Shown here one piece after another: positions 1 through 64,000 of a DNA stretch of 64,000 bases. Numbering within the stretch: position 1 is the first letter of the stretch; each line of letters opens with the position of its first letter. Location of the stretch: positions 115,788 to 179,787 of IMG/VR virus record IMGVR_UViG_3300021400_000027, one strand, 5' to 3'. Both the position numbers and the translations under genes were made by a program. The notes under the pieces are model-generated. The model was given only the letters and a program-made list of their open reading frames with translations. It made no database searches and was not told the DNA's origin. The stretch comes from a virus. Taxonomy: Duplodnaviria > Caudoviricetes.

Positions 1-238
1 ACAGTTCTTCGTATCCTGTATAAGGAAAAATCTTTAATTAGTGAAAAAATTAGAGAACTTGCTGAAAAGATTAGCGAAGATGTAAGTGTTGACGGCACAA
101 CTGTATGTGCTTGTGATAATGAAACTTGCGATTGTAATGATGATTAATTTAAAATAAAGTCAAAGCAAAAAATGCTTTGACTTTTCTTTTTATTTTTAGT
201 ATAATTTTATTAAAGAAAATTTAAAGGAGGAAAATAAA

Positions 239-907
239 ATGTACAATGTTCAGAAGAACCTTACCTATTTTGTAGTAAATAGAAGTTCTGGAAGAACAAC
301 TGAAATGACCAGAGATGAACTGGTTGTATGGGTAGCTCATTTGCTTAAAAATACCCGTGCCGGCGTGGATAATCCGTTTAGGGATATTGACTTTAGCGGA
401 AATGACAAAGTTCTGGTAACTAAGACGACTCAAACTTGGAGATACAGACCTCGCTTTGTTGATGGTGAGGTTAAACTTGTAGAATGTTGGGGTCTGGATA
501 CCGTTTCTTCTTATGAATCTCGCTCTACTATTGTTCTTGATTCTACTGGTAGAATTGTTGATGTAAGAGATTTTGTTGATGAAGCTAAAAAAGTTAATGT
601 TTTTTCTTGTAAAAAGGAAAAAAGAAGAACTTTTAAAGCTGGTGCTCTTCTTTTAGTTTATCACTGGCTTGGCAGTAAGAAAGAAACCTTTAAATTTAGA
701 CAGAGTGCAGTTCCTTTTGTTCATAAGCATGGTGGGAACTATACTCCCAAAACTCATAGACTCCAGAATTATAAGAATGCTGAAAATCTGAGACCTAAGA
801 ATAGAGTTAGTATGGATGACATGTGGGATTTTCCTTATCGTCATACTGATAGAAGTTGGAAGTCCAGTTGTAAGAAAAGACATCAGTGGGAAAAGCACTT
901 AAAGTGA
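239..907 (+). CDS. hypothetical phage protein
   Basis: 222-aa ORF, AAGGAGG RBS, upstream TTGA..TATAAT promoter. Confidence 0.75.
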   Translation: MYNVQKNLTYFVVNRSSGRTTEMTRDELVVWVAHLLKNTRAGVDNPFRDIDFSGNDKVLVTKTTQTWRYRPRFVDGEVKLVECWGLDTVSSYESRSTIVLDSTGRIVDVRDFVDEAKKVNVFSCKKEKRRTFKAGALLLVYHWLGSKKETFKFRQSAVPFVHKHGGNYTPKTHRLQNYKNAENLRPKNRVSMDDMWDFPYRHTDRSWKSSCKKRHQWEKHLK

Positions 908-1266
908 GACGTTTCGCCGCCATGCCATTGTCCGGCGTGGTGGTATTTTTGTATCTAAGGGGATTTTTATACATTTATATATTATCTATTTATATATTTC
1001 TCTATTAAATTTATTCCTATCAAACGGTAAAATCATTCCAAAGTGCGGAATAAATTTAGTAGATAGAACGGTAAATTTATTCCACGGAAATTCTATTCCA
1101 CTCGGTAAATTTATTCCGCCAAACGGAAAGAGAATACCAGATTTTTAGAAAAATTTTTCCATGTTATTACCTATTAATGCGTCCCGGCGCAACACAATAA
1201 AAAATTTGATTTTTATAGAATTTTATACTATAATAAATATAGAAAATTTGAAAAGGAGTTGAGTAT

Positions 1267-2028
1267 ATGCCACCTATGCATTTTAAAGACGATAGCTGGA
1301 ATTTTTGGGTTATGTATAGACGACTTGAAAATCAGTTTAAAGAGCATAAGACTTTAATAATTGCTTATGACCTTGATGACACTGTTCGTCCTTATCGCTC
1401 CTCAACTTGTGAGGAAACTATTAAGGTAATTAAGCGTTGTAATGAATTACTTCACCCTATTTTCATTGTCTATACTGCAAATCCAGACCTTAAACAGGCG
1501 AAGGTAGACCTTGAAAAATTAGGCTTGCCATATCATGCAATTAACGATTATCCGCAGGGTACAATGCCCTATCAGTTTTGGAAAGCAAAACAGGATAATC
1601 CTACAATGAAACTTTATTATAACGTACTACTTGATGATAAAAGTTTTGGCTTACGAGATAGTTGTCGTGCCCTCGGTATTCTTTGTAATAAAGTTGAAAG
1701 TGCTTTCGGTACTGGAGGGGAGTTTGATACTGCCTATCTTTATCATGACAAGAAACCTTCTGAAGATTTTGTATTCTATCATATTTATGACGGCGTACCG
1801 GCAGATACAACTTATATAGACTTAAATCAAGATTGTGGTTCTCCAATTGAGTTCGGTGAATCTATTCATGATGAAGAAGATTTAAAAGAATTTATTTATG
1901 AATGGCTTGAAGAGAATGACATTGATAAAGATAAAGTCTATACTTTTGTTGTTCAAATTGCTGTACCAGATGGGTATGGAGATTATGATTACTACGATTT
2001 GTCTACAACTGGACGGTTTAAAAATTGA
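1267..2028 (+). CDS. HAD-superfamily phosphatase-like protein with acidic C-terminal extension
   Basis: motif I YDLDDTV, motif II YTAN, motif IV LLDDK. Confidence 0.6.
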   Translation: MPPMHFKDDSWNFWVMYRRLENQFKEHKTLIIAYDLDDTVRPYRSSTCEETIKVIKRCNELLHPIFIVYTANPDLKQAKVDLEKLGLPYHAINDYPQGTMPYQFWKAKQDNPTMKLYYNVLLDDKSFGLRDSCRALGILCNKVESAFGTGGEFDTAYLYHDKKPSEDFVFYHIYDGVPADTTYIDLNQDCGSPIEFGESIHDEEDLKEFIYEWLEENDIDKDKVYTFVVQIAVPDGYGDYDYYDLSTTGRFKN

Positions 2029-2085
2029 CTTTTAATAAAATTTAAAGTATAATTTTTATAAAGAAAAGTTAAGGAGATGAATTGA

Positions 2086-2502
2086 ATGAGTGTACCTAAG
2101 ATTACTTTAAAACAGGCTGAAAAGGCTGTTAAGAAGAATCACTTTAAAATCTCTGAATCTGGCTATTCTAAAAAGTATGTTAAAAAAGCAGATAAATTTG
2201 AACGTAAGCACGGTTTTCGTTATGAAGATGCATGGAATCTTGACCATGCTATTGCTTGCTTTATTCTGCCTCGACTTGTTCAACTTCGGGACACCCAACA
2301 TGGATACCCTGCTTATTTTGAGCATAATTACCCTACAGAAGAGGAAGCCGTTGCCGCATGGGATGATGTTCTTAATGAAATGATTTATGGCTTCTACATT
2401 TATGTTACTAAAGATGGAATTTTTTGGGAAGATGAGGATAAGATTGCTTGGAATAGAGCTAAAAGTTGGCTGTGCCGTTACTTTTCTTCCTTATGGGATT
2501 GA
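2086..2502 (+). CDS. hypothetical phage protein
   Basis: 138-aa ORF with RBS and own promoter. Confidence 0.7.
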   Translation: MSVPKITLKQAEKAVKKNHFKISESGYSKKYVKKADKFERKHGFRYEDAWNLDHAIACFILPRLVQLRDTQHGYPAYFEHNYPTEEEAVAAWDDVLNEMIYGFYIYVTKDGIFWEDEDKIAWNRAKSWLCRYFSSLWD

Positions 2503-2511
2503 GGTGAGATT

Positions 2512-2763
2512 ATGAGATTAAAAATAACGAAGGTCGAAAAAGTTGTAGACGAGGGTGGAAAAGAACACTTAATAGTACTCGATTCCAACTGGTTTACGAT
2601 TAGTAACAAAGATTTACGAGAATCTTTAGCTAATCCATCTACTCGTGTCGAATTTTGTAGTGCCGCACCCACACGTTTTCAGCTTAATACTCTCTATGTT
2701 CGTGCTGATAGAAAGGCGGCATGGGCATATGTGTTGAAAGAGGAGGAGAATAGTGATGGATGA
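2512..2763 (+). CDS. hypothetical protein
   Basis: ORF with GAGGTGA RBS, co-oriented in operon. Confidence 0.65.
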   Translation: MRLKITKVEKVVDEGGKEHLIVLDSNWFTISNKDLRESLANPSTRVEFCSAAPTRFQLNTLYVRADRKAAWAYVLKEEENSDG

Positions 2764-2908
2764 AAAGGAATATGAGAACATTTGTTAGAATTGCGGTACT
2801 GCTTTTCTGACAGATGACGAAGACGAAGCCTATTGCCCCTCATGCTGGTCTAAGGTAATAAACCTTGAAAATGAGGGAAGCGGCGAAACAATTGAAAATT
2901 TGAATTAA
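2756..2908 (+). CDS. small Zn-ribbon protein, requires TAG readthrough (C-[TAG]-N-C ... C-P-S-C)
   Basis: GAGGAG RBS; in-frame TAG at 2786 lies inside the first CxxC knuckle; ends TAA 2906-2908. Confidence 0.7.
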
Positions 2909-2952
2909 AATAAAATTTATGATATAATTTTTATACAATCTGAAAAGGAGAG

Positions 2953-3255
2953 ATGAGTATGAAGGTTTATGTAGCAGTTCGTTATGAAGATTTTGATTGT
3001 CCTGAAGTTAAAGGCTTTAGTACTTTGGAAAAGGCTCAGAAACAGCTTTATGTCTGGGGCGGACAGCGACTCTTTGATGCATTTCATCGTGCCGGCGTAA
3101 CAATTGAGGAAGCTGATGAGAAAGAATTTCTTGCAAAAGATATTATGGGTTCTTGGGTTGAATATGACAAAGACGGCGGAATCGAATCTGTTTGCTGGGG
3201 TAGTGAAGGTGAAAACAAAACAGAATGTTGGATTGAAGAAGTTGAAATTGAATAA
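2953..3255 (+). CDS. hypothetical protein
   Basis: 100-aa ORF, AAGGAG RBS, promoter upstream. Confidence 0.7.
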   Translation: MSMKVYVAVRYEDFDCPEVKGFSTLEKAQKQLYVWGGQRLFDAFHRAGVTIEEADEKEFLAKDIMGSWVEYDKDGGIESVCWGSEGENKTECWIEEVEIE

Positions 3256-3330
3256 AACATAAGCACTTAAAAATTTGATTTCTTTTTAAAAATAAAGTAT
3301 AATATATATACAATTTAAAAAGAAAGTATA

Positions 3331-3400
3331 AAGACAGTTCAGCAACTCTTAAAAAAACATTAGCTTTTGGGGACTAATTAGTTTAAACGAAACTGTCTTG
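3331..3400 (+). ncRNA. clamp RNA 1 (closing stem + CAGCAA; internal hairpin with TTTGGG loop)
   Basis: AAGACAGTT...AACTGTCTT-G stem with CAGCAA directly after the 5' strand. Confidence 0.7.
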
Positions 3401-3406
3401 TTATTT

Positions 3407-3480
3407 GCGTCTGTAGCTCAGATGGTTAGAGCATCGCTCTTTTAAAGCGAGGGTCATGCGTTCAAATCGCATCAGACGCA
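3407..3480 (+). tRNA. tRNA-Lys(TTT)
   Basis: cloverleaf; TCGCT-CTTTTAA-AGCGA anticodon arm. Confidence 0.9.
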
Positions 3481-3484
3481 CTAT

Positions 3485-3553
3485 GGAGATGCAGCAGGAT
3501 ATTTATTTATAAATTTGAATCTGCATGAGGGTCAAATCCTTCCATCTCCACCA
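3485..3553 (+). ncRNA. reduced tRNA-like RNA (acceptor stem + T-like arm + CCA, no normal D/anticodon arms)
   Basis: GGAGATG/CATCTCC-A-CCA, same acceptor stem as tRNA-Ser(GCT) at 3932. Confidence 0.55.
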
Positions 3554-3620
3554 TTTAAAAAATTGACTTTTAATTAAAAATTGTATATAATATATATACA
3601 ATTTAAAAAGAAATTTAAAT

Positions 3621-3691
3621 TGCCCGTTCGTCTAAAGGTAGGACAGCAGTTTTTGGCACTGCTGATAGGAGTTCGATTCTCTTACGGGCAA
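3621..3691 (+). tRNA. tRNA-Gln(TTG)
   Basis: GCAGT-TTTTGGC-ACTGC; acceptor TGCCCGT/ACGGGCA. Confidence 0.9.
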
Positions 3692-3699
3692 TCATAAAT

Positions 3700-3774
3700 G
3701 CAGGGAGAGCTTATTAGGTACAAGCACTCGCCTTATAAGCGAGAGATAGTCGGGTTCAAATCCCACGCCCTGTA
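3700..3774 (+). tRNA. tRNA-Ile(TAT)
   Basis: CTCGC-CTTATAA-GCGAG anticodon arm; TTCAAAT T-loop. Confidence 0.75.
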
Positions 3775-3776
3775 TA

Positions 3777-3848
3777 AAGACAGTTCAGCAACTCTTTTTA
3801 AGAACATTAGTATTTGGGAACTGATTAGTTTAAAATGAAACTGTCTTG
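3777..3848 (+). ncRNA. clamp RNA 2 (internal hairpin with Pro-like TTTGGGA loop)
   Basis: AAGACAGTT-CAGCAA...AACTGTCTT-G; paralog of 3331-3400. Confidence 0.7.
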
Positions 3849-3854
3849 TTATTT

Positions 3855-3927
3855 GCTCCCATAGCTTAGTTGGTAAAGCATCACACTTTTAATGTGAGGA
3901 GCGAGAGTTCGAGTCTCTCTGGGGGCA
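3855..3927 (+). tRNA. tRNA-Lys(TTT), second copy
   Basis: TCACA-CTTTTAA-TGTGA. Confidence 0.9.
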
Positions 3928-3931
3928 TTAT

Positions 3932-4019
3932 GGAGATGTGGCAGAGTTGGTCGAATGCGGCACACTGCTAATGTGTTTGTCATTAAGTTGGCACGAAGGT
4001 TCGAATCCTTTCATCTCCG
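3932..4019 (+). tRNA. tRNA-Ser(GCT)
   Basis: GCACA-CTGCTAA-TGTGT, long variable arm, G73. Confidence 0.9.
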
Positions 4020-4095
4020 TCAATTAAAAAATTGACTTTTAATTAAAAATTATGTATAATATATATACAATTTGATTTAAAAGTCAAATATAAAC

Positions 4096-4169
4096 TGCCC
4101 TGTGGACAAGTGGCTTAAGTTGGGAGTCTCTAAAACTCTAAGACCTCCGTTCGAATCGGAGCAGGGCAA
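4096..4169 (+). tRNA. amber suppressor tRNA (anticodon CTA), probably Gln-charged
   Basis: GGAGT-CTCTAAA-ACTCT arm; acceptor TGCCCTG/CAGGGCA-A resembles tRNA-Gln(TTG) TGCCCGT/ACGGGCA-A; own promoter upstream. Confidence 0.85.
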
Positions 4170-4176
4170 TCGAACT

Positions 4177-4232
4177 AAGACGGTTCAGCAACTCTATTTA
4201 TTTGATATGTGGCTTCAAATTTCTCCGTCTTG
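4177..4232 (+). ncRNA. clamp RNA 3 (internal hairpin with His-like TGTGGC loop)
   Basis: AAGACGG-TT-CAGCAA...CCGTCTT-G; TTTGA-TATGTGGCT-TCAAA hairpin. Confidence 0.7.
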
Positions 4233-4329
4233 AAAGTTCAAATCAATTAAAAATTTGAAATTTCTTTTAAAATTTGCTATAATATTTATAGTAAATGAGA
4301 AAGAAAGCCAAATTGAAAGGAGCAAGCCT

Positions 4330-4575
4330 ATGTATATTTCAGTTCAGTTTAAGAATAAAAACAAAGAGTTTGTTGGTAAGCATTATGACTATGAATTGCT
4401 TCCTGATGAAAAAGTACCGGCAGTTGGCTCTATTATCCGAATGATGGACGAAAATTATAATTTTGTGTGTTACGGCACAAGAGTTATGGTTACTTCCGTT
4501 AAAATGAAAAGTGCTTCGGCAAAGGTCGCTATCAGATGTCTTGAAACGACACTTGATGATGAACAGGACAGTTAA
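4330..4575 (+). CDS. hypothetical protein
   Basis: ATG at 4330 follows GAAAGGAG RBS; shorter than the ORF-track call. Confidence 0.7.
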   Translation: MYISVQFKNKNKEFVGKHYDYELLPDEKVPAVGSIIRMMDENYNFVCYGTRVMVTSVKMKSASAKVAIRCLETTLDDEQDS

Positions 4576-4629
4576 AAATTTGAAATAAAAAATAAAATGA
4601 AGTATAATAATTATAGAAATTAAAGAAAT

Positions 4630-4703
4630 GGGAGAGTAGCTCAGTCGGTGGTAGCAAACGGCTGTTAACCGTTAGGTCAAGGGTTCGAGTCCCTTCTCTC
4701 CCG
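4630..4703 (+). tRNA. tRNA-Asn(GTT)
   Basis: AACGG-CTGTTAA-CCGTT. Confidence 0.9.
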
Positions 4704-4713
4704 TTATTTAAAT

Positions 4714-4786
4714 GGGGTTGTAGTTCAGTTGGGAGAACGTTTGTCCTGCAAACAAAAGGTCGTGGGTTCGATTCCCACCTTCTCCA
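4714..4786 (+). tRNA. tRNA-Ala(TGC)
   Basis: TTTGT-CCTGCAA-ACAAA; G3:U70 pair; C at position 33 and two acceptor mismatches. Confidence 0.8.
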
Positions 4787-4790
4787 CTTT

Positions 4791-4867
4791 GGGAACGTAG
4801 CTTAGTTGGTAAAAGCACTCGGCTGATAACCGAGAGACCAGCGGTTCGAGTCCGCTCGTTCCCACCA
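4791..4867 (+). tRNA. tRNA-Ile(GAT)
   Basis: CTCGG-CTGATAA-CCGAG; encoded CCA. Confidence 0.92.
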
Positions 4868-4870
4868 AAT

Positions 4871-4944
4871 GCGGAATTGGTGTAATGGTAGCATTTCTGC
4901 CTTCCAAGCAGACAGTGGGGGTTCAAATCCCCTATTCCGCTCCA
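4871..4944 (+). tRNA. tRNA-Gly(TCC)
   Basis: TCTGC-CTTCCAA-GCAGA; U73-CCA. Confidence 0.92.
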
Positions 4945-4946
4945 AT

Positions 4947-5031
4947 GGGTAAGTATGCAAACTGGTGAAGCGAGCTGTCTGTAAAACAGTTGCCATTGGC
5001 GTTGTAGGTTCGAGTCCTACCTTACCCACCA
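4947..5031 (+). tRNA. tRNA-Tyr(GTA)
   Basis: GCTGT-CTGTAAA-ACAGT; long variable arm; CCA. Confidence 0.92.
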
Positions 5032-5033
5032 TT

Positions 5034-5247
5034 AAGACAGTTACAGCAACTTCACATAGAAAAGATATTTATTTAGTAAATTTAGTTTGTGGAGTTCTCC
5101 CGTGATGTGATAGGGAGAAAGAATTAAAGTTCGCACTCAACTATAAAGTGCAATAAAAATTTATTTTCGCCGTATAGGTGGCGGAGTTGTTTCGCCGCCG
5201 GCGGGTTTCCCTTGACCTTATAAGGAATTTAAATTTTAGCTGTCTTG
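5034..5247 (+). ncRNA. clamp RNA 4 (long, multi-hairpin insert)
   Basis: AAGACAGTTA-CAGCAA...TAGCTGTCTT-G enclosing about 190 nt with several hairpins. Confidence 0.65.
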
Positions 5248-5249
5248 CA

Positions 5250-5648
5250 TAGGTCGCCTAAATAAAGGCTTACCCTTTAAAGTTAAATTTATGCATGGTT
5301 TCAGGAAACCGAAAAATCCGAATCGAAGTTGAGCCGCCATTCAACTTCGTCCTGTGGCGGCAGGTTTTGAGGGTGGAGACCTTTTAAACTCCCGTTTGAC
5401 GAACGTTATTAAAGTCTGACAGATGACATAATATTGCTCTAAATAGCCTCATCTAAGAATGGAATTTGAGCAGGTTAGAGTTTATCCTTAAAGCCAACCG
5501 GTTGAAAGTCCGTTGGACGGTAATAATCGTCCAAAGAATGGGAACTATTTGCTGACCTTCACGTGGTGTTTCTGAGTTTGGCTAACAGCAAAAAGTGATA
5601 CTCGGCTTTATAGTTGAGAAAGTTATCCGAGTTAAACGCTTCTCAACA
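5250..5648 (+). ncRNA. candidate large structured ncRNA with two pseudoknots
   Basis: no ORF; CGAAGTTGA/TCAACTTCG hairpin whose loop GCCGCCA matches downstream TGGCGGC; TTGGACG/CGTCCAA; GTTGAGAA/TTCTCAAC with loop CCGAGT matching upstream ACTCGG. Confidence 0.55.
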
Positions 5649-5665
5649 AAATTTATTAGATAGGA

Positions 5666-6250
5666 GTGATAACTTTGGTTGGAAATTGGGACATTAATGT
5701 TGTTGTAGGTAAGCTTCCGCAGAAAGTTGCTACTGCTTTTGCAAATCTTGGTGAAACAATTATTGGAGCAACATATACTCCAATTGCATATATTGGTTCA
5801 CAGATTGTGAATGGAGTAAATCATGCGGTATTGGCTGAACAGACAATTATTACCGGCAGAGATACAAAGAATATCGTCTTAATTATTTTTAATGAAAAAC
5901 CAGAGGGTGTTTCGTTAGTTAATATTGAGAGAGTTGTTGAAGGCGGTTTGGAACTCGGCGGAACAAAAATTGATGTAAAAACTGAAATTCCAGAAGATGC
6001 TCAGTCTGCATTCAATGAAGCAATTGGTAGCTTTGTTGGTTCTACAGTAGAACCCTTTGCATTAGTTGCAACTCAGGTTACAAAAGGTACGGACTACATC
6101 TTTGTAGCAACTGTTAAGCCTTTGGCACTTGAAGCAAAAGCAACTGTTGCTCTGGTTACGGTGAATACTCTTGAAAAGAGAATTTCCTTTATTGATGTGA
6201 TTCAGCCGAATCTTAATAAAGCAAGTCTTGGATATGCTTTTACTTGGTAA
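5666..6250 (+). CDS. hypothetical protein with internal duplication
   Basis: 194-aa ORF; two similar halves (AF..G..G.T..P.A...Q.V.G..). Confidence 0.75.
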   Translation: MITLVGNWDINVVVGKLPQKVATAFANLGETIIGATYTPIAYIGSQIVNGVNHAVLAEQTIITGRDTKNIVLIIFNEKPEGVSLVNIERVVEGGLELGGTKIDVKTEIPEDAQSAFNEAIGSFVGSTVEPFALVATQVTKGTDYIFVATVKPLALEAKATVALVTVNTLEKRISFIDVIQPNLNKASLGYAFTW

Positions 6251-6347
6251 TAGGGAGATTAAATTCTCCCCTACCAATTAAAAATTTGAAATTTCTTTTA
6301 AAATTTGCTATAATATTTATAGTAAATGAGAAAGAGATAAAAAAAAT

Positions 6348-6423
6348 AGCGGAGTGGAGCAGTTGGTAGCTCGCAAGATTCATTATCTTGAGGTCGTAGG
6401 TTCAAGTCCTGCCTCCGCAACCA
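6348..6423 (+). tRNA. tRNA-Met(CAT), initiator-like
   Basis: CAAGA-TTCATTA-TCTTG; 1:72 mismatch; CCA; lacks the three G:C anticodon-stem pairs. Confidence 0.85.
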
Positions 6424-6430
6424 GCACTTA

Positions 6431-6561
6431 AAGATACGTACAGCAAACCACTTAGCTTAGGAATTTTAATCCCCGTGATGCAGGTTCGAGTCCTGTCTTT
6501 ACAGTCTTTACTGTAAAGTAGCTTAATTGGCAGAGCAGGTAAATGCAAACAACGTATCTTG
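6431..6561 (+). ncRNA. clamp RNA 5 carrying circularly permuted tRNA-Lys(TTT)
   Basis: AAGATACGT-A-CAGCAA...ACGTATCTT-G; order anticodon loop, T arm, acceptor 3' strand, loop, acceptor 5' strand, D arm. Confidence 0.8.
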
Positions 6562-6567
6562 TTAAAT

Positions 6568-6642
6568 GCCTCATTAGCTTAGATGGTCGAAAGCACCCGA
6601 CTCTTAATCGGGGGAGCATGGGTTCAAATCCCATATGGGGTA
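6568..6642 (+). tRNA. tRNA-Lys(CTT)
   Basis: CCCGA-CTCTTAA-TCGGG. Confidence 0.9.
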
Positions 6643-6646
6643 CTAT

Positions 6647-6723
6647 GGCGGTGTAGTTCAGTAGTGTAGAACATCGGACTGTCACTCCGAAGGTCGCCGG
6701 TTCGAGTCCGGTCATCGTCGCCA
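6647..6723 (+). tRNA. tRNA-Asp(GTC)
   Basis: TCGGA-CTGTCAC-TCCGA; G73-CCA. Confidence 0.92.
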
Positions 6724-6725
6724 TA

Positions 6726-6849
6726 AAGACACATCAGCAAAACAATTCTTTTGCATTGGGAGCATGAGTTAGAGGTTCGATTCCTCTATCCACGACCAAA
6801 TTATACTGTGGATTGGTGAAATGGTATCACGCATTATAAGTGTGTCTTG
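6726..6849 (+). ncRNA. clamp RNA 6 carrying circularly permuted tRNA-Pro(TGG) with internal ACCA
   Basis: AAGACAC-AT-CAGCAA...GTGTCTT-G; ATCCACG-A-CCA linker TGTGGAT. Confidence 0.8.
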
Positions 6850-6855
6850 TATTTT

Positions 6856-6928
6856 GCTTCTGTAGCACAATTGGTAGTGCATCTCACTTGTAATGAGAGG
6901 GTTGTAGGTTCGAGTCCTATCAGAAGCT
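6856..6928 (+). tRNA. tRNA-Thr(TGT)
   Basis: TCTCA-CTTGTAA-TGAGA. Confidence 0.92.
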
Positions 6929-6932
6929 CTAT

Positions 6933-7006
6933 GCCGGTGTAGCTCAGTTGGTAGTAGCGTATGCCTGAAGAGCATAGCGTCAGAGGTTCGATTCCTCTCG
7001 CCGGCA
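6933..7006 (+). tRNA. tRNA-Phe(GAA)
   Basis: TATGC-CTGAAGA-GCATA. Confidence 0.92.
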
Positions 7007-7012
7007 TCAGTT

Positions 7013-7139
7013 AAGATTCGTCAGCAGAAGTATTTCAAAATTTACATACACCAAATGCCAGTATGTATGGTGTAACGGTAGCACACTCACCAGTTAAGTG
7101 AGAGGTAAAGGTTCAACTCCTTTGGCAGAACGAATCTTG
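7013..7139 (+). ncRNA. clamp RNA 7 carrying tRNA-Asn(GTT)-like domain permuted between T arm and acceptor 3' strand
   Basis: AAGATTCGT-CAGCAG...ACGAATCTT-G; TACATAC-A-CCA linker GTATGTA, then D arm, CTCAC-CAGTTAA-GTGAG, T arm. Confidence 0.8.
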
Positions 7140-7143
7140 TTTC

Positions 7144-7215
7144 CGCCCTATCGTCTAACGGTTAGGACATCGCACTTTCTATGCGAAAATCCCAGTTCGA
7201 GTCTGGGTAGGGTGA
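7144..7215 (+). tRNA. tRNA-Glu(TTC)
   Basis: TCGCA-CTTTCTA-TGCGA. Confidence 0.88.
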
Positions 7216-7262
7216 TTAAGCGTTATTAAAACGCAAAAATAAGTAAAAGGAGAAGAGAGGTC

Positions 7263-7766
7263 ATGAATACTAAAAAATTTTATCGTGGTAATGGTCAAAT
7301 CGTAACCTACGATGGAATGATGAAAGTAATTGCAGACTACATCATGGAAGATACGAAAAGTGATTATGAAATCACAGTAGGCACAGATAGCCAAAACCAT
7401 GACCTAACAAAAATGGTTGAAGTTATCGCTGTACATCGTGTTGGAAAAGGTGGTATCTTCTTCTACAGAACAGAATATGTTCGTAAAATTCGAGTTTTAA
7501 AAGAAAAAATTGTTGAAGAAACATCTCGTTCTTTAGAGAACGCAGAGGGGTTATTAGATACAGTTCAACTTTATTTACTCGAAAAAGATATTGATATTGA
7601 CAAACTCAATATTCATTTTGTAATTCATTGTGATATTGGTCATGCCGGCAAGACACAAGCACTTATTAAAGAAATTGTTTCTTGGGTTCAGTCTTGTGGT
7701 TATGAATGTCAGATTAAGCCAGATAGCTATGCTGCGTCTGGTATTGCAAACAAAATTTCTAAGTGA
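7263..7766 (+). CDS. RNase H-like YkuK/DUF458 family protein
   Basis: VGTDSQ, HRVGKGG, IHCDIG, IKPDSYAAS motifs. Confidence 0.8.
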   Translation: MNTKKFYRGNGQIVTYDGMMKVIADYIMEDTKSDYEITVGTDSQNHDLTKMVEVIAVHRVGKGGIFFYRTEYVRKIRVLKEKIVEETSRSLENAEGLLDTVQLYLLEKDIDIDKLNIHFVIHCDIGHAGKTQALIKEIVSWVQSCGYECQIKPDSYAASGIANKISK

Positions 7767-7771
7767 ACAAT

Positions 7772-7875
7772 GCGTTGATAGCCAAGCATTAAAAGGCACT
7801 AAGACAATAGGAGTCCTTGTCGTGGGAACTTCACCCACATGGAATGCGTGTGATTGAAACTGCACACTCAACGCT
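7772..7875 (+). ncRNA. aberrant tRNA-like RNA with extra arm
   Basis: GCGTTGA/TCAACGC acceptor-like stem, TA-GCC..GGC D-like arm, GACAA/TTGTC, GTGGG/CCCAC and GTGTG/CACAC hairpins. Confidence 0.5.
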
Positions 7876-7878
7876 TTT

Positions 7879-7962
7879 GCCGCTGTGGTGGAATTGGCAG
7901 ACACAAGGGACTTAAAATCCCTCGGAGTAAAATCCGTACCGGTTCAAATCCGGTCAGCGGCA
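7879..7962 (+). tRNA. tRNA-Leu(TAA)
   Basis: AGGGA-CTTAAAA-TCCCT; long variable arm. Confidence 0.92.
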
Positions 7963-7966
7963 CTAT

Positions 7967-8027
7967 AAGACGGTTACAGCAATCTTTAAGGATTTATTTG
8001 GTTCGATTCCAGAGGTTTTCCGTCTTG
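7967..8027 (+). ncRNA. clamp RNA 8 carrying an isolated T-arm hairpin
   Basis: AAGACGG-TTA-CAGCAA...CCGTCTT-G; TTTGG-TTCGATT-CCAGA. Confidence 0.7.
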
Positions 8028-8058
8028 AAGATTTTATTTTGAAAAGGAGATAATCTAA

Positions 8059-8673
8059 ATGAGAAAAGTTATTATTGTTATTTTATCCGTTATTGCTATT
8101 GCGACAATTGTACTGCCTGAGGGAGAGTACGGTCCGGTAACTATTACTTCTTACGCCGCAGAGGGACAGTTTAATTCAAATGGATTACAGGCTAATAACC
8201 TTGGTATTCCTATTAATGAATTTGTTGACGCTCCGGCAACAGCACCAATTCCTTTTGGTCAGCTTGTTGATGCTCCTATGACTGCACCAGTATCAGTTCC
8301 TTCTGATAAGTTTGTTGATGCTCCTATGACTGCACCGTCAGCGGAGACTTCTATGACTACAACTACAAAAGAAACTACAACTACAGCTGAACTTGTGTCA
8401 GCTCCAGAAACCGCACCAGAAGTTTTAGATACTGCTCCAGCGACAGCACCAACAACTACTACCTCAACCACTACTTCAACTACTACTACAGTAACAACCA
8501 CCACAACTACAGCTACCACTTCGGCTTCAACCGTTTTGGCAGATATGAAGTGTGCAGATGGTGCTGAATTAAGAGTAAGTGAAGATTCAAACGGTAAGGT
8601 TGAAATTGAAGCATCAGGCGAAAAAGACTTACTTAAAGAAATTTTTGGTTTTATTAAAGACCTGTTTTCTTAA
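8059..8673 (+). CDS. exported/membrane-anchored protein with VDAP(M/A)TAP repeats and poly-Thr linker
   Basis: N-terminal basic+hydrophobic segment; repeats and Thr tract visible in translation. Confidence 0.75.
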   Translation: MRKVIIVILSVIAIATIVLPEGEYGPVTITSYAAEGQFNSNGLQANNLGIPINEFVDAPATAPIPFGQLVDAPMTAPVSVPSDKFVDAPMTAPSAETSMTTTTKETTTTAELVSAPETAPEVLDTAPATAPTTTTSTTTSTTTTVTTTTTTATTSASTVLADMKCADGAELRVSEDSNGKVEIEASGEKDLLKEIFGFIKDLFS

Positions 8674-8692
8674 GCGGTTCGCCGCTTAATAT

Positions 8693-8766
8693 CGGGGATT
8701 ACGTCAATTTGGTAGACGGCGGCATTTGGGATGCCGAGGCTGCGAGTTCGAGTCTCGCATCTCCGA
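8693..8766 (+). tRNA. tRNA-Pro(TGG)
   Basis: CGGCA-TTTGGGA-TGCCG; C1:G72, A73. Confidence 0.9.
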
Positions 8767-8856
8767 CTAAAGCACCTAATGCGGATATGGTGCTATATTT
8801 TCATGGTGATTACCTCCTAAAATTGCCAAAGTTGTGTCGCTTGGCGGCACAACGCT

Positions 8857-8935
8857 GGGGATATGGTGGAATGGCAGACACGCTTGCCTTAGAAGCAAGT
8901 GCTTCGGCGTGAGAGTTCAAGTCTCTCTATCCCCA
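8857..8935 (+). tRNA. tRNA-Leu(TAG)
   Basis: CTTGC-CTTAGAA-GCAAG. Confidence 0.92.
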
Positions 8936-8942
8936 CTAAAAT

Positions 8943-9015
8943 GGAGTCGGTAGTGTAATGGCTAACACGTCAGTTTGTGGCACTGATAATGAGAGTTCGA
9001 TTCTCTCCCTTCTCC
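8943..9015 (+). tRNA. tRNA-His(GTG) with encoded G-1
   Basis: TCAGT-TTGTGGC-ACTGA; G-1:C73. Confidence 0.85.
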
Positions 9016-9104
9016 CTTGGTGCGCAGGTTTGATGCAATGCGACATGTTCAGAAATCCGTGTACTATAGAGTATTCCTGCACAATCTATAGCGGTATTTA
9101 ATTA

Positions 9105-9250
9105 AAGACACTACAGCAAAACATTTCTAAATGGACTGTAAATCCGTTGGGGAAGTCCCTTCGTAGGTGCAAATCCTATCCTCGCCCACCAAAATATGGG
9201 CGAGTAGCCAAGTAGACAAAGGCGACGGACCATATATTAAAAGTGTCTTG
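9105..9250 (+). ncRNA. clamp RNA 9 carrying circularly permuted tRNA-Tyr(GTA) with internal ACCA
   Basis: AAGACAC-TA-CAGCAA...GTGTCTT-G; ATGGA-CTGTAAA-TCCGT, long variable arm, CTCGCCC-A-CCA linker GGGCGAG, D arm, ACGGA. Confidence 0.85.
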
Positions 9251-9254
9251 AAAT

Positions 9255-9335
9255 GTGGAGATGCCAGAGTGGTTGATTGGGACGGACTGCAACTCCGTTG
9301 CGTAAGCCTCGTCGGTTCGAATCCGACTCTCCACT
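9255..9335 (+). tRNA. tRNA-Cys(GCA) with long variable arm
   Basis: ACGGA-CTGCAAC-TCCGT; U73; 12-nt variable region. Confidence 0.85.
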
Positions 9336-9340
9336 TTAAT

Positions 9341-9414
9341 CTCCCCTTAGCTCAATTGGATAGAGCAACGGATTTCTAATCCGTAGGTTGAAGGTTCGAG
9401 TCCTTCAGGGGAGG
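9341..9414 (+). tRNA. tRNA-Arg(TCT)
   Basis: ACGGA-TTTCTAA-TCCGT. Confidence 0.92.
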
Positions 9415-9422
9415 CTTAATTT

Positions 9423-9496
9423 GTCGCTTTAGTTCAATTGGATTAGAACCTCCGGCTACGAACCGGAAGATACGAGTTCAAGTCTTGTAGGCGGCG
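9423..9496 (+). tRNA. tRNA-Arg(ACG)
   Basis: TCCGG-CTACGAA-CCGGA. Confidence 0.9.
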
Positions 9497-9500
9497 TAAA

Positions 9501-9574
9501 AAGACAACTTACAGCAATTTAATTATATCGCCTTAAGTTTTTCCTGTACAGTGATATGTCAGGGTGTTGTCTTG
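9501..9574 (+). ncRNA. clamp RNA 10
   Basis: AAGACAAC-TTA-CAGCAA...GTTGTCTT-G. Confidence 0.7.
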
Positions 9575-9582
9575 ATTTAATT

Positions 9583-9671
9583 GGAAGATTAATTCAGCCG
9601 GCGCTGAACCTCGTCTTGAAAACGAGTGGTGCGGTGAAACGCATGGGGCTCGACACCTCAGTCTTCCGCCA
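9583..9671 (+). tRNA. tRNA-Ser(TGA)
   Basis: CTCGT-CTTGAAA-ACGAG; long variable arm; G73-CCA; atypical T loop. Confidence 0.8.
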
Positions 9672-9679
9672 CTAACCTT

Positions 9680-9714
9680 AAGACCTTACGGCATTAAATT
9701 AAATAAAGGTCTTG
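9680..9714 (+). ncRNA. clamp RNA 11 (empty, minimal)
   Basis: AAGACCTT-A-CGGCA...AAGGTCTT-G directly upstream of the DUF2828 gene promoter. Confidence 0.55.
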
Positions 9715-9820
9715 AAGTTAAAATAATTTGAGTTTTTAAAAATTTTTTGCTATAATATTTATAGTGAAAAGGAAAAAGTCCGAATTAACTTTAACTTACA
9801 ATGAAAAGGAGAAATGTGTA

Positions 9821-11290
9821 ATGAGTTTTGTAAATCAGTTCAAAAGAATGTCCGATATGACCACCACTGAAAATGGAGGTCTGGCTTATAAGTCTACCGG
9901 CTCTGACCTTTTATCTCTGTTCGCTAATATTGGCGGTATGAGAGATAGAAATGATAGCGATATTATTTCTGCTTGGAAACTCGCAAGAAAGGAAGATAAG
10001 CTGTTAGCAGATAACCTTATTCTCTATTCTCGTGATATTCGTAATGCCGGACTTGGTGAGCGTAGAATTGGCAGACTCTTATTAAAAGAGCTTGCTATGG
10101 TTGACCCTCGTAAGGTAGAGCGTAATCTCCAGAAGATTGTCGATGCCGGCAGATGGGACGACTTGTTCGTATTTGAGGGAACTCCTGCATGGGATGAAAC
10201 CGTTCGCTTTATCCAGAATCAGTTCCGTACTGATGTCAATGGAATGAAGAAGAACGAACCTATTTCTCTGCTTGCAAAGTGGCTTCCTTCTATTAACGCT
10301 TCTTCTGAAAAGACTAAGCGTCTGGCTCGTACTTTCTGCACCTTGTTCAGCTTAACTCCTCGTACTTATCGTAAGAGCCTCTCCGCTATGCGTAAGTACA
10401 TTGATGTAGTTGAACGTAAGATGTCAGCTGGTCAGTGGAATGAAATTAACTTTGAAACTGTTCCTTCTGTTGCAATGTCTCGTTATATTGCAACCTACAA
10501 TAAGCGTTGTCAGGAACGCTTTGCCGAATACAAGGCTTCCCTTGAAAAGGGCGAAGCTAAGGTTAATGCGGCAACTCTCTTCCCTTATGACATTGCTTTA
10601 AAGTTCATAGGCAATTGTAATGGCTATGGTTGTAGATATACTCATCTGGATGCAGTTGATGAAGCACAGTGGAAGGCTCTGCCTAACTATGTTTCTGACG
10701 AGTTCGATGTAGTTGTAATGGCAGACGTATCCGGCTCTATGTACTCTTCTGATAGTCGTCCTATGGCAACTTCTATTGGTCTGGCAACTTACTTTGCTCA
10801 ACGCAACAAAGGTGCATATCACAATATGTATTTAAGTTTCACTGACCGTCCTCATTTCATTACCCTGCGTGACGAGATGTCGCTGGAAGATTGCTTAAAA
10901 TACGTGTTAAAGGAGGGTGTTGGCTACAATACTGACCTTGACCTTGCTTTTGAAGCTATCTATAAAGTGGCAAGCACTGCCGGAGAAGCACCTAAAGCTC
11001 TTGTCATTATTAGTGATATGGAGATTGATTCTTTCTGCGGAGAGAATTATGAATCCATTGCTCAAAAATGGCAGAGAATTTACGCTAAAGCTGGATTAAC
11101 TGCTCCTAAGTTAATTTGGTGGAATGTAGATTCCAGAGAGGGTAGAGTTCTCGCTCGTCAGGACGAGAATGTAGGATTTGTATCAGGTTATGGTGTCGGT
11201 CCGTTCAAGAATCTTCAATCTCTGATTGAAAAAGACGCTTATACCGCAATGGTAGAAATCCTCTCTCAGGACGCTTTCACTTGGAATTAA
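9821..11290 (+). CDS. DUF2828-type Ro60/TROVE-like protein with C-terminal vWA domain
   Basis: TENG..Y.STG, RDIR..GLGER, GRWDDL, AKWLPS, VPSVAM, MIDAS motif DVSGSM, ISDMEID, WNV; RBS AAGGAG before ATG 9821. Confidence 0.8.
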   Translation: MSFVNQFKRMSDMTTTENGGLAYKSTGSDLLSLFANIGGMRDRNDSDIISAWKLARKEDKLLADNLILYSRDIRNAGLGERRIGRLLLKELAMVDPRKVERNLQKIVDAGRWDDLFVFEGTPAWDETVRFIQNQFRTDVNGMKKNEPISLLAKWLPSINASSEKTKRLARTFCTLFSLTPRTYRKSLSAMRKYIDVVERKMSAGQWNEINFETVPSVAMSRYIATYNKRCQERFAEYKASLEKGEAKVNAATLFPYDIALKFIGNCNGYGCRYTHLDAVDEAQWKALPNYVSDEFDVVVMADVSGSMYSSDSRPMATSIGLATYFAQRNKGAYHNMYLSFTDRPHFITLRDEMSLEDCLKYVLKEGVGYNTDLDLAFEAIYKVASTAGEAPKALVIISDMEIDSFCGENYESIAQKWQRIYAKAGLTAPKLIWWNVDSREGRVLARQDENVGFVSGYGVGPFKNLQSLIEKDAYTAMVEILSQDAFTWN

Positions 11291-11312
11291 GGCGGTTACG
11301 CCGCCTTGATTT

Positions 11313-11527
11313 TAGGCTCTATACAGCAAAATCAATAGAAATATACATCAAATTGATTTTAGTTAAATAATTGGCATTTACCTGTAGTTGTCAAAACCTT
11401 GTAACAGGTTAAGTTACCGCACACTTCTTTTGTGTAAATGAAGTCCCTCCCGTTCCAGTTTGGGATTGTATAACTGGTGATAGTGGAATAAATTTTCTAC
11501 CGAAGTCTGAGAACAGCAAGAGCCTAG
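11313..11527 (+). ncRNA. clamp RNA 12 (long, multi-hairpin insert)
   Basis: TAGGCTCT-ATA-CAGCAA...AGAGCCTA-G immediately downstream of the DUF2828 gene. Confidence 0.6.
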
Positions 11528-11532
11528 TCTTA

Positions 11533-11580
11533 ACGATTCTTCAGCAGAATTGTTTCAAGAATTGAAAAAAAAGAATCGTG
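11533..11580 (+). ncRNA. clamp RNA 13
   Basis: ACGATTCTT-CAGCAG...AAGAATCGT-G. Confidence 0.6.
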
Positions 11581-11639
11581 AGGGAGTTGAACAATTAAAA
11601 AAGTTCAATTCCCTTTTGTAATTTTTAAGGGGTGATACT

Positions 11640-12029
11640 GTGAGAATTAAGAGTAGGGTAAAGGATAAAAAAGAAATTGTAGTAAAAAAAGCGTGTGTTT
11701 TAGTATCTGATGAGAATTAGAATAATTTCTTTATTTTTGATACTGATGATACTAACATTAGATTTGGAACTGACTCGGCAGAAATTGTAATGTGGTTTAA
11801 GGATACACGTCCATTTGATAGATATAATATTTCTGGGGCGAAGCCATATGATGTTAAAATTTTTTTAAGTAGGAATGATACTACTCCTATTATTACTTAT
11901 AAACTTGAAGGAGGTTATTTCTCTTATCTTGGATTTTATAATCTTATAATAAAAGGGAAGATTACCTATTTTAAGAATTTAAAGATAAGTGGTGAGAAAA
12001 ATGTATTGTTACGAAGTTCAAGGTTCTGA
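11640..12029 (+). CDS. hypothetical protein, one in-frame TAG (11718)
   Basis: GTG at 11640 with AAGGGGTGA RBS is in frame with the 11790 ORF. Confidence 0.6.
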
Positions 12030-13032
12030 CAGTAGAGGGCGTTTTACAGAATCCAAAAAAATTTATTGTCCAGAACCAATTCCAAATGTCAAGGTCGGTG
12101 ACATTATTATATCCAGCAAGGACGGCATGAAGAAGAGGTTTATTATAAAAGGAGAACCAATTTGTGTTGCGCCGCCTTGCAATGTTGATGATATTATTGA
12201 CAACATCTATATTTCAATTGAGGTGAAATAAAATGTTTACTTTAGGTAATGTACTTTATTTTGGTGGAATTGCTTTCCTTGCAATTGGAGGAGTTAATTT
12301 AATTCAATGTTACGGACAGTCAATTAAAAGAATTATTGTTTACTTAACTCTTGTAATTCTTGGTCTTGCCGGCTTCTGGTTCGGTGATGATATGAGGAGA
12401 AAAGAAATTTTCACTTACACTATTGACCATTACCAAGATGGCTTTCCGGGCGGAGGAGTTCAGGTTACTTTTAAGGAAGAAACAACTCCAAGAATGATTA
12501 AAGCTAATATGGTTGAAAAATTTAAGGAGAAAGCCGCAGAGGATGGTAATCCTGATACAATTGAAATGACAAGAGCAGATAGAAAGGAGTATTTTGAGTA
12601 ATGACAATTTTAATTATAGGTATACTAATTATTATAGCAGCTTTAATTACGTTTAAAACAGAGGGTGCTAATGATGCTTCATTTTTTATTTTAATGTGCG
12701 GTATTGCTATTGCTTTTGTAGGTTTTATACTCGGTTGTATAACTTCTGAATATAAAGTTAGTGAGATGAAAGAATTAGAGAATGGATGGTATCAAGCCAC
12801 TATTGAATTTGATTCTTCTTCTACTAAAGTAATGTTAAGTCCCAATGAAGCAAAATTTTATATAGAAAATCCTACTGGGAAAATTTCTATGTATGATTTC
12901 GCTGAATCTTATTCTGAAAGAATTTCTAAGACTTATTATTATAAAGGAGGCAATCCTAATGAAGAAAATACGACTGAAATCGAGAGTGAAATAGAAGTAG
13001 GAACAAACGAAGAAAACTGGACTACGGAGTGA
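12001..13032 (+). other. three small hypothetical CDS (12001-12231; membrane proteins 12233-12601 and 12601-13032)
   Basis: abutting ORFs; two N-terminal hydrophobic helices in the latter two. Confidence 0.65.
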
Positions 13033-13177
13033 CTATGCAACTTGTTCAGAATGTTTACAAACTTTTCATTTAAGTTAGTTAAAACATAGTCTTTTCAGTC
13101 CGCATAGCTTCAAATGTCCTTATTGTTGGCATGTTCAAGATTGGAATAGTTGGCTTGATAGCTGTAATCTTGTTTAA
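12959..13177 (+). CDS. Zn-ribbon protein (CSEC...CPYC) with three in-frame TAG codons
   Basis: AAGGAGG RBS; TAG at 12992, 12998, 13076; the last separates the two CxxC knuckles. Confidence 0.65.
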
Positions 13178-13227
13178 CTTGTTGCGCCGGCACGCAAGCC
13201 GGCGTAACGTATTTTGGAGGGTTTCAA

Positions 13228-13386
13228 ATGGAAAAGATTTATACTTGTCCTAAATGTGGACAAAAAACATTATATGAAAACTTAAAACCATATTATGGCT
13301 CTGGTTTTGTTCCTGCGGACCGAGCACATCAATGTCCAAATTGTCATCAAATTTTTCCTTTAAATCAATTTAAAGAGTTGAAGTAA
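13228..13386 (+). CDS. small Zn-ribbon protein (CPKC...CPNC)
   Basis: GGAGG RBS, 52 aa, below ORF-track cutoff. Confidence 0.65.
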   Translation: MEKIYTCPKCGQKTLYENLKPYYGSGFVPADRAHQCPNCHQIFPLNQFKELK

Positions 13387-13387
13387 A

Positions 13388-13630
13388 ATGATAATGATTT
13401 TAGCAGGAATTTTTTGCTTAATATCTCTTGTGCTTAATTTACTTTCTTCTTTTTTATATTACAAAGACTATGAGAAAAATCATAAAGATGTTGATTTTAC
13501 TAATTCTCTATTACATTTTATTATGGCTTTACTTATGATACTTTGTATTATGCTTGATGTACAGGCTTTTGTTAATAAAAGAAATCCAATGCCGGCGCAA
13601 CAAGCAGAAGTGATACAAACAGAAATTTGA
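13388..13630 (+). CDS. small two-helix membrane protein
   Basis: two hydrophobic segments. Confidence 0.6.
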   Translation: MIMILAGIFCLISLVLNLLSSFLYYKDYEKNHKDVDFTNSLLHFIMALLMILCIMLDVQAFVNKRNPMPAQQAEVIQTEI

Positions 13631-13688
13631 TTTTTTAAAAATTTTTTGTTATAATATTTATAGAAAATAAATCAAAAGGAGAAATTTT

Positions 13689-14612
13689 ATGAAACAGAAA
13701 CATTATGTAGATATTGAACGTTTTAAGGCTAAATATGACGAAGCCATCAGCGTTGGTGACCTCATTCATGTAAGTGAGAAAATCGATGGTGCGAATGCTT
13801 CTTTCACCTATGACCCTGAAACCGGCACAGTAAAGGCTTTCAGTCGTAAGAATGAACTCTCTGCTGACAATACACTTCGAGGATTCTATAATTACGTTCA
13901 GAGTATGCCTCTTGATTTCGTTAAGCGAGTAGTAACAAATAACGGCAAGTGGGTAATTTTCGGAGAATGGCTTGTCCCTCATTCAGTTAAATATCCTGAT
14001 GAAGCATATCATCATTTTTACATCTATGATATATGGGACACAGAAAATGAAATCTGGTGTGACCAGAATTTCGTAAATCTCATGTGCTCTATATTTAAAT
14101 TATATTCTGTTGATGTGCGTCAGCCGGAATGCTTCTACTATGGAAAATTTAATGGTTGGGAAGAGCTTTATAAACTTGTAGGTAAAACCGCCATTGGGGC
14201 TACCCCGTGCGGCGAAGGTATCGTTATAAAGAACCAATCCGTACTTGACCAGAAGAATCGCCGACTGCCTACTTACATTAAAATTGTAAGTGAAAAGTTT
14301 GCAGAAGTTCATAAAAATAAGCCTAAGACTGTTGACCCCGAAGTGTTGAAACAGCGTGAAGCTTCTCGTCAGCTTGCGGCAACAATTGTCACTGAACAGC
14401 GTGTTCAGAAATTCCTGAATAAATTTGTTGACGAGGGTATCCTCCCTGAAGACTGGGACGAACGCAATTTCGGAACAATTGCAAAGACCTTACCTCGTGA
14501 AATTTACAATGACTGTGTAAAGGAAGAGCCGGAAACAACTAATCAAATTGAGGATTTCGGCAAAATTTGTGGCAAACTTACTATGGAACTTGTAAGGAGT
14601 CTAATAAAATGA
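13689..14612 (+). CDS. ATP-dependent RNA ligase, Rnl2-like
   Basis: nucleotidyltransferase motifs EKIDGAN, FGEW, FYIYDI, EGIVIK, IKIVSEKF. Confidence 0.8.
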   Translation: MKQKHYVDIERFKAKYDEAISVGDLIHVSEKIDGANASFTYDPETGTVKAFSRKNELSADNTLRGFYNYVQSMPLDFVKRVVTNNGKWVIFGEWLVPHSVKYPDEAYHHFYIYDIWDTENEIWCDQNFVNLMCSIFKLYSVDVRQPECFYYGKFNGWEELYKLVGKTAIGATPCGEGIVIKNQSVLDQKNRRLPTYIKIVSEKFAEVHKNKPKTVDPEVLKQREASRQLAATIVTEQRVQKFLNKFVDEGILPEDWDERNFGTIAKTLPREIYNDCVKEEPETTNQIEDFGKICGKLTMELVRSLIK

Positions 14613-15344
14613 GAAAAGTGTTTGAATTTTTACTTCTGCTTGCCGGATTATATTCCGGCATAGCACTCATTTTTAATAGCTACGCCGAGTGGCTTACTAA
14701 TCTAATAAATTTTATGAATGAACCTTCCGCCGGCTCTGCTATTGCAACAGTTTTGTGGCTTGTCTTTGCCGGCATATCAACTCACCTAACATCAAGAATG
14801 TTAAGTAAATAAATAGGAGGAATTGATTTATGCAAGTTATTGAAAAATGGGGTTCTATTTATGTACCCGCAGATTATGAACGTTATGGTACTCGTTGTTG
14901 CATTTGCAACAAGCCGGCACAGTATGTGGATATTTTCTCTGAACAGGGAATTTGTTCCTTTGAATGTGCTGAAAAGCACAATCGTGAAATGGAAAAGTTG
15001 GAGATTGAAATGGAGAGAAAGTGTCCTGCCTGTCCTGAATAAGTAAAAAAATGTCGAATTTTGTCGATTAAAAATTTGATTTTCTTTTATTTTTATAGTA
15101 TAATATATATACAATAAGAAAAAAGGAGAGAAAAATTATGTATGTAGAAATGGTTGAGTTATATTCTGTAAGCCCTGAAGGATTTAGTGGTAATTGGGAA
15201 TATCGTGACCGCTTAATCTTTACACTTCCGGCAGAATCCGACATGGATGAAGCTCTTGAAAGAGCAAAAACTGATTTCGCTTTAAAATATGGCGTTGACC
15301 GTCAACTCGTTAAGGTATATAGAGATACCAGCGAATGCTTCTAA
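14609..15344 (+). other. three small hypothetical CDS (14609-14812, 14830-15042, 15138-15344)
   Basis: ORFs with RBS; second is Cys-rich. Confidence 0.6.
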
Positions 15345-15359
15345 GAAAGGAGAACCCCT

Positions 15360-16481
15360 ATGGCACAGCAATTATTAGAGTTACAAAAATTTATTCTGGC
15401 TAATCCTTCTGATTGGAAGGAAAAATTGCAGGCTAAACCCTACTGCCTGAAAATTCAGGAAGATGATGATTTAGTATTGTTCAAGTATTCCCAGATTGAT
15501 TCTGACTTCTCTGAGACAATTTGCCGTGAAGCCAGAGGGGTTATTCTTGAACGTGATACTTGGAAAATTGTAAGATTTGCTTTTCGTAAATTTTTTAATC
15601 TTGGTGAACCTCATGCCGATAAAATTGATTGGGAATCTGCTACTGCGACTTCTAAAGAGGACGGCTCTTTAATTTCTCTTTACTACTATAAAGGCTGGCA
15701 AATTGCTACTAATGGTAATCTGTATGCTTGGAACGCTCCTTTAGGTGTCGCCGGATTCCAGACTTTTGAAGATTTAGCTATGGAAGCACTTTTAAAATAT
15801 AATGTAGATTTTCATTCTTTGAATAAGAATTATACTTATACTTTTGAACTTTGCTCACCTTATAATCAAATCGTATGTTCCTATCCCGATATTCAGCTTT
15901 TCCATACTGTTACTGTTGATAATAGAACTCTTGAAGAAGTTGACGCTGAAATAGGAGTACCTAAACCTAAATTTTATGATTTAAATTCCAAAGTTGAGTA
16001 TGAGGAATTGGTTAATTCTTTACCGGAAAATACTGAAGGTATCGTTGTTCGTGACAAGTTTGGTAAACGAGTAAAAATTAAGACTAAACTCTATTTTGAA
16101 CTTCATAGACTTGTAAATAATGGGCATATTGATGTAGAAAAAGCATTGCAGTTAATTCTGGAAAATGACTACGAGGAACTTCTCGCTTATTATCCTAATT
16201 ATACTAATTTCTTTTCACAGGTCAAGGACGCATATAAAAATGCTCTTGATTATATTAAAGAAGTAAAAAGTTGGACTACAGAGTGGGAGAGGGAAAATCT
16301 CTTTACTGCTACTCGTGAAGGATTCGCTACTGCTCGTAAAATCTTCGCCGCCGCCGTAAAAGATAAACCTATTCCTTCCCTATACTTTTTAGCTTATGAC
16401 GGCAAACTGAAAAAATTTGAAGATGATTTAACTGCAAAGAAAATTTTATCTGTATTCAGAAACTATTTTGAGGGGATTTAA
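15360..16481 (+). CDS. T4 Rnl1-like RNA ligase
   Basis: EARG, FRKFFNLGE, KEDGSLI, FEL, EGIVV, KIK motifs. Confidence 0.85.
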   Translation: MAQQLLELQKFILANPSDWKEKLQAKPYCLKIQEDDDLVLFKYSQIDSDFSETICREARGVILERDTWKIVRFAFRKFFNLGEPHADKIDWESATATSKEDGSLISLYYYKGWQIATNGNLYAWNAPLGVAGFQTFEDLAMEALLKYNVDFHSLNKNYTYTFELCSPYNQIVCSYPDIQLFHTVTVDNRTLEEVDAEIGVPKPKFYDLNSKVEYEELVNSLPENTEGIVVRDKFGKRVKIKTKLYFELHRLVNNGHIDVEKALQLILENDYEELLAYYPNYTNFFSQVKDAYKNALDYIKEVKSWTTEWERENLFTATREGFATARKIFAAAVKDKPIPSLYFLAYDGKLKKFEDDLTAKKILSVFRNYFEGI

Positions 16482-16820
16482 ATGGAAGAAAAGATAAGTA
16501 AATGGCTTGAAGAAGCCTTATCTAAAGAATGGATTTGGCTTCTTCGTGATGGTCTGCTAATGAAAGCAGATGATATAGACAATTTCCCTCTTGACCTACA
16601 ATCAGAGCTTGATGATGTTCTTGGATACGGTGGTATTGAAAAGGACAAACGCTCTGTTAAGGTCGAGTATTATGGGAATGATATTGATGGACTCGTAATA
16701 GCAAGTATTAACTGGATTGATTCTACTGGTAAACTTCATTCCATTATGGAGAATTTATACGGACATCGAGCTACTTGTCGTACATTATCAGACATTTGCG
16801 GAAGATATTATGACGACTAA
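16482..16820 (+). CDS. hypothetical protein
   Basis: abuts ligase, GAGGGG RBS. Confidence 0.7.
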   Translation: MEEKISKWLEEALSKEWIWLLRDGLLMKADDIDNFPLDLQSELDDVLGYGGIEKDKRSVKVEYYGNDIDGLVIASINWIDSTGKLHSIMENLYGHRATCRTLSDICGRYYDD

Positions 16821-16935
16821 ATAAGTGCCGGCACAACATTTGAAGAGGATTTTTCAGAAAATTTTTTGACTTTTTATAAAATTTTTGTTATAATATATAT
16901 AGAAAAGATGAGAAAAACCCAATCTGAAAGGAACG

Positions 16936-17718
16936 GTGCTTATGGTATATAATAAAAGCGAAGTTATGGATTTTGTTAAACGTGCTCTCGGTAAAAATGC
17001 AGATGGCGTTTATTTAAGTCAGACAGAACTGAATGATGGCTGGGAAGACAGTCTCTACAGTGATGAAGACTGCTCCTATGCAGTAAATGAATGGGGAGCA
17101 GACTATGAGTCTTCTCGTGGAATTTCTCGTTTTGTTATTATTCCTAATGACAAAGACTATGTTATTAAACTTCCTATTACTGGCATTTATGAAGCAATTT
17201 CTAGTGACGAAGACGAAGACGAAGACGAAGATGAGGAAGAAGAAGAATATAAAGCTTGCTACAGCGTAATTGCGAAAGCAAATGAAGAGTGCGATGACCC
17301 GTCCGCAGACGAAATTTCTATCTATGAAAATGCTTCTAAATTAGAAAAACAAATTCTTCTGCAAACTATTTATGTTGGTGACTATAACGGCATTCCCGTC
17401 TATGTTCAGCAAAAAATCACTGAAACTCTTGGTCATTCTGACCATGATAATGATGATATTTCTGAGGATAGTCGTAAAATTATCAGAGACACAATTCGTA
17501 AAGCAACTAACGGTGAATGGTGCAGCACTCCTTGTCCTGAAATGTTCGTTCTTGACATTATCAATTTCTATGGTATTAAAAAGGCTCAGGCTATGCTGAA
17601 ATTCCTCTACACTCTTGATGACCTGCACAGTAATAACGTTGGTTACATTGGTAATAGACCAGTAGTAGTTGACTACGGCGGATTCGCAGGTTCAAGTTAC
17701 TTGTGGATTTGGGACTAA
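16936..17718 (+). CDS. protein-kinase-like fold protein
   Basis: GISRFV, YVIKLP, E.IYE, DLHSNN catalytic loop, VVDYG; acidic insert. Confidence 0.65.
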   Translation: MLMVYNKSEVMDFVKRALGKNADGVYLSQTELNDGWEDSLYSDEDCSYAVNEWGADYESSRGISRFVIIPNDKDYVIKLPITGIYEAISSDEDEDEDEDEEEEEYKACYSVIAKANEECDDPSADEISIYENASKLEKQILLQTIYVGDYNGIPVYVQQKITETLGHSDHDNDDISEDSRKIIRDTIRKATNGEWCSTPCPEMFVLDIINFYGIKKAQAMLKFLYTLDDLHSNNVGYIGNRPVVVDYGGFAGSSYLWIWD

Positions 17719-18137
17719 TTTCATAGAAAACAAAGGAAGTTAAAAATTTGAAATTAAAAATAAAATATGCTATAATATATATACAAACTTAAGAAAAGGA
17801 GAAAATCTTATGGATACTTTTTCTATGTATATTCAGTCTGATGAATTTGAACCGACAATCTCTCAGGAAGAGATTGAAGAAGTTCTGCGAGAACTGTATG
17901 AAGAAGAAATGAGAACTGCTCCGAGATGGGAGGATATTTGTGGCTAAGGAAAAGACCCCCTCTTATGATAAAGAGGAAATCAAGAATCGGCGTGAACAGC
18001 GTAATCAGAAAAAGCGTGATAAAAGAAATCAGCCTAAAGATTACGAAAGTAAGCAAAAGAAAGACTATCGGCGTAGAAAACAGCATGATAGTGAAGAATC
18101 CAGATGGAATTATTGATTGAAAAGGAGAGATTTACTA

Positions 18138-19378
18138 ATGGCAAAAAAGGTAATTAAGTGGGGAAATTGGACTGAACTTGAAAAGGCTCTTAATATTAAG
18201 AGCAAGCCTGCTCCTGTACAGAATGCAGTGAAGAAAAAGGCTCAAATTGAGAAGTTTTCTAAGTGTAAAGTATGCGGTGGTCAGATGACCTATGTTAAGG
18301 GCACTAATGCTCTTGTGTGCAATTGTGAAGTCGAAAAGGAAAGAGAAAAATCGGTAACTAATCCTGACGGCTCTGTAACTAAGACCAAGTACAAGGTTAA
18401 AGAACCTTGTGGTAATATCAATCTGGTAGCTGATGAATATCAGTCTTACATGAGATACTTATTTGACTAATGGAGGGAATGTTTATATGAAATATATTTG
18501 TCCTATTTGTGGTAAATCTTATAGCAAACCGGCAGACCTCGCCGCTTGCGTTCAGAAGTGTGCAAATGAAGCTGATAATAAGGAACAGCGTGCAGTTGCT
18601 CTTTACAGCGAAATTAACAAGGCTTATACCAATCTTAAAGGTTTAATTGCAGAGTATAATGCTCTGGGTACTGATACAATCTTTACCTCAACTCTCAACC
18701 ATACGGCAAAAAAGCCGGCAGAAAAGCCTGCAGAAAAGCCAACTTTTATCTTTAAAGGTTATAGCCCTAATTGGTCAACCTTTGACTCTTGGAACATTGG
18801 CGACAGTGACAAGGCTAAACAGATAAAATTCTCAAATAAACTGGATACCGATTCTGAATTTGAGAAATTCCTTAAAGATTCTCTTAAAATTAAAGAACCA
18901 GAATCCAAAGCAACAGACTCAATAGACGATGAAGATGTCGCAGAAATTTTAGCTAATCTGTTTATGGGAATACTTGGGGGTTCTGATGAAATTAAAAAAT
19001 CTTTATAACGTAGAATATATCTATAATATTGACGCTGGCACGGTAACTGCCGTTGCCAGAGTCGAAAGATTTGATAAGAATTTTCTTCGATTTAGGAATT
19101 ATTATTCTTATATTACTGGAAATTATTCTAAATCAAAAACTGTATTTTCTGGCGTTGCAAGATTGAAAGCTGGAGATGAAAATAATCCTGAACTGGCAAA
19201 ACGAATCGCCAGATGTAAGGCTCTACGACAAGCAAATAACTATTATGGGAATTTACTTTTTAAAATGACAGATGGTATTTCTCGCTTAATGCTTGACATG
19301 TCTCGTATGGGAATTGGAACTCTTTGTAGAGCAATGAGTTATGATGAAGAAATAAATAAATTAACGAAAGGAGAGTAA
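18138..19378 (+). other. three hypothetical CDS (Zn-binding 18138-18470; C2H2-like N-terminus 18487-19008; 18986-19378)
   Basis: overlapping operon-like ORFs with RBS. Confidence 0.65.
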
Positions 19379-19616
19379 GAATGGGTACAGCATTAGGTGT
19401 TGCCGCAATTGGCACGGGAGTTCTTACTCTCTTTATTATATTATCCTGTTGTGTCGCCGCAAGTGATGCAGATGATGATATGGAACAGCTAATGAAAGAT
19501 TATAAAGGAGAAGGAAAAGTACCCACACAATCTGAAAATTGACTTTCTAAAAAATTTTTGTTATAATATATATAGAAAATGAAACAGAAACCAGTTATGC
19601 TGAAAGGAGCAAACGT

Positions 19617-20309
19617 ATGGTAATTATGGCTTTATTATCCAACAAATCCGTATCTAACGCCGCTGATGCTTTCAACTTAATGAAAGAGCGGTCAGTAGAT
19701 TCCGAATTTACTGGCAATTACAACTGCGGTGGCTATGCTCTTGAAACCTATAACTGGTTTCTTCCATTTTTCAACGGGAGCACTTTCTCTGCCTATATGT
19801 GGCGGCAGGTATGTGAGTATAACGGCTGGGATTATGATTATGATTGTCTGGAAAACGGCACTACAGAGGGAGAAGTTATTTTTTCTGATTATGAAGATGA
19901 AATCATTCAGCTTTTGGCAGAAGAAATTCTCGCAAATCCGCAAGACGAAGATGAGGAAGATGAAGACTATGCTTATGACCTCGCTGCTGAATTTTTCTGG
20001 AATGGAGACTTTAATCATCCTGCAGCAGTTGCAGTAGCAATTAAGTTAATGATTCAGAACTTTAATCTTAGACCAATTGAATGTTTTGATGACCTTAATG
20101 AAGATGAGTATGGAATTGCATTTGCAACCCAGACGGGTGGCGGCGATTTTCACTTCTTCAAATATCGTGACGGAATCTTTTCTCACAAGATGGGGAATTG
20201 TTATGTTGAAGAATTTGACGTACCGCCGACACTTGATAACATTAGTAATCTCTTTGCTGGAATGGGCTATGATTCTAATGTCTACCTTTTTGCAAAGAAA
20301 AAACAATAA
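19617..20309 (+). CDS. hypothetical acidic protein (NCGGYAL...HFFK...SHK, possible Cys/His papain-like fold)
   Basis: 230-aa ORF with own promoter; fold is only a motif-level guess. Confidence 0.6.
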   Translation: MVIMALLSNKSVSNAADAFNLMKERSVDSEFTGNYNCGGYALETYNWFLPFFNGSTFSAYMWRQVCEYNGWDYDYDCLENGTTEGEVIFSDYEDEIIQLLAEEILANPQDEDEEDEDYAYDLAAEFFWNGDFNHPAAVAVAIKLMIQNFNLRPIECFDDLNEDEYGIAFATQTGGGDFHFFKYRDGIFSHKMGNCYVEEFDVPPTLDNISNLFAGMGYDSNVYLFAKKKQ

Positions 20310-20671
20310 AATATTTGAAAAATTTTAAAAAAAATGTTATAATATATATAGAAAGTTAAAGAAAAAGATTTAAAAAAAATCGCAAGGAAATGCGTAAGAA
20401 CCTGCTCTATGCTTAGGAATAAGCGTTCCGCCGAGAGCGAAGTGGTGCGGAACATTCAATTCAATTAAAACCTACGAGCCTTGAAAGGAGTTTTGCCTAA
20501 TGGAAAGAAACGTTATTAAGCCTAGCTTCGTAAAAGTCTTTTCTGTAGAAAAGAATGCTCAAAAGTTCGCCAAAGAAAGTGGCGGTAAGGTAGTCGTACG
20601 GTATGAATGGGACGACATGCGGCGAAAAATCGTTCGTCAGTATGTTGTTAAGTATTGAGAGGAGAAAACAT

Positions 20672-21019
20672 ATGAGCTTACTTTATAAAATCACCAACCT
20701 GAAAACCAAAGAGGTTATCACTACTACTGATGACCTCTATGGAACAATGGAAGAACTACTTGATGATGAGTTTGTTGAGGACTTCATCAATGAAATCGGC
20801 GGTAATCTCTCTATCCCTCATTTGGAAGGATATAAAGCCGGCACTATACTTCGTTTTTTAGCAGAAACCGGAGAGTATGAGTTCCAGAATGCTTGGGAGT
20901 CGGCTCAAAAGGATTATCTGGAAAGCTCTTATGAAGCAGTTCAGGACGGTCTTGATTGGGATAAGTATGCAACTTATGAAAACTATCAAATTACTCCGGT
21001 AATAGTAGAGGAGAGTTAA
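20672..21019 (+). CDS. hypothetical protein
   Basis: GAGGAG RBS before ATG 20672. Confidence 0.65.
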   Translation: MSLLYKITNLKTKEVITTTDDLYGTMEELLDDEFVEDFINEIGGNLSIPHLEGYKAGTILRFLAETGEYEFQNAWESAQKDYLESSYEAVQDGLDWDKYATYENYQITPVIVEES

Positions 21020-21032
21020 TCTCCTCATGAAT

Positions 21033-21374
21033 GGGGGCGTACTGGTTTCGACTGGTAATTAAAAATCTTGTAAGCGAGTAGGACGGGTGAAGTCCTTTTA
21101 AGCACAACCTTAAATATAAACGCAGATTATGCAATTGCTGCCTAAGGCAGTCTTGAATTGAACGTTTAATTCGCACTTAATTAACGTTCCTCTAATTTGT
21201 TGTGCCGGCACGGGTAAATTGATTGAAAGCCTACTGCTGTAATTCTCAATCTGACTTAGAACTTGGGGTGTCAGTGACCTAAAGTTTGAACAACAAGTAT
21301 TTATACTGACTACACTCGTAGAAAGCAAGGTCGAGGTTATTAGGACAGGAGTTCGATTCTCCTCGCCTCCACCA
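21033..21374 (+). ncRNA. ssrA: tmRNA
   Basis: 5' GGGGGCG..GGTTTCGAC, 3' GGAC-AGGAG-TTCGATT-CTCCT-CGCCTCC-ACCA with G3:U pair; tag ORF 21122-21145 ADYAIAA*. Confidence 0.92.
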
Positions 21375-21447
21375 ATATAAAAATTTGAAATTAAAGAAAA
21401 TGTATGTTATAATATATATACAAACTTAAGAAAGGAAGAATTGCTTA

Positions 21448-21816
21448 ATGGGATTAGATATGTATTTGTTTGAACGTAAAACTGGTACTGAGTTAATGTA
21501 CTGGCGTAAGGCAAATCAAATTCGGAGATGGTTTGTAGACCACTTAAATGATTTTGACCCCAGCGATAATCTTGGTCAGTATGATGTATCAAGAGAGGTG
21601 CTTCAAGACTTAATTGATGACATTGATTATGTATTGGAGGACGAATCAATCGAAAGGGCAGAAGAAGTAATGCCTACTGGTTCTGGTTTCTTCTTTGGCA
21701 ATACCGAGTATGACGAATATTACTTTGATAGCCTGAGACATACAAGAGAACAAATCCAAGAGATTCTCGATACTACTTCCGAAGAAGATGAAATTTACTA
21801 TACGGAATGGTGGTGA
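21448..21816 (+). CDS. phage hypothetical protein (MGLDMYL...YWRKANQI...GFFFG)
   Basis: 122-aa ORF with promoter. Confidence 0.75.
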   Translation: MGLDMYLFERKTGTELMYWRKANQIRRWFVDHLNDFDPSDNLGQYDVSREVLQDLIDDIDYVLEDESIERAEEVMPTGSGFFFGNTEYDEYYFDSLRHTREQIQEILDTTSEEDEIYYTEWW

Positions 21817-21928
21817 TTCTTAAAAATTTGACCTTTTAAAAAAAATCTGATATAATTATTATAGAAAATGAGGGAAAACCTCAAAAATAAATTTTGACCG
21901 AGCTACGGCTCAGAAAAGGAGAAAGCGT

Positions 21929-22348
21929 ATGACTGCTATTACTATGAAGAACTTCATGAACGCACTGGTTACTGGTGAACTCGTAATCAATGTAAAGGAC
22001 GAGAATGATAAGGTTTCTACAACTTCCGTTTCTATCTTTGATGAAAACGGCAAGTTAATTCCGGAAATCACTGAGTATGCTATGGCTCAGGTTGAGAAGA
22101 TTGAGGAGAAGAATGGTAAGAGAGGCGATAAGCCTACTGCTCGTCAGATTGAAAATGAGGGTTTAAAAGCAAGTTTGCTTGAAACTCTTGAAGTTGGCAA
22201 GGCTTACACCGCAAAAGCTATCGTTGACCTTGAACTCAACGGAATCTCTTCCACCCAGAAAGCTACTGCTTTGATGAAACAGTTGGTGGCTGACGGCAGG
22301 GCTACTGTGGCAGACGGTAAGGTTAAGGAATATACAGTAATCGGCTGA
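21929..22348 (+). CDS. winged-helix DNA-binding protein, paralog of 49643 and 51137 ORFs
   Basis: shared Y.TAK..A....STQKA.AL..QLV..G motif. Confidence 0.7.
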   Translation: MTAITMKNFMNALVTGELVINVKDENDKVSTTSVSIFDENGKLIPEITEYAMAQVEKIEEKNGKRGDKPTARQIENEGLKASLLETLEVGKAYTAKAIVDLELNGISSTQKATALMKQLVADGRATVADGKVKEYTVIG

Positions 22349-22364
22349 GAAAGGAGAAACGCAT

Positions 22365-22960
22365 ATGTCAATGTATGATGAATATGGCGACCCGATTGAA
22401 CTTGACGATTTCTATTCCGCAATTGAACAGGCTTTGAGAAAAAATGGCGTTCCAACCGCAAGTGAGTTAATTGAGAAAGGCTCTAAGCCTTTCCCTAAAC
22501 TCCCTAAAGAGTTTGATGGCAATGATTATGAAGATATTATTCCTGATGGTGATGTTCCGTTTTAATTGAAAGGGGTGCGAATGATAGACAGAATTGTTCT
22601 TATCCGCTATTCAACTGACACTGGTGAGCCGGACACTTTTGAAAAAGTAAGGTTTCCGGCAGGAACTGGAGATAGCGAAATCGACCAGTACTGTTATGAT
22701 GTTGTTTACTATGAATACGCTAATCAAAGATGGTTCGATTGGACTGATATGGAGGAGAATGCCTAATGGAAAAAGTTATTGTTAAATCTGAAATCATCAC
22801 TGGCAATGTTAAAACCTTTAACCGCTACTTCCATGACTGCAGATTGGCGAGAGCCTTTGCTAAAGAACAGGGTACAAAAGTTATCAAGGTAGAAGATAAC
22901 AGAATCGCCGCTGCTAAAGGTAAGTATCTGGTTCAATATCAGAAAGTTGTAAAATCTTGA
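22365..22960 (+). other. three small hypothetical CDS
   Basis: 22365-22565, about 22581-22766, 22766-22960, each with RBS. Confidence 0.6.
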
Positions 22961-22977
22961 CGGCTTAAGTCGTCTTT

Positions 22978-23051
22978 CGCCCCATCGTCTACGTTAGTTA
23001 GGACACGTCCCTCTCAAGGACGAAAAACCGGAGCATCGCCGGTTGGGGTGA
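22978..23051 (+). tRNA. tRNA-Glu(CTC) with atypical T loop
   Basis: CGTCC-CTCTCAA-GGACG; ACCGG-AGCATCG-CCGGT. Confidence 0.8.
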
Positions 23052-23054
23052 TAG

Positions 23055-23500
23055 TCCTAAGAATGACGTTAAAAGTCTTAGAGAATGATTGCACGCTCTT
23101 TACTTAAAGGTTGCCGGAAGTCCCGAGAGAAACTCCTCTATGGCTCGTGGTTAAGAAAAGCCAAATAGTCGCCGGTTTATTCTAACGAATAAATGCCACT
23201 ATTTTAATGACATAATTTGCAAACGAGTTTCCCTCTTGGCACTCGGTGAAGAAAAGTTTGAGGGCGACACCAGATAGTCGTTAAAGATTATGGGGAGGTT
23301 GGTCTAGTTTTACTCCTAAATCCAAATTAGCGGAACTTATTGCCACAGGATAGGCGGCATTAAGCTGGTGTCGAGAGAGAAACAGCTGGGTGTGTCTATG
23401 TCCTTATCATTGACAGCTTAGAACTTACTAAGTGAATTAAAGGCGTTGTGCCGGCAACGATAGAAATTAAGACAACAGCTGGTCTTAGTTTTCCGGTTAA
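23055..23500 (+). ncRNA. candidate large structured ncRNA between two tRNAs
   Basis: no ORF; long-range pairs CCGGAA(23114)/TTCCGG(23491) and GACACCAG/CTGGTGTC; many hairpins. Confidence 0.55.
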
Positions 23501-23503
23501 TAT

Positions 23504-23578
23504 GCGGTGGTCGTTCAATTGGTAGGACAGTAGGCTCCAACCCTACTTATCAGCGTTCAAGTCGTTGCCATCGTGCCA
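23504..23578 (+). tRNA. tRNA-Trp(CCA)
   Basis: GTAGG-CTCCAAC-CCTAC; G73-CCA. Confidence 0.9.
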
Positions 23579-23859
23579 AAGACATCTATACCTCACTTTC
23601 TAAAACACATTCCAATTTTGGAGTGTGTTTTCTTTTTATCAGTTGCTATGGCGTCCCGCCCGGACTCATTTTTTTAAATTATTTTTCTATAAATTTATTT
23701 TACATTGCTCCGCCGCACCAGTTGATTTAGTCCGGACCAGAGCAAGCGTGGCGGCGAAGTAACATCTTTAAGCAAGGTAGGATTCTATAAATAATTTGAA
23801 AGATTTTAAAAAAAATGTTATAATTATTATAGAAAATATGAAAGAGAGGAAAAAATTTA

Positions 23860-24624
23860 ATGGATAGAACTACAATCGGCAATAGAATGAAAGGCTATGA
23901 AGCCATTTCTAAAAATTTCTTAATGAGAAGAACACCTGCTATCGTACGCATTGATGGAAAGAGCTTCCACACCTTTACTCGTGGCTTTGATAAACCGTTT
24001 GATGAAGATTTTATGACCGCCATGCAAGAAACCATGAAGTACCTTTGTGAAAATATTCAGGGTTGTGTTCTCGGTTACACTCAGTCTGATGAAATTACCT
24101 TAGTTCTTTGTGATTACCAGACTCTTGAAACAGACGCTTGGTTCGGCTATAATGTTCAGAAGATGGTTTCTGTTTCTGCTTCAATGGCTACTTTTGCTTT
24201 TACTTCTGCTTTCAGTAAAATTTTAAGAGAAATGTGGGCTTCCAACGATATTTCTTTCGAAGGTAGAATTCAAATGATTGGAGAAAAACTTGAAAAAGGC
24301 GTTTTCTTCGATTCTCGTGCATTTTCTCTGTCTAAAGAAGAAGTTTGTAATTGCTTAATTTGGCGACAGCAGGATGCAACAAGAAACTCCATTCAGGCAG
24401 CTGGTCATGCATATTTCTCTCAAAAAGAACTCCACGGCTTAAATTGCAGTCAAATTCAAGAGAAATTGTTTTCTGAAGCCGGCATTAACTGGAATGACTA
24501 CTCTGTGCCGGAAAAGAGAGGCTCTTGCTGTATCAAAGAAGATGGTAAGTGGGTTCTTGATTACAACATTCCTATCTTTTCTCAGGACAGAAGCTACGTG
24601 AACTCTAGAATTACGTTTGAATGA
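23860..24624 (+). CDS. tRNA(His) guanylyltransferase Thg1-like protein (3'-5' polymerase)
   Basis: RMKGYE, RIDGKSFH, YTQSDEI, FDSR, WRQQDA motifs. Confidence 0.9.
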   Translation: MDRTTIGNRMKGYEAISKNFLMRRTPAIVRIDGKSFHTFTRGFDKPFDEDFMTAMQETMKYLCENIQGCVLGYTQSDEITLVLCDYQTLETDAWFGYNVQKMVSVSASMATFAFTSAFSKILREMWASNDISFEGRIQMIGEKLEKGVFFDSRAFSLSKEEVCNCLIWRQQDATRNSIQAAGHAYFSQKELHGLNCSQIQEKLFSEAGINWNDYSVPEKRGSCCIKEDGKWVLDYNIPIFSQDRSYVNSRITFE

Positions 24625-24773
24625 TTACACTCATCTTAATTGCTATAGTTTGTTGTGCCGCCGTCCTTGATTTTATAGCAAACCAAATTCTCCACCTAAT
24701 TAAAGTCGGATGGAGAGGGGCGGCACAAGAATTATTTGATGAATTTTTTTGAGGTTGTAGAGGAGGAAAACTG

Positions 24774-25221
24774 ATGGGATTCACTTGGATTATTTCTAAT
24801 AAGAAAACTGGCGAAATGAGAACTTTCGAGTGGCATAATGACGGCGTTTTCCAGTCAGATGAGTCAATTGTTGATGAAATTGAAGAATATATCCATCACA
24901 TGATTTCTTATTGTACTTATGATGATGGTGATGATAAGTTCTGGAGAGATTTTGAGCGTACAGATTTTGAATATGAGTGGGAAAGAATTTGGAATTAAGG
25001 AGAAATGAATGGCACTTAAATATAATATGAAAGGCATGGTATTTCAGGTGTGGAAACTGGTAGACAGCATAAAGATGTCGCCTGATGAATATGTGTTCCG
25101 GCACTTAGTAGATGCGGAAAAGAGAAAGGCGGAGTTGGAGAGATTGACGGGGCAGACCTATAAGATTACTTCAATTCCTTTTATCTCGGAAATTTTGGAG
25201 ACTGATGAATATGAGTGGTAA
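24774..25221 (+). other. two small hypothetical CDS (24774-24998, 25009-25221)
   Basis: RBS-bearing ORFs. Confidence 0.6.
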
Positions 25222-25330
25222 GAAAAAAGTAAAACAGAAATACTAAATAATTTGTCTTTTTAAATAAAATTTGCTATAATAAAGAAAATAAAGAATCAAT
25301 AATGATTCTAAATAAATAGGAGGAGTTTTA

Positions 25331-25924
25331 ATGGAAATGAAAAATGTAATGTCTGGTATGTTTGGTTCGGTCAAGAGTGGTCTCTGCCGCCTTACTGTTG
25401 ATGGCAATATCGCTGTAAAGGTTGGTACAGAGTATAAGACCTATAATCCTGTCCAGAAAACTTTCGTCAATTGCGACAGCTTCGTATTCGACATCGGCGA
25501 TGAAATGTTCTTTGTTGTTCCTACAAACGCAATCGTTGCCGGCGACATTATTCTGGTTAATAAAGAACCTCGCTACGTATTGGACGTAAAGGACGACATC
25601 ATTACTGCAATTAACTACAAAAGTGGTACAATTGAAAACATCATGCCGGAACGCCATATGTTTATGGGAAGCACTTACTTTTATGGCAAAATTGTTTCTT
25701 TGTTTGGTAATATGGGCGGTATCGGTGGCGATGGTGCAAATAACGTCCTTAAATACATGATGATGAGTCAGATGATGAAGGGTATGAATGGCGGCGAAAC
25801 ATCTGGTATGAATCCTATGATGCTTATGATGATGATGAATGGTGGAGGTTTCGGTAAAATGTTCGATGGACTCTTTACTGCAACTGCTCCTGACCTTCCG
25901 GCAACTAAAGGAGGTGAATCCTAA
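25331..25924 (+). CDS. hypothetical protein with Met/Gly-rich C-terminus, first gene of vWA/PurA-like operon
   Basis: AGGAGG RBS; translationally coupled to next gene. Confidence 0.75.
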   Translation: MEMKNVMSGMFGSVKSGLCRLTVDGNIAVKVGTEYKTYNPVQKTFVNCDSFVFDIGDEMFFVVPTNAIVAGDIILVNKEPRYVLDVKDDIITAINYKSGTIENIMPERHMFMGSTYFYGKIVSLFGNMGGIGGDGANNVLKYMMMSQMMKGMNGGETSGMNPMMLMMMMNGGGFGKMFDGLFTATAPDLPATKGGES

Positions 25925-26796
25925 TGGGTGCAGGTAGCTGGTCTGAAAAAGATTTTGTATCATATTCTTGTTCTGTTGGACGTTCTGTATTTGATGATGG
26001 TGTTGTCGATTTAAAGACAAATTCTGTCTACCAAAATTTTAAGCAAAGTTATCTTTCTGAAAAACTTAATCCTTATAAGGTAATAAGAGAATGTCGTGAT
26101 AGTGAGGAACACCCTGAAACAATTCCGGTAATCCTTGCTCTTGACGTGACTGGTTCTATGGGACATGAAGCTAATGAGGTTGCGGCAGAACTCAACACAA
26201 TTATGACTGCTCTTTATGAGCAAGTTAAAGATGTCGAGTTTATGATTATGGCAATTGGCGATTTCACTTATGATAGAAGTCCTCTCCAAGTTTCTCAGTT
26301 CGAGTCTGATGTAAGAATTGCTGAACAACTTGACCAAGTGTACTTTGAAGGTGGCGGCGGACCGAATAACTGGGAATCCTACACCAGTGCATGGTTATTT
26401 GGTGCAACTCAAACTGACCTTGACTGTTGGAAGAGGGGTAAGCGTGGCATCATCATTACAATGGGTGATGAGGAACTTAATCCGTGGATTGATGTTGAGG
26501 AATATGTGAAAGCAACTGGTTATACTCCTCAATCTAAAAAAGATTTAAACACAGATGATGTTTGGGAAATGGTGGCTGATAAGTATCAGCTTTTCCACAT
26601 CAACATTGAGCATGGTTTCAGAAGTCCAAACTTGAATAGTTGGAAAAAGCGTCTGGGACTTAACAACGTTTTCTCTTGTAAAACTAAAGACCTTGCTCAA
26701 ATTATTCCTAAAATAATTGTTTCTGCCGCCGGCGACAACGATGAGGTTGAAGTCGAATCGGCAGTAGAAGAAAATCCAAATGAAATTTCTTGGTAA
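25924..26796 (+). CDS. vWA-domain protein
   Basis: MIDAS DVTGSM, EGGGG..ESY, MGDE. Confidence 0.8.
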   Translation: MGAGSWSEKDFVSYSCSVGRSVFDDGVVDLKTNSVYQNFKQSYLSEKLNPYKVIRECRDSEEHPETIPVILALDVTGSMGHEANEVAAELNTIMTALYEQVKDVEFMIMAIGDFTYDRSPLQVSQFESDVRIAEQLDQVYFEGGGGPNNWESYTSAWLFGATQTDLDCWKRGKRGIIITMGDEELNPWIDVEEYVKATGYTPQSKKDLNTDDVWEMVADKYQLFHINIEHGFRSPNLNSWKKRLGLNNVFSCKTKDLAQIIPKIIVSAAGDNDEVEVESAVEENPNEISW

Positions 26797-26808
26797 AGGA
26801 GAATATAA

Positions 26809-27966
26809 ATGGCGAAAATAAAAATTGTATCTGGACTTAACTATGGTGATGAGTCCAAAGGCTTGGTAGCCAATGCAATTTCTACTTCAAATTGTCTGAA
26901 TGTGTTGCCCTCAAATTCCTGTCAGAGGGCACACACCGTAGTAGAGAATGGGGTAAGGAGAGTATTTCGCCACTTTGGTAGCGGTACTCTTAAGGGTGCC
27001 GCTACTTATTTTTCTGGCGATTTTATTGTGAATCCGGCAATGTTTCGGCAGGAATACATGGAGCTGGTTAAGACGGGGGTTACTCCAACTGTCTACTGTA
27101 ATACAAAGGTAAGAATTGCTACGGTTGTCGATATGTATGCCAATTGTTATTTGGAACGGTTAAGAGGAAATCATTCTTTCTCCTCAACTGGCTGCGGCGT
27201 TTATGAAACAATTATGAGAGATAAGTATATGGAAGAAGAAAAGCCCATTTACATTCTTTCTGATATAATTGAATATTATAAACATCGGTTGGCGGCAAAC
27301 AATAATGGGGTTTTAGATGATGAGGTTAAAGATTTTCTTGAAGGGAAAGCTCTTAAACAGAATCATGATGATGACCTTTCTTTCTTCTACAGTCATTGTA
27401 TTCCGATTTCAACTGACGAGGAAGAAAAAGAACTATTCCACTCTTACCCTTTAATTGTTTTTGAAAATGGGCAAGGACTACTTCTTACAGATGAATACTG
27501 TATAGATTCTGCTCACAATACGCCGGCATCGGTAGGTTTGCTTCATCCTAAAAATCTCATTTTCAAGAACTTTGATGATGTAGAAAAGGAATGTCAGATT
27601 GAGAATTATTACGTATCCAGAACTTATCTGACAAGACATGGTAAAGGACAAATTGGAATGAGTGGAGATTGTGAGTGCGGTAAAGAAGATATTAATCCAA
27701 ATATGGTTGATAAGACAAATGTTCCAAATCCAAATCAAGGTGTTTTACGCTATGGAAAGTTTTCTGCGGAAGAAGCGGAATTAGCGATGGAAAGAATTGA
27801 AGAAGATACGGGACGGCATTTGGCTCTAATATCACAATCTAATTTAGTCATTACTCATACTAATGAGTATAATGACGGCGAATTAGAGAGGGCGGCAGAG
27901 AAGTTTAGAATTAGAACCTTTTTGTCTGATAACGAGACTTCATTTAAATTAAAGGAGAAATTTTAA
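26809..27966 (+). CDS. divergent adenylosuccinate synthetase (PurA)-like protein
   Basis: GDESKG, AHTVV, STGCGV, FENGQG, RTYLTRHG motifs. Confidence 0.75.
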   Translation: MAKIKIVSGLNYGDESKGLVANAISTSNCLNVLPSNSCQRAHTVVENGVRRVFRHFGSGTLKGAATYFSGDFIVNPAMFRQEYMELVKTGVTPTVYCNTKVRIATVVDMYANCYLERLRGNHSFSSTGCGVYETIMRDKYMEEEKPIYILSDIIEYYKHRLAANNNGVLDDEVKDFLEGKALKQNHDDDLSFFYSHCIPISTDEEEKELFHSYPLIVFENGQGLLLTDEYCIDSAHNTPASVGLLHPKNLIFKNFDDVEKECQIENYYVSRTYLTRHGKGQIGMSGDCECGKEDINPNMVDKTNVPNPNQGVLRYGKFSAEEAELAMERIEEDTGRHLALISQSNLVITHTNEYNDGELERAAEKFRIRTFLSDNETSFKLKEKF

Positions 27967-28095
27967 TGGAATCAGTTGACTAAAATTATCGCTTTATTTA
28001 TAAGTAATTTGAAAATTTCTTAAAAAAATGTTATAATATTTATAGAAATTGAAAAAAGAAATTAAAAATTAAATCGGTAGAGAGGAGAATGTCTA

Positions 28096-30852
28096 ATGGA
28101 AATTAAGTTCGTAAACTATACTGGTAGTTATCCGAATCTTTGTAGCGGAGTTCTTACACTTCTTGTTAATGGGAAGGAAATGACGTTCGGTCCGGAGTGG
28201 GAAGGAGCAGAGTTTCCAAAATTCTGGGCTTCTGGTGGAAGTTGTGGTTTCGCCGGCAACAACTGGACAGACGAATACGTTAATACTGGCAGATGGGTTT
28301 GGAGTATATTTGATGCAGATAAGCTGAAAGAATTTCTTCCTTATAAATATGAGTTAATGGAAATTTTCAATTTGAATGTGCCGTTCGGTTGCTGCGGCGG
28401 CTGTTTATAAGGAGGAGTAAAATGACTTTAGGAGAACTTAAAGCAAAAATTGATAATTATTTAAATAATGGGGTTGATAAAAATACCCCTATTATTTTAG
28501 ATGTGCTTAATGTTGAAACGGACAGGTTTGAAACATATAGTATTGACATTTACCGAGGTAATAATCAAATAGTTATTGAAAAAGACGACCTTGTAAGTAA
28601 TTGAAAGGAGCGATTAAATGGAAGATTTAGAAACTATAGACCGCGTCTATGTTCTCTTAGTTCGTGACTTCTATGATAGGGAATATCATATTGAAGGAGT
28701 ATACAGAAAAAAGAAAGATGCTCAGGCGGCAGCAGAGTCCTATGAGGGACAAGAGCTGGAAATTAGGGAAGAATATGTGTTTTAAAGGAGTGAGATAATG
28801 GAACATATATGGATTGCATATCGTAGATTAGAGCCACGAGACTCAATAATCGGCTGGGCTTATTCTGCCGCTGATGCTTACCAAAAAGTAAGGAAAATTA
28901 TTAAAGCAGATAAGCCAGAAGAATTAAACGAATTTGACCAGTCTTTTCGCCTTAGTTCTGAAATTTTTTGTAGTGAGTCTTATGGCGTGAGAGAAGAAAT
29001 TAACTACTTAGAAAAATTCTAAAGGAGAATTTAAATGGAAGTTTGGTTTTGTTTAGATAGTTATGATGATTATCGTTTCGCCAGTTCTTCAACGAAAGCC
29101 TTAGATATTTTAAAGGAAATGTTTAAAGAAGATAACGCTTATACTCCAGAAATTGAGAAGGAGCTTTTAAAGTCCTTTTTTGAAGACCAAAATGAATTTG
29201 GGGTCGTTGGCTGGGGCTTTGCAAAGAAAGTTGAGGTTGAGTAATGGAGAATGTTTACTTACTTTACGGTACGCCGGCAGAAGCACCTTGGGAAGAAACT
29301 TTAATCGCCATTTATGGAGATATGGAAACGGCACAATATGAGTTGGAGCAGTTCCGTAAGGACAAAAACTGGACTGCTCTTTCAATCCAATGTTGGCAAG
29401 TAAGAAAGAAAGCTCGATTTGATTGGACACCAGTTCCAACTCCCTATTCATTTAGGGAATCTTAAGGAGGGGTACTAATGGATTTTGATAAACGCTATGT
29501 TCTTTTCCAGTTTAATGCTTGTCTTGATGACAAGGAATTTGAGGAAATCAGAGCAATTCGCTTTAAATACAATACTGATTGTATTGATATTGTAAAGGAA
29601 GTTAAATCCTATGCTGATTTTCTTTGTGATGAATGGACAGATAAGGCTTGGAAAGCTGTAAGACCAGACCTTGAAGATTTGGGAGCAGACGAACTTTATG
29701 ACGTGCTGAAAAAGTTCTATATTAACTGCCATTTCTGCTATGAAGTTATTACAAAAGAAGATTATAAGGATTGGAAAGAAGAAGGTAAATCTTCTAAACT
29801 TACCTACGTGTGAAAGGAACAAAATTAATGGGATATTGTACAAATTATGTGATTGAAGTAAGTAGCAAAAACAAAGAACAACTTATGGGAGTTGTTAAAG
29901 CCTTTAACGAGGAAATCGGATTTCCAATTTTTGATGAAGCGGTTATCGAACTTGATGGCGAGTATTCCAGTTCTATAGAGTGGGAATCAAAGTGGTACTC
30001 AACAGACGCAATAATTAAAATTGCGGCTAGGTATCCGGAAGTGACGATTGTGGTTGAAGGCATTGGCGAGGAAAAAGAAGATTGGTGGGCTATGAAACTT
30101 AAAGGTAGGAACTATAAGAAAGCTGTTGCTGAAATTCGTAGTCCTTGGGAAGTAATGGAAGATTTCTAATTTTGTTGTGCCGGCACGCATAATTTGATGG
30201 AGTTCGAACTACATCAAGTTTGTGCCGGCGGCGTAAGGTAAAAGGAGGAATAGTAAAATGAGCAAAGATTTAATTCTAAGTTTGGTAGTAAGAAAATTTA
30301 ACGATAGCGAAATGCTAATGGACGAAATTGAAAAGTTACTTGGCTATGTACCTAAGTCAATTTAGGACAGCGAGTTAAATGGAATTTTAACCCTAATTGA
30401 GGAACTTCAACCGGAGTTTGATGGAGACCTAAAGGAAGAAATTTTTAAGACAACTACTTGAAAGGAGAAAGCTGATAATGATAATTTTAGCTATTTTAAT
30501 TTTAATTTGTGTCTTATCTGCTTTAATAGCAGAAAAGAAAGAAAGTATAACGGCTTTGATGGTTTTTCTCTTGTCTTTAGTTCTTGGAATATTAAATCTT
30601 GTTGGTTTAATAATTACCACAATGCCTGTTTTTGAATTGCGAGAAAAAATTGAGTTAGAAGAAACCTATACTACTCTTGATTACATGTTAAAATCTGACA
30701 AAAATAATTGTATAGTTCTTTCAAAAGAAATTAGTGAATATAATGCTTCTGTTAAACAAGGAAGAGAATTATTAAATAATTTTTGGCTTAAGGATTATCA
30801 GCATAAGTTTTGGAATGATATGCCCTTAATAGAGTTAGAGGATTACGAATAA
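28096..30852 (+). other. run of about 10 small hypothetical CDS, including 30258-30461 with one in-frame TAG (30363)
   Basis: tightly packed ORFs each with AAGGAG-type RBS. Confidence 0.65.
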
Positions 30853-30917
30853 AAAGTTTTACTTTTTTAAAAAAAAATGCTATAATTTTTATAGAAAAAG
30901 AAAAAAGGAGAACTAAT

Positions 30918-31817
30918 ATGGAAAAGAAATATATGTTGACCGATGAAACAAAAGTTGTCGATGGAAGAACACTCCATCGAATTAAAGCTTTGAAAGATTT
31001 TGGGGATATTGAAGCTGGAACTCTAGGCGGTTTTCTTGAGAAAGAAGAAAATTTGAGTCAAAGAGGAGAAGCATGGGTAAATGAAAACGCTTGTGTTTTT
31101 GGAGATGCTCGAATTTCTGATAATGCTCAAATTTTTGGTAATGCCTTAATTTATGGATATGCTCGGGTTTGTGGAAATGCTTTCATTTTTGACGAGGCTC
31201 AGGTTTATGGGAACGCTCGAATTTATGATGATGCACGAGTTTCTGGCAATGCTCAGGTTTTCGGATATGCTCGGGCTTATGGTAACGCTGAGATTTATGA
31301 TAATGCACGAATTTATGATGATGCTTGGGCTTTTGATAATGTTCTGATTTATGAAAATGCTCGGATTTGTGATAATGCTAGGGCTTATGAATCAGCTTGG
31401 ATTTGTGGCGATTCCGTTGTCTCTCAAAATCAATATGTCTTTTATGGAATCGTGACGACAGACTTGTCCAAAACCGAAAATTTAGTAAAATCAATAAAGG
31501 CTCAATGTAATTTACTTGCTATTGACAATAAAGTAATTGCTTATAAATTAGTTAGACCTGATTTAACCTCTTTTTTTGATAAAAGTTTTCATTATGAGGT
31601 AGGAAAAGAAATTGAGGTTAAGGATTGTGAGGAATCTAACGAGTCTTGTGCTAGTGGGCTACATTTTAGTAATCCAATTTATTGGGAAAAGAAATGCAGA
31701 AATGAAGAATATGTCTATTTGGAGGCAGAAATTAACCTTAATGATATTATCACCGTTCAGCAAGGAAAGATTCGCTGCCGCAAGGCAAAGATTTTGAGAA
31801 CTTTCAAATTAGATTAA
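30918..31817 (+). CDS. hexapeptide-repeat (left-handed beta-helix) protein, paralog 1
   Basis: RIKALKDFG..GG..E.E.NL N-domain, [GD]NA.[IV][YF] repeats, C-terminal CASGLHFS...GKIRC domain. Confidence 0.8.
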   Translation: MEKKYMLTDETKVVDGRTLHRIKALKDFGDIEAGTLGGFLEKEENLSQRGEAWVNENACVFGDARISDNAQIFGNALIYGYARVCGNAFIFDEAQVYGNARIYDDARVSGNAQVFGYARAYGNAEIYDNARIYDDAWAFDNVLIYENARICDNARAYESAWICGDSVVSQNQYVFYGIVTTDLSKTENLVKSIKAQCNLLAIDNKVIAYKLVRPDLTSFFDKSFHYEVGKEIEVKDCEESNESCASGLHFSNPIYWEKKCRNEEYVYLEAEINLNDIITVQQGKIRCRKAKILRTFKLD

Positions 31818-31855
31818 GAAGAAAATTGAATAGATAAGAAAGAAGGAGGGCTAAT

Positions 31856-32824
31856 ATGGAAAAGAAATATATGCTGACTGACGAAACAACAACTATTAAA
31901 GGAAGAACGCTCTACCGAATTAAAGCCTTAAAAGATTTTGGTGAGGTAAAAGCCGGAGACTTAGGAGGCTTTATAGAAAGAGAGGAAAATCTAAGTCAAG
32001 ATGGGGATGCTTGGGTAAGTGATACTGCTAAGGTCTTTAAAAAAGCCAGAATTTATGGAAACGCTCAAATTAGTGGAAATGTTAGAATTTCTGATAATGT
32101 CCAAATTTATGACAATGCTCAGATTTTTGACAATGCTAAATTTTTTGACGACGCTCAGGTTTATGGCAATGCTTTTATTTATGGCTCTCCTTGGATTTAC
32201 GAAAATTCTCAAATCTTCGGCAATGCCCAAATTCATGGTGATGCTGAAATTCATGGTGACGCTCAGATTTATGGTAATGCATTGATTTCTGGAAATGCTG
32301 TAATCCGTGGCAAAGCTCAGGTTTATGGTAGGGCTTGGATTTATGGGAGTACTTGGATTTGTAACAATGCTAAAATTTATGACCATGCTCAGATTTGCGG
32401 CAACGCTTATATTTGTGACAATGCTGTTATTTCTCAGAACCAACAGGTTTCTTGTGGGGTCGTAAAAACAGATTTGTCTAAACCTGAAAATTTAGCGAAT
32501 TCAATAATGGTGCAATGTAATTTACCAGTAATTGACAATAAAGTAATTGCCTATAAATTAGTGAGACCTGATTTAACCTCTTTCTATGATGAGACTTTTC
32601 ATTATGAGGTAGGAAAGGAGGCTAAAGCTGAAAATTGTGAGGAATCTAATGAGTCTTGTGCTAGTGGATTGCATTTTAGTAACATCACTTATTGGAGTCT
32701 TTCTTGTAAAGGGCTGAAATATGTCTGCTTGGAAGCAGAGATTGACCTTAATGATATTATAACCGTCCAAGAGGGAAAAATTCGCTGCCGCAAGGCAAAG
32801 ATTTTGAGAGCTTTCAACTTATAA
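31856..32824 (+). CDS. hexapeptide-repeat beta-helix protein, paralog 2
   Basis: same three-part architecture. Confidence 0.8.
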   Translation: MEKKYMLTDETTTIKGRTLYRIKALKDFGEVKAGDLGGFIEREENLSQDGDAWVSDTAKVFKKARIYGNAQISGNVRISDNVQIYDNAQIFDNAKFFDDAQVYGNAFIYGSPWIYENSQIFGNAQIHGDAEIHGDAQIYGNALISGNAVIRGKAQVYGRAWIYGSTWICNNAKIYDHAQICGNAYICDNAVISQNQQVSCGVVKTDLSKPENLANSIMVQCNLPVIDNKVIAYKLVRPDLTSFYDETFHYEVGKEAKAENCEESNESCASGLHFSNITYWSLSCKGLKYVCLEAEIDLNDIITVQEGKIRCRKAKILRAFNL

Positions 32825-33015
32825 GAAAGAAGGAGAGCTAATGACTGATACCGTTTACATTCTTTTAGTTCGTAGTGTCTATGATAACCAATATCATGTA
32901 CACACCGTCTACCGCACACGAAAGGCGGCAGAAGATTGCAAAAAGTTTCTTGATGAATATGATTCATTCATTATAGAGAAAATCATATTAGACTAATTTA
33001 AAGGGAGGAATCTGA

Positions 33016-33513
33016 ATGAGAAAAGTTGAACCTACTTTAACATTTAAATGGAAATATAACATTGAAGAAATTCTTAATGTTGCTGGGGAAAAACCTTTTT
33101 TAAAGGTTCGCCGTTCTTTCTGTTATCAAGAAAGATACTACCTCTATGGCGGCATTATTGACGGTAAATTACGTCTTTTCTATTATCCGTTAGACTCCCC
33201 CAATGCTCAAATCAATTTTGGGTTAATTAGTCCTGATAAAGTCGCTTCCGGCGAAGCCTTAATTTATAAAGGTTCTGAAACATACCGTCCCTCTGACTTA
33301 ATTGAATCTACTTCTTTCTTAAAATTTAAACAAGGAATACCCTACAAAATTGTTAATAAACGTTATAAAGGAATCGTCTATGGATTCTTTAAAGAGACTG
33401 TCAGCCCTAATCTTTATTCTTTCTATTGTTATTATGGAGATAAGGCATTAGATGAAGAACAATTCAGTGATGCTGATTATGATTTCTATGAGATGGATGA
33501 AGGATTGGTTTAA
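33016..33513 (+). CDS. hypothetical protein
   Basis: 165-aa ORF, GGAGG RBS. Confidence 0.7.
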   Translation: MRKVEPTLTFKWKYNIEEILNVAGEKPFLKVRRSFCYQERYYLYGGIIDGKLRLFYYPLDSPNAQINFGLISPDKVASGEALIYKGSETYRPSDLIESTSFLKFKQGIPYKIVNKRYKGIVYGFFKETVSPNLYSFYCYYGDKALDEEQFSDADYDFYEMDEGLV

Positions 33514-33565
33514 TATAAGGTTGTATTAAATTGATGCCAGCCGGCGCAGAAAAGGAGTAAATACT

Positions 33566-34429
33566 ATGGAGAAGAAATTTGAATTAACAGATGAAACTTT
33601 TAGCTTTGTCAAAACTTATCATAGGATTCGGGCATTAAGAGATTTTGGAGACGTAAAAAAGGGAGATTTGGGGGGCTTTGTTGAAAGAGAGGGCAATTTA
33701 AGTCATATGGGAAACGCTTGGATAAGTGACAATGCTAAAGTGCGTGACAATGCTTGCGTAATGGACAATGCTATTGTCTCAGGAAATGCTTTAATTTGTG
33801 ATGAAGCCATAATTTCTGGAGATGCCCAAGTTTATGGAACGGTAATAATAAGTAATAATGCTACTATATGTAGAAATGCCAAAATTTATGGTAATGCAAG
33901 AGTATGTGGTAAGGCAGTGGTAAGTGGGGATGCCGAAGTATATGATAATGCTTTAATAGAGGGGAGAGCATGGGTAAAAACCTCTCAGGTGTGTGGGTGT
34001 AGTTATGTAGCAGGAACAGCTGTTATAACAGATGGCGGCAAAGTGTCTCAAAACCAGCATGTTTGTAGTGGAGTAGTCAAGACAGACTTGTCAAAAGATT
34101 TGTCTGCATCAATTAGACTGCAATGTAATTTGCCTGTAATCAATAATAAGGTTGTTGCTTATAAGTTAGTAAGACCGGACTTCACCTCTTTTTATGACAC
34201 AAATTTTAAGTATGAAGTTGGAAAGATTGTTGAAGCAGAAAGTTACGATTTGACATTACAAGGTTGTGCGGCTGGACTCCATTTTAGTAATTTAAACTAT
34301 TGGGAAAGAGCAATTCGTGGGGACTTTTTTTGCTTAGAGGCAGAGATTGACTTAGATGATATAATTACGGTTCAGGAAGGCAAAATCAGATGTAAGAGAG
34401 CAAAGATTCTAAGAGCATTTCACTTTTAA
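33566..34429 (+). CDS. hexapeptide-repeat beta-helix protein, paralog 3
   Basis: same architecture. Confidence 0.8.
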   Translation: MEKKFELTDETFSFVKTYHRIRALRDFGDVKKGDLGGFVEREGNLSHMGNAWISDNAKVRDNACVMDNAIVSGNALICDEAIISGDAQVYGTVIISNNATICRNAKIYGNARVCGKAVVSGDAEVYDNALIEGRAWVKTSQVCGCSYVAGTAVITDGGKVSQNQHVCSGVVKTDLSKDLSASIRLQCNLPVINNKVVAYKLVRPDFTSFYDTNFKYEVGKIVEAESYDLTLQGCAAGLHFSNLNYWERAIRGDFFCLEAEIDLDDIITVQEGKIRCKRAKILRAFHF

Positions 34430-34546
34430 TTGAAATTTGCGTTGCGCCGGCTTGCGTAAGTTTTAAGAATGAATGCGTGCCGGCGCAAGGTAAGTTTTAA
34501 ATCAAATCCTATAATATATAGAAACTTAAGGAGAGGAGTAAATACT

Positions 34547-35545
34547 ATGGATAAGAAATATGAAATGACAAATGAGGTAATTGAATTTGAAGGTAGAATT
34601 CTCCATAGAATTCGGGCATTGAAAGATTTTGAATTTGCAAAAAAGGGAGATTTGGGTGGCTTCATTGAAAAAGAGAAAAATTTAAGTCAAGAAGGAAACG
34701 CTTGGGTACGTGATAACGTAAAAGTATATGATGACGCTACTGTAATAAAGAATGCCCTCGTAAGAAATAATGCTATTATAAAAGACAAAGCTATTATAGG
34801 GGGTAATGCAATTGTAGAAACAGAAGCTTGTGTGTGTGGAAAAGCAAAGGTGTTTGATTCTGCTTGTGTTATGGGTTCTGTTAAAATAGAGGATAACGCT
34901 AAAATATACGGTAATGCTGTTATAAAAAGCAATGCTATTGTAAGAGAGTATGCTATTGTAAAAGAATATGCTGTTATAAGGGGTTTTGCTCAAATATTTG
35001 GTACTACCATTATAAAAGGGAATCCTTGTATATATGAAAACGCCAAGGTATATGATGACGCTCTTGTTGATGGTTATACAATAGTAAGAGGTAATGCTGA
35101 AATATGTGGTCATGGGCAAGTAAAACAAAACGCTCTTATAGAAGGTTCTGGTAAAGTATCTCAAAATCAATTAGCTTTGTATGGTATAACTAAAACAGAT
35201 TTATCTAAGGACTTTGCTGCGTCAATTAAAGCACAATGTAATTTGCCAGTAATCAATAATAAGGTTATTGCCTATAAATTAGTAAGACTTGACTTTACTT
35301 CATTTTATGATGTTAATTTTAAATACAAGGTTGGAGAAGTTGCTGAGGTTAATGACTATGAATCATCAAATGAGAGTTGTGCGGCGGGACTCCATTTTAG
35401 TAATCTTACTTATTGGGAAACAGAAATTGACGAGGATTTCATTTGTTTGGAAGCGGAGATTGATTTAGATGATGTGATTACGGTTCAGGAAGGAAAGATT
35501 AGATGTAAGAAAGCGAAAATTTTAAGGGCATTTACAATAAGTTAA
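34547..35545 (+). CDS. hexapeptide-repeat beta-helix protein, paralog 4
   Basis: true start MDKKYEMT at 34547 after AGGAG RBS. Confidence 0.8.
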   Translation: MDKKYEMTNEVIEFEGRILHRIRALKDFEFAKKGDLGGFIEKEKNLSQEGNAWVRDNVKVYDDATVIKNALVRNNAIIKDKAIIGGNAIVETEACVCGKAKVFDSACVMGSVKIEDNAKIYGNAVIKSNAIVREYAIVKEYAVIRGFAQIFGTTIIKGNPCIYENAKVYDDALVDGYTIVRGNAEICGHGQVKQNALIEGSGKVSQNQLALYGITKTDLSKDFAASIKAQCNLPVINNKVIAYKLVRLDFTSFYDVNFKYKVGEVAEVNDYESSNESCAAGLHFSNLTYWETEIDEDFICLEAEIDLDDVITVQEGKIRCKKAKILRAFTIS

Positions 35546-36034
35546 GAACGACACTGCGCCGGCTTGCGTAAATTTAAAGCATGGATTCTATAATTTTATG
35601 CGTGCCGGCGCAAAGTAAGGTGAGAAATTTGGAGTATAAGAATTTGGAACGTGAAGTGTTCCGCTTAAATCAAGAACTAATGAAATATAAAGTGTTGGCT
35701 TCTTTCTATAAGAAAAGATTAGGACTACTTGGCGATACTGAATGGCTATCCCAATTTGACTATCTGGATAGGGAAGAGCCCGACTCAATCTATTCGGCTG
35801 ATGATGAAGAAAATTAAATTAAACCAATCCCGTTTCTTTACTCTCTATGGGGGTGTGGGGGCTTGCCCCCACGACCAAAAGGAAAACGGGAGTTTTTTGT
35901 ATAGAGAGGGTTGTAGTTTTCAATTTTAATTTGAAAGGAGCGAGCGTGAGGGAAGAGCGCAGCTCTTCGCTCACCCGAGCGCCGTTTCTTTGGTTACTTT
36001 CTTTGCGGAGTCAAAGAAAGTAACAAGATAAATA

Positions 36035-36135
36035 ATAGAGAATTTTAGATAACTCCATAGAGAATTTTAGATAACTCCATAGAGATTTTTAGATAGCTTC
36101 ATAGAGAATTTTAGTTAATCCATAGAGAATTTTAG
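36035..36135. repeat. five iteron-like direct repeats, period 22 bp (ATAGAGAATTTTAGATAACTCC)
   Basis: copies start 36035, 36057, 36079, 36101, 36122. Confidence 0.85.
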
Positions 36136-36243
36136 TAAAGGTGTCTAAAATCTGAAAAAATTAGACAGAATTATTTACCATAGCACTTTATATACGGCGG
36201 GTCAAATAATTCGCTAAATATAATAGGAAAGAGGGGATTTAAA

Positions 36244-36978
36244 TTGAGAAAGAATTCGGTCTATGCTCATACATAGACAAAAGGAAACTATAAACGTTAT
36301 CAAAAAATCACGGCTAAACAATGGAAGATTTATTATTATCTATTGAGTGTTTCAAAATTCGATTCTTAGAGAGTAGAAGACCATCGTTACGTTTATAAAA
36401 ATAGCTTAAATATAAGTTAGACTTGTCGGCAGTTAGGAATCAAAAGTAATTAGACTTTTTATAATGCGATTAAACGTCTGGAAGAAGTTAATTTAATCAG
36501 GAATAATGAAAGCTACTTTCTAATTTATGCAAAAGACTGGGTCGAAATTGATAAAAGGGTTTTAGTAAATTTGCTAAATTATTCGGCACAGAAAGAGCAA
36601 GATATTGATTTGTTAAGAACTTTTCTTATTTTAAAAAAGATTTGGGTATTGGCTGAATCAAAACAAGAAATGACCTTTACTCAAAGAAATTTGGTTATGC
36701 TTCTTGGTCATAATACAACTGATTCACCATGCTACTCTAATATCAGAATTTATTTAGCATTATTAAGTTATTGGGGGCTGATTGAGTTGAAATTGCATAC
36801 TGAGTATAGTAAGGAACTTGGAAAATATACGATTTACCATTTACAAAAAATTGAAGAGGGGGAGCTCAGTCCTGATTTCGATACAGATATTGAGGCGGAA
36901 ATGAAAGCAAGTGCAATGTCGGATGATTTATTTGAAAGGGTAATGTTTAAAATGCCGGAGATATTGGAAGACAAATAA
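36244..36978 (+). CDS. putative double winged-helix replication-initiator-like protein, four in-frame TAG codons
   Basis: TTG 36244 with GAGGGG RBS is in frame with the 36571 ORF; only TAG interrupts; HTH-like S[TAG]TCRQLGIKSN[TAG]TFYNAIKRLEEVNLI. Confidence 0.65.
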
Positions 36979-37060
36979 GGTTTTGTAACTTGCGCCGCCA
37001 TGCGTTAATTTAATGGGTGGCGGCGTAACGATTTTATAAACTAAATGGGGGTGTATCTAA

Positions 37061-37468
37061 ATGGACTTTGAAATTAAGTTAAACTGCGAAAACGAAAAAA
37101 TCCTTGAACGTCAATTCTACAAGCAACGCTTTAAAGACCTTGGTGAAGTTCCTTTTCGTTCTGGAATTTTCTTCCTAAAGTTTCCAAACGGCAAATCCTA
37201 TTTGGGAACTGCCGAGAACCTACGCTTTCGATTGCGCCAAATCTTTATGGACTTATTCCCAAAACCACAAACTATTGCAAGCCGGCGCAGGAACGGACAA
37301 AACCTATATAAAGAAAGGTGGATGGAGAAAGCAAGGGAAGATAATCCGGGGCTTTAGAACTATAAGGACTTGGAAATAAGGTGTATGGTTTGTAGCGTTC
37401 CGGCGCAACAAAAGAAAAGAATTTTGGGAGAGATGGAGTAGGAAGAGCGTTTACTTTACTATAATTAA
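37061..37468 (+). CDS. GIY-YIG-like nuclease domain protein, two in-frame TAG codons
   Basis: SGIFFL..NGKSYLG.A.NLR.R; reading through TAG adds the terminal ..YYN expected of GIY-YIG domains. Confidence 0.6.
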
Positions 37469-37894
37469 GGGGGAATGATAGTAATGGAAATTAATGGGGA
37501 GATTTCTCTGTTTAAAAGCGAAATTAAGTTGCCGGAAAAGGAGGGTAATGTGTGGAGAAATTCTGAGGTGGAAGCAGATGAAAATCCGGACTATTATTTC
37601 TCTTCCTTGTTGCTGCCGGCTTCGCAAAGTAGAGGGGTTTTGTTGTTTAAAGTAATGGGTGGCGGCGAAACGTAAAATTGAGAGAAGATTTTGAACTTAA
37701 AAAATTTCCTTAAGTTCCTTTAAGTTGTGCGTTGCGGCGAAAGGTAAGGTTAAAGAGGGTATGAAAAATTTTGAGAAAAGTTCTCCTCTCAATTACATAT
37801 CTACTGAAAGTTAGGAGGGAAAAACCCTAAACTAAAGTATCTGTGTTTTAGGAGAAACTTAAAGTGTTTAAAGGGGGAGGGCTAAATTCTACTT

Positions 37895-38125
37895 AAAAAT
37901 AGGGAAAGGGAAGGGGAAGGAGAAAAGAAAAGGAAGTTAAGAGGGGGAAGTTAAGAGAGGGAAGTTAAAAGAAACGAATTAAGGGGGGAGACGTTAAAAA
38001 AACGAAAGTTAAGGGTGGCGGCGAGAAACGAAGGGAAAAAATTAAGGGGGAGAAGGGAAAAGAAAAAGGAAAGGAAAGGAAAGGAACTAAAAAAAGGGGG
38101 AGAGGAAAAAACTTAAAGGGGGCTG
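37895..38125 (+). repeat. purine-rich low-complexity tract with GGAAGTTAA repeats
   Basis: almost only A/G on the + strand; no ORF. Confidence 0.7.
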
Positions 38126-38298
38126 TGTAAAAAGTCTATAAAAAGTAATTGTAATAGGGGGTGTGAGGAAAAATGGTAGTCTACCTGTACTCAGTGAACA
38201 TATAGGGGGTCAATAATAACGTCGCTTTTCTAAAGGCATGTCCAAAGCTAATCGGAATAGGGGGTAGACCTTTAAGAAAGGGGGAGACTAAAACAATT

Positions 38299-38880
38299 TT
38301 GAAAGAAAATTGGGTTGAAACTATAAGTTTTTTAAAGCGAATTGAAAGGAAAAACTTTTGGGAAATTTATGAAGAATTAAGAAAACAAACGAAAGAGTTT
38401 GGTTTAAGTTGTGAATATTTGTATAAAGGAAATGTTTGTTTGTTAGCAAAAAATTAGTTGAGGTCGCAAGAAAAAATTTAGGAAAAAATTGAACATAAGG
38501 TCGTAAGAAAAAAAATTTATAGACATAAAGATTTAGTTTTAAGGAAAGCTGAAAAAAGGGATTTTGGAGATTATTGTGAAATGGGAATTTTCGAGGTCTT
38601 TAGAAATTCGAGAAGTTGGAAAAGAGAATTGGAAAGGAAAGTTAAAGAGAAAGGGAAAGTTGGATTTTTGGAAGTTGTAAATTAGTTTGATGATTGGAGA
38701 AAAGAAGATGAAGTTTGGGTTAATTAGATTTGGGAAGGAAAAATTAGAACAATTGGAAGAGTTAAAGTTGAAAATTGGGAAGAAGGAAAGAAGTTTTGGG
38801 AAAGAGGAGAATTTGGTTTAAGGGAAGAAAGAGAGTTGGAATGGTTGTGGGAAAATTTAGAGTTAGAAAAGTTTGAATAA
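38299..38880 (+). CDS. 193-aa E/K/W-rich protein visible only with TAG readthrough
   Basis: GGGGGAG RBS; TAG at 38455, 38479, 38683, 38725; no TAA/TGA in frame until 38878. Confidence 0.6.
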
Positions 38881-39212
38881 GGGGAAGAGGTGTTGCTTTG
38901 CCGTGTGCTCAGTAATGCCTCTTTTTTTGTTTCGCCGCGCCCCGTTCGGAATCGAAGAAAGGAAGAGGCAAAATCCGCTAATTTTCGGAGTAAAATTAAG
39001 GGTTAGGAATAGAAATCCACAATGGCTATTTTCGAGACGAAATTGGAAATAAATTAAAGGGAGTTTCACTTACGGTTTTCTATAGGGTTCCGGCGGTTTG
39101 GATTAGTAATGTTGAAAATTCGGGCGGGACCGCTTTGAGTTAAGTGGTATGAAAAATTTTGAGGGCTTCTATTCCAATCCTACTTAGTTGGTGAGCAAGA
39201 AAAAACGTGGAA

Positions 39213-39332
39213 TGTACCCCCTCGATTTGTGGGCTAAAGGAGTTCCACCAAGTGTAGTGTACCCCCTCGATTTGTGGGCTAAAGGAGCTACACAAAGTAA
39301 AATGTACCCCCTAGAATTTGGGCTTAAGGAGT
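39213..39332. repeat. three direct repeats TGTACCCCCTCGATTTGTGGGCTAAAGGAG, period 45 bp
   Basis: copies at 39213, 39258, 39303 (third degenerate). Confidence 0.85.
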
Positions 39333-39867
39333 TTTATGGCTTTACAAATTGAATAAAAGGAAGAGGGCTTTGGACAATCCGCCCGAGACAAATCAACTTC
39401 AACGAAGTTGCAAAACCGCTATTTATTTGACTTGGCGATGATTTGCAATGTTAGTTGGACTTGCGTCAATTTTTTGGGTTGTCAAAAGTTCAGGCTTCTT
39501 TTACATAGGCGGTCTCCGCCGGAACTTTTGTTTTCGGTTGGGAGACGGCCCCTTTGTCGTACCCAAACGTAGCTCACAGGGACTTCCGAATTTTGGAGAG
39601 GGAAAATTATTTTGGAGACTCAGCTCAAACGCAGCTCACAGGGAGAGGGAATGGGTTGCGCCCGGGAGAAAAATTCGGCTGCCGGCGAGGGAGAGGGGAG
39701 GGAGAGGGGGAAACTCAATACCTACTATTTTTATGGGTTTAGTAGGTTGCGCCCGGGCGGTTTTCCAGCATTATATACAAAATAGAAGTCGAATTGTTGA
39801 AAAGTTTTTACTTGACAAATTTAGTAGAATGTGATATAATATATATAGTAAAGGAGATGAAGTTTAT

Positions 39868-42015
39868 ATGGCAACTAAATTCGTACCGCTTGACAAAATG
39901 AGTAAGAAGCAACAACGGGAATATTATAAGAAGAAAAGAAAAACTTGGGAGTTCAATCCTGCAACACGGACGGGAAAAAGTGAATATGAATATAAGAAAA
40001 AGAAAGAAGAAATGCAAGGAAAATGAAGAAAATGCGAGGTTTTTACCTCGCGCCCGGGCGGTTTTCGTTAAATTTAACAAAAATTTTGCGTTGCCGGCGA
40101 GAATTTTATGCAATTCGGAGATTTGACTTAAAAACTATTGACAAACTCTTTAAAATGTGATATAATTATATATGTAAGGAGGACGGAAAGCAAGGCGACT
40201 GGAAGTCCTAAAGCCCAAATCAGCGAGGTATTGAAAATGGCTAAAGGTGTAATCTTTACAGGTACGGACGGCAAGAAAACCAGAATGAACCGTGACGAAT
40301 TTGTTCGTTATATCGGCAACCTCTGGAAGGTGGCAAGAGAGGCTAAACTTGAAGCCGAAAAGGCAGACAAGGAAATCGAGGAGAATGGCGAATAATCGCC
40401 ATTTTCCCACAATTAGAAAGAGAGGTTATTCAATGAAGTGTTTTGTTTATAATAGAGCAAGAATGATAATTGCACGGAAGTCCGCTTTAGAAGATATGCG
40501 GAAATGGAGAGAAAACAAGGGTTATTTAGATAGGGATTTAATTAGAATTTTTATTGCTAATAATCTTAACAGACTCTTTGGTGCGGAATGCTGGGATAGT
40601 AACGTTGTTGACGGCATTTTGTGCGATATGCTGGACAATTTTGACATTGACTATGATGATGATGCAGATGATTATTATGTAAGCTCCCCTTGATGGGGAG
40701 TTTTCTCTATATATAGCCAAAATTACGTTGCGCCCGGGCGCGTAGTGAAAATGAACAAATTCAACATTAAAACTTTGTGCAACTTGCCAGTTGACAAATT
40801 TCAAAAAGTATGATATAATATATAATGTAAGGTAAAGAGAAACTAAGAAAGTGGAGGTAAAACTTATGAAGAAATTTCAAATCAATGTGAGAGGAGAGGA
40901 GAGAGGTCATCTTTTTGACAGCATTGGTCAGGCTTATCAGTGGACTTGCGAAAACGTAATGACAAAAGAAGATGCAGAATATTATAAGTCAATTGGAAAT
41001 ACAATTGAACTTCCTCAAATTCAAGACGAAAAAATTCAAGAATCCGTTTTAAGAAACGTGTTTGAAAAAATCTGCTTTTCCGGCTGGAATGATAGAGTAG
41101 ATTTGAACTCTGATTATTTTATTATTCATTAAATTTTAGAAAGTAGAGGATTATGCCAATGAGAGAAATTTTTGGACTTAGCGAAAAAAGAATTCAGCAA
41201 CTTTTAACAGAGGATATTCCAATTTCAAAACTTGCACAATTGGAAAAAGCGGAATTCCTTCTTGCTACATGGGGCATTGATGGCTATGCATTACTTTATT
41301 ATATTGATAGCACAAAAGACGAATATAAAGAAATGTACTTTGATACTTTTTTAACTAAGTGTAGACCTTGTGGCGGAGATTGGGGACAAATGTTCTTAAC
41401 TGGAATTAAAGAACTTTATCCAACTATTTACAATTTAATTCCTGATGATATGGGCTTGAATCCGTTTGCTAGTTTGTACGAATTATTGAGAGTTTTAGGC
41501 ATTGAAAAGTGTTTAGAAGAAAGTGGCGAATAATCGCCACTTTTACTTTATTTAAGTTAGCAAAGACTAACTCTGCGCCCGGGCGGCACAAAAATGAACA
41601 AATTCAACATTAAAACTTTGTGCATTTTGCGAATAGACAAAAACTAAAAAGTGTGTTATAATATATAATGTAAGGTAAAGTACAATAGCACAGAAATTGA
41701 GGTATTTTTATGACAGTATATGAAAAGAATTTCTATAAGAAAACAAGTCAAGATTATGTTTCTCATGACTTTTATATCTATTTTATTCTTACTATGCCTC
41801 CGCTTTTATCTAAAGAGGACTATTTAAAAGAAATCAGTAGAAGTCAATTTTTTCTAAATAGTAATTCAATAAGAGTTCTTAAGCCAATGACGAAATATAA
41901 ATTCTTAACAATCTCAACCACGCTTAACGATAAAAACTATTTAATTAAACATATTAACAATTGTAAAATTAAAATGAATACTTTAAAACAACGCAGTTGG
42001 AAAAAAGCTCCTTAA
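39868..42015 (+). other. cassette CDS, hypothetical: 39868-40026, 40237-40395, 40433-40693, 40866-41132, 41153-41533, 41710-42015
   Basis: each downstream of a consensus promoter and RBS. Confidence 0.65.
40792..40840 (+). promoter_or_regulatory. representative cassette promoter (TTGACA-N17-TATAAT with extended -10 TG, then AAGGTAAAG)
   Basis: near-consensus sigma-A promoter; recurs in nearly every cassette from 39.8 to 63.6 kb. Confidence 0.8.
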
Positions 42016-42123
42016 TGGGGCTTTCTTTGAATCTTAAAATTGTTGCGCCCGGGCGCAACAGAAGTTTACCTAGGAGAATACTAGGAATTAAAAAACTAAG
42101 AAAAGCCCCGAAGGGCTTTCTTG

Positions 42124-42528
42124 TCAATCATCAATTATAATTGCAGTACAGATTTTAATAATAGGATTTGCATTGTTGCTTGTTTGTTCTGCTAATGGCT
42201 TGTAAGCACTCTTTGAAAAGCGTGTTATTTTCATGAAATTATCTTCGAACCATTCATAAACGTCATCACAAGAAGCGAATTCAATATTATAACGTTCCTG
42301 AATATAGTCAACAAGATAATCCCAATCATCTTCATTGACAGAATAATATTCATCTCCTATTAAGGATATTGCTAAATCTCGATAAGCAAATTTTACCTTA
42401 TTGTCATAATTCTTAATCATAAACTGATTGGTGATAGCTTTTTCAAGTTCATCATGGTCATAGAACTTTTGAGCGATAACTTTACCATTTTCAGGGATAA
42501 CAATTGTAATTATATACATAGAATACAC
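42124..42528 (-). CDS. hypothetical cassette protein, C-terminus resembles 46366 ORF (NPIIK)
   Basis: minus-strand promoter at about 42585-42612. Confidence 0.7.
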   Translation of the reverse strand: MYSMYIITIVIPENGKVIAQKFYDHDELEKAITNQFMIKNYDNKVKFAYRDLAISLIGDEYYSVNEDDWDYLVDYIQERYNIEFASCDDVYEWFEDNFMKITRFSKSAYKPLAEQTSNNANPIIKICTAIIIDD

Positions 42529-42879
42529 ACTTTCTCATTTTATAGTCTTTGTTGACTTTTCTTTGTCTTTACCTTACAATAATATTATAGCATATTTATT
42601 TGAATTTGTCAATAGTTTTTTTGAAAAAATTTTCGATTTGTTAGTTTGAACAAAATGATTAAACAAAAGTTAAATTCTTTTAGTAATTATACTGACCGCC
42701 CGGGCGGCTTATACTCTCTGTATAATTACTCTCTGTATACTATTGTGCAACTTGCATAAAATTGTGGAGAAAATGTTGAAAATGTTTGTGCAAAATACCA
42801 CTTGATTTTTTTTGTAGGATATGATATAATATATAATGTAAGGTAAAGAAAAACGCAATAGTCTAAGGAGGACTGCCCT

Positions 42880-43227
42880 ATGGGATTTATTGACCTTGAT
42901 TCGATTCCGAAACTCTCTGCACAAGAAAAAGCCGTTCGTGAGAAATTAGCTGACGTTATTTACAAGGCTATGGTTGCAGAATTTGGTGAAGAAAACGTTG
43001 TTTTCGTGCCTAAAGCAATCAATCCGGCAGGCGGTAGCAAAATCAATTCTCTTTCTGTATGCGTAAAAGTCGCTGACGTAACAGACCGTGACGGCTTTCC
43101 TGTAGATGCCGTTGGTGTAATTCAACCTATGTGCAAGCCTTGGAATACCGTGCTTGCAAAGAATCGCACTGAACCGACTCCTGCAATTTCCCTTTATGAC
43201 ATTCAAGAAGAAGTCGACAACCTCTAA
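42880..43227 (+). CDS. hypothetical cassette protein
   Basis: AAGGAGG RBS; AEFGE motif shared with 47079 ORF. Confidence 0.7.
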   Translation: MGFIDLDSIPKLSAQEKAVREKLADVIYKAMVAEFGEENVVFVPKAINPAGGSKINSLSVCVKVADVTDRDGFPVDAVGVIQPMCKPWNTVLAKNRTEPTPAISLYDIQEEVDNL

Positions 43228-43484
43228 GAAAAATGGCGAGAAATCGCCATTTTTTTCTATCTATACAGACTGTAAAAGTGGCGAGAAATCGCCATTTATA
43301 CAGATTGTAAAACCCGCCCGGGCGGTTCGTCATTCTGCACAAAAGACGGGTTTCGGCAGAAAAAATTTTGTGCAAAACATAGAAACGCTTAAATACCTCT
43401 TGACAAAATTCAAATTCTATGATATAATATATATACAAGGTAAGGGGAAAGCCCCAAAGAATAGAAAGTGAGAGGTTACACTAT

Positions 43485-44492
43485 ATGAGTACTATTATCA
43501 ATGTAAGTAAGGAAAAAACAGCTATCAGCTTTCATTTAGATGATAAGCCGAATCCGGTCGTTATTGACTTTGTAAGTGGCACTATTATTTCATTTACTGG
43601 ACGTTCTGTCAAGTATACACCTGCAAGACTGGTAAATGCAGGCGGTGGAATTTTTTACCGCACTCTGCTTGGAAAACTTATTGATTGTATAACTAACCGC
43701 CATGAACTGGAAAAAGAAAGCTGTCTGTCCTATATGGATTTAATCAATCCGGACACATATTATGATGATTTACCGTGTGAAATTCCTAAGGGATATATTA
43801 ACTATCTCCGTGAAAACGGCTTGAATCTGAATCATAGAACCCTTAAAAATTTTAAGGATTATCAAGATTCTATGAAACTGCCGGAACAATATCGTGCTAT
43901 TTACCAAAGAATGACAAAAGCCCTGACACAATGGAGTTTTGATTGGCTCACAATAGATAAAAAGATTCTTGTCTGCAAAATCGCAAGAGTTACTGAAAAA
44001 GCTTGTAATTGGGAAATTAAAAATGATGCTTGTGACTTTCTGAATTATGTTTTTAATCACAATGAACTGGATTGGACTTCTATTGTAGATACTAATAGAG
44101 ACTTTAGTTATAATGTGAGATTGTTAAAATCTGCAAAAAGCAAAATGATTAGTGCAGGAATTGCAAAGACACAAGAAAAATTTAAATATCTTGAAAAGCT
44201 GGAAACAGAAGAATTTCAAATTGTTGTGCCGACTTGCATTGAACAATTGCAAGACGAAGGAAAACAGCAAAATAATTGTGTAGGCTATTTCTACAATCAG
44301 AGAATTATTGACGGCACTTATGCGATTTACTTTATTAGAAGAAAAACAAATCCTGATAAATCTTTTGTTACTTGCCGGATTGATATTGAAAGAAAAGAAA
44401 CAGTGGAACACAGATATTTCAATAACAGAGATTGCAACGATAGCAACGAACCCGAATGCAAATTTATTAAACTGATTGACGAAAATTTATAA
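43485..44492 (+). CDS. PcfJ-like domain protein
   Basis: C-terminal P....L..EG..Q.NCVG.....I...IYFIR...P.KS..T motif. Confidence 0.7.
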   Translation: MSTIINVSKEKTAISFHLDDKPNPVVIDFVSGTIISFTGRSVKYTPARLVNAGGGIFYRTLLGKLIDCITNRHELEKESCLSYMDLINPDTYYDDLPCEIPKGYINYLRENGLNLNHRTLKNFKDYQDSMKLPEQYRAIYQRMTKALTQWSFDWLTIDKKILVCKIARVTEKACNWEIKNDACDFLNYVFNHNELDWTSIVDTNRDFSYNVRLLKSAKSKMISAGIAKTQEKFKYLEKLETEEFQIVVPTCIEQLQDEGKQQNNCVGYFYNQRIIDGTYAIYFIRRKTNPDKSFVTCRIDIERKETVEHRYFNNRDCNDSNEPECKFIKLIDENL

Positions 44493-44775
44493 GAAAGTGG
44501 GGGTATTTTGCCCCCATTTTTCGGCATTTTTTTGTCCGCCCGGGCGGTTCGTCATTTTATATAAAAAATATAGGAAGTCGTGGAAAGTTTTGTGCAATCC
44601 TACAAACTAAAAAATTTTTTAAAAATCCCTTGACAAACGACTTAAAATATGATATAATATAATTACAGTAAAGGACAGGAACACAACAAAGAAAAGAGTT
44701 ACGAACTCAATAAAGTCCTTAGTCACTTTACTAAAAAATATTTATAATTTCAATGCCTTAACGGCAGAAAGTGAG

Positions 44776-45228
44776 TTGCTTATGTTTACATTTCACAAAG
44801 CTAATCTGACAAATGAAGTTAAATTCTCTACTGATTATCTGACTAAAGCTGATAAGCGTTCTATCACTGATACTGTAGAAAAACTTAACAAGGCTGTTAC
44901 TGCTGGAAATTCCAAAAAAATCGTGGAGCTTGCACGCTCTATTGTCAATGAAGAAAAACGCAACGAGAAAATCAATCGTCATGAAACTATCATCAATTCT
45001 ATTATCGGACTGCTGACCGCTGAAATGAATATTGGTGAATATACAAAAGTGCTTGAAGTTGCCGAAGTTATCCAAAGCGTACACCCTGAATGGTGCGAAA
45101 AAGACCATAACGGACAATTGTGCTGTCCTCTTGGTGCTGTTGCCTCTGCTTTTAACCGCCTGATTGATACCGGAAACTATGTGCTTATTCATGCTTGCAA
45201 CACAAAATATTTCAAGAGAATTGGCTAA
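44776..45228 (+). CDS. hypothetical protein, possible winged helix
   Basis: 150-aa cassette ORF. Confidence 0.65.
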   Translation: MLMFTFHKANLTNEVKFSTDYLTKADKRSITDTVEKLNKAVTAGNSKKIVELARSIVNEEKRNEKINRHETIINSIIGLLTAEMNIGEYTKVLEVAEVIQSVHPEWCEKDHNGQLCCPLGAVASAFNRLIDTGNYVLIHACNTKYFKRIG

Positions 45229-45395
45229 AAGAAAACGGCGAGAAATCGCCGTTTTTTACTACCCCAAATTCCGCCCGGGCGGACTTGTGCAATCTGTACA
45301 AATTCAACACAAAAACTTTGTGCATTTTGCGAATAGACAAAATCCATAAAATATGATATAATATAAATACAGTAAAGAAAGCGAGGAACTAATTT

Positions 45396-45896
45396 ATGAA
45401 ATCTATCTCTGTTTATTTTGACCTTGACGGCACTCTGTTTGACCTTTACGGCAAACGCAATTGGCTTGAAATGCTTGAAAATGAAAAAGCAGGAGCATTT
45501 GCAACTGGTCGCTTAATGCAGAACATTGACAAAGAAAGACTGCTGACTGTTGTCGCAGAATTGGCTAATTATGGCGTAAAATTTAACGTTATTACTTGGC
45601 TTCCTATGCAAGCAAGCCGTGAGTATGAAGAAATTTGTAAGGCTGAAAAAATCGCATGGGTTCGGGAAAATTTACCATTCATTGACGAAATTGTTTGTCA
45701 GTCCTATGGAGTACCGAAACAAAACGGCATAACAAAAAGAACTGCAAGAATGATTTTGATTGATGATAATAAAGAAGTTTGTGAAACGTGGGAAACGGCA
45801 AAACAGCGTACTTTTTTCAACGTAACTAAGGAATTTTCGGCAGTAAATGCACTGGAGACAATTTTAGGAAAAATCGTAAGTGGAGAATGGGTATAA
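45396..45896 (+). CDS. HAD-superfamily (5'-nucleotidase-like) phosphatase
   Basis: FDLDGTL, ITW, K..W, LIDD motifs. Confidence 0.75.
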   Translation: MKSISVYFDLDGTLFDLYGKRNWLEMLENEKAGAFATGRLMQNIDKERLLTVVAELANYGVKFNVITWLPMQASREYEEICKAEKIAWVRENLPFIDEIVCQSYGVPKQNGITKRTARMILIDDNKEVCETWETAKQRTFFNVTKEFSAVNALETILGKIVSGEWV

Positions 45897-46365
45897 ATGC
45901 CCATTTTTCGCCTCTCTTAATTGCGCCCGGGCGCAGAGGAAAAGCCCTCATAAAGAGGACTTTTTATTTTTCATCTTATTATAAAATTTTGTAAAGAATT
46001 CAGGTCTTTTCATTATCATTTCTATTATTTTTCTGGCTGTTGGCGGTGCATATTCTAAACAAAATAAATCATTAAAGCCTGCTGCCTTAGATAAGAAATA
46101 CATAAGTACAAAATCAAAATTTTCTCTCATCATAAAACTCACTTTCTGCTACTTAGTAGCGATAAAATTATTTTCTACAATAAAGTGACTAGAATTCTTT
46201 CAAGCCTTTTGCTTTCTTTCTGTTCTTGTTCTATCCTTTACTGTAATTATATTATATCATATAAAAGTAGTTTTGTCAATAGTCATTTTGCACAAACTTT
46301 GAGTTATTTAATTGTGCAAGTTGTTGCGCCCGGGCTCAATACTATTTGTATAATAGGAAAAGCCC

Positions 46366-46884
46366 TTATGATAAGGGCTTTTCATAGTATACGGGAATAA
46401 TGCGGTCAAATCCGTCAGCTTCACTTGCTTCTGTATAGGTGCGGAAAATGCACGCCGTTACGAACTTATTTCCATAGGCATATTGCCCAGCATAGCCAAT
46501 AGGCTTTTCGTCTGCTGAAATGCCGTTCTGCTTTTCATAAGAATTAGCAGTTACTTTAATAATAGGATTGTCGGCTTTACTCTCTGTATTAGGATTGATT
46601 TCAGGACTTACGTTGCAGGTAAAAGATGGCATTCCCTCGATATAATCAAGAACTTCTCCACAAAAGGCAAATTCAGTATCTCCGATTTCTTGCAGATAAT
46701 CATCAATGTTATCAAAGTCATTATTTGGAACTGAATCATCATCTTTTAACATTTCCAGTCCAATACTAATTAAATGTTTTTCTTTTTCTTCATAATTGTA
46801 ATTGTCAAATCTGTGTGCCGGAACGTTACAATAGCAAACAGATTCTTTTGTAACGGGGTTATAAATTTCTACACGGTATTCCAT
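46366..46884 (-). CDS. hypothetical cassette protein
   Basis: AAGGAGG RBS and promoter on minus strand. Confidence 0.7.
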   Translation of the reverse strand: MEYRVEIYNPVTKESVCYCNVPAHRFDNYNYEEKEKHLISIGLEMLKDDDSVPNNDFDNIDDYLQEIGDTEFAFCGEVLDYIEGMPSFTCNVSPEINPNTESKADNPIIKVTANSYEKQNGISADEKPIGYAGQYAYGNKFVTACIFRTYTEASEADGFDRIIPVYYEKPLS

Positions 46885-47078
46885 AGGGCAGTCCTCCTTA
46901 GGATTTAGGGTTCTTGTTCCTTACTACTCTTATATTATATCATATTTTTTGAAATTTGTCAACTGGCATTTTACACAAACTTTTACTGTGCCGACTGTCT
47001 ATATTTTATATAATCTGCACAAAGAGCCCGGGCGGTCTATACTCTCTGTATAATACAAGTGGTATAGGAAAAGCAGGG

Positions 47079-47504
47079 TTAAGAACCCTGCTTTTTTGCC
47101 TGTTTTTCGGCTTTTTCCTGACGTGCTTTTTCTCTGATTTCTTTCTGCTTTGCTCTTGCTTTGCGGTCACGTTCCATTTTTTCGGCTTTAAGTTTAGCTT
47201 TTTCGGCTTTACTTTCGTCTTTCTTTGCTTTTTCCTCTTTGTATTTTTCCGCTTGTTCCTTGCCGTTGTATGCCGGATATTCACGCATTTTCGTTTTTCT
47301 TCCTTCGAACTCTTTAACTTCTGGACTGAAATTTACATACATTTCTTTGCCGTCCGGTGCTGTTCCCCAAAGTACGGAAAATTCACTGTCACCAGTCTGA
47401 AATACCTTATCTTCGCCAAATTCGGCAATCAGGATTTTCCGCAGGATTTCGGTACTTTCTGCACGGCTCTGATTTTTGATTTGAGTAGGTGTTAATTCTG
47501 CCAT
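47079..47504 (-). CDS. hypothetical protein with Lys/Glu-rich coiled-coil tail
   Basis: AAGGAGGT RBS, promoter. Confidence 0.7.
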   Translation of the reverse strand: MAELTPTQIKNQSRAESTEILRKILIAEFGEDKVFQTGDSEFSVLWGTAPDGKEMYVNFSPEVKEFEGRKTKMREYPAYNGKEQAEKYKEEKAKKDESKAEKAKLKAEKMERDRKARAKQKEIREKARQEKAEKQAKKQGS

Positions 47505-47754
47505 AAGCTACCTCCTTAAGGTGTGGGCTTTTGTTTCTCTTACTATATATATTATAGCACAAATTTTATAAAAAGTCAATAGGTTAAAAAAAATTTCAGC
47601 GTTTTAACCAAATTGACTATTCAATTTTTATGCAACCTGACGGAATTATACGTCTTGTATAAGCCGCCCGGGCGCAATTTACGCTCTGTATAAACGGCGA
47701 AATTTCGCCGCCTATACAGTTTGTAAAGTAGGGAAAAATCCCCATATATGGGGA

Positions 47755-48522
47755 TTATTCGCCAAAAAGCCACTCAGAAAGTAAATCATCAGGATTTGTG
47801 CCATTTTCAGCCATAATTTTTTTTAATTCATTCCATGCAGAAATATGATTAGTTTTTACGCTTCTGTCAGTAGCAAGAGCCTTGAAAAGTAACGCTGTTT
47901 CGGCTTTTACGTCACTCAATGCCGTATGTTCTTCTTTAAATTCAGGGTCAAATAAATAGCGGTAGAAAGTTTCTGCTTTTGTCTGAATATTGCCGTTTTC
48001 GGTTAAATATCCATTCATAGCACACCAACCGCAATAGTGCAGATTATTACAGTGAGTATAGAAAGCCATGGTCTGAATATCGTGCCAATTGATTAAAGTA
48101 TAAAGTTTTTCGGCTTTTTTGCCGAAAGAGCGAACTAATGCAGACCTATCAAACGGAAAGTTAAAAGCGAAAACATCACGAACTTGATATTTTTTAATTA
48201 CAGACTGTAAAGTCAGCCACATTCCACGTTCTGTTTTGTAATTATACTTTGAGTTGAATCCCTTAAGAATGTCATGGAGGTTATTAACATACATTGTGTT
48301 AAGGTCTTTAGTCTGATTTTTTTCCTGATTATAGGTCAAATTTTGTTCCAAATATTCAGGAATAGCGTAAGAATGACATTCTACTACTTGTAGAGTTTGC
48401 AAATCTACAACAGTAAAGCCGATATTATAAGACGGCATAGCAGAATAACCCTCTGTATCTAAGACAATACCGTAATGAGCATTACTGCTTAAATAGGTGC
48501 ATTCAGTTTTTCGTTTTGCCAT
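47755..48522 (-). CDS. DEDDh-family 3'-5' exonuclease
   Basis: LDTE, AFNFPFD, EEHTALSD motifs. Confidence 0.8.
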   Translation of the reverse strand: MAKRKTECTYLSSNAHYGIVLDTEGYSAMPSYNIGFTVVDLQTLQVVECHSYAIPEYLEQNLTYNQEKNQTKDLNTMYVNNLHDILKGFNSKYNYKTERGMWLTLQSVIKKYQVRDVFAFNFPFDRSALVRSFGKKAEKLYTLINWHDIQTMAFYTHCNNLHYCGWCAMNGYLTENGNIQTKAETFYRYLFDPEFKEEHTALSDVKAETALLFKALATDRSVKTNHISAWNELKKIMAENGTNPDDLLSEWLFGE

Positions 48523-48826
48523 TGGTGAAAATCTCCTATTCTGAAACGAACTGAATTTTTGTTATTTTCGTTTCTCACTATAATTATTATAGCACATTTC
48601 CCCTGAAAAGTCAACTGTCAAAATGCACAAACTTTCTGTCGCTGTCTCTCCTGATGCTGTACAAATTGCACAAATACGAACCGTATAATTATACTTCCAT
48701 AAATTAAAATAATTATACGGGGAGTATTTGCGCCCGGGCGCTTGGTCTAAAAATGGCTATATTGCGTGGTTTTTGAAGATTTACAAACTGTATAACGGAA
48801 AAATCCCCCATATAGGGGGATTTCTT

Positions 48827-49324
48827 TTAGATAATGCTGTTTGCGATTCTTGTGTATACACGGACTTTGTTATTATAGCCTACAACATTCTCAATAGAAG
48901 TCGAGAAAAAGCCGTCCTCTACCAAAGAATCAAGTGCTTTCTGGATTTTCGGTCTGGTATAGTCACGCTTTGCATTCAGGCAATGTTCACGCCGTGCATT
49001 GTAGCTTTCCATACCCTGAAAGTCGCCGTAATCGTCAAGACCGGACTGCACAGAAAGTACAGTAACAATATCACCAATTTGTGTATTGTTATAGAGGTAT
49101 TCACGGATTCTGTCGTGAATAAGCTGATTCATGCGTTCACGGCAAATACGCTTTTTTTCGGCTTTCTGTTCATAGCGTTCTACATAAGAACGTGCATAAG
49201 CCTGTTCTGATTCAGTGCCATATACACCGTCAGCGATTTTCCGCATAATACTGATTGTAGAGGGCAGAACACATGCATTAACAGTAGAGTTTACAACGGG
49301 TGCGAGTTTAACAGTAATAGCCAT
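48827..49324 (-). CDS. hypothetical protein, possible winged helix
   Basis: C-terminal KIQKALDSLVEDG followed by beta-hairpin-like segment. Confidence 0.65.
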   Translation of the reverse strand: MAITVKLAPVVNSTVNACVLPSTISIMRKIADGVYGTESEQAYARSYVERYEQKAEKKRICRERMNQLIHDRIREYLYNNTQIGDIVTVLSVQSGLDDYGDFQGMESYNARREHCLNAKRDYTRPKIQKALDSLVEDGFFSTSIENVVGYNNKVRVYTRIANSII

Positions 49325-49642
49325 AGGGCAATCTCCATTCTCCGCTTTAAGCGGTGTTAAGTTTTTCTTTACCTTACATTATATATTATATCACATTTTT
49401 TGTGATTTGTCTATTCGCAAAATACACAAAGATTTCTTTTTCTTTTGTCCAGAATTTATGCAATCTACACAAGCGCCCGGGCGCGAGCCAGAAGTGGCTA
49501 TATATAGCCATTTTTAGAGGGGTTTACAGATTGTATTTTTGGCTATATATAGCCAAAATTACGATTCGTATAGGGTGGGGCTTTAAAGTGCTAAAGTATA
49601 CAGAAACGGAAAAATCCCCATTTCTGGGGATTTTCCGGCTTA

Positions 49643-50056
49643 TCAGTCGTTATCGGATTCGGATTCGACTTCTTCCGGCAGGCGGTAGCCTTTAACCTTG
49701 CCGGATTTTGCCTTGATTTCGGCAATTTCCAGTTCACCGCTGTCAACAAGCTGTTTCAGAAGTGCGGAGGCTTTTTGAGTAGATACTTCAAGATAATCAG
49801 CAACGGATTTTGCAGTAGCATAGCCATTTTCGTTGACTTCGATTTCACCGGATTCCAGAGCAGAAACGATTTTTACCTTGATTTCGCCATTTTCACGCTG
49901 GATTTTTGTACCGGATTCTTTGCGTTTAGCGTTCTTTTTGTCAAGTGCGGTCAGCATAGCAGAGGCTTTTTCCTGCATTTCAGCGGTAATGGTTTCACCG
50001 TTTACGATAGCAGTCAGAAGTTCACGTTCGGTCATAGTTTTAGCTGTAGTTGCCAT
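49643..50056 (-). CDS. winged-helix DNA-binding protein (MATTAKTMTERELL family)
   Basis: close paralog of 51137-51538. Confidence 0.75.
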   Translation of the reverse strand: MATTAKTMTERELLTAIVNGETITAEMQEKASAMLTALDKKNAKRKESGTKIQRENGEIKVKIVSALESGEIEVNENGYATAKSVADYLEVSTQKASALLKQLVDSGELEIAEIKAKSGKVKGYRLPEEVESESDND

Positions 50057-50564
50057 AGAAAAGCTCCAATCTCCGTATTTAAACGGGGTAGGGGGATAAC
50101 AGCACTTGCAAGGTCTTATTTCCATGCCTTGTAGTATTCTGTTTTCTCCGTGTTTCTTAGTATGTATATATTATAACATACTTTTTGAATTTTGTCAATT
50201 GGTATTTTGCACAAACTTTGCAGAGCCAATTTGTTTATTTTGCACAACTTGCCGGCAGAAGTGCGACAGTAAACAGAGGGGAAGGGGCTTGTTGCCGTTG
50301 CCCTCTTTATCTTTACTGTAATATTATTATAGCATAGAATACGAAAAAAATCAAGTGGTATTTTCACCAAAGAATTAGAATTTTTTTGTTTATTTTTTGT
50401 GCAAGATGCCGGGGCATATACGAATCGTATAATAAATAATATTTATAGGGGGATTAAGGAAATTTATTATACGGGGAGTATATGCGCCCGGGCGCAAATT
50501 AAAAATGGCTATATTGTGTCATTTTGGGGGATATAAGAAAACGGCGGTATTCCGCCGTTTCTCC

Positions 50565-50906
50565 TTAGAACTCAATATGCTCGCCGTCATCAGTTGTATA
50601 GGGGACTCCTGTATCAGGAACTTCGTTTTTCGGAACGTCACGAATTTCTTCTATATAGCAACGGTTGCGGTATTCGTCAAGGGCTTCTTCATAACCGATT
50701 TCATCTACCAACTGTCCATATTCGTCAGCATATTCGTCATAGGCTTCGCCTTCCATGCAGTCGGCAACATAATTCTGGAAAGAAGTAAAAGCATCTTCAA
50801 GGAAGTTCTGGAATGTGGCTTCGCTGTCAGTTTCAGTCAGCTTAACATAGAAGTATGTGCCGAAATAGTCAGGGGTGTTAAAAGAAATGTACTTGTAAGT
50901 ATTCAT
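50565..50906 (-). CDS. acidic hypothetical protein
   Basis: AAGGAG RBS, promoter. Confidence 0.7.
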   Translation of the reverse strand: MNTYKYISFNTPDYFGTYFYVKLTETDSEATFQNFLEDAFTSFQNYVADCMEGEAYDEYADEYGQLVDEIGYEEALDEYRNRCYIEEIRDVPKNEVPDTGVPYTTDDGEHIEF

Positions 50907-51136
50907 AATTTTCTCCTTTACTGGTCGTGGTTTTCTTTACCTTACATATATATTATATCACAACTTTTGTCATTTGTCAATAGGTTTTTAGAAATTTATA
51001 TGATTGCACAAAAATGTTGTGCCGACTGCCTATAAATTGTGCAACTTATACAAAGAGCCCGGGCGCAAGCCCAGAAATGGCTATATTGCGTGGTTTTGTA
51101 GATACGGAAAAATCCCCCATATAGGGGGATTTCTTA

Positions 51137-51538
51137 TCAGGATTCGGATTCGTCAGCAGTTTCGGCAGTTTTGGCAGTAATGAGAGAGTAACCAATAACC
51201 TTGCCGGATTTTGCCTTAACTTCGGACTTTTCGAGTTCTCCAGCAGTGACAAGCTGTCCGAGGAGTGCGGAGGCTTTCTGTGTAGAAAAGCCCATAACAT
51301 CAGCGATTTCCTTAGCTGTATAGCAGTTGCCTACGTCCATCATTTCGAGGATTTGTGCCTTAATTTCGGCATTTTCTTTCTGTGTCTTAGTGCCGGATTC
51401 CTTACGCTTAGAGTTCTTCTTATCGAGTGCGGTCAGCATAGCCTGAGCCTTGTCGACCATTTCGGCAGTAATTTCCTTACCCTCTACAATAGCGGTCAGG
51501 AGTTCACGTTCGGTCATAGTTTTAGCTGTAGTTGCCAT
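51137..51538 (-). CDS. winged-helix DNA-binding protein (MATTAKTMTERELL family)
   Basis: close paralog of 49643-50056. Confidence 0.75.
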   Translation of the reverse strand: MATTAKTMTERELLTAIVEGKEITAEMVDKAQAMLTALDKKNSKRKESGTKTQKENAEIKAQILEMMDVGNCYTAKEIADVMGFSTQKASALLGQLVTAGELEKSEVKAKSGKVIGYSLITAKTAETADESES

Positions 51539-52154
51539 AAAAACGCTCACTTTCTTGCCTTACGGCAGTCAGGGAAATTCAGTCAGTTTCAAGGTCTTAC
51601 TTTCCGTGCCTTGTCTTTACTTTTCAATCCCTCTTGTGTTTTACTGTACTATTATTATAGCACATTTTTAAGGAAAAGTCAATTGGCAAGTTGCATAAAC
51701 TTTTTAAAGCCAATTTGTTTATTTTGCCTATCCGGAATCGGCAACCAGTCGTTCGGGGTTCTGTTCTCTTTCCCTTGACTGTATATATATTATATCATAG
51801 ATTTTTAATTTTGTCAAATTGGAGGCTGGAATTTTTCTCTATATATGGGGATAAAGTGAGGTGAAAAGTTTGTGCAGGTTGTACAAATTTCTTCACAAAT
51901 TTGATTGTGTTTTGTGCAAATTCACAGCTCACAGACGCTTTAAAAATGGCGATATATAGGCAAAAATTTTGCGCCCGGGTTTGCAGCTCACACGGAGTGA
52001 GAAATTCCGATATATGGGTAAAAAATTTTGCGCCCGGGTTGGACGCAGTCGAAGAGTGAGGGTCGGGGCCCTGATCTAGGCCAACATCTACTATTCCTAT
52101 AGGTTTAATAGGTTTTGCGCCCGGGCGCACTTTAGTGCATTAAAATGGTGCGTA

Positions 52155-53211
52155 TTAACGCACCGGGTCAGAGGCCGCCTTTTCATCTTCCTCTCTCCAG
52201 AGGAGAGCCTGCAGGCACACCTCAAAGGTGGCGGCAAAGCTTTCCGCCTGCGTATGACCGTTTTTTGGACAGTCATATTCGCCGTATTCGGCATCAACTT
52301 CTGCCAACATCAGGCGGATAGCCATTTCATGGGTGAGCGGCTGATTGTTGAAAGTAATATTTGTAAACATAAGCTTGTACCTCCTTAAGGTAGAGAAAAA
52401 GAATTTAATTTTATTGTGGTTAGACCATGCCCCTCCGGTCTAACCGTGCCCGCATTCAGAGAGAGTAATCTCAATCCCTTGCGCCCCTAAGGGGTGGGCT
52501 GTGGCGCAGAATTGACGTTCTGTCAACTCAATTATTATATTCAGTTGTGGGTATCACATGGGATAGTACCTCCTATTCAGTTTTAGATGGAGACCGGAGA
52601 GCCGTCAGGCGGCTGCCGCCGTTGCTGTCCGTTCCCTTACCTTGTATATATATTATACCATACAATTTAGGATTTGTCAAGAGCTTTTTGAAAAAATTTT
52701 TAAGTTTGTGCAATCTGCACAGCTGCCTGACCTGATGTATTGAAAACTTTCAGCATCTTGCACAAACCGCCCGGGCGCAATAACTCTCTGTATAATAAGA
52801 AAAGCCCCCATAAAGAGGGCTTTTTTAATAGTCTGTAACGCCTAAATAGCCGTGTTCATCATATACAGCGGAATAATCTTCATCATAAGCCTTATCTATA
52901 TCATAATTACCATAATGATTATCAATAAATACGGTCAAATTCTTTCCTTCATAGTCTATGTCAAGTGACTTAATTTCCTTTATTTCGTCATCTTCACGGT
53001 CTGAAAAATATTCTTCAATATATTCATCATCAATATAATAATTCATAATATCATAGTTATCATTTTCATATCTCCAGCCGGAAATGGAAGCCTTTGCCTT
53101 TTCTTCTGTTGTGAAAATTCCTCTAATTGTAATAGTTGGATAGCTAACGTTTCCAGTCCAAGAGGGGGTATAATCATCATCATCTGTAACATAGGGGATA
53201 TAAAGCATCAT
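52155..53211 (-). other. cassette CDS, hypothetical: 52155-52370, 52825-53211
   Basis: RBS and minus-strand promoters. Confidence 0.65.
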
Positions 53212-53696
53212 AGAATACCTACTTTCTCATTTTATAGTCTTTGTTGACTTTGCTTTGTCTTTACCTTACATTATATATTATATCACATCTTTTTTAATTT
53301 GTCAATAGTCAAATTGCACAAATTTTTGTAAGATAGAGGAGTAACTAAAGTTTTTGCGGGACTGTTCCTACAGAGCCTTACGGAGTCTGCCCTTTAGGTA
53401 CTCTCTCTTTACCTTACAATAATATTATATCACATCTTTTTTAATTTGTCAATAGTCATTTTGCACAAAGTTCTTATACTATTTTTGTGCAATTTGCTGA
53501 GCCCGGGCGGTTTGTGCAAGTTGCATAAAGAATAGACATTTGAAAGTCTTGAATTTGTGCAAAACGTAGAAACAAAAATTTTTTTTAAAAACCCCTTGAC
53601 AAATCACAAGAAATGTGATATAATTAGTACATAAGGTAAGGGGAACGAACCCCACATACACTAACCGGACGTACTGTCCAGAATGGAGAATAATCT

Positions 53697-56600
53697 ATGA
53701 ATACTTATGTTATCTGCTACAAGTCCGTTAAGCCCTCTGTTTACAATAAGGGTACTAAGTGGGAAACTACATGCGACAGATTTCTGCTCTGTGAATGCGG
53801 TTCTAAGGAAACGGCTGAAAAGGTACTTGCTGACCTGACTGCAAATCCTGAAAAAATCGCTAAGTTTGGCGTAAATCCGGCAGTAGTTGCCTCTCTCTTT
53901 ATTAGCTATCAAGAAGCCATGTATTGAGAAAAAGCCCCCTATATGGGGCTTTTCTTGATATACTAAACCTACTAAAACCATAGGAGTAATAGGCTTTGCG
54001 CCCGGGCGGTTTTGTTCAAATTGAACAAAACCGCATGCAGATTTGTTAAAAATCTTTGTGCATTTTGACTATTGACAAATTAGTCTGGATATGATATAAT
54101 AATAATGTAAGGTAAAGACAAACACTAAATCAAAAAGGAGAAATTAACTATGTTGAATGTTACTATCTTTAAGGCTTCCGACTTCCGTTATATCGAAACA
54201 GCAGAGGTTGCTGAATCCGAATTTTTCGCTTACGTCCGTTCCCTGATTGAAGAATACGGCTGTCAGGTTGTTGTTGACGTGGAAGAATGCGGTGACGTAC
54301 AAATCACTATCTATGACGACTATCTGGAATAAGGAAATGGGCGAGAAATCGCCCTTTTCTCCATGTTGCGCAGTTAGCATAAGCTAACTGCGCCCGGGCG
54401 GTTTGTGCAATTTGTCTAAATACAATAAACTTTTTTGTGCAATGTGACAAATTTTTAAAAAGGGCTTGACAAATTCTAAAAGTTGTGGTATAATAAATAC
54501 ATAAGGTAAAGCAAAGAGCATAAATGCTCAAATAAAGAAAGTAGAGGTAATTTATTATGAACACTTTAACAAAGACTTTAACAGATTTATACACAATTTT
54601 CGCTAAGTACGGAATTTTCTTTGCAGTCACAAGAGATTCTATCGATTGGATTACTATTGATATTGACAATAACTTTTGCACAGATTATGACGCTTTTTAC
54701 AATGCTATTGCTGATTATGTGAATTCTGTTAATACTTTAACTGGTAAGGGAATCAATGACTATCATAATTGGAGAGGGGCTTATATAATAGACTTTTCTG
54801 ATTTGACTATTATGATTGATTGAGGACAAAGAAACGGCTAGAAATAGCCGTTTTTTAAATTCTATAGTTAGCATAGACTGACCGCCCGGGCTCTTTGTGC
54901 AATATGTATAATTTAATTGATAGTTTAACTTTCTTTTTGTGCAAAGTAACAAATTAAAAAAAATTTCAAAAAACCCCTTGACAAATTCTAAAAGTTGTGG
55001 TATAATAAATACATAAGGTAAAGGAAAACAACTTGAAAGGTTAAGGTGTTAATTATGTTAAGTTTATCAGATTATCGTGCTTTAGAATCTTGTTATCTTG
55101 CTGAATTAAGTCCTTGTGCAGGCAGTGTAATGATAACTTGTGATTTAAGAAAGACCTCTTTTGACTATGACGAATATAAAGCCCAAATCAGCAGACATAC
55201 CAGAGAGGTAAAAGAAACTCTTGAAATGCTCGGATTTAAGCTGATACAGAAGCGTACATGGGGATTAAAATATTCTGACATATACGGGCATACGGTCATG
55301 TTTATTGAGATATAAGGATACAAAATATATAAGAAACGGCTAGAGATAGCCGTTTTTTAAGTTTTATAGTTAGCATAAGCTGACTGCGCCCGGGCGCATT
55401 GTGCAACTTGTATACTTTATTCAATATATAGTGTTGCCTTTTGTGCAAAATGCTGATTTTTCAAAAAGCCCTTGACATTTGCTCTAATATGTGCTATAAT
55501 ATATAATGTAAGGTAAAGAGAAACAACGACAAAGAAAAGAGGTACGCTTATGAAGAATAACGCTTACAAAAAGAATACTATGGGCAAATGGGTTTCTGAC
55601 ATCTATAATAAGAGAACCCGTGTCAAGGTTGCTAATCGCCGTGTACGCCGTTCCGGCAAGAATGTTAAGGAGGATGCTGATAATGCGTAAGATTGATTAT
55701 GTATCTGTATTTCTGTGTGCTATCGCCGCAGGTCTGTGTTGGATTGGAAATCCGCTTGCAAGTTTCGTATTTGTGGTAAATTCTGCAATCGGACTGACTG
55801 ACAGCATTAAGGGAAAAGTAATTGCTCCGGCACTTATTAACGGAATTTTCCTTGCCTTGAATTTCGGCTGTTCTGTAGAGTTCTTATTGTCGTTTTAAGG
55901 AGGTAAAGCATATGTATAATGTAGTTGAGAAAATCGGTTCTATTCGCCTGACAATTCATTCCACTAAAGACAAGGCTTCAGCGGAACGCATTGCACAGCA
56001 ACTCCAGAAACTTCACAAAGACCGCACAATTATTGTGACGAAAGCTAAAAAGCCCTAAACATAGGGCTTTCTGGGCTTGCGCCCGGGCGCATCGTCATTT
56101 TGCACAAATTCAACACTTAAAGTTTGTGCATTTTGCGAATAGACAAATCCCTGAAAATATGCTATAATATATATACAGTCAAGGGAAAGACTGAATAAAA
56201 GAAATGAGAGGTACACTTCTATGAGTATTATTAAAGCTGTCCGCTGTCTGCTTGCATTCGTCAACATTAAAAGCCATTATGACCTTTTCTATGGTACTCT
56301 GTGCGGTAACACGACTTATTCTGTAGGCTATGACGAATTTCGTAACGCTCTGTATATGAAATTCAGAGAGGTTTACGGTCACAAGGATTCTGAAACAATG
56401 ACCGACAAAACACTGACCGTATTTACTGACAACGGCTGTATTAAGTATGACACAATCAAAGATAGATATTATATGACTGTCAACTTCTATGGTATCGGAA
56501 AATAAGAGGGGCTTTGTCCCCTCTACACTCTAAGGAGGAAAGCTTATGTATTTAATTTTAATTCTGCTTGCTGTTGTCTGCTATTTGCGTTCTGTTTGCT

Positions 56601-56752
56601 TTGACGTGGTTTTTGAAAGCAAGTACGCTTATAAAATTTATAACTATGAATACGGTCATTTATATATTACTCTGTCTACTAAGCCGGAATATTACTCACA
56701 GTTTAAGAAAGTCGCTGGCTGGCAACCGGAAATTACTAAGCGTATATTCTAA
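53697..56752 (+). other. cassette CDS, hypothetical: 53697-53927, 54150-54332, 54557-54823, 55046-55315, about 55683-55898, 56221-56505, 56546-56752 plus very short ORFs
   Basis: each downstream of a consensus promoter and RBS. Confidence 0.65.
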
Positions 56753-56855
56753 AAAATGGCGATATAAGGGCAAAATTGCCCTTGCGCCCGGGCGGCTTTA
56801 CGCTTTAAAGTGCTAAAGTGTAGGGAAAAGTCCCCACACAAGGTGGGGACACGCT

Positions 56856-58141
56856 TTAGCAAGTGAAATCAGGAGTAAATTCAACGTCCTTGCCGTCCGG
56901 AGAGATGCCGGATTCGGCTTCCTTACGGCGTTTTTCAACCGCCTTGCGGAGTTCGTCGTCAAACTTTTCAAGTTCACGGCGAGAAGTGAAAGTAATCTTC
57001 ACACCAGAGGGGAGGGTACGGGTAACGGGTGTTCTCAGTACGTCTTTCATGAGAAATACTCCAATCTCTGCATATAGCAGTGATAAGGCTTTGGGTAGAG
57101 AGAGTATCGGGTTTTCGTTCCGTTCCTCTCTTTCCCCTTACTACTCTTATATTATATCATACTTTTAAAGAAAAGTCAATAGGTTTTTTGCTGTTTCTCT
57201 GTTTTGCACAAAAGATTATTTATAGAGGGGAGCTGATTGTGCAACTTGCACAAATGCGCCCGGGCGCAATAAATTTGATTTATAAACATCATAAGCCCTC
57301 TTAATAGAGGGCTAAGATGTTAAAAGCTCCATTGTTGAGGGTCTACAATACCAAAACGACAGGTGCAAGAGAATGGGGCATAATATGGACATTCATCACA
57401 GCAAGACATAGAACGACAAAGTTCTTTAATCATTTTAACTGGTTCTTCTATATCTCCGCCGACTTTACTTACAATTTGTTCATATTTTTGACAAGCTTTT
57501 TTAGTGGAAAATTCCAGTCCGTCTTCTGCAATATAAGTAGTTACTTCTTTCATGGTTAATACCAGCCTTTCAATTTTGTTTTGTGGTTTTCTTTACCTTA
57601 CATATATATTATACCACAACTTCTATAATTTGTCAATAGGCTTTTTTAAGATTTGTATACTTGCACAAATTAGAGGGGCATAAATTGTATATTTTGCACA
57701 AATGCGCCCGGGCGCAGATTTTGGGGTGGGGATAAGGGCTAAAAATAGCCCTTAATCCCACTTAGACTGCTGGATAAATGCTGTTCTTGCCATGCACTTA
57801 TAACACCACATGTGCTTCTGGTGTCCCTCTCCAGTTCTATGACTTGACTTCTTGTATGCGATTGCCTTAGTACCGCATACGGAACACTTAAAAACTCTCT
57901 CTACTACAGTTCTCTTTCTCATTGTGTTTTCCTCACTTTCTTATCTTGTGGCAGATTCTAACAGATTATAGTACAGAACAAATGCATTGTATTCAGAGGG
58001 GTATTCATAATGCTTTTCATTGTGCAGATTTACGTCTATAAAAGACCAGAAAATCCATACCCAGAAAATAACCGCAATTGTAGCACCTACAAACTTGCTA
58101 AAATTTTTCCAACTGAAATGACGACCTCTCATTTGAGCCAT
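56856..58141 (-). other. cassette CDS, hypothetical: 56856-57050, 57320-57553, 57941-58141
   Basis: minus-strand promoters in each cassette. Confidence 0.65.
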
Positions 58142-58537
58142 CTCCTTTCCTTTACTGTACTTATATTATATCATAAAATTTTAATTTTGTCAAGGGCTTT
58201 TTCAAAAATTTTTTAAGTTTGTGCAATTTGTATAGTTTTTTAGAGGGGTCTGTTTATTTTTTAGGCGGATTGCACAAATCCGCCCGGGCGCAACAACTTT
58301 TACTTATAGGGTCTAAAAAATTTCTTATCAATAATAATAAGTATGGGGTCTTAAAAATTTGACTTATCTATCAAAATTATTTATGATATTATAGGGATTG
58401 AACATGAAGAAAAGTGAACAGAAATTAAATAAAAGTTTGTGTATAATGACTATTGACTTTCAAATAAAAATATGGTATAATTATATTACAGTCAAGGGAA
58501 AGACTGATAATAAAAAGAAAGTTAGAGGTAAATTTTT

Positions 58538-59008
58538 ATGGGTATTATTTCTATTTTAACGTCTGCTGTTGCTGTTCTGAATATGGTAAAGCCTATTCCG
58601 GCTGATAATTATTATAGCTGGTATTCAGAAGAAATTGCTGAAAGTATCATGGAGACTGTTGTTGCTAACGAATATTATCCTCATTTGGATTTTAATGGTG
58701 ATGGTGTACTGTCTGTAGTAGATGCTGTTTCTGTCCGTAAGCGTTATATTTATAATGTGCTGAATGGAAATACAATGCACTTTGGTGAATCTGATGTTAT
58801 GGAAATTGTAGCAGAAAACTTTAAGCCGGAAGAATACAACGAATATTTTTATTATGAAATTGATTTCGTTAATGGTGAATGCTGTCGTGCCTATGAACTG
58901 GACTTTTCAGAAACTGCATATATTCATGTGTATATGGAGATGAACGAAAAAACGGCTGATTTTAGCGTTTTAATCAGACCTACAGAAGAATCTTATCAGG
59001 TGTATTAA
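58538..59008 (+). CDS. exported protein with one dockerin-type Ca-binding repeat
   Basis: hydrophobic N-terminus; DFNGDGVLSVVDAVSVRKR. Confidence 0.6.
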   Translation: MGIISILTSAVAVLNMVKPIPADNYYSWYSEEIAESIMETVVANEYYPHLDFNGDGVLSVVDAVSVRKRYIYNVLNGNTMHFGESDVMEIVAENFKPEEYNEYFYYEIDFVNGECCRAYELDFSETAYIHVYMEMNEKTADFSVLIRPTEESYQVY

Positions 59009-59194
59009 ATGGCTAAATATGGGGCAAAATTGCCCCCGCGCCCGGGCGCATAGGCAGATTGCACAAATTTATGTATGGCGGCGAAAGGAAAGTTTGTGCA
59101 ATTTGACTATTGACAAATTTCTTAAAATATGATATAATTATATTACAGTCAAGGGAAAGACTGGAATAAATTAAAGAAAGAGTAGGTACACAAT

Positions 59195-61738
59195 ATGGAT
59201 TTAATGAGATGCGAAATTTGCAAGCGGTACTGTAACTATGATAATTCTGTCGGCAAAGAAAATTATATTGTCTGCAATGACTGCTATAATGCTGTTACAG
59301 AAGATTTCATTAAGACTAACAAGAATCTCTGTCCTGAAGATGTTGCAAGACTGATTCCGTTGCAAATTCTCTTTATGCTGTCTGATGTTCGGAAAAACAA
59401 TAAATAATTGAGAGGAGAAATTTAAAATGACAAAGCTTGATTTATACAATAAGCTGAATGGAATGATTAACAGCGGTACAATTCACTGTAGAATTAAGTG
59501 GGAGTATGATACAATTAGTGTGACTTATCCGCTTGGTAGTGGTGAAGATATTGAACAAATCGTGCTGGATTTAATTGAAGATGAAGATTTCACCTATGGA
59601 AGCTGGAAATACGAACATTATATTCTTATTGAAATTAATTAAAATTTTAAATAGCAGAACGTAGCTCACTGGAGTTGCGTTCTGCCATTTTGTAGCTCAT
59701 AAACGTAGCTCACAGAGACTTTTAAAATTTGGCGAATTATGGGGATAAATTTTGCGCCCGGGTGAAATTTAGAGGTCGAAGGGGGGAAAATAGGATCGGT
59801 CCCTGGTTAGCCTAGGCTAACTAAAATCGTAGAAACAGCGTAGAATAGCCATTCGCTCGAATTAGCCTATGCTAACTTACAAAACAACGTAGAATAGCCA
59901 TTTCAAGGTCTCTAGTTAGTCTATGCTAACTCAAATGTTTCACGTGGAACATTCGTCATTTTGCACAAAAATTGTTGAAAACTTTCTCCATTAAAATTTT
60001 TTATTCAGCTACTACTATTTTTTATAGTGTTCCGCTCAACCGGAAAAATTTTGCGAGCCTGATTATTAAAATTAAATACAAAGTTGTGCAATTTGCATAA
60101 TACAGATACTTTAATTTGTACAGTTTTTGTGCAAAGTGTAAAAATTAAAAAAATTTCAAAAAAAGTATTGACAAACGCTTGAATATGTGATATAATAGTA
60201 AATGTAGAGAGGGGAAATACCCCAAAACATATTTAAAGAAAGTGGGTTGTCTATATGAAAAATCTGAATGAAATGACTGTAGCAGAAAAGAAAGAATTAC
60301 TTGTTAAATGTGGTGAAATTTACCACGAATACAGCAAGTCCGAAAAGTACCTGATTGCATTCCAGAATACAGACGGCAATATCTATGGTGTACTGATTGA
60401 CTTTTCTGCTTTCTGGAAATTTGCTAAACTGGATAAGGCAAGCGGTAGCAGTAACGGTGGAAAAATAATAATCCGTGCTAACACTGGATTGAAAAATTTA
60501 CTTGCATTAAATCCGTTTCTTCTTTGCACTCAAACTCAATGGAATGAAACAACCGGAAAAACAAACGGAAACAAACTTGAAACACTGTTTAATAAAACTC
60601 CTGACAACAAAAATTTTGCACAAAGTCCTGACATTATTTATAATGGATATGCAACGCAATTGAAATTTTTTGGTAAAAGTGCAAGTAATGTTTGTCCGGT
60701 AGCACTTCTTGAAAAACTTTCTGGAAAATCCCTTATTTAAGGGATTTCCGGATACTATGCAAACTGCACAAATTAAACTGTTGAAATTGTGCAGTTTGCA
60801 CAAACTTAAAAAAATTTCAAAAAAGCCCTTGACAAATCCTTAAAAGTATGCTATAATAAATACATAAGGTAAAGCAAAGAGCATAAATGCTCAAATAAAG
60901 AAAGTAGAGGTAAAGACTTATGACAAAGGCAACTGAAACAAAAATCGAAATGGTAAAAGCTGAATTTGGCGGTAACTGGTTCACTGCTAAGGCTGTCAAG
61001 AATCTGCTTAACTCTGATTTCATCAGAACTCTTGTAAAGAATGTTCCTGAAATCGTAATTGATAAGCAGACTGTTGAAATCGAAATTTCCGGCACTGAAT
61101 ACGCTGAATTTATGGCGAAATATGGCGACAAAATGGACACGGTAAATTTTGGGGGCGTGGGCATGTGCTACACTGAAAACGGAAAATATTATAACAAGCG
61201 GACTGAAACAAGATACAGATTTCCGGAATAAGTCCGGAAATCCCCTGAAATAGTCCTTCCGCTCAAACGAATAGCAGAATGCACAAAAGACTGTTTAGAA
61301 ATTGTGCATTCTGCACAAATCGAAAAATTTTTAAAAAAATTTCAAAAAAGCCCTTGACAAATCCTTAAAAGTATGCTATAATAGATACATAAGGAAAAGG
61401 GAAAAGCCCTTAAAGAAAACAAGCCGGACAAAGTCCAGAAAGTGAGATTGATTTATATGCTGTATGGTGTAAGCACTATTTTAGAAAACTTGTTTGAAAT
61501 GAATCTTGTAAGTAAGATTGAATCAAAAGAAGTTGATTTCTATTTCCAGATTGGTGAAAAAGGTATGTATGGATACGATTTAATTCAAGAGGTTATGAAA
61601 ACAGAAAATGACTTAATTCAGGAGTTAAAAAATTTAGGATTTGAAAAGACTGATTTTATTTGTGAAGAATATGCAGACGAATACACAAACTATATTTATA
61701 CAGTAAGAATCAGAAATGCAGTTTTTGCTAATAATTAA
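59195..61738 (+). other. cassette CDS, hypothetical: 59195-59407, 59427-59642, 60255-60740, 60920-61231, about 61457-61738
   Basis: promoter + RBS + terminator each. Confidence 0.65.
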
Positions 61739-62616
61739 AAAGAGGGGCTTTATCCCCTCTTTACCAAAAACGGAAACGGAAACGGAAAACGGCTGAAAAC
61801 AGCCGTTTTTCCAATTCAAAAAGTTAGCCTATGCTAACTCTATGTTTTTTGAGCGGAAAATTTACAATTTGTTCATATTTGGTTCAGTTAGCCTCTGCTA
61901 ATGGAGCAAAATGCACAAAATTTTTTAAAAAAGTTGAAAATTTTTGTGTAAATTGTACAATTTTTTCGCTGAACATATGTTCGCTGAGTGAGTTAGCAAA
62001 GGCTAACTAAAATCTCTGAAACCTCGCAATATAGCCATTTCTGGTTGTTAGCTGGTAGAAACTGCGCCGATCGTGTCAAAAATTTTGTAAGCTGTTATTT
62101 GATGAGTTAGCAAAGGCTAACTCGATACCTTAAAAATGGCTATATATAGCCATCTGAGCAAGTAAGTTAGTGAAACGAAAAATTAGAAATTTTAACTAAT
62201 TCATATTTACTATTTGTAATATTCAAAAAATGAGTGCGAAAAATGGCTGTATATAGCCATTTTTCGCTTTTGCTATTATACTCTGAGTATAGGTATATAG
62301 TCAGGTTTCGTTTTTCCGTTCCCAGTCCGGTGTACCGTTGTTGTAGAAACTCTTTATTGTTTCCCTTGACTGTAATTCTATTATATCACATTTCCGCTCG
62401 TTTGTCAAGTACTTTTTGCAAATTTTTTTGAAATTTTTGAAATTTGTGCAAATTGCACAAAACAATCATGAAATTGTTGAAAACTTTATACAAGTTGCAC
62501 AAACTTAAAAAAATTCTAATTTTTTTTAAAAAAAGGCTTGACAAATCCTTAAAAGTATGATATAATATATACATAAGGTAAAGGAAAACACAACAAATTG
62601 AAATGAGGTCGATTTT

Positions 62617-63075
62617 ATGAAAACATTATTTTTTGACATGGACGGTACACTTGCAGGTCTGTTTTTCGTTAAGGGCTTTAAAGATGCCCTTGCTAAAGAA
62701 GATAGCACGCCTTATGAAATTGCAAGTCCTCTTTTTAAGGCTGACGAAATGAAGAATGTGATTTCTGCACTTAAGGCTGACGGCTGGAAAATTGGTATTA
62801 TCTCTTATACTGGTACTGATTGTTCTGCTGAATTTATCAGAAAGACTGTAGAAGTAAAAAAAGCATGGCTTGCAAAATATTTCCCCTATGCTGACGAAAT
62901 CCACATAGTAAAGCCGGAAATTAGCAAGACTGAATTTGCAAATTCTGCTGATGATATTCTTGTAGATGATTCTACTAAAAATCGCACAGAATGGGAACAA
63001 ACTGGACGGACTGCAATAAATGCCTATTTTCGGGCAAAAATTCCTATGATTGATGCACTGAAAGCCCTCTTATAA
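62617..63075 (+). CDS. HAD-superfamily phosphatase, paralog of 45396 ORF
   Basis: FDMDGTL, ISY, KKAWL, LVDD. Confidence 0.75.
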   Translation: MKTLFFDMDGTLAGLFFVKGFKDALAKEDSTPYEIASPLFKADEMKNVISALKADGWKIGIISYTGTDCSAEFIRKTVEVKKAWLAKYFPYADEIHIVKPEISKTEFANSADDILVDDSTKNRTEWEQTGRTAINAYFRAKIPMIDALKALL

Positions 63076-63294
63076 GAGGGCGTGCAATCTGCACAAATTA
63101 AGTTGTTGAATTTGTGCAGATTGCACAAACTTAAAAAAATTTTAAAAAAGCCCTTGACAAACGCTTGAAAATGTGCTATAATAAATACATAAGGTAAAGG
63201 AAAACACGACATGACAAAATAAAAGGTGACAACAAAAGAAGTCCAGACGAATTGAGAAAAGAAAATAAACTTGAAGGGTAAAAGGTGAAAACTT

Positions 63295-63558
63295 ATGGAA
63301 ATCTATCTTGAAATCGTGAATGCTCTTGCTACAATTCCGGAAACGAACGTTATTGCATTCGATACTTTTGGAAATCCTCTTGCTATTGCTGAAATCGAAC
63401 CGCTGACCGAAAACGCTGTTTCAAGAGTCGTTACTTTTTTGACCGCTGTCCGCTCTGAATACGGCTTGAAGATGGAATTCATCAGAACGGTCAATGGAGT
63501 GCAGTTCTGGAATCTGATTGTAGAAAATAGAGTTATTCAGTTTGTGTTTAGCGATTAA
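63295..63558 (+). CDS. hypothetical cassette protein
   Basis: 87-aa ORF, promoter upstream. Confidence 0.65.
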   Translation: MEIYLEIVNALATIPETNVIAFDTFGNPLAIAEIEPLTENAVSRVVTFLTAVRSEYGLKMEFIRTVNGVQFWNLIVENRVIQFVFSD

Positions 63559-64000
63559 GCTAAACACAAACGCAAAAAAAATAAAAAAAATTTTCAAAAA
63601 GTACTTGACAAAATCAGCAAAATGTGATATAATAAGAACATAGGGAAAAGCCCTAAATCAATGAAAGAATGGTGAATGATATGTTTGAAATCAAAGTAAA
63701 GTTTAGAAACGGTATGGAATTAAGCTGGAGTGCTAAAAGTTGGGACGTTGCCTGCGAACTGCATACGGCATTAAAGAAGAAATTCAAGAATGCTAAAAGC
63801 GTAAAAATTTGGAAACTGAACTGACATAAACAGCGGTGAACCCGCTGTTTTCAGCGGTTCAATTCCTACTAAATCTATAGAAATAGTAGGAATTGACCCG
63901 CCCGAATCTGCAGAAAAGTGTATGTGCTGGACAAACAAATGTGCGTGCTGGACGGACAGACAGCAGCGCCGTTCTGTCCGCACCTGATAAACAGCTGTCC

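What the first reader, a model, noticed from the sequence alone, without database searches (positions are those of the whole stretch)
7013..7139. A fourth permuted tRNA (Asn-like) uses a different breakpoint, between T arm and acceptor 3' strand
Seen: inside the same clamp the acceptor 3' strand TACATAC-A-CCA (7043-7053) comes first, then a 7-nt linker, GTATGTA, an intact D arm, anticodon arm CTCAC-CAGTTAA-GTGAG and T arm AAAGG-TTCAACT-CCTTT. Position 33 is A instead of U. Inference: two independent permutation points inside one frame suggest repeated capture of tRNA cargo, plausibly from tandem tRNA genes or circular tRNA intermediates. Cutting the linker alone would give a two-piece tRNA with a free CCA end held by the clamp.
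Basis: partly seen in the sequence, partly recalled or inferred. Interest (0 to 1): 0.75.

Follow-up and report, generated by a model that had tools for sequence, protein, structure and literature searches.

The report
tRNA-shaped partner RNA, unusual wiring
A small RNA gene between two tRNA genes of a 180-kb phage folds into a complete tRNA-Asn look-alike with rearranged strand order, held in a conserved "handle"; it is most likely a non-decoding partner RNA (Y-RNA analogue) of the phage's Ro60-shaped protein, not a new kind of tRNA gene.

Summary
At 7012-7139 a 10-bp closing stem plus CAGCAG encloses, in order, the acceptor 3' strand with ACCA, a 7-nt linker, the acceptor 5' strand, then D, anticodon (GTT, A33) and T arms.

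- Rfam's tRNA model hits the body alone (36.6 bits, positions 8-63).
- Rejoining the strands in silico makes ARAGORN call tRNA-Asn.
- Five distinct orthologues in two clades keep this order. The acceptor helix pairs 7/7 in all of them, and 4 pairs are changed on both sides.

The interpretation needs changing. The clamp is the handle of an RNA family that travels, on the same strand, with a DUF2828 protein. That protein's model matches Ro60 structures and nothing else over its full length. Most relatives have the YrlA-like order; a few hold an unpermuted tRNA.

Two orthologues have swapped the Asn anticodon arm for a plain hairpin, and one of them has also lost CCA. A normal tRNA-Asn lies 2.3 kb upstream. 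Decoding is therefore unlikely.

Best reading: a Y-RNA-like tRNA mimic attached to the handle at tRNA position 65/66, probably opened by RNase P into two pieces, as shown for M. smegmatis YrlA.

This scan has already noted the CAGCAA-handle/Ro60-like system in at least 44 other genomes. The 65/66 wiring is the new part.

The parts
7012..7021 (+). Handle, 5' strand (TAAGATTCGT); pairs with 7130-7139
   Evidence: pair probabilities 0.9-1.0. In the orthologues, 2 pairs changed on both sides and 96% of cells are paired.
7022..7027 (+). Conserved unpaired motif CAGCAG (family consensus CAGCAA), the presumed contact for the Ro60-like protein
   Evidence: 114 distinct frames beside DUF2828 genes. The sixth base was not imposed by the search and is A in 82% and G in 10%.
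7028..7042 (+). A/U-rich 5' linker between the handle and the tRNA module
   Evidence: TTTCAAA/TTTAAA is retained in the orthologues.
7043..7053 (+). Acceptor 3' strand TACATAC, discriminator A, encoded CCA
   Evidence: CCA is kept in 4 of 5 orthologues.
7054..7060 (+). Linker AATGCCA closing the acceptor stem. The predicted RNase P site is between 7060 and 7061.
   Evidence: Sequence. The cleavage is inferred from the M. smegmatis YrlA precedent (PMC4201824).
7061..7123 (+). Acceptor 5' strand (7061-7067), U8 G9, D arm (7070-7084), anticodon arm (7086-7102; A33 at 7092, GTT at 7093-7095), variable loop, T arm (7107-7123)
   Evidence: Rfam tRNA 36.6 bits over 7068-7123. ARAGORN calls tRNA-Asn after in-silico un-permutation.
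7124..7129 (+). 3' linker GGCAGA between the T stem and the handle. GGCA could pair with UGCC at 7056-7059; the evidence is weak.
   Evidence: p about 0.035 in this copy, not significant in the others.
7130..7139 (+). Handle, 3' strand (ACGAATCTTG)
6286..6314 (+). Promoter-like site (TTGAAA-17-TATAAT, 11 of 12, TG extension). It heads the run tRNA-Met, E5, tRNA-Lys, tRNA-Asp, E6, tRNA-Thr, tRNA-Phe, E7, tRNA-Glu.
   Evidence: tRNAs.
9764..11290 (+). DUF2828 + vWA (MIDAS DxSGS) protein with a Ro60 fold, the presumed protein partner of the handle
   Evidence: Pfam. AlphaFold model pLDDT 91.3. The top 13 PDB matches are all Ro60/Rsr/phage Ro60, E 1e-8 to 2e-5.

Best explanation
E7 (7012-7139) is one of about 11-13 'CAGCAA-handle' small RNAs in this phage's tRNA array. 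These are analogues of bacterial and phage Y RNAs.

The 10-bp terminal stem plus the unpaired CAGCAG is the constant part. Inferred: it docks onto the Ro60-shaped DUF2828 protein encoded 2.6 kb downstream.

The variable part is a complete L-shaped tRNA-Asn mimic. Its acceptor stem is closed by an ACCA-containing loop. It is tied to the handle by single-stranded linkers that leave the tRNA at the T-stem/acceptor junction (65/66).

Inferred processing: the RNA is transcribed with its neighbouring tRNAs and released by their RNase P and 3'-end processing. RNase P then probably opens its own acceptor loop at 7060/7061. That would give a two-piece RNA of about 42 nt and 79 nt with a tRNA-like NCCA end, held together by the handle and the acceptor helix.

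Inferred function: it does not decode. It presents a tRNA shape on the Ro60-like ring, either to tether a tRNA-binding enzyme (repair enzymes are encoded nearby) or to act as a decoy for host tRNA-cutting nucleases.
For: Shown:
- Anatomy and tRNA likeness.
- Conservation of this exact order in five distinct sequences from two clades, with 4 of 7 acceptor pairs, 2 handle pairs and 2 anticodon-stem pairs changed on both sides. 96% of cells pair, against 28-67% when partners are slid.
- The close relative L105 is 97% identical across E7, similar to the flanking tRNAs. Its changes lie in the acceptor loop and discriminator and in the T-stem 3' strand (two T-stem pairs lost).
- The handle motif occurs only in the tRNA island of the 180-kb genome: 8 forward, 0 reverse.
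- In 80 loci found through DUF2828, the motif lies on the gene's strand about 140 times against 15 on the other strand.
- The DUF2828 model matches Ro60 over its full length and nothing else does. The MIDAS residues are invariant.
- Most permuted relatives have the YrlA order T-acceptor-D. Rfam YrlA weakly matches the neighbouring E5 at full length (31.6 bits).
- The island also encodes Rnl2-like and Rnl1-like RNA ligases and a Thg1-like enzyme.

From the literature:
- Y RNAs lie within a few kb of Ro60 on the same strand, carry a short 5'-strand motif next to a terminal stem, and mimic tRNA.
- M. smegmatis YrlA is cut by RNase P and ends in CCA (PMC4201824).
- A phage Ro60 binds phage Y-like RNAs (PMC12135203).
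Against: - No binding, expression or end-mapping data exist for this RNA or protein.
- The motif is CAGCA(A/G), not the GNCGAA of known Y RNAs. Rfam YrlA does not match E7.
- The protein is DUF2828, not Pfam TROVE. The Ro60 link rests on a predicted fold (TM 0.5-0.6).
- Thirteen partner RNAs for one protein is far more than in known Ro systems.
- Only two independent lineages carry the E7 wiring, so the covariation reflects one divergence.
- The T stem is weakened in the relatives (3-4 of 5 pairs).
- ViennaRNA's ensemble prefers another pairing for the acceptor and D region.
Confidence: 0.65

Rival explanations
1. A genuine circularly permuted tRNA-Asn gene. The handle and linkers are cut away, a phage RNA ligase seals the 65/66 nick in the stacked acceptor/T helix, RNase P and 3' trimming open the acceptor loop, and a normal decoding tRNA results.
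For: - The cloverleaf is complete, with all tertiary-pair nucleotides, a 7-bp acceptor and encoded ACCA.
- Rnl2-like and Rnl1-like ligases are encoded 6-9 kb downstream.
- A nick at 65/66 would sit in a continuous duplex, which from general knowledge is the kind of substrate Rnl2 seals.
Against: - A33 replaces the near-universal U33.
- Orthologues L013/L098 and L108 replaced the anticodon arm with CCCC-AAAAA-GGGG, and L108 also lost CCA, while keeping the rest.
- A canonical tRNA-Asn(GTT) is present at 4629-4704.
- The same handle encloses cargos that cannot be tRNAs: a bare T arm, small hairpins and a 215-nt insert.
- The junction linkers carry no conserved cleavage motif.
- There is no bulge-helix-bulge motif, and from general knowledge bacteria have no splicing endonuclease.
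Confidence: 0.07
2. A cis-acting processing or stability element of the polycistronic tRNA transcript. The clamp hairpins act as exonuclease blocks or nuclease entry sites, and the tRNA-like inserts recruit RNase P/Z. This works independently of the DUF2828 protein.
For: - Every frame sits 3-6 nt from a tRNA end inside promoter-headed tRNA runs.
- The acceptor linkers look like inter-tRNA spacers.
Against: - A spacer function does not explain an invariant unpaired CAGCA on one strand only.
- It does not explain the co-inheritance of the motif with DUF2828 on the same strand across phages whose DUF2828 proteins are only about 40% identical.
- It does not explain selection for a full tRNA tertiary core in the cargo.
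Confidence: 0.15
3. A decaying rearranged tRNA pseudogene with no function of its own, left by recombination between tandem tRNA genes.
For: - The linker ACCAAATGC is identical to the tRNA-Ile/tRNA-Gly junction at 4864-4872, and the D arm resembles that of tRNA-Gly.
- There are A33 and a weak T stem in the relatives.
Against: - The element is 97% conserved in L105, like the neighbouring tRNAs.
- Both clades keep the same order, with compensatory changes in three helices.
- It is at most 65-70% identical to any tRNA of the phage.
Confidence: 0.05

Closest known systems
YrlA-type Y RNAs of bacteria and mycobacteriophages, bound by Ro60/Rsr (Rfam RF02553; Chen et al. 2014, PMC4201824)
   Same: - A terminal stem formed by the 5' and 3' ends.
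- A short conserved motif on the 5' strand next to that stem.
- A tRNA-like module with T arm, D arm and an acceptor stem closed by a loop.
- Encoded within a few kb of the Ro60-type gene and on its strand.
- The M. smegmatis member has a 7-bp acceptor stem, is cut by RNase P and ends in CCA, giving two pieces.
   Different: - The motif is CAGCA(A/G), not GNCGAA.
- The partner is DUF2828, not a Pfam TROVE protein.
- E7 keeps a full anticodon arm.
- Its order is acceptor-D-anticodon-T, with the handle joined at 65/66. YrlA runs T-acceptor-D, with the stem replacing the anticodon arm.
- It is embedded in a tRNA array with about a dozen sister RNAs.
- RF02553 does not match E7.
Deinococcus radiodurans Yrn1 (Y RNA with D-like, anticodon-like and T arms in tRNA order; PMC4201824)
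   Same: The D, anticodon and T arms run in tRNA order relative to the 5' end, with the Ro-binding stem outside them.
   Different: - Per the paper, Yrn1 has no separate acceptor hairpin and a 6-nt 'anticodon' loop.
- E7 adds a 7-bp ACCA-bearing acceptor hairpin upstream and has a canonical 7-nt loop.
Circularly permuted tRNA genes of Cyanidioschyzon merolae and Thermofilum (from my own knowledge: Soma et al. 2007; Chan et al. 2011)
   Same: The 3' part of the tRNA is encoded upstream of the 5' part, joined across the acceptor ends by a short linker that RNase P and 3' processing would remove.
   Different: - Those precursors end in a bulge-helix-bulge motif that is cut by the splicing endonuclease and ligated through a circular intermediate, giving a decoding tRNA.
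- Here the termini form a perfect 10-bp helix with a conserved one-sided motif.
- The host is bacterial.
- The orthologues do not conserve the anticodon.
Two-piece (permuted) tmRNA
   Same: A permuted gene in which the acceptor 3' piece with CCA precedes the 5' piece. The mature RNA is two base-paired pieces.
   Different: - There is no mRNA-like reading frame.
- Rfam tmRNA_permuted gives no match in E7.
- The phage has an ordinary one-piece tmRNA at 21033-21374.

Membership tests
Y RNA (YrlA-like) / Ro60 RNP | Encoded near a Ro60-type protein gene and on the same strand | tested here: met
   The DUF2828 gene at 9764-11290 (+) lies 2.6 kb downstream. Its model matches Ro60 structures at E 1e-8. 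Across 80 loci the handle motif shows a strand bias of about 140:15.
Y RNA (YrlA-like) / Ro60 RNP | Terminal helix formed by the 5' and 3' ends, with a conserved 5'-strand motif beside it | tested here: met
   A 10-bp stem followed by unpaired CAGCAG. The stem covaries.
Y RNA (YrlA-like) / Ro60 RNP | Ro-binding motif GNCGAA(N)G / GGUCCGA | tested here: not met
   The motif here is CAGCA(A/G). There is no CGAA next to the stem.
Y RNA (YrlA-like) / Ro60 RNP | Match to the Rfam YrlA covariance model at its gathering score (69 bits) | tested here: not met
   No match over E7. The neighbouring E5 scores 31.6 bits.
Y RNA (YrlA-like) / Ro60 RNP | tRNA-like module with the order T arm - acceptor stem-loop - D arm | tested here: not met
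   The E7 order is acceptor - D - anticodon - T. Sister elements and most relatives do have the YrlA order.
Y RNA (YrlA-like) / Ro60 RNP | Physical binding to the Ro60-type protein | not testable with these tools
   Needs co-immunoprecipitation or EMSA.
Ro60 / TROVE protein (for the partner) | HEAT-repeat ring plus a vWA domain with MIDAS | tested here: met
   Full-length Foldseek matches to 1yvp, 2i91, 2nvo, 9kop, 9l5y and 9nep. D303-x-S305-G-S307, T372 and D400 are invariant in 34 sequences.
Ro60 / TROVE protein (for the partner) | Match to Pfam TROVE (PF05731) | tested here: not met
   Only DUF2828, DUF7788 and a weak VWA_2 match. phmmer against PDB sequences finds no Ro60.
Circularly permuted tRNA gene (Cyanidioschyzon/Thermofilum type) | 3' part encoded upstream of the 5' part, and a complete cloverleaf after rejoining | tested here: met
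   ARAGORN calls tRNA-Asn(gtt) after rejoining.
Circularly permuted tRNA gene (Cyanidioschyzon/Thermofilum type) | Bulge-helix-bulge motif at the precursor termini for the splicing endonuclease | tested here: not met
   The termini form an uninterrupted 10-bp helix.
Circularly permuted tRNA gene (Cyanidioschyzon/Thermofilum type) | Conserved decoding identity (anticodon, U33) in orthologues | tested here: not met
   This copy has A33. The anticodon arm is replaced in L013/L098 and L108.

The most novel reading that the evidence does not exclude
E7 and its sisters are whole-tRNA decoys or baits displayed on a Ro60-like ring. After RNase P opens the acceptor loop, E7 is a two-piece, CCA-ended tRNA-Asn mimic. 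It either soaks up a host anticodon nuclease that targets the GUN-anticodon tRNAs (the sister cargos carry Tyr GUA, His-like GUG, Lys UUU and Pro UGG loops), or it hands damaged tRNAs to the adjacent ligase and Thg1-like repair enzymes. That would be a new phage counter-defence RNP built from a Y-RNA scaffold with freely re-wired tRNA modules.
Probability: 0.2. Interest if true: 0.85.

Novelty: new variant of a known kind. Interest (0 to 1): 0.58.

Why it matters
Y RNAs that mimic tRNA are known, but what the tRNA-like part is for is not. This element shows that a phage branch of the system keeps a complete tRNA shape, anticodon arm included, while the point of attachment to the protein-binding handle changes. 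Related phages attach it in the anticodon stem, at the acceptor ends, and here at position 65/66. The L-shaped body therefore appears to be the selected feature, not one fixed topology.

The element also offers a clean experimental substrate: a 128-nt RNA with a predicted RNase P site and a defined protein partner. It could be used to ask what Ro60-type particles do with tRNA mimics during phage infection.

Tried and rejected
- **Self-cleaving ribozyme or theta/HDV-like element next to tRNAs.** No Rfam match in any frame, even at E up to 5. The clamp closes both ends, which does not fit an HDV-like fold.
- **Recent copy of a phage tRNA.** Best identity is 65-70%, to Thr, Gly and His, not Asn.
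- **Relatives through the adjacent RNase H-like gene.** None found in IMG/VR.
- **GenBank phages.** Only ordinary tRNA similarity was found.
- **Exact and gapped DNA patterns of the E7 body.**
  - IMG/VR gave only two other contigs.
  - The metagenome scan added L105, L108, L094 and L098. Its other hits were unrelated repeats or normal tRNAs.
- **Search for the E7 wiring in other DUF2828 phages with two covariance models.** Beyond the five orthologues, the hits are normal tRNAs or handles holding unpermuted tRNAs.
- **Pseudoknot between the acceptor-loop linker and the T-arm/handle linker.** The candidates are UGCC/GGCA here and CCUCUC/GAGRGG in the other clade. Composition-preserving shuffles reach the same run length in 3.5% of trials here and 25-61% in the others, so this stays a possibility only.
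- **MAFFT alignment of the orthologues** misaligned the arms. I used the alignment fitted to the covariance model instead, which leans towards the modelled structure.

Full report
**1. What is in the sequence**

The window is the last 64 kb of a 179,787-bp IMG/VR phage genome with terminal repeats. Positions 3300-9600 hold 24 tRNA genes, including an amber suppressor. The finding lies between tRNA-Phe (6932-7008) and tRNA-Glu (7144-7215). It sits downstream of a strong promoter-like site at 6286-6314 that heads a run of tRNAs and similar elements.

Read directly, the layout is:

| Part | Coordinates |
|---|---|
| 10-bp closing stem | 7012-7021 with 7130-7139 |
| Unpaired CAGCAG | 7022-7027 |
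| A/U-rich linker | 7028-7042 |
| TACATAC, A, CCA | 7043-7053 |
| AATGCCA | 7054-7060 |
| GTATGTA | 7061-7067 |
| D arm | 7070-7084 |
| Anticodon arm CTCAC-CAGTTAA-GTGAG | 7086-7102 |
| T arm | 7107-7123 |
| GGCAGA | 7124-7129 |

All the nucleotides that build the tRNA elbow and core are present: U8, A14, G18G19, A21, A15:U48, T54-T55-C56, A58 and G53:C61.

**2. More than chance**

- Rfam's tRNA model matches 7068-7123 above its gathering score (36.6 vs 29 bits), but only over model positions 8-63. That is a body without flanking acceptor strands.
- ARAGORN misses it in place. It calls a 74-nt tRNA-Asn(gtt) when 7061-7123 is joined to 7043-7053.
- By my own estimate, a perfect 7-bp partner placed 4-30 nt upstream and followed by NCCA is expected about 3e-5 times.
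- The permuted cloverleaf costs only 0.6 kcal/mol more than the MFE. ViennaRNA's ensemble prefers a competing pairing for the acceptor and D region. This competing pairing is not decisive, because the model leaves out tRNA tertiary contacts.

**3. Relatives and covariation**

Relatives found through the DUF2828 protein, together with DNA-pattern scans, gave four further distinct copies of this element:

- L105 is a 7-kb contig about 96% identical to this region.
- L009 (the same sequence as L094 and L095), L013 (like L098) and L108 form a second clade.

All five keep the order handle, CAGCA(A/G), linker, acceptor 3' strand, loop, acceptor 5' strand, D, anticodon arm, T, linker, handle.

I counted pairs on an alignment fitted to a covariance model built from this copy:

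- The acceptor helix is paired in 35 of 35 cells. Four of its seven pairs changed on both sides (TACATAC/GTATGTA against TAACGCC/GGCGTTA).
- The handle has two such pairs, and the anticodon stem has two.
- Overall 96% of cells pair, against 28-67% when partners are slid.

The caveat is that there are only two independent lineages, so this is one divergence and not many events.

**4. Why it is probably not a tRNA gene**

- L009 has a canonical U33 and GTT.
- L013/L098 and L108 replaced the whole anticodon arm by CCCC-AAAAA-GGGG while keeping everything else. ARAGORN no longer calls a tRNA in L013.
- L108 reads CTA where the others read CCA.
- This copy has A33, and its discriminator is A here but C in L105.
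- A normal tRNA-Asn(GTT) is at 4629-4704.
- E7 is at most 65-70% identical to any tRNA of the phage, and Asn is not the closest.
- The same handle encloses cargos that cannot be tRNAs: a lone T arm at 7966-8027, small hairpins and a 215-nt insert.

**5. What the clamp is**

The motif (U)AAGA(C)-stem-(U/A)CAGCAA ... (G)UCUU(G) occurs 8 times forward and never in reverse in the whole genome, all inside the tRNA island. A looser scan lists about 11-13 frames.

The island ends at a 508-aa DUF2828 + vWA protein. In 80 IMG/VR loci found through that protein (37-60% identity), the motif lies on the gene's strand about 140 times and on the other strand 15 times. The base after CAGCA was not imposed by the search and is A in 82% of 114 distinct frames.

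An AlphaFold model of the protein (34-sequence alignment, pLDDT 91.3, pTM 0.90) gives Ro60 structures as its 13 best PDB matches. These are Xenopus and human Ro60, D. radiodurans Rsr and Thermus phage phiLo Ro60. They align over 510-560 columns at E 1e-8 to 2e-5. Everything below them matches the vWA domain only. The MIDAS residues are invariant.

Pfam TROVE and sequence searches do not see the relationship.

**6. Comparison with known Y RNAs**

According to Chen et al. 2014 (PMC4201824):

- Bacterial and phage Y RNAs lie within about 4 kb of Ro60 on the same strand.
- They carry a short motif (GNCGAA) near the 5' end, beside a terminal stem.
- They contain a tRNA-like domain with T and D arms and an acceptor-like stem-loop.
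- M. smegmatis YrlA is the only one with a 7-bp acceptor stem. RNase P RNA cuts it in vitro. In vivo it is found as 82-nt and 65-nt pieces, the first ending in CCA, and both are bound to Rsr.

A phage Ro60 binding phage Y-like RNAs has been solved (PMC12135203). A comparative survey notes ROT/TROVE proteins in some jumbo phages as part of RNA repair (PMC7824862).

E7 shares the architecture and the genomic logic. It differs in four ways:

- the motif is CAGCA(A/G);
- the partner belongs to a different Pfam family;
- it has a full anticodon arm;
- it is wired differently.

Rfam YrlA does not match E7, though it weakly matches the neighbouring E5 at full length. I found no paper mentioning DUF2828 in this context.

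**7. Where E7 sits within the family**

I un-permuted every frame at every 7-bp hairpin and ran ARAGORN on the results. Most permuted cargos open in the anticodon region, which is the YrlA order. This holds for three cargos in this window (E5, E6, E9) and for frames in L010, L013, L023, L036, L043, L047 and L048. Only E7 and its L013 orthologue open after the T arm.

Two covariance models of E7 found no further lineage with this wiring. They did find handles that enclose an unpermuted tRNA-like body at L009:7187-7303, L013:8018-8137 and L015:7401-7510.

So there are at least three attachment points: the anticodon stem, the acceptor ends and position 65/66. The E7 linker ACCAAATGC is identical to the tRNA-Ile/tRNA-Gly junction at 4864-4872, and the D arm resembles that of tRNA-Gly. 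That fits an origin from a tandem pair, but the evidence is weak.

**8. Mechanism proposed**

Shown: the fold-compatible sequence, its conservation, and the association of the handle with a Ro60-shaped protein.

Inferred:

- The handle docks on that protein.
- The RNA is released from the polycistronic transcript by processing of its tRNA neighbours.
- RNase P opens the acceptor loop at 7060/7061, by analogy with M. smegmatis YrlA and because of the 7-bp stem and the NCCA kept in 4 of 5 copies.
- The resulting two-piece, L-shaped mimic tethers or traps a tRNA-binding protein.

The neighbourhood points to the contest over tRNA integrity. It contains Rnl2-like and Rnl1-like ligases, a Thg1-like enzyme, an RNase H-like protein, a tmRNA and 26 tRNAs.

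Whether E7 is a tether for repair enzymes or a decoy for anticodon nucleases cannot be decided here. The replaced anticodon arm in two orthologues argues that the elbow and acceptor part matters more than the loop in this element.

**9. Verdict**

The element is a new wiring variant within an apparently uncatalogued branch of the Ro60/Y-RNA system. This scan has already met that branch in at least 44 other genomes, and I re-tested the link independently here.

Noticed in passing
window 3484-3550: A tRNA-like element in which a 7-8-bp acceptor-like stem (TGGAGATG/CATCTCCA) is followed by CCA. The stem itself plays the handle: CAGCAG follows its 5' strand directly, and a T-arm-like hairpin (GAGGGTCAAATCCTTC) precedes its 3' strand. 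It may be another attachment mode of the same family.
   Followed up: no
L009:8508-8749: One handle encloses a nested construct. A permuted His-like tRNA module (loop TTGTGGA) has a second tRNA-like body with its own ACCA and T arm in its acceptor linker. That second body carries a further insert.
   Followed up: no
L013:5982-6124, L098, L108:44-185: Orthologues of E7 in which the Asn anticodon arm is replaced by a CCCC-AAAAA-GGGG hairpin. L108 also reads CTA instead of CCA in the acceptor loop.
   Followed up: yes
window 7056-7059 with 7124-7127: UGCC in the acceptor-loop linker can pair with GGCA just after the T stem. The other clade has CCUCUC/GAGRGG at the equivalent places. This may be a pseudoknot or a clamp for the 3' tail after RNase P cleavage, but the statistics are weak.
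   Followed up: partly
window 5250-5650: About 400 nt without an ORF of 70 aa or more in the scan, and no Rfam match, directly after a 215-nt handle element (5033-5247). Probably another structured RNA.
   Followed up: no
window 4096-4169; L023:10001-11446: An amber-suppressor tRNA (anticodon CTA) in the array. The DUF2828 gene of the related phage L023 contains one in-frame stop codon. Some relatives may read a stop codon as sense.
   Followed up: no
window 21033-21374: A phage-encoded one-piece tmRNA (141 bits, tag ADYAIAA).
   Followed up: no
window 13689-14612, 15360-16481, 23860-24624, 7263-7766: An RNA-repair gene set around the array: Rnl2-like ligase (PF09414), Rnl1-like ligase (PF09511), a Thg1-like 3'-5' polymerase (PF04446), and an RNase H-like PF04308 protein inside the array.
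   Followed up: partly
window 7144-7215 vs L105: The neighbouring tRNA-Glu has an entirely different anticodon stem in the 96%-identical relative L105 (TCGCA/TGCGA against AGAGA/TCTTT). The TTC anticodon is unchanged.
   Followed up: no
window 11312-11527 and 11533-11579: Two further stem + CAGCA(A/G) frames just downstream of the DUF2828 gene with divergent stems (TTAGGCTCT..., ACGATTCTT...). The handle RNAs may flank the gene on both sides.
   Followed up: no

Follow-up and report, generated by a model that had tools for sequence, protein, structure and literature searches.

Early accessory genes are where phages hold host-takeover and counter-defence functions, and their rapid turnover is poorly understood. 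In integrons the tyrosine recombinase IntI acts on attI x attC, attC being an imperfect palindrome of 57-141 bp with R/L boxes, and the cassettes are mostly promoterless, share one orientation and are expressed from a common Pc promoter. REPs are imperfect palindromes of 20-40 bp which occur across the chromosome and are mobilised by a Y1 (HUH) transposase. T4-type phages carry promoter-early stem-loop (PeSL) cassettes (Arbiol et al. 2010, PMC2839356; Comeau et al. 2014, PMC4122927), and neither palindromes nor inversions are mentioned in these two papers. In its behaviour the array described here resembles a variant of the PeSL cassettes with palindromes as joints; no published description of such a palindrome-jointed array was found.

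The array and its palindrome

The array lies in the complete genome (179,787 bp, ~180 kb) of a rumen/gut phage, called G000 in the comparisons, in which TAG is read as a sense codon. The nearest matches of its portal protein, at no more than 30% identity, are in phAss-1 (code-15 clade) and large Firmicutes phages. The array is absent from phAss-1, the nearest named phage, and a megablast search with it against cultured phages gave no match. In the window, which is the whole stretch of 64,000 nucleotides analysed, the 8-base palindrome GCCCGGGC occurs 30 times versus 0.15 expected from shuffling and CCCGGG 34 times versus 3.0, all between positions 39661 and 59762. This interval holds 30/30 copies of GCCCGGGC and 34/36 of CCCGGG in the whole genome, the other two being plain copies within coding sequence, which confirms the claim of the earlier note that 34 sites are nearly confined to one 20-kb interval.

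The array sites are 59-1222 bp apart (median 650) and every one is intergenic, none falling in a called gene. One site marks each junction between some 30 promoter-gene-terminator units, and tandem, convergent (n=3) and divergent (n=3) junctions all bear it. The earlier note had given a spacing of about 300-1200 bp with one ORF unit in nearly every interval; this holds generally, but not at the half-extended sites (39661, 51974, 52033 and 59757; 4/34), which bound units of 59-91 bp without an ORF. By codon-usage gene calls the strand switches fall on a site in 6/6 cases, at the positions noted before, from + to - at 42048, 45926 and 56787 and from - to + at 42699, 53502 and 58283. The consensus promoter, leader, boxes and hairpin that had been described for each unit were likewise recovered: promoters of the form TTGACA-17-TATAAT with TG are present at one or two per unit (22 perfect, 32 with at least 11/12 matches), together with the GTAAGGTAAAG leader, TTGTGCA boxes and 37 terminator-like hairpins versus 14.8 expected. 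An Rfam search of 36-64 kb, with E up to 1, returned nothing relevant.

The array (39661..59762) holds about 30 autonomous early-gene cassettes and opens with a half-extended site and a 91-bp unit without an ORF (39661..39757). Plus-strand cassettes follow at 39752..40058 (promoter 39812, ORF 39868-40026), 40053..40738 (promoter 40138, ORFs 40237-40395 and 40385-40693), 40733..41583 (promoter 40791, ORFs 40866-41132 and 41159-41533) and 41578..42053 (promoter 41634, ORF 41710-42015). The minus-strand cassette 42048..42704 (promoter 42612, ORF 42124-42519) lies between the convergent junction 42048 and the divergent junction 42699. The plus strand is then resumed by 42699..43322 (promoter 42802, ORF 42880-43227), 43317..44544 (promoter 43400, PcfJ-like protein 43485-44492), 44539..45279 (promoter 44630, ORF 44782-45228) and 45274..45931 (promoter 45334), which encodes a HAD-type 5'-nucleotidase with a DxDGT motif (45396-45896). 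A long minus-strand run comprises two cassettes at 45926..47032 (ORFs 45948-46130 and 46366-46884, promoters 46279 and 46962) and single ones at 47027..47672 (promoter 47579, ORF 47079-47504), 47667..48738 (promoter 48614, DEDDh 3'-5' exonuclease-like protein 47755-48522), 48733..49481 (promoter 49413, ORF 48827-49324), 49476..50492 (promoters 50198 and 50354, winged-helix-like protein 49643-50056), 50487..51063 (promoter 50980, ORF 50565-50906) and 51058..51979 (promoters 51682 and 51817, winged-helix paralogue 51137-51550). Two ORF-less units of 59 and 87 bp with three bounding sites (51974..52125) are kept in the relatives L146/L152.

Next come the minus-strand cassette A (52120..52775; promoter 52680, long leader, ORF 52155-52370), the divergent pair B/C (52770..54006), in which B (-; 52825-53208, DUF7336) and C (+; 53697-53927) have site 53502 between them, and the plus-strand cassette D (54001..54398; promoter 54072, ORF 54150-54332). 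Further plus-strand cassettes are 54393..54890 (promoter 54466, ORF 54557-54823), 54885..55394 (promoter 54978, ORF 55055-55315) and a pair at 55389..56792 (promoters 55472 and 56140, ORFs 55550-55690, 56221-56505 and 56546-56752). On the minus strand lie two cassettes at 56787..57712 (ORFs 56856-57050 and 57320-57553, promoters 57179 and 57636) and one at 57707..58288 (promoter 58193, ORFs 57941-58141 and 57752-57922). The last two, on the plus strand (58283..59762; promoters 58453 and 59110, ORFs 58538-59008, 59195-59407 and 59427-59642), end at the half-extended site 59757. Most of the cargo is without a Pfam or PHROG match, and the few recognisable genes are those encoding the HAD 5'-nucleotidase, the DEDDh exonuclease, the winged-helix proteins and the PcfJ-like protein; the part in host takeover or anti-defence that the earlier note suggested for the cargo is putative. 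The nucleotidase is in the arrays of every relative checked, and the winged-helix paralogues, which are 67% identical, are kept in several arrays.

The palindrome is part of neither promoter nor terminator, because all junction types carry it and it lies 49 to more than 70 nt from the -35 box, with no fixed spacing. The same variable spacing from the consensus promoters led to rejection of the idea that it supplies a special promoter with its -35 element, and convergent junctions also carry the site. Nor is it a phased promoter element, since, besides the varying distance, the cassette-like units of the control region at 59763..64000 (60-64 kb) work without the site, having identical promoter modules and TTGTGCA boxes and no palindrome. 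All junctions share no element but GCCCGGGC, which extends to ~20 bp at most; the flanks vary by junction and, outside the 8-mer, are polar relative to cassette orientation. When the array was compared with itself, the ends of homology blocks clustered at the sites (27 blocks end within 10 nt of one) and only 8 of 143 blocks crossed a site, so that there is no composite repeat across the junction. These alignments show the palindrome as a boundary where terminator-side and promoter-side modules assort independently.

Exchange at the palindrome among relatives

A first motif scan, with the site and TTGTGCAA, gave mostly single chance matches, yet two genuine relatives; a search for IMG/VR relatives via the PcfJ-like protein gave none. 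In 12 relatives scanned as whole records (G001-G012) the array is restricted to one interval in 12/12. The near relatives compared were L146/L152, L147 and L148, whose arrays, from three independent assemblies, are 92-95% identical to that of G000; L146 and L152 were assembled independently and are 99.6% identical to one another. Exact-protein look-ups, one of which matched nothing, found the G000 gene order at 100% identity in three other assemblies, which is a check on the assembly and not on variation.

All rearrangement events are inferred by comparing assemblies. Cassette 41578-42048 is missing from L152 and cassette 48733-49476 from L147, in each case with the breakpoints within the palindrome. 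In L146/L152 the two cassettes of 56787-57707 are missing, with the homology switch inside GCGCCCGGGCG, and the two of 45926-47027 are replaced by a single unrelated cassette of 564 bp, the left break being exactly at site 45926. Cassettes A and D are also missing from L146/L152, and L146, L152 and L148 carry the pair B/C (52770-54001) in inverted orientation, the breaks falling within palindromes. Moreover, the ORF of cassette 54885..55394 has been swapped in L146, its promoter and terminator modules being conserved around it. Altogether ~13/18 breakpoints in these near relatives fall inside the palindrome, with just 10-13 bases in common, and the remaining 5/18 in promoter or terminator modules. 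Of the first 10 breakpoints to be counted, 7 lay no more than 10 nt from the centre of a site, a zone that makes up 3.4% of the sequence (P = 6e-9).

The earlier note had predicted cassette gain, loss, and reordering or inversion at the palindrome, and the near relatives show gain, loss, replacement and inversion with breaks in it. A fixed cassette order, or breaks in promoters or ORFs rather than in the palindrome, would have counted against the idea, and neither applies in the near relatives, where most breakpoints fall inside the palindrome. Comparison of these sequences thus shows the palindrome as the preferred exchange point for whole-unit insertion, deletion, replacement and inversion in near relatives. 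In more distant pairs most indels are bounded by module repeats of 23-84 bp or lie within cassettes, the site-bounded ones being 1/6 in G005/G009, ~2/10 in G006/G008 and 0/~9 in L103/L115; in G005/G009 one cassette indel of 1.3 kb has only GCCCGGGCGC as flanking repeat. No inversions were found in these three more distant close pairs.

Site bases are kept at 161/168 versus 0.89 in the flanks (P = 0.002). Point mutation can erode sites, for example 40053, which is lost in L152, and site 54885 reads GCGCCGGCGC in L146. Sister lineages have TGCCGGCA or CGGGCCGCCCG at the equivalent position. The conservation pattern indicates that the site is maintained by selection and is lineage-specific, sister lineages using other short GC palindromes.

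Possible mechanisms of exchange

Palindrome-focused cassette exchange acting alongside module recombination is probably the best explanation of the array. The array is a series of ~30 autonomous early transcription units, each comprising one or two short ORFs under a consensus host sigma-A promoter, with the common leader and an intrinsic terminator. Every unit end is half of GCCCGGGC, and therefore any two ends joined (tail-head, tail-tail or head-head) restore the palindrome. We infer a sequence-specific step that concentrates exchange on the core; it could be break-and-rejoin, or pairing at the 8-bp symmetric site, by a putative phage or host factor, and because the site is symmetric excision, insertion and inversion could all result from this one step. 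Homologous recombination between the repeated promoter/terminator modules of 50-150 bp, which is the PeSL mechanism, would work in parallel. Against this explanation, no recognisable enzyme was matched, most indels in the more distant pairs are not site-bounded, and sites can decay. In addition, slippage or recombination over short homology could delete precisely between 12-bp direct repeats, if selection retained only those recombinants in which units stay whole. More tentatively, the exchange may be of an integrase-free kind not described before, in which a putative factor at GCCCGGGC, through restriction-like break-rejoin or as an unrecognised recombinase, excises, inserts and flips early-gene units, sister lineages having switched to other short GC palindromes.

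Phage_integrase (PF00589) and Resolvase (PF00239) gave no match in G000 or 10 other array-bearing relatives (11 genomes in all, of which 5 reach at least 98% completeness), and the controls were positive; the rest of the G000 genome thus shows no tyrosine or serine recombinase either, none having been visible in the window. In G000 there was no match to the Y1 transposase (PF01797) or HNH (PF01844) families, and C5 and N4/N6 methyltransferases (PF00145, PF01555) were not found. XcyI-type and NgoMIV-type endonucleases (PF09571, PF09015; CCCGGG/GCCGGC) were unmatched in the 11 genomes, as they were in the controls. The one GIY-YIG domain (PF01541) of G000 is in a TAG-recoded late gene unlinked to the array. 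An array-conserved protein of 255 aa was considered as a candidate site-specific nuclease and rejected, its alignment giving DEDDh exonuclease motifs instead.

The palindrome might instead serve above all to bind (GCGCCCGGGCGC duplex) a dimeric protein that works as an insulator, a roadblock or a global regulator of early genes, the breakpoints arising by microhomology and selection for intact units and coinciding with the palindrome because it is the only sequence common to all dispensable spacers. This would suit a core that is perfectly symmetric and under purifying selection, the failure to find a recombinase, and the lineage-specific TGCCGGCA/CGGGCCGCCCG at the same position, which are expected if protein and site co-evolve; a winged-helix protein encoded in the array is a candidate binder, the paralogues 49643-50056 and 51137-51550 being the ones kept in several arrays. 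We nevertheless regard it as unlikely, given that promoter and terminator distances to the site vary, that the site is present at promoterless convergent and terminator-less divergent junctions, and that the promoter modules at 60-64 kb are identical yet without it. Moreover, with longer repeats nearby, microhomology alone does not readily account for inversions and foreign-cassette imports that fall exactly on a 12-bp core.

Such longer repeats would be the whole cause if the array arose by pure PeSL-type shuffling, with homologous recombination between repeated modules and the palindrome merely a conserved piece of a module. The 23-84-bp repeats flanking indels in G005/G009 and G006/G008, the ORF swaps between conserved modules (55039-55329; G005 9761-10326) and the strong consensus promoters beside stem-loops, as in PMC2839356, are all in its favour. 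It is made very improbable by the homology that seldom crosses the site (8/143 blocks), by the two parental junctions at each of J1, E1 and the G009 insertion, which have only 10-13 bp in common, and by the inversions, which are unexplained by PeSL exchange between direct repeats. Hardly any weight is given to a true integron or shufflon with a canonical tyrosine or serine recombinase, or to joins made by the assembler at the repeat. Such systems do resemble the array in that cassettes are gained, lost and inverted at a short repeat, but Phage_integrase/Resolvase were unmatched in the 11 genomes with controls positive and there is no attC-like or sfx-like site. As for the assembler, the 12-bp repeat is below its k-mer length, and the variant arrangement is found in three assemblies (L146, L152 and L148) and that of G000 in three others.

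Turnover in the array follows a visible grammar, in which self-expressing units end in half-palindromes and relatives differ by whole units lost, gained, swapped or flipped at the palindrome. If a specific factor reads the site, this would be a new integrase-free cassette exchange that needs only a very small site; it would interest those who study phage evolution and could be of use as a tool. Large TAG-recoded rumen/gut phages would then own a dedicated platform for trading early genes. Even if only microhomology and selection are at work, the array gives a clean rule for marking off functional early-gene modules across a large clade of phages that are uncultured and TAG-recoded. In addition, the array supplies a set of strong promoters and terminators as portable parts.

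Comparison with known systems

The array is not an integron, because no tyrosine or serine recombinase was found in 11 array-bearing genomes. The integron-like platform proposed earlier stands as regards unit gain and loss at the site, and fails for want of recombinase and attC and in that each cassette has its own promoter and terminator. Like an integron, the array is a row of small cargo genes with unit gain and loss at a short conserved site, one site being left after loss. Unlike an integron, it is without IntI, its site is a perfect palindrome of 8-12 bp and not an attC hairpin, and its self-expressing cassettes lie on both strands with no common Pc.

Shufflons and invertases (Rci, Hin/Gin) also invert segments between short repeated sites, but they use inverted pairs of asymmetric sites, whereas the array sites are self-symmetric and no Rci-type tyrosine or Hin-type serine recombinase accompanies them. 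Moreover, the array units are also deleted, inserted and replaced, and are whole transcription units rather than variants of a coding segment. The REP/BIME elements with RAYT resemble the array in that short GC-rich palindromes punctuate the junctions of transcription units in a single genome; the array site is only 8 bp, is confined to one 20-kb array, and G000 has no Y1_Tnp.

The array shares with the PeSL cassettes an arrangement in which ORFan early genes lie clustered in a hyperplastic region, a terminator stem-loop stands beside a very strong host-type promoter of the sigma-70 class, and units are inserted, deleted and replaced between relatives; repeated promoter modules also flank some of the events in the array. 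The array phage is a TAG-recoded large phage of Firmicutes type and not a T4-like myovirus. In contrast to PeSL, the homology seldom spans the junction and the units lie on both strands, with inversions between relatives; a separate GC palindrome of 8-12 bp stands between terminator and promoter, and it is the main breakpoint.

The palindrome and the junctions that it marks

The window forms the final 64 kb of a 179,787-bp IMG/VR virus record that is rated complete. It contains 30 copies of the palindrome GCCCGGGC (0.15 expected) and 34 of CCCGGG (3.0 expected), every one of them located within 39661-59762. This interval also holds 30 of the 30 copies of GCCCGGGC and 34 of the 36 copies of CCCGGG of the whole genome (G000), the two outside being plain CCCGGG within genes. 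The palindrome array is real and highly non-random. Many 6-bp palindromes have zero copies in the genome, among them GATATC (33 expected), GACGTC (12) and CTCGAG (8.6), and GGCC (24 copies) and CGCG (19) are also scarce. Restriction sites are thus strongly avoided, and against this background it is all the more striking that 34 CCCGGG have been kept. GCCGGC has a distribution roughly complementary to that of GCCCGGGC, with 117 copies genome-wide, just three in the array, and one and none in the last two 10-kb bins.

Genes were called in the array with a codon model trained on long ORFs. One or two short genes were found in each interval between sites, none overlapping a site, and the array ORFs are free of in-frame TAG. 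The earlier note had claimed that changes of strand coincide with sites, and all six of the switches that it named are indeed located on them. In the array, TTGACA-17-TATAAT promoters with an extended -10 are perfect in 22 cases, and 32 promoters match at 11 or more of the 12 positions; terminator-like hairpins number 37, against 14.8 expected. Read outward from each site, tandem junctions are composed of terminator, site and promoter module, the three convergent junctions (42048, 45926, 56787) of terminator, site and terminator, and the three divergent ones (42699, 53502, 58283) of promoter, site and promoter. Since exactly one site is present in every type of junction, the palindrome is part of neither the promoter nor the terminator. 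Moreover, units at 60-64 kb have the same promoter modules and TTGTGCAA/TTGCACAA boxes and no palindrome, so the promoter does not need the site. A role as a phased operator or activator site is argued against by the varying gap to the -35 box (49, 50, 52, 54, 62-69 or more than 70 nt).

The 8-mer is the invariant core, and all 60 half-sites have C at +1. Beyond it the flanks are polar, TTGCG preceding CCC on the terminator side and CGGTTT following GGG on the promoter side, and thus each half-site travels with its own cassette end. When the region was compared with itself, 27 of the 143 homology blocks ended within 10 nt of a site and just eight spanned one; the ends accumulate at position 0 of the site, where repeat homology stops. 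The modules on the promoter side and those on the terminator side form distinct repeat families, which are joined at the palindrome.

Some other elements of this region deserve mention. At 40-64 kb, within the array and beyond, nearly every -35 box is directly preceded upstream by TTGTGCAA-N(1-2)-TTGCACAA dyads and by a second box, TTTGTGCA, a likely operator for a shared early-gene regulator. Site-bounded units of 59-91 bp that have no ORF (39661-39757 and 51974-52125) are conserved in the near relatives L146 and L152 and have in common a GCAGCTCACA box together with a CCTACTA...TAGTAGG hairpin; in a palindrome-free relative, L065, the junctions are filled with similar CCTATAGG/TAGTAGG elements. 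On the minus strand a GC-enriched leader of about 280 nt (52370-52650), with no match in Rfam, lies between a consensus promoter at 52680 and a 71-aa ORF (52155-52370).

Rearrangements among relatives

The decisive result of this analysis is given by the rearrangements in near relatives of the array. L146, L147 and L148 were obtained by a metagenome scan with the array exonuclease gene (47755-48522), and L152 (17.8 kb), a separate assembly 99.6% identical to L146, was added by exact-protein look-up. Cassettes common to the window and these relatives are 92-95% identical. Three losses have both breakpoints in the palindrome: cassette 41578-42048 is missing in L152, cassette 48733-49476 is missing in L147, and two cassettes (56787-57707) are missing in an event whose homology switches within GCGCCCGGGCG, 48 of 48 bases being identical to the left of the switch. 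The divergent pair 52770-54001 is inverted, in L148 too, with four of four breakpoints in the palindrome; cassettes 52120-52770 and 54001-54393 are also missing and another cassette is present. According to the gene calls, a 76-aa gene and the exonuclease are on the same strand in L152 and on opposite strands in the window. One breakpoint of two is in the palindrome in an L152 insertion that adjoins site 42699 and brings in an extra gene on about 845 bp, in the replacement of 45926-47027 by an unrelated 564-bp cassette (right break 27-37 nt off a site), and in a replacement in L147 with its right break in a promoter module. Finally, ORF 55055-55315 is swapped while the promoter and terminator modules around it are conserved, and neither of the two breakpoints is in the palindrome. 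In total, about 13 of the 18 breakpoints are in the palindrome, as the earlier note had predicted. Seven of the first ten counted lie within 10 nt of a site centre, against 3.4% of the sequence (P = 6e-9).

An ENA scaffold, a JGI contig and a Logan contig each reproduce the gene order of G000 at 100% identity, and chimeric assembly is unlikely since assembler k-mers are longer than the 12-bp repeat. L150 (JGI contig 3300002641), in which the same phage was assembled independently, ends at window position 49482, exactly at site 49476, which is the joint where L147 has no cassette; heterogeneity in the population may have made the assembly graph branch here. The junction of L146 that matches 54885 has GCGCCGGCGC in place of CGCCCGGGCT.

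In the more distant pair G005 and G009 (94% identical), G009 has an insertion of one 1.3-kb cassette, the joints of which share just GCCCGGGCGC. The remaining events in this pair and in G006/G008 and L103/L115 mostly have module-repeat flanks of 23-84 bp or exchange an ORF while the modules around it are conserved, and inversions were not seen in these three pairs. Point mutation sometimes destroys sites in the distant-pair comparisons. In three close pairs the site bases are better conserved than their flanks (161 of 168 against an expected 0.89, P = 0.002).

Array-bearing phages and the genomic setting

In two motif scans of IMG/VR, CCCGGG-rich stretches turned up in more than 20 contigs, from phages of 95-176 kb. 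The 8-mer is restricted to one 6-20-kb interval in 12 of the 12 records scanned whole (GC content 33-48%), and GCCCGGGC is the part conserved across the arrays of relatives. With the HAD nucleotidase gene of the array (45396-45896) as query, 80 further loci were retrieved, and the CCCGGG array is absent from the 20 nearest. In some lineages the corresponding position, flanked by hairpin modules and promoter boxes, is taken by other short GC palindromes, TGCCGGCA or CGGGCCGCCCG for example, so that the junction palindrome is lineage-specific.

In structural and replication genes of the phage TAG is a sense codon, and reading through it lifts ORF coverage from 0.37 to 0.73. A suppressor tRNA with anticodon CTA (4096-4169) lies within a cluster of 26 tRNAs, which is adjoined by a Ro60/TROVE-like protein (DUF2828 and DUF7788) and two RNA ligases (9764-11290, 13689-14612 and 15360-16481). 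One ORF of 2560 aa contains 85 TAGs, and ORFs of at least 200 aa at about 0.3-36 kb of the window contain none in frame. A phage-encoded tmRNA (21033-21374; Rfam 141 bits) has the tag peptide ADYAIAA, and four paralogues in tandem that combine YdcK beta-solenoid/hexapeptide repeats with a DUF7666 domain (30918-35545) are 68-75% identical in DNA. In addition, an adenylosuccinate-synthetase-like gene (26809-27966) matches the PHROG '2-aminooxy adenylosuccinate synthetase' (E 8e-34) and appears to be PurZ-like, so the phage DNA may carry 2-aminoadenine, in which case a site of G and C only would be of the kind left unmodified.

Route of exchange and comparison with known systems

The palindrome is the boundary of the cassettes and their preferred point of exchange. 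Excision or insertion and inversion both occur at it, and every exchange joint retains one intact palindrome. The main rival explanation is that the palindrome is primarily a protein-binding boundary element, whose use as a crossover point comes only from microhomology together with selection that keeps units intact, and a winged-helix protein encoded in the array (paralogues at 49643-50056 and 51137-51550) is a candidate for binding it. Nevertheless, longer repeats are available nearby, in modules of 50-150 bp, some with more than 40 identical bases, and most breakpoints are in the 12-bp core. Because the core is used despite these repeats and foreign cassettes come in flanked by it, a sequence-specific step at the core, carried out by a putative phage or host factor, is the favoured route; the symmetry of the core would permit excision or insertion as well as inversion. 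PeSL-type homologous recombination within modules would operate as a second route alongside. There is a substantial chance, though a less than even one, that the array hides a new exchange mechanism.

Models for Y1 transposase, HNH, and C5 and N4/N6 methyltransferases had no match in G000, XcyI-type and NgoMIV-type endonuclease models had none in searches run without a positive control, and a single GIY-YIG domain is located in a TAG-recoded late gene. Phage_integrase and Resolvase models, with positive controls, found no match in G000 or in ten further genomes with arrays, of which five are 98% complete or more; given this result in 11 genomes the array is not an integron, and the integron label of the earlier note does not hold for it. 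Nor is it a shufflon or a REP/RAYT system, and a full-text literature search on GCCCGGGC together with "phage" brought up nothing relevant. The closest published system is the PeSL cassettes of T4-type phages, in which a strong early promoter and a terminator stem-loop surround ORFans, and indels arise via recombination between PeSLs, with mini-circles (PMC2839356, PMC4122927). The present phage is from a different lineage, however, and its array differs in having no junction-spanning repeat, in having a discrete palindrome at the joint, and in having units on both strands that are inverted between relatives.
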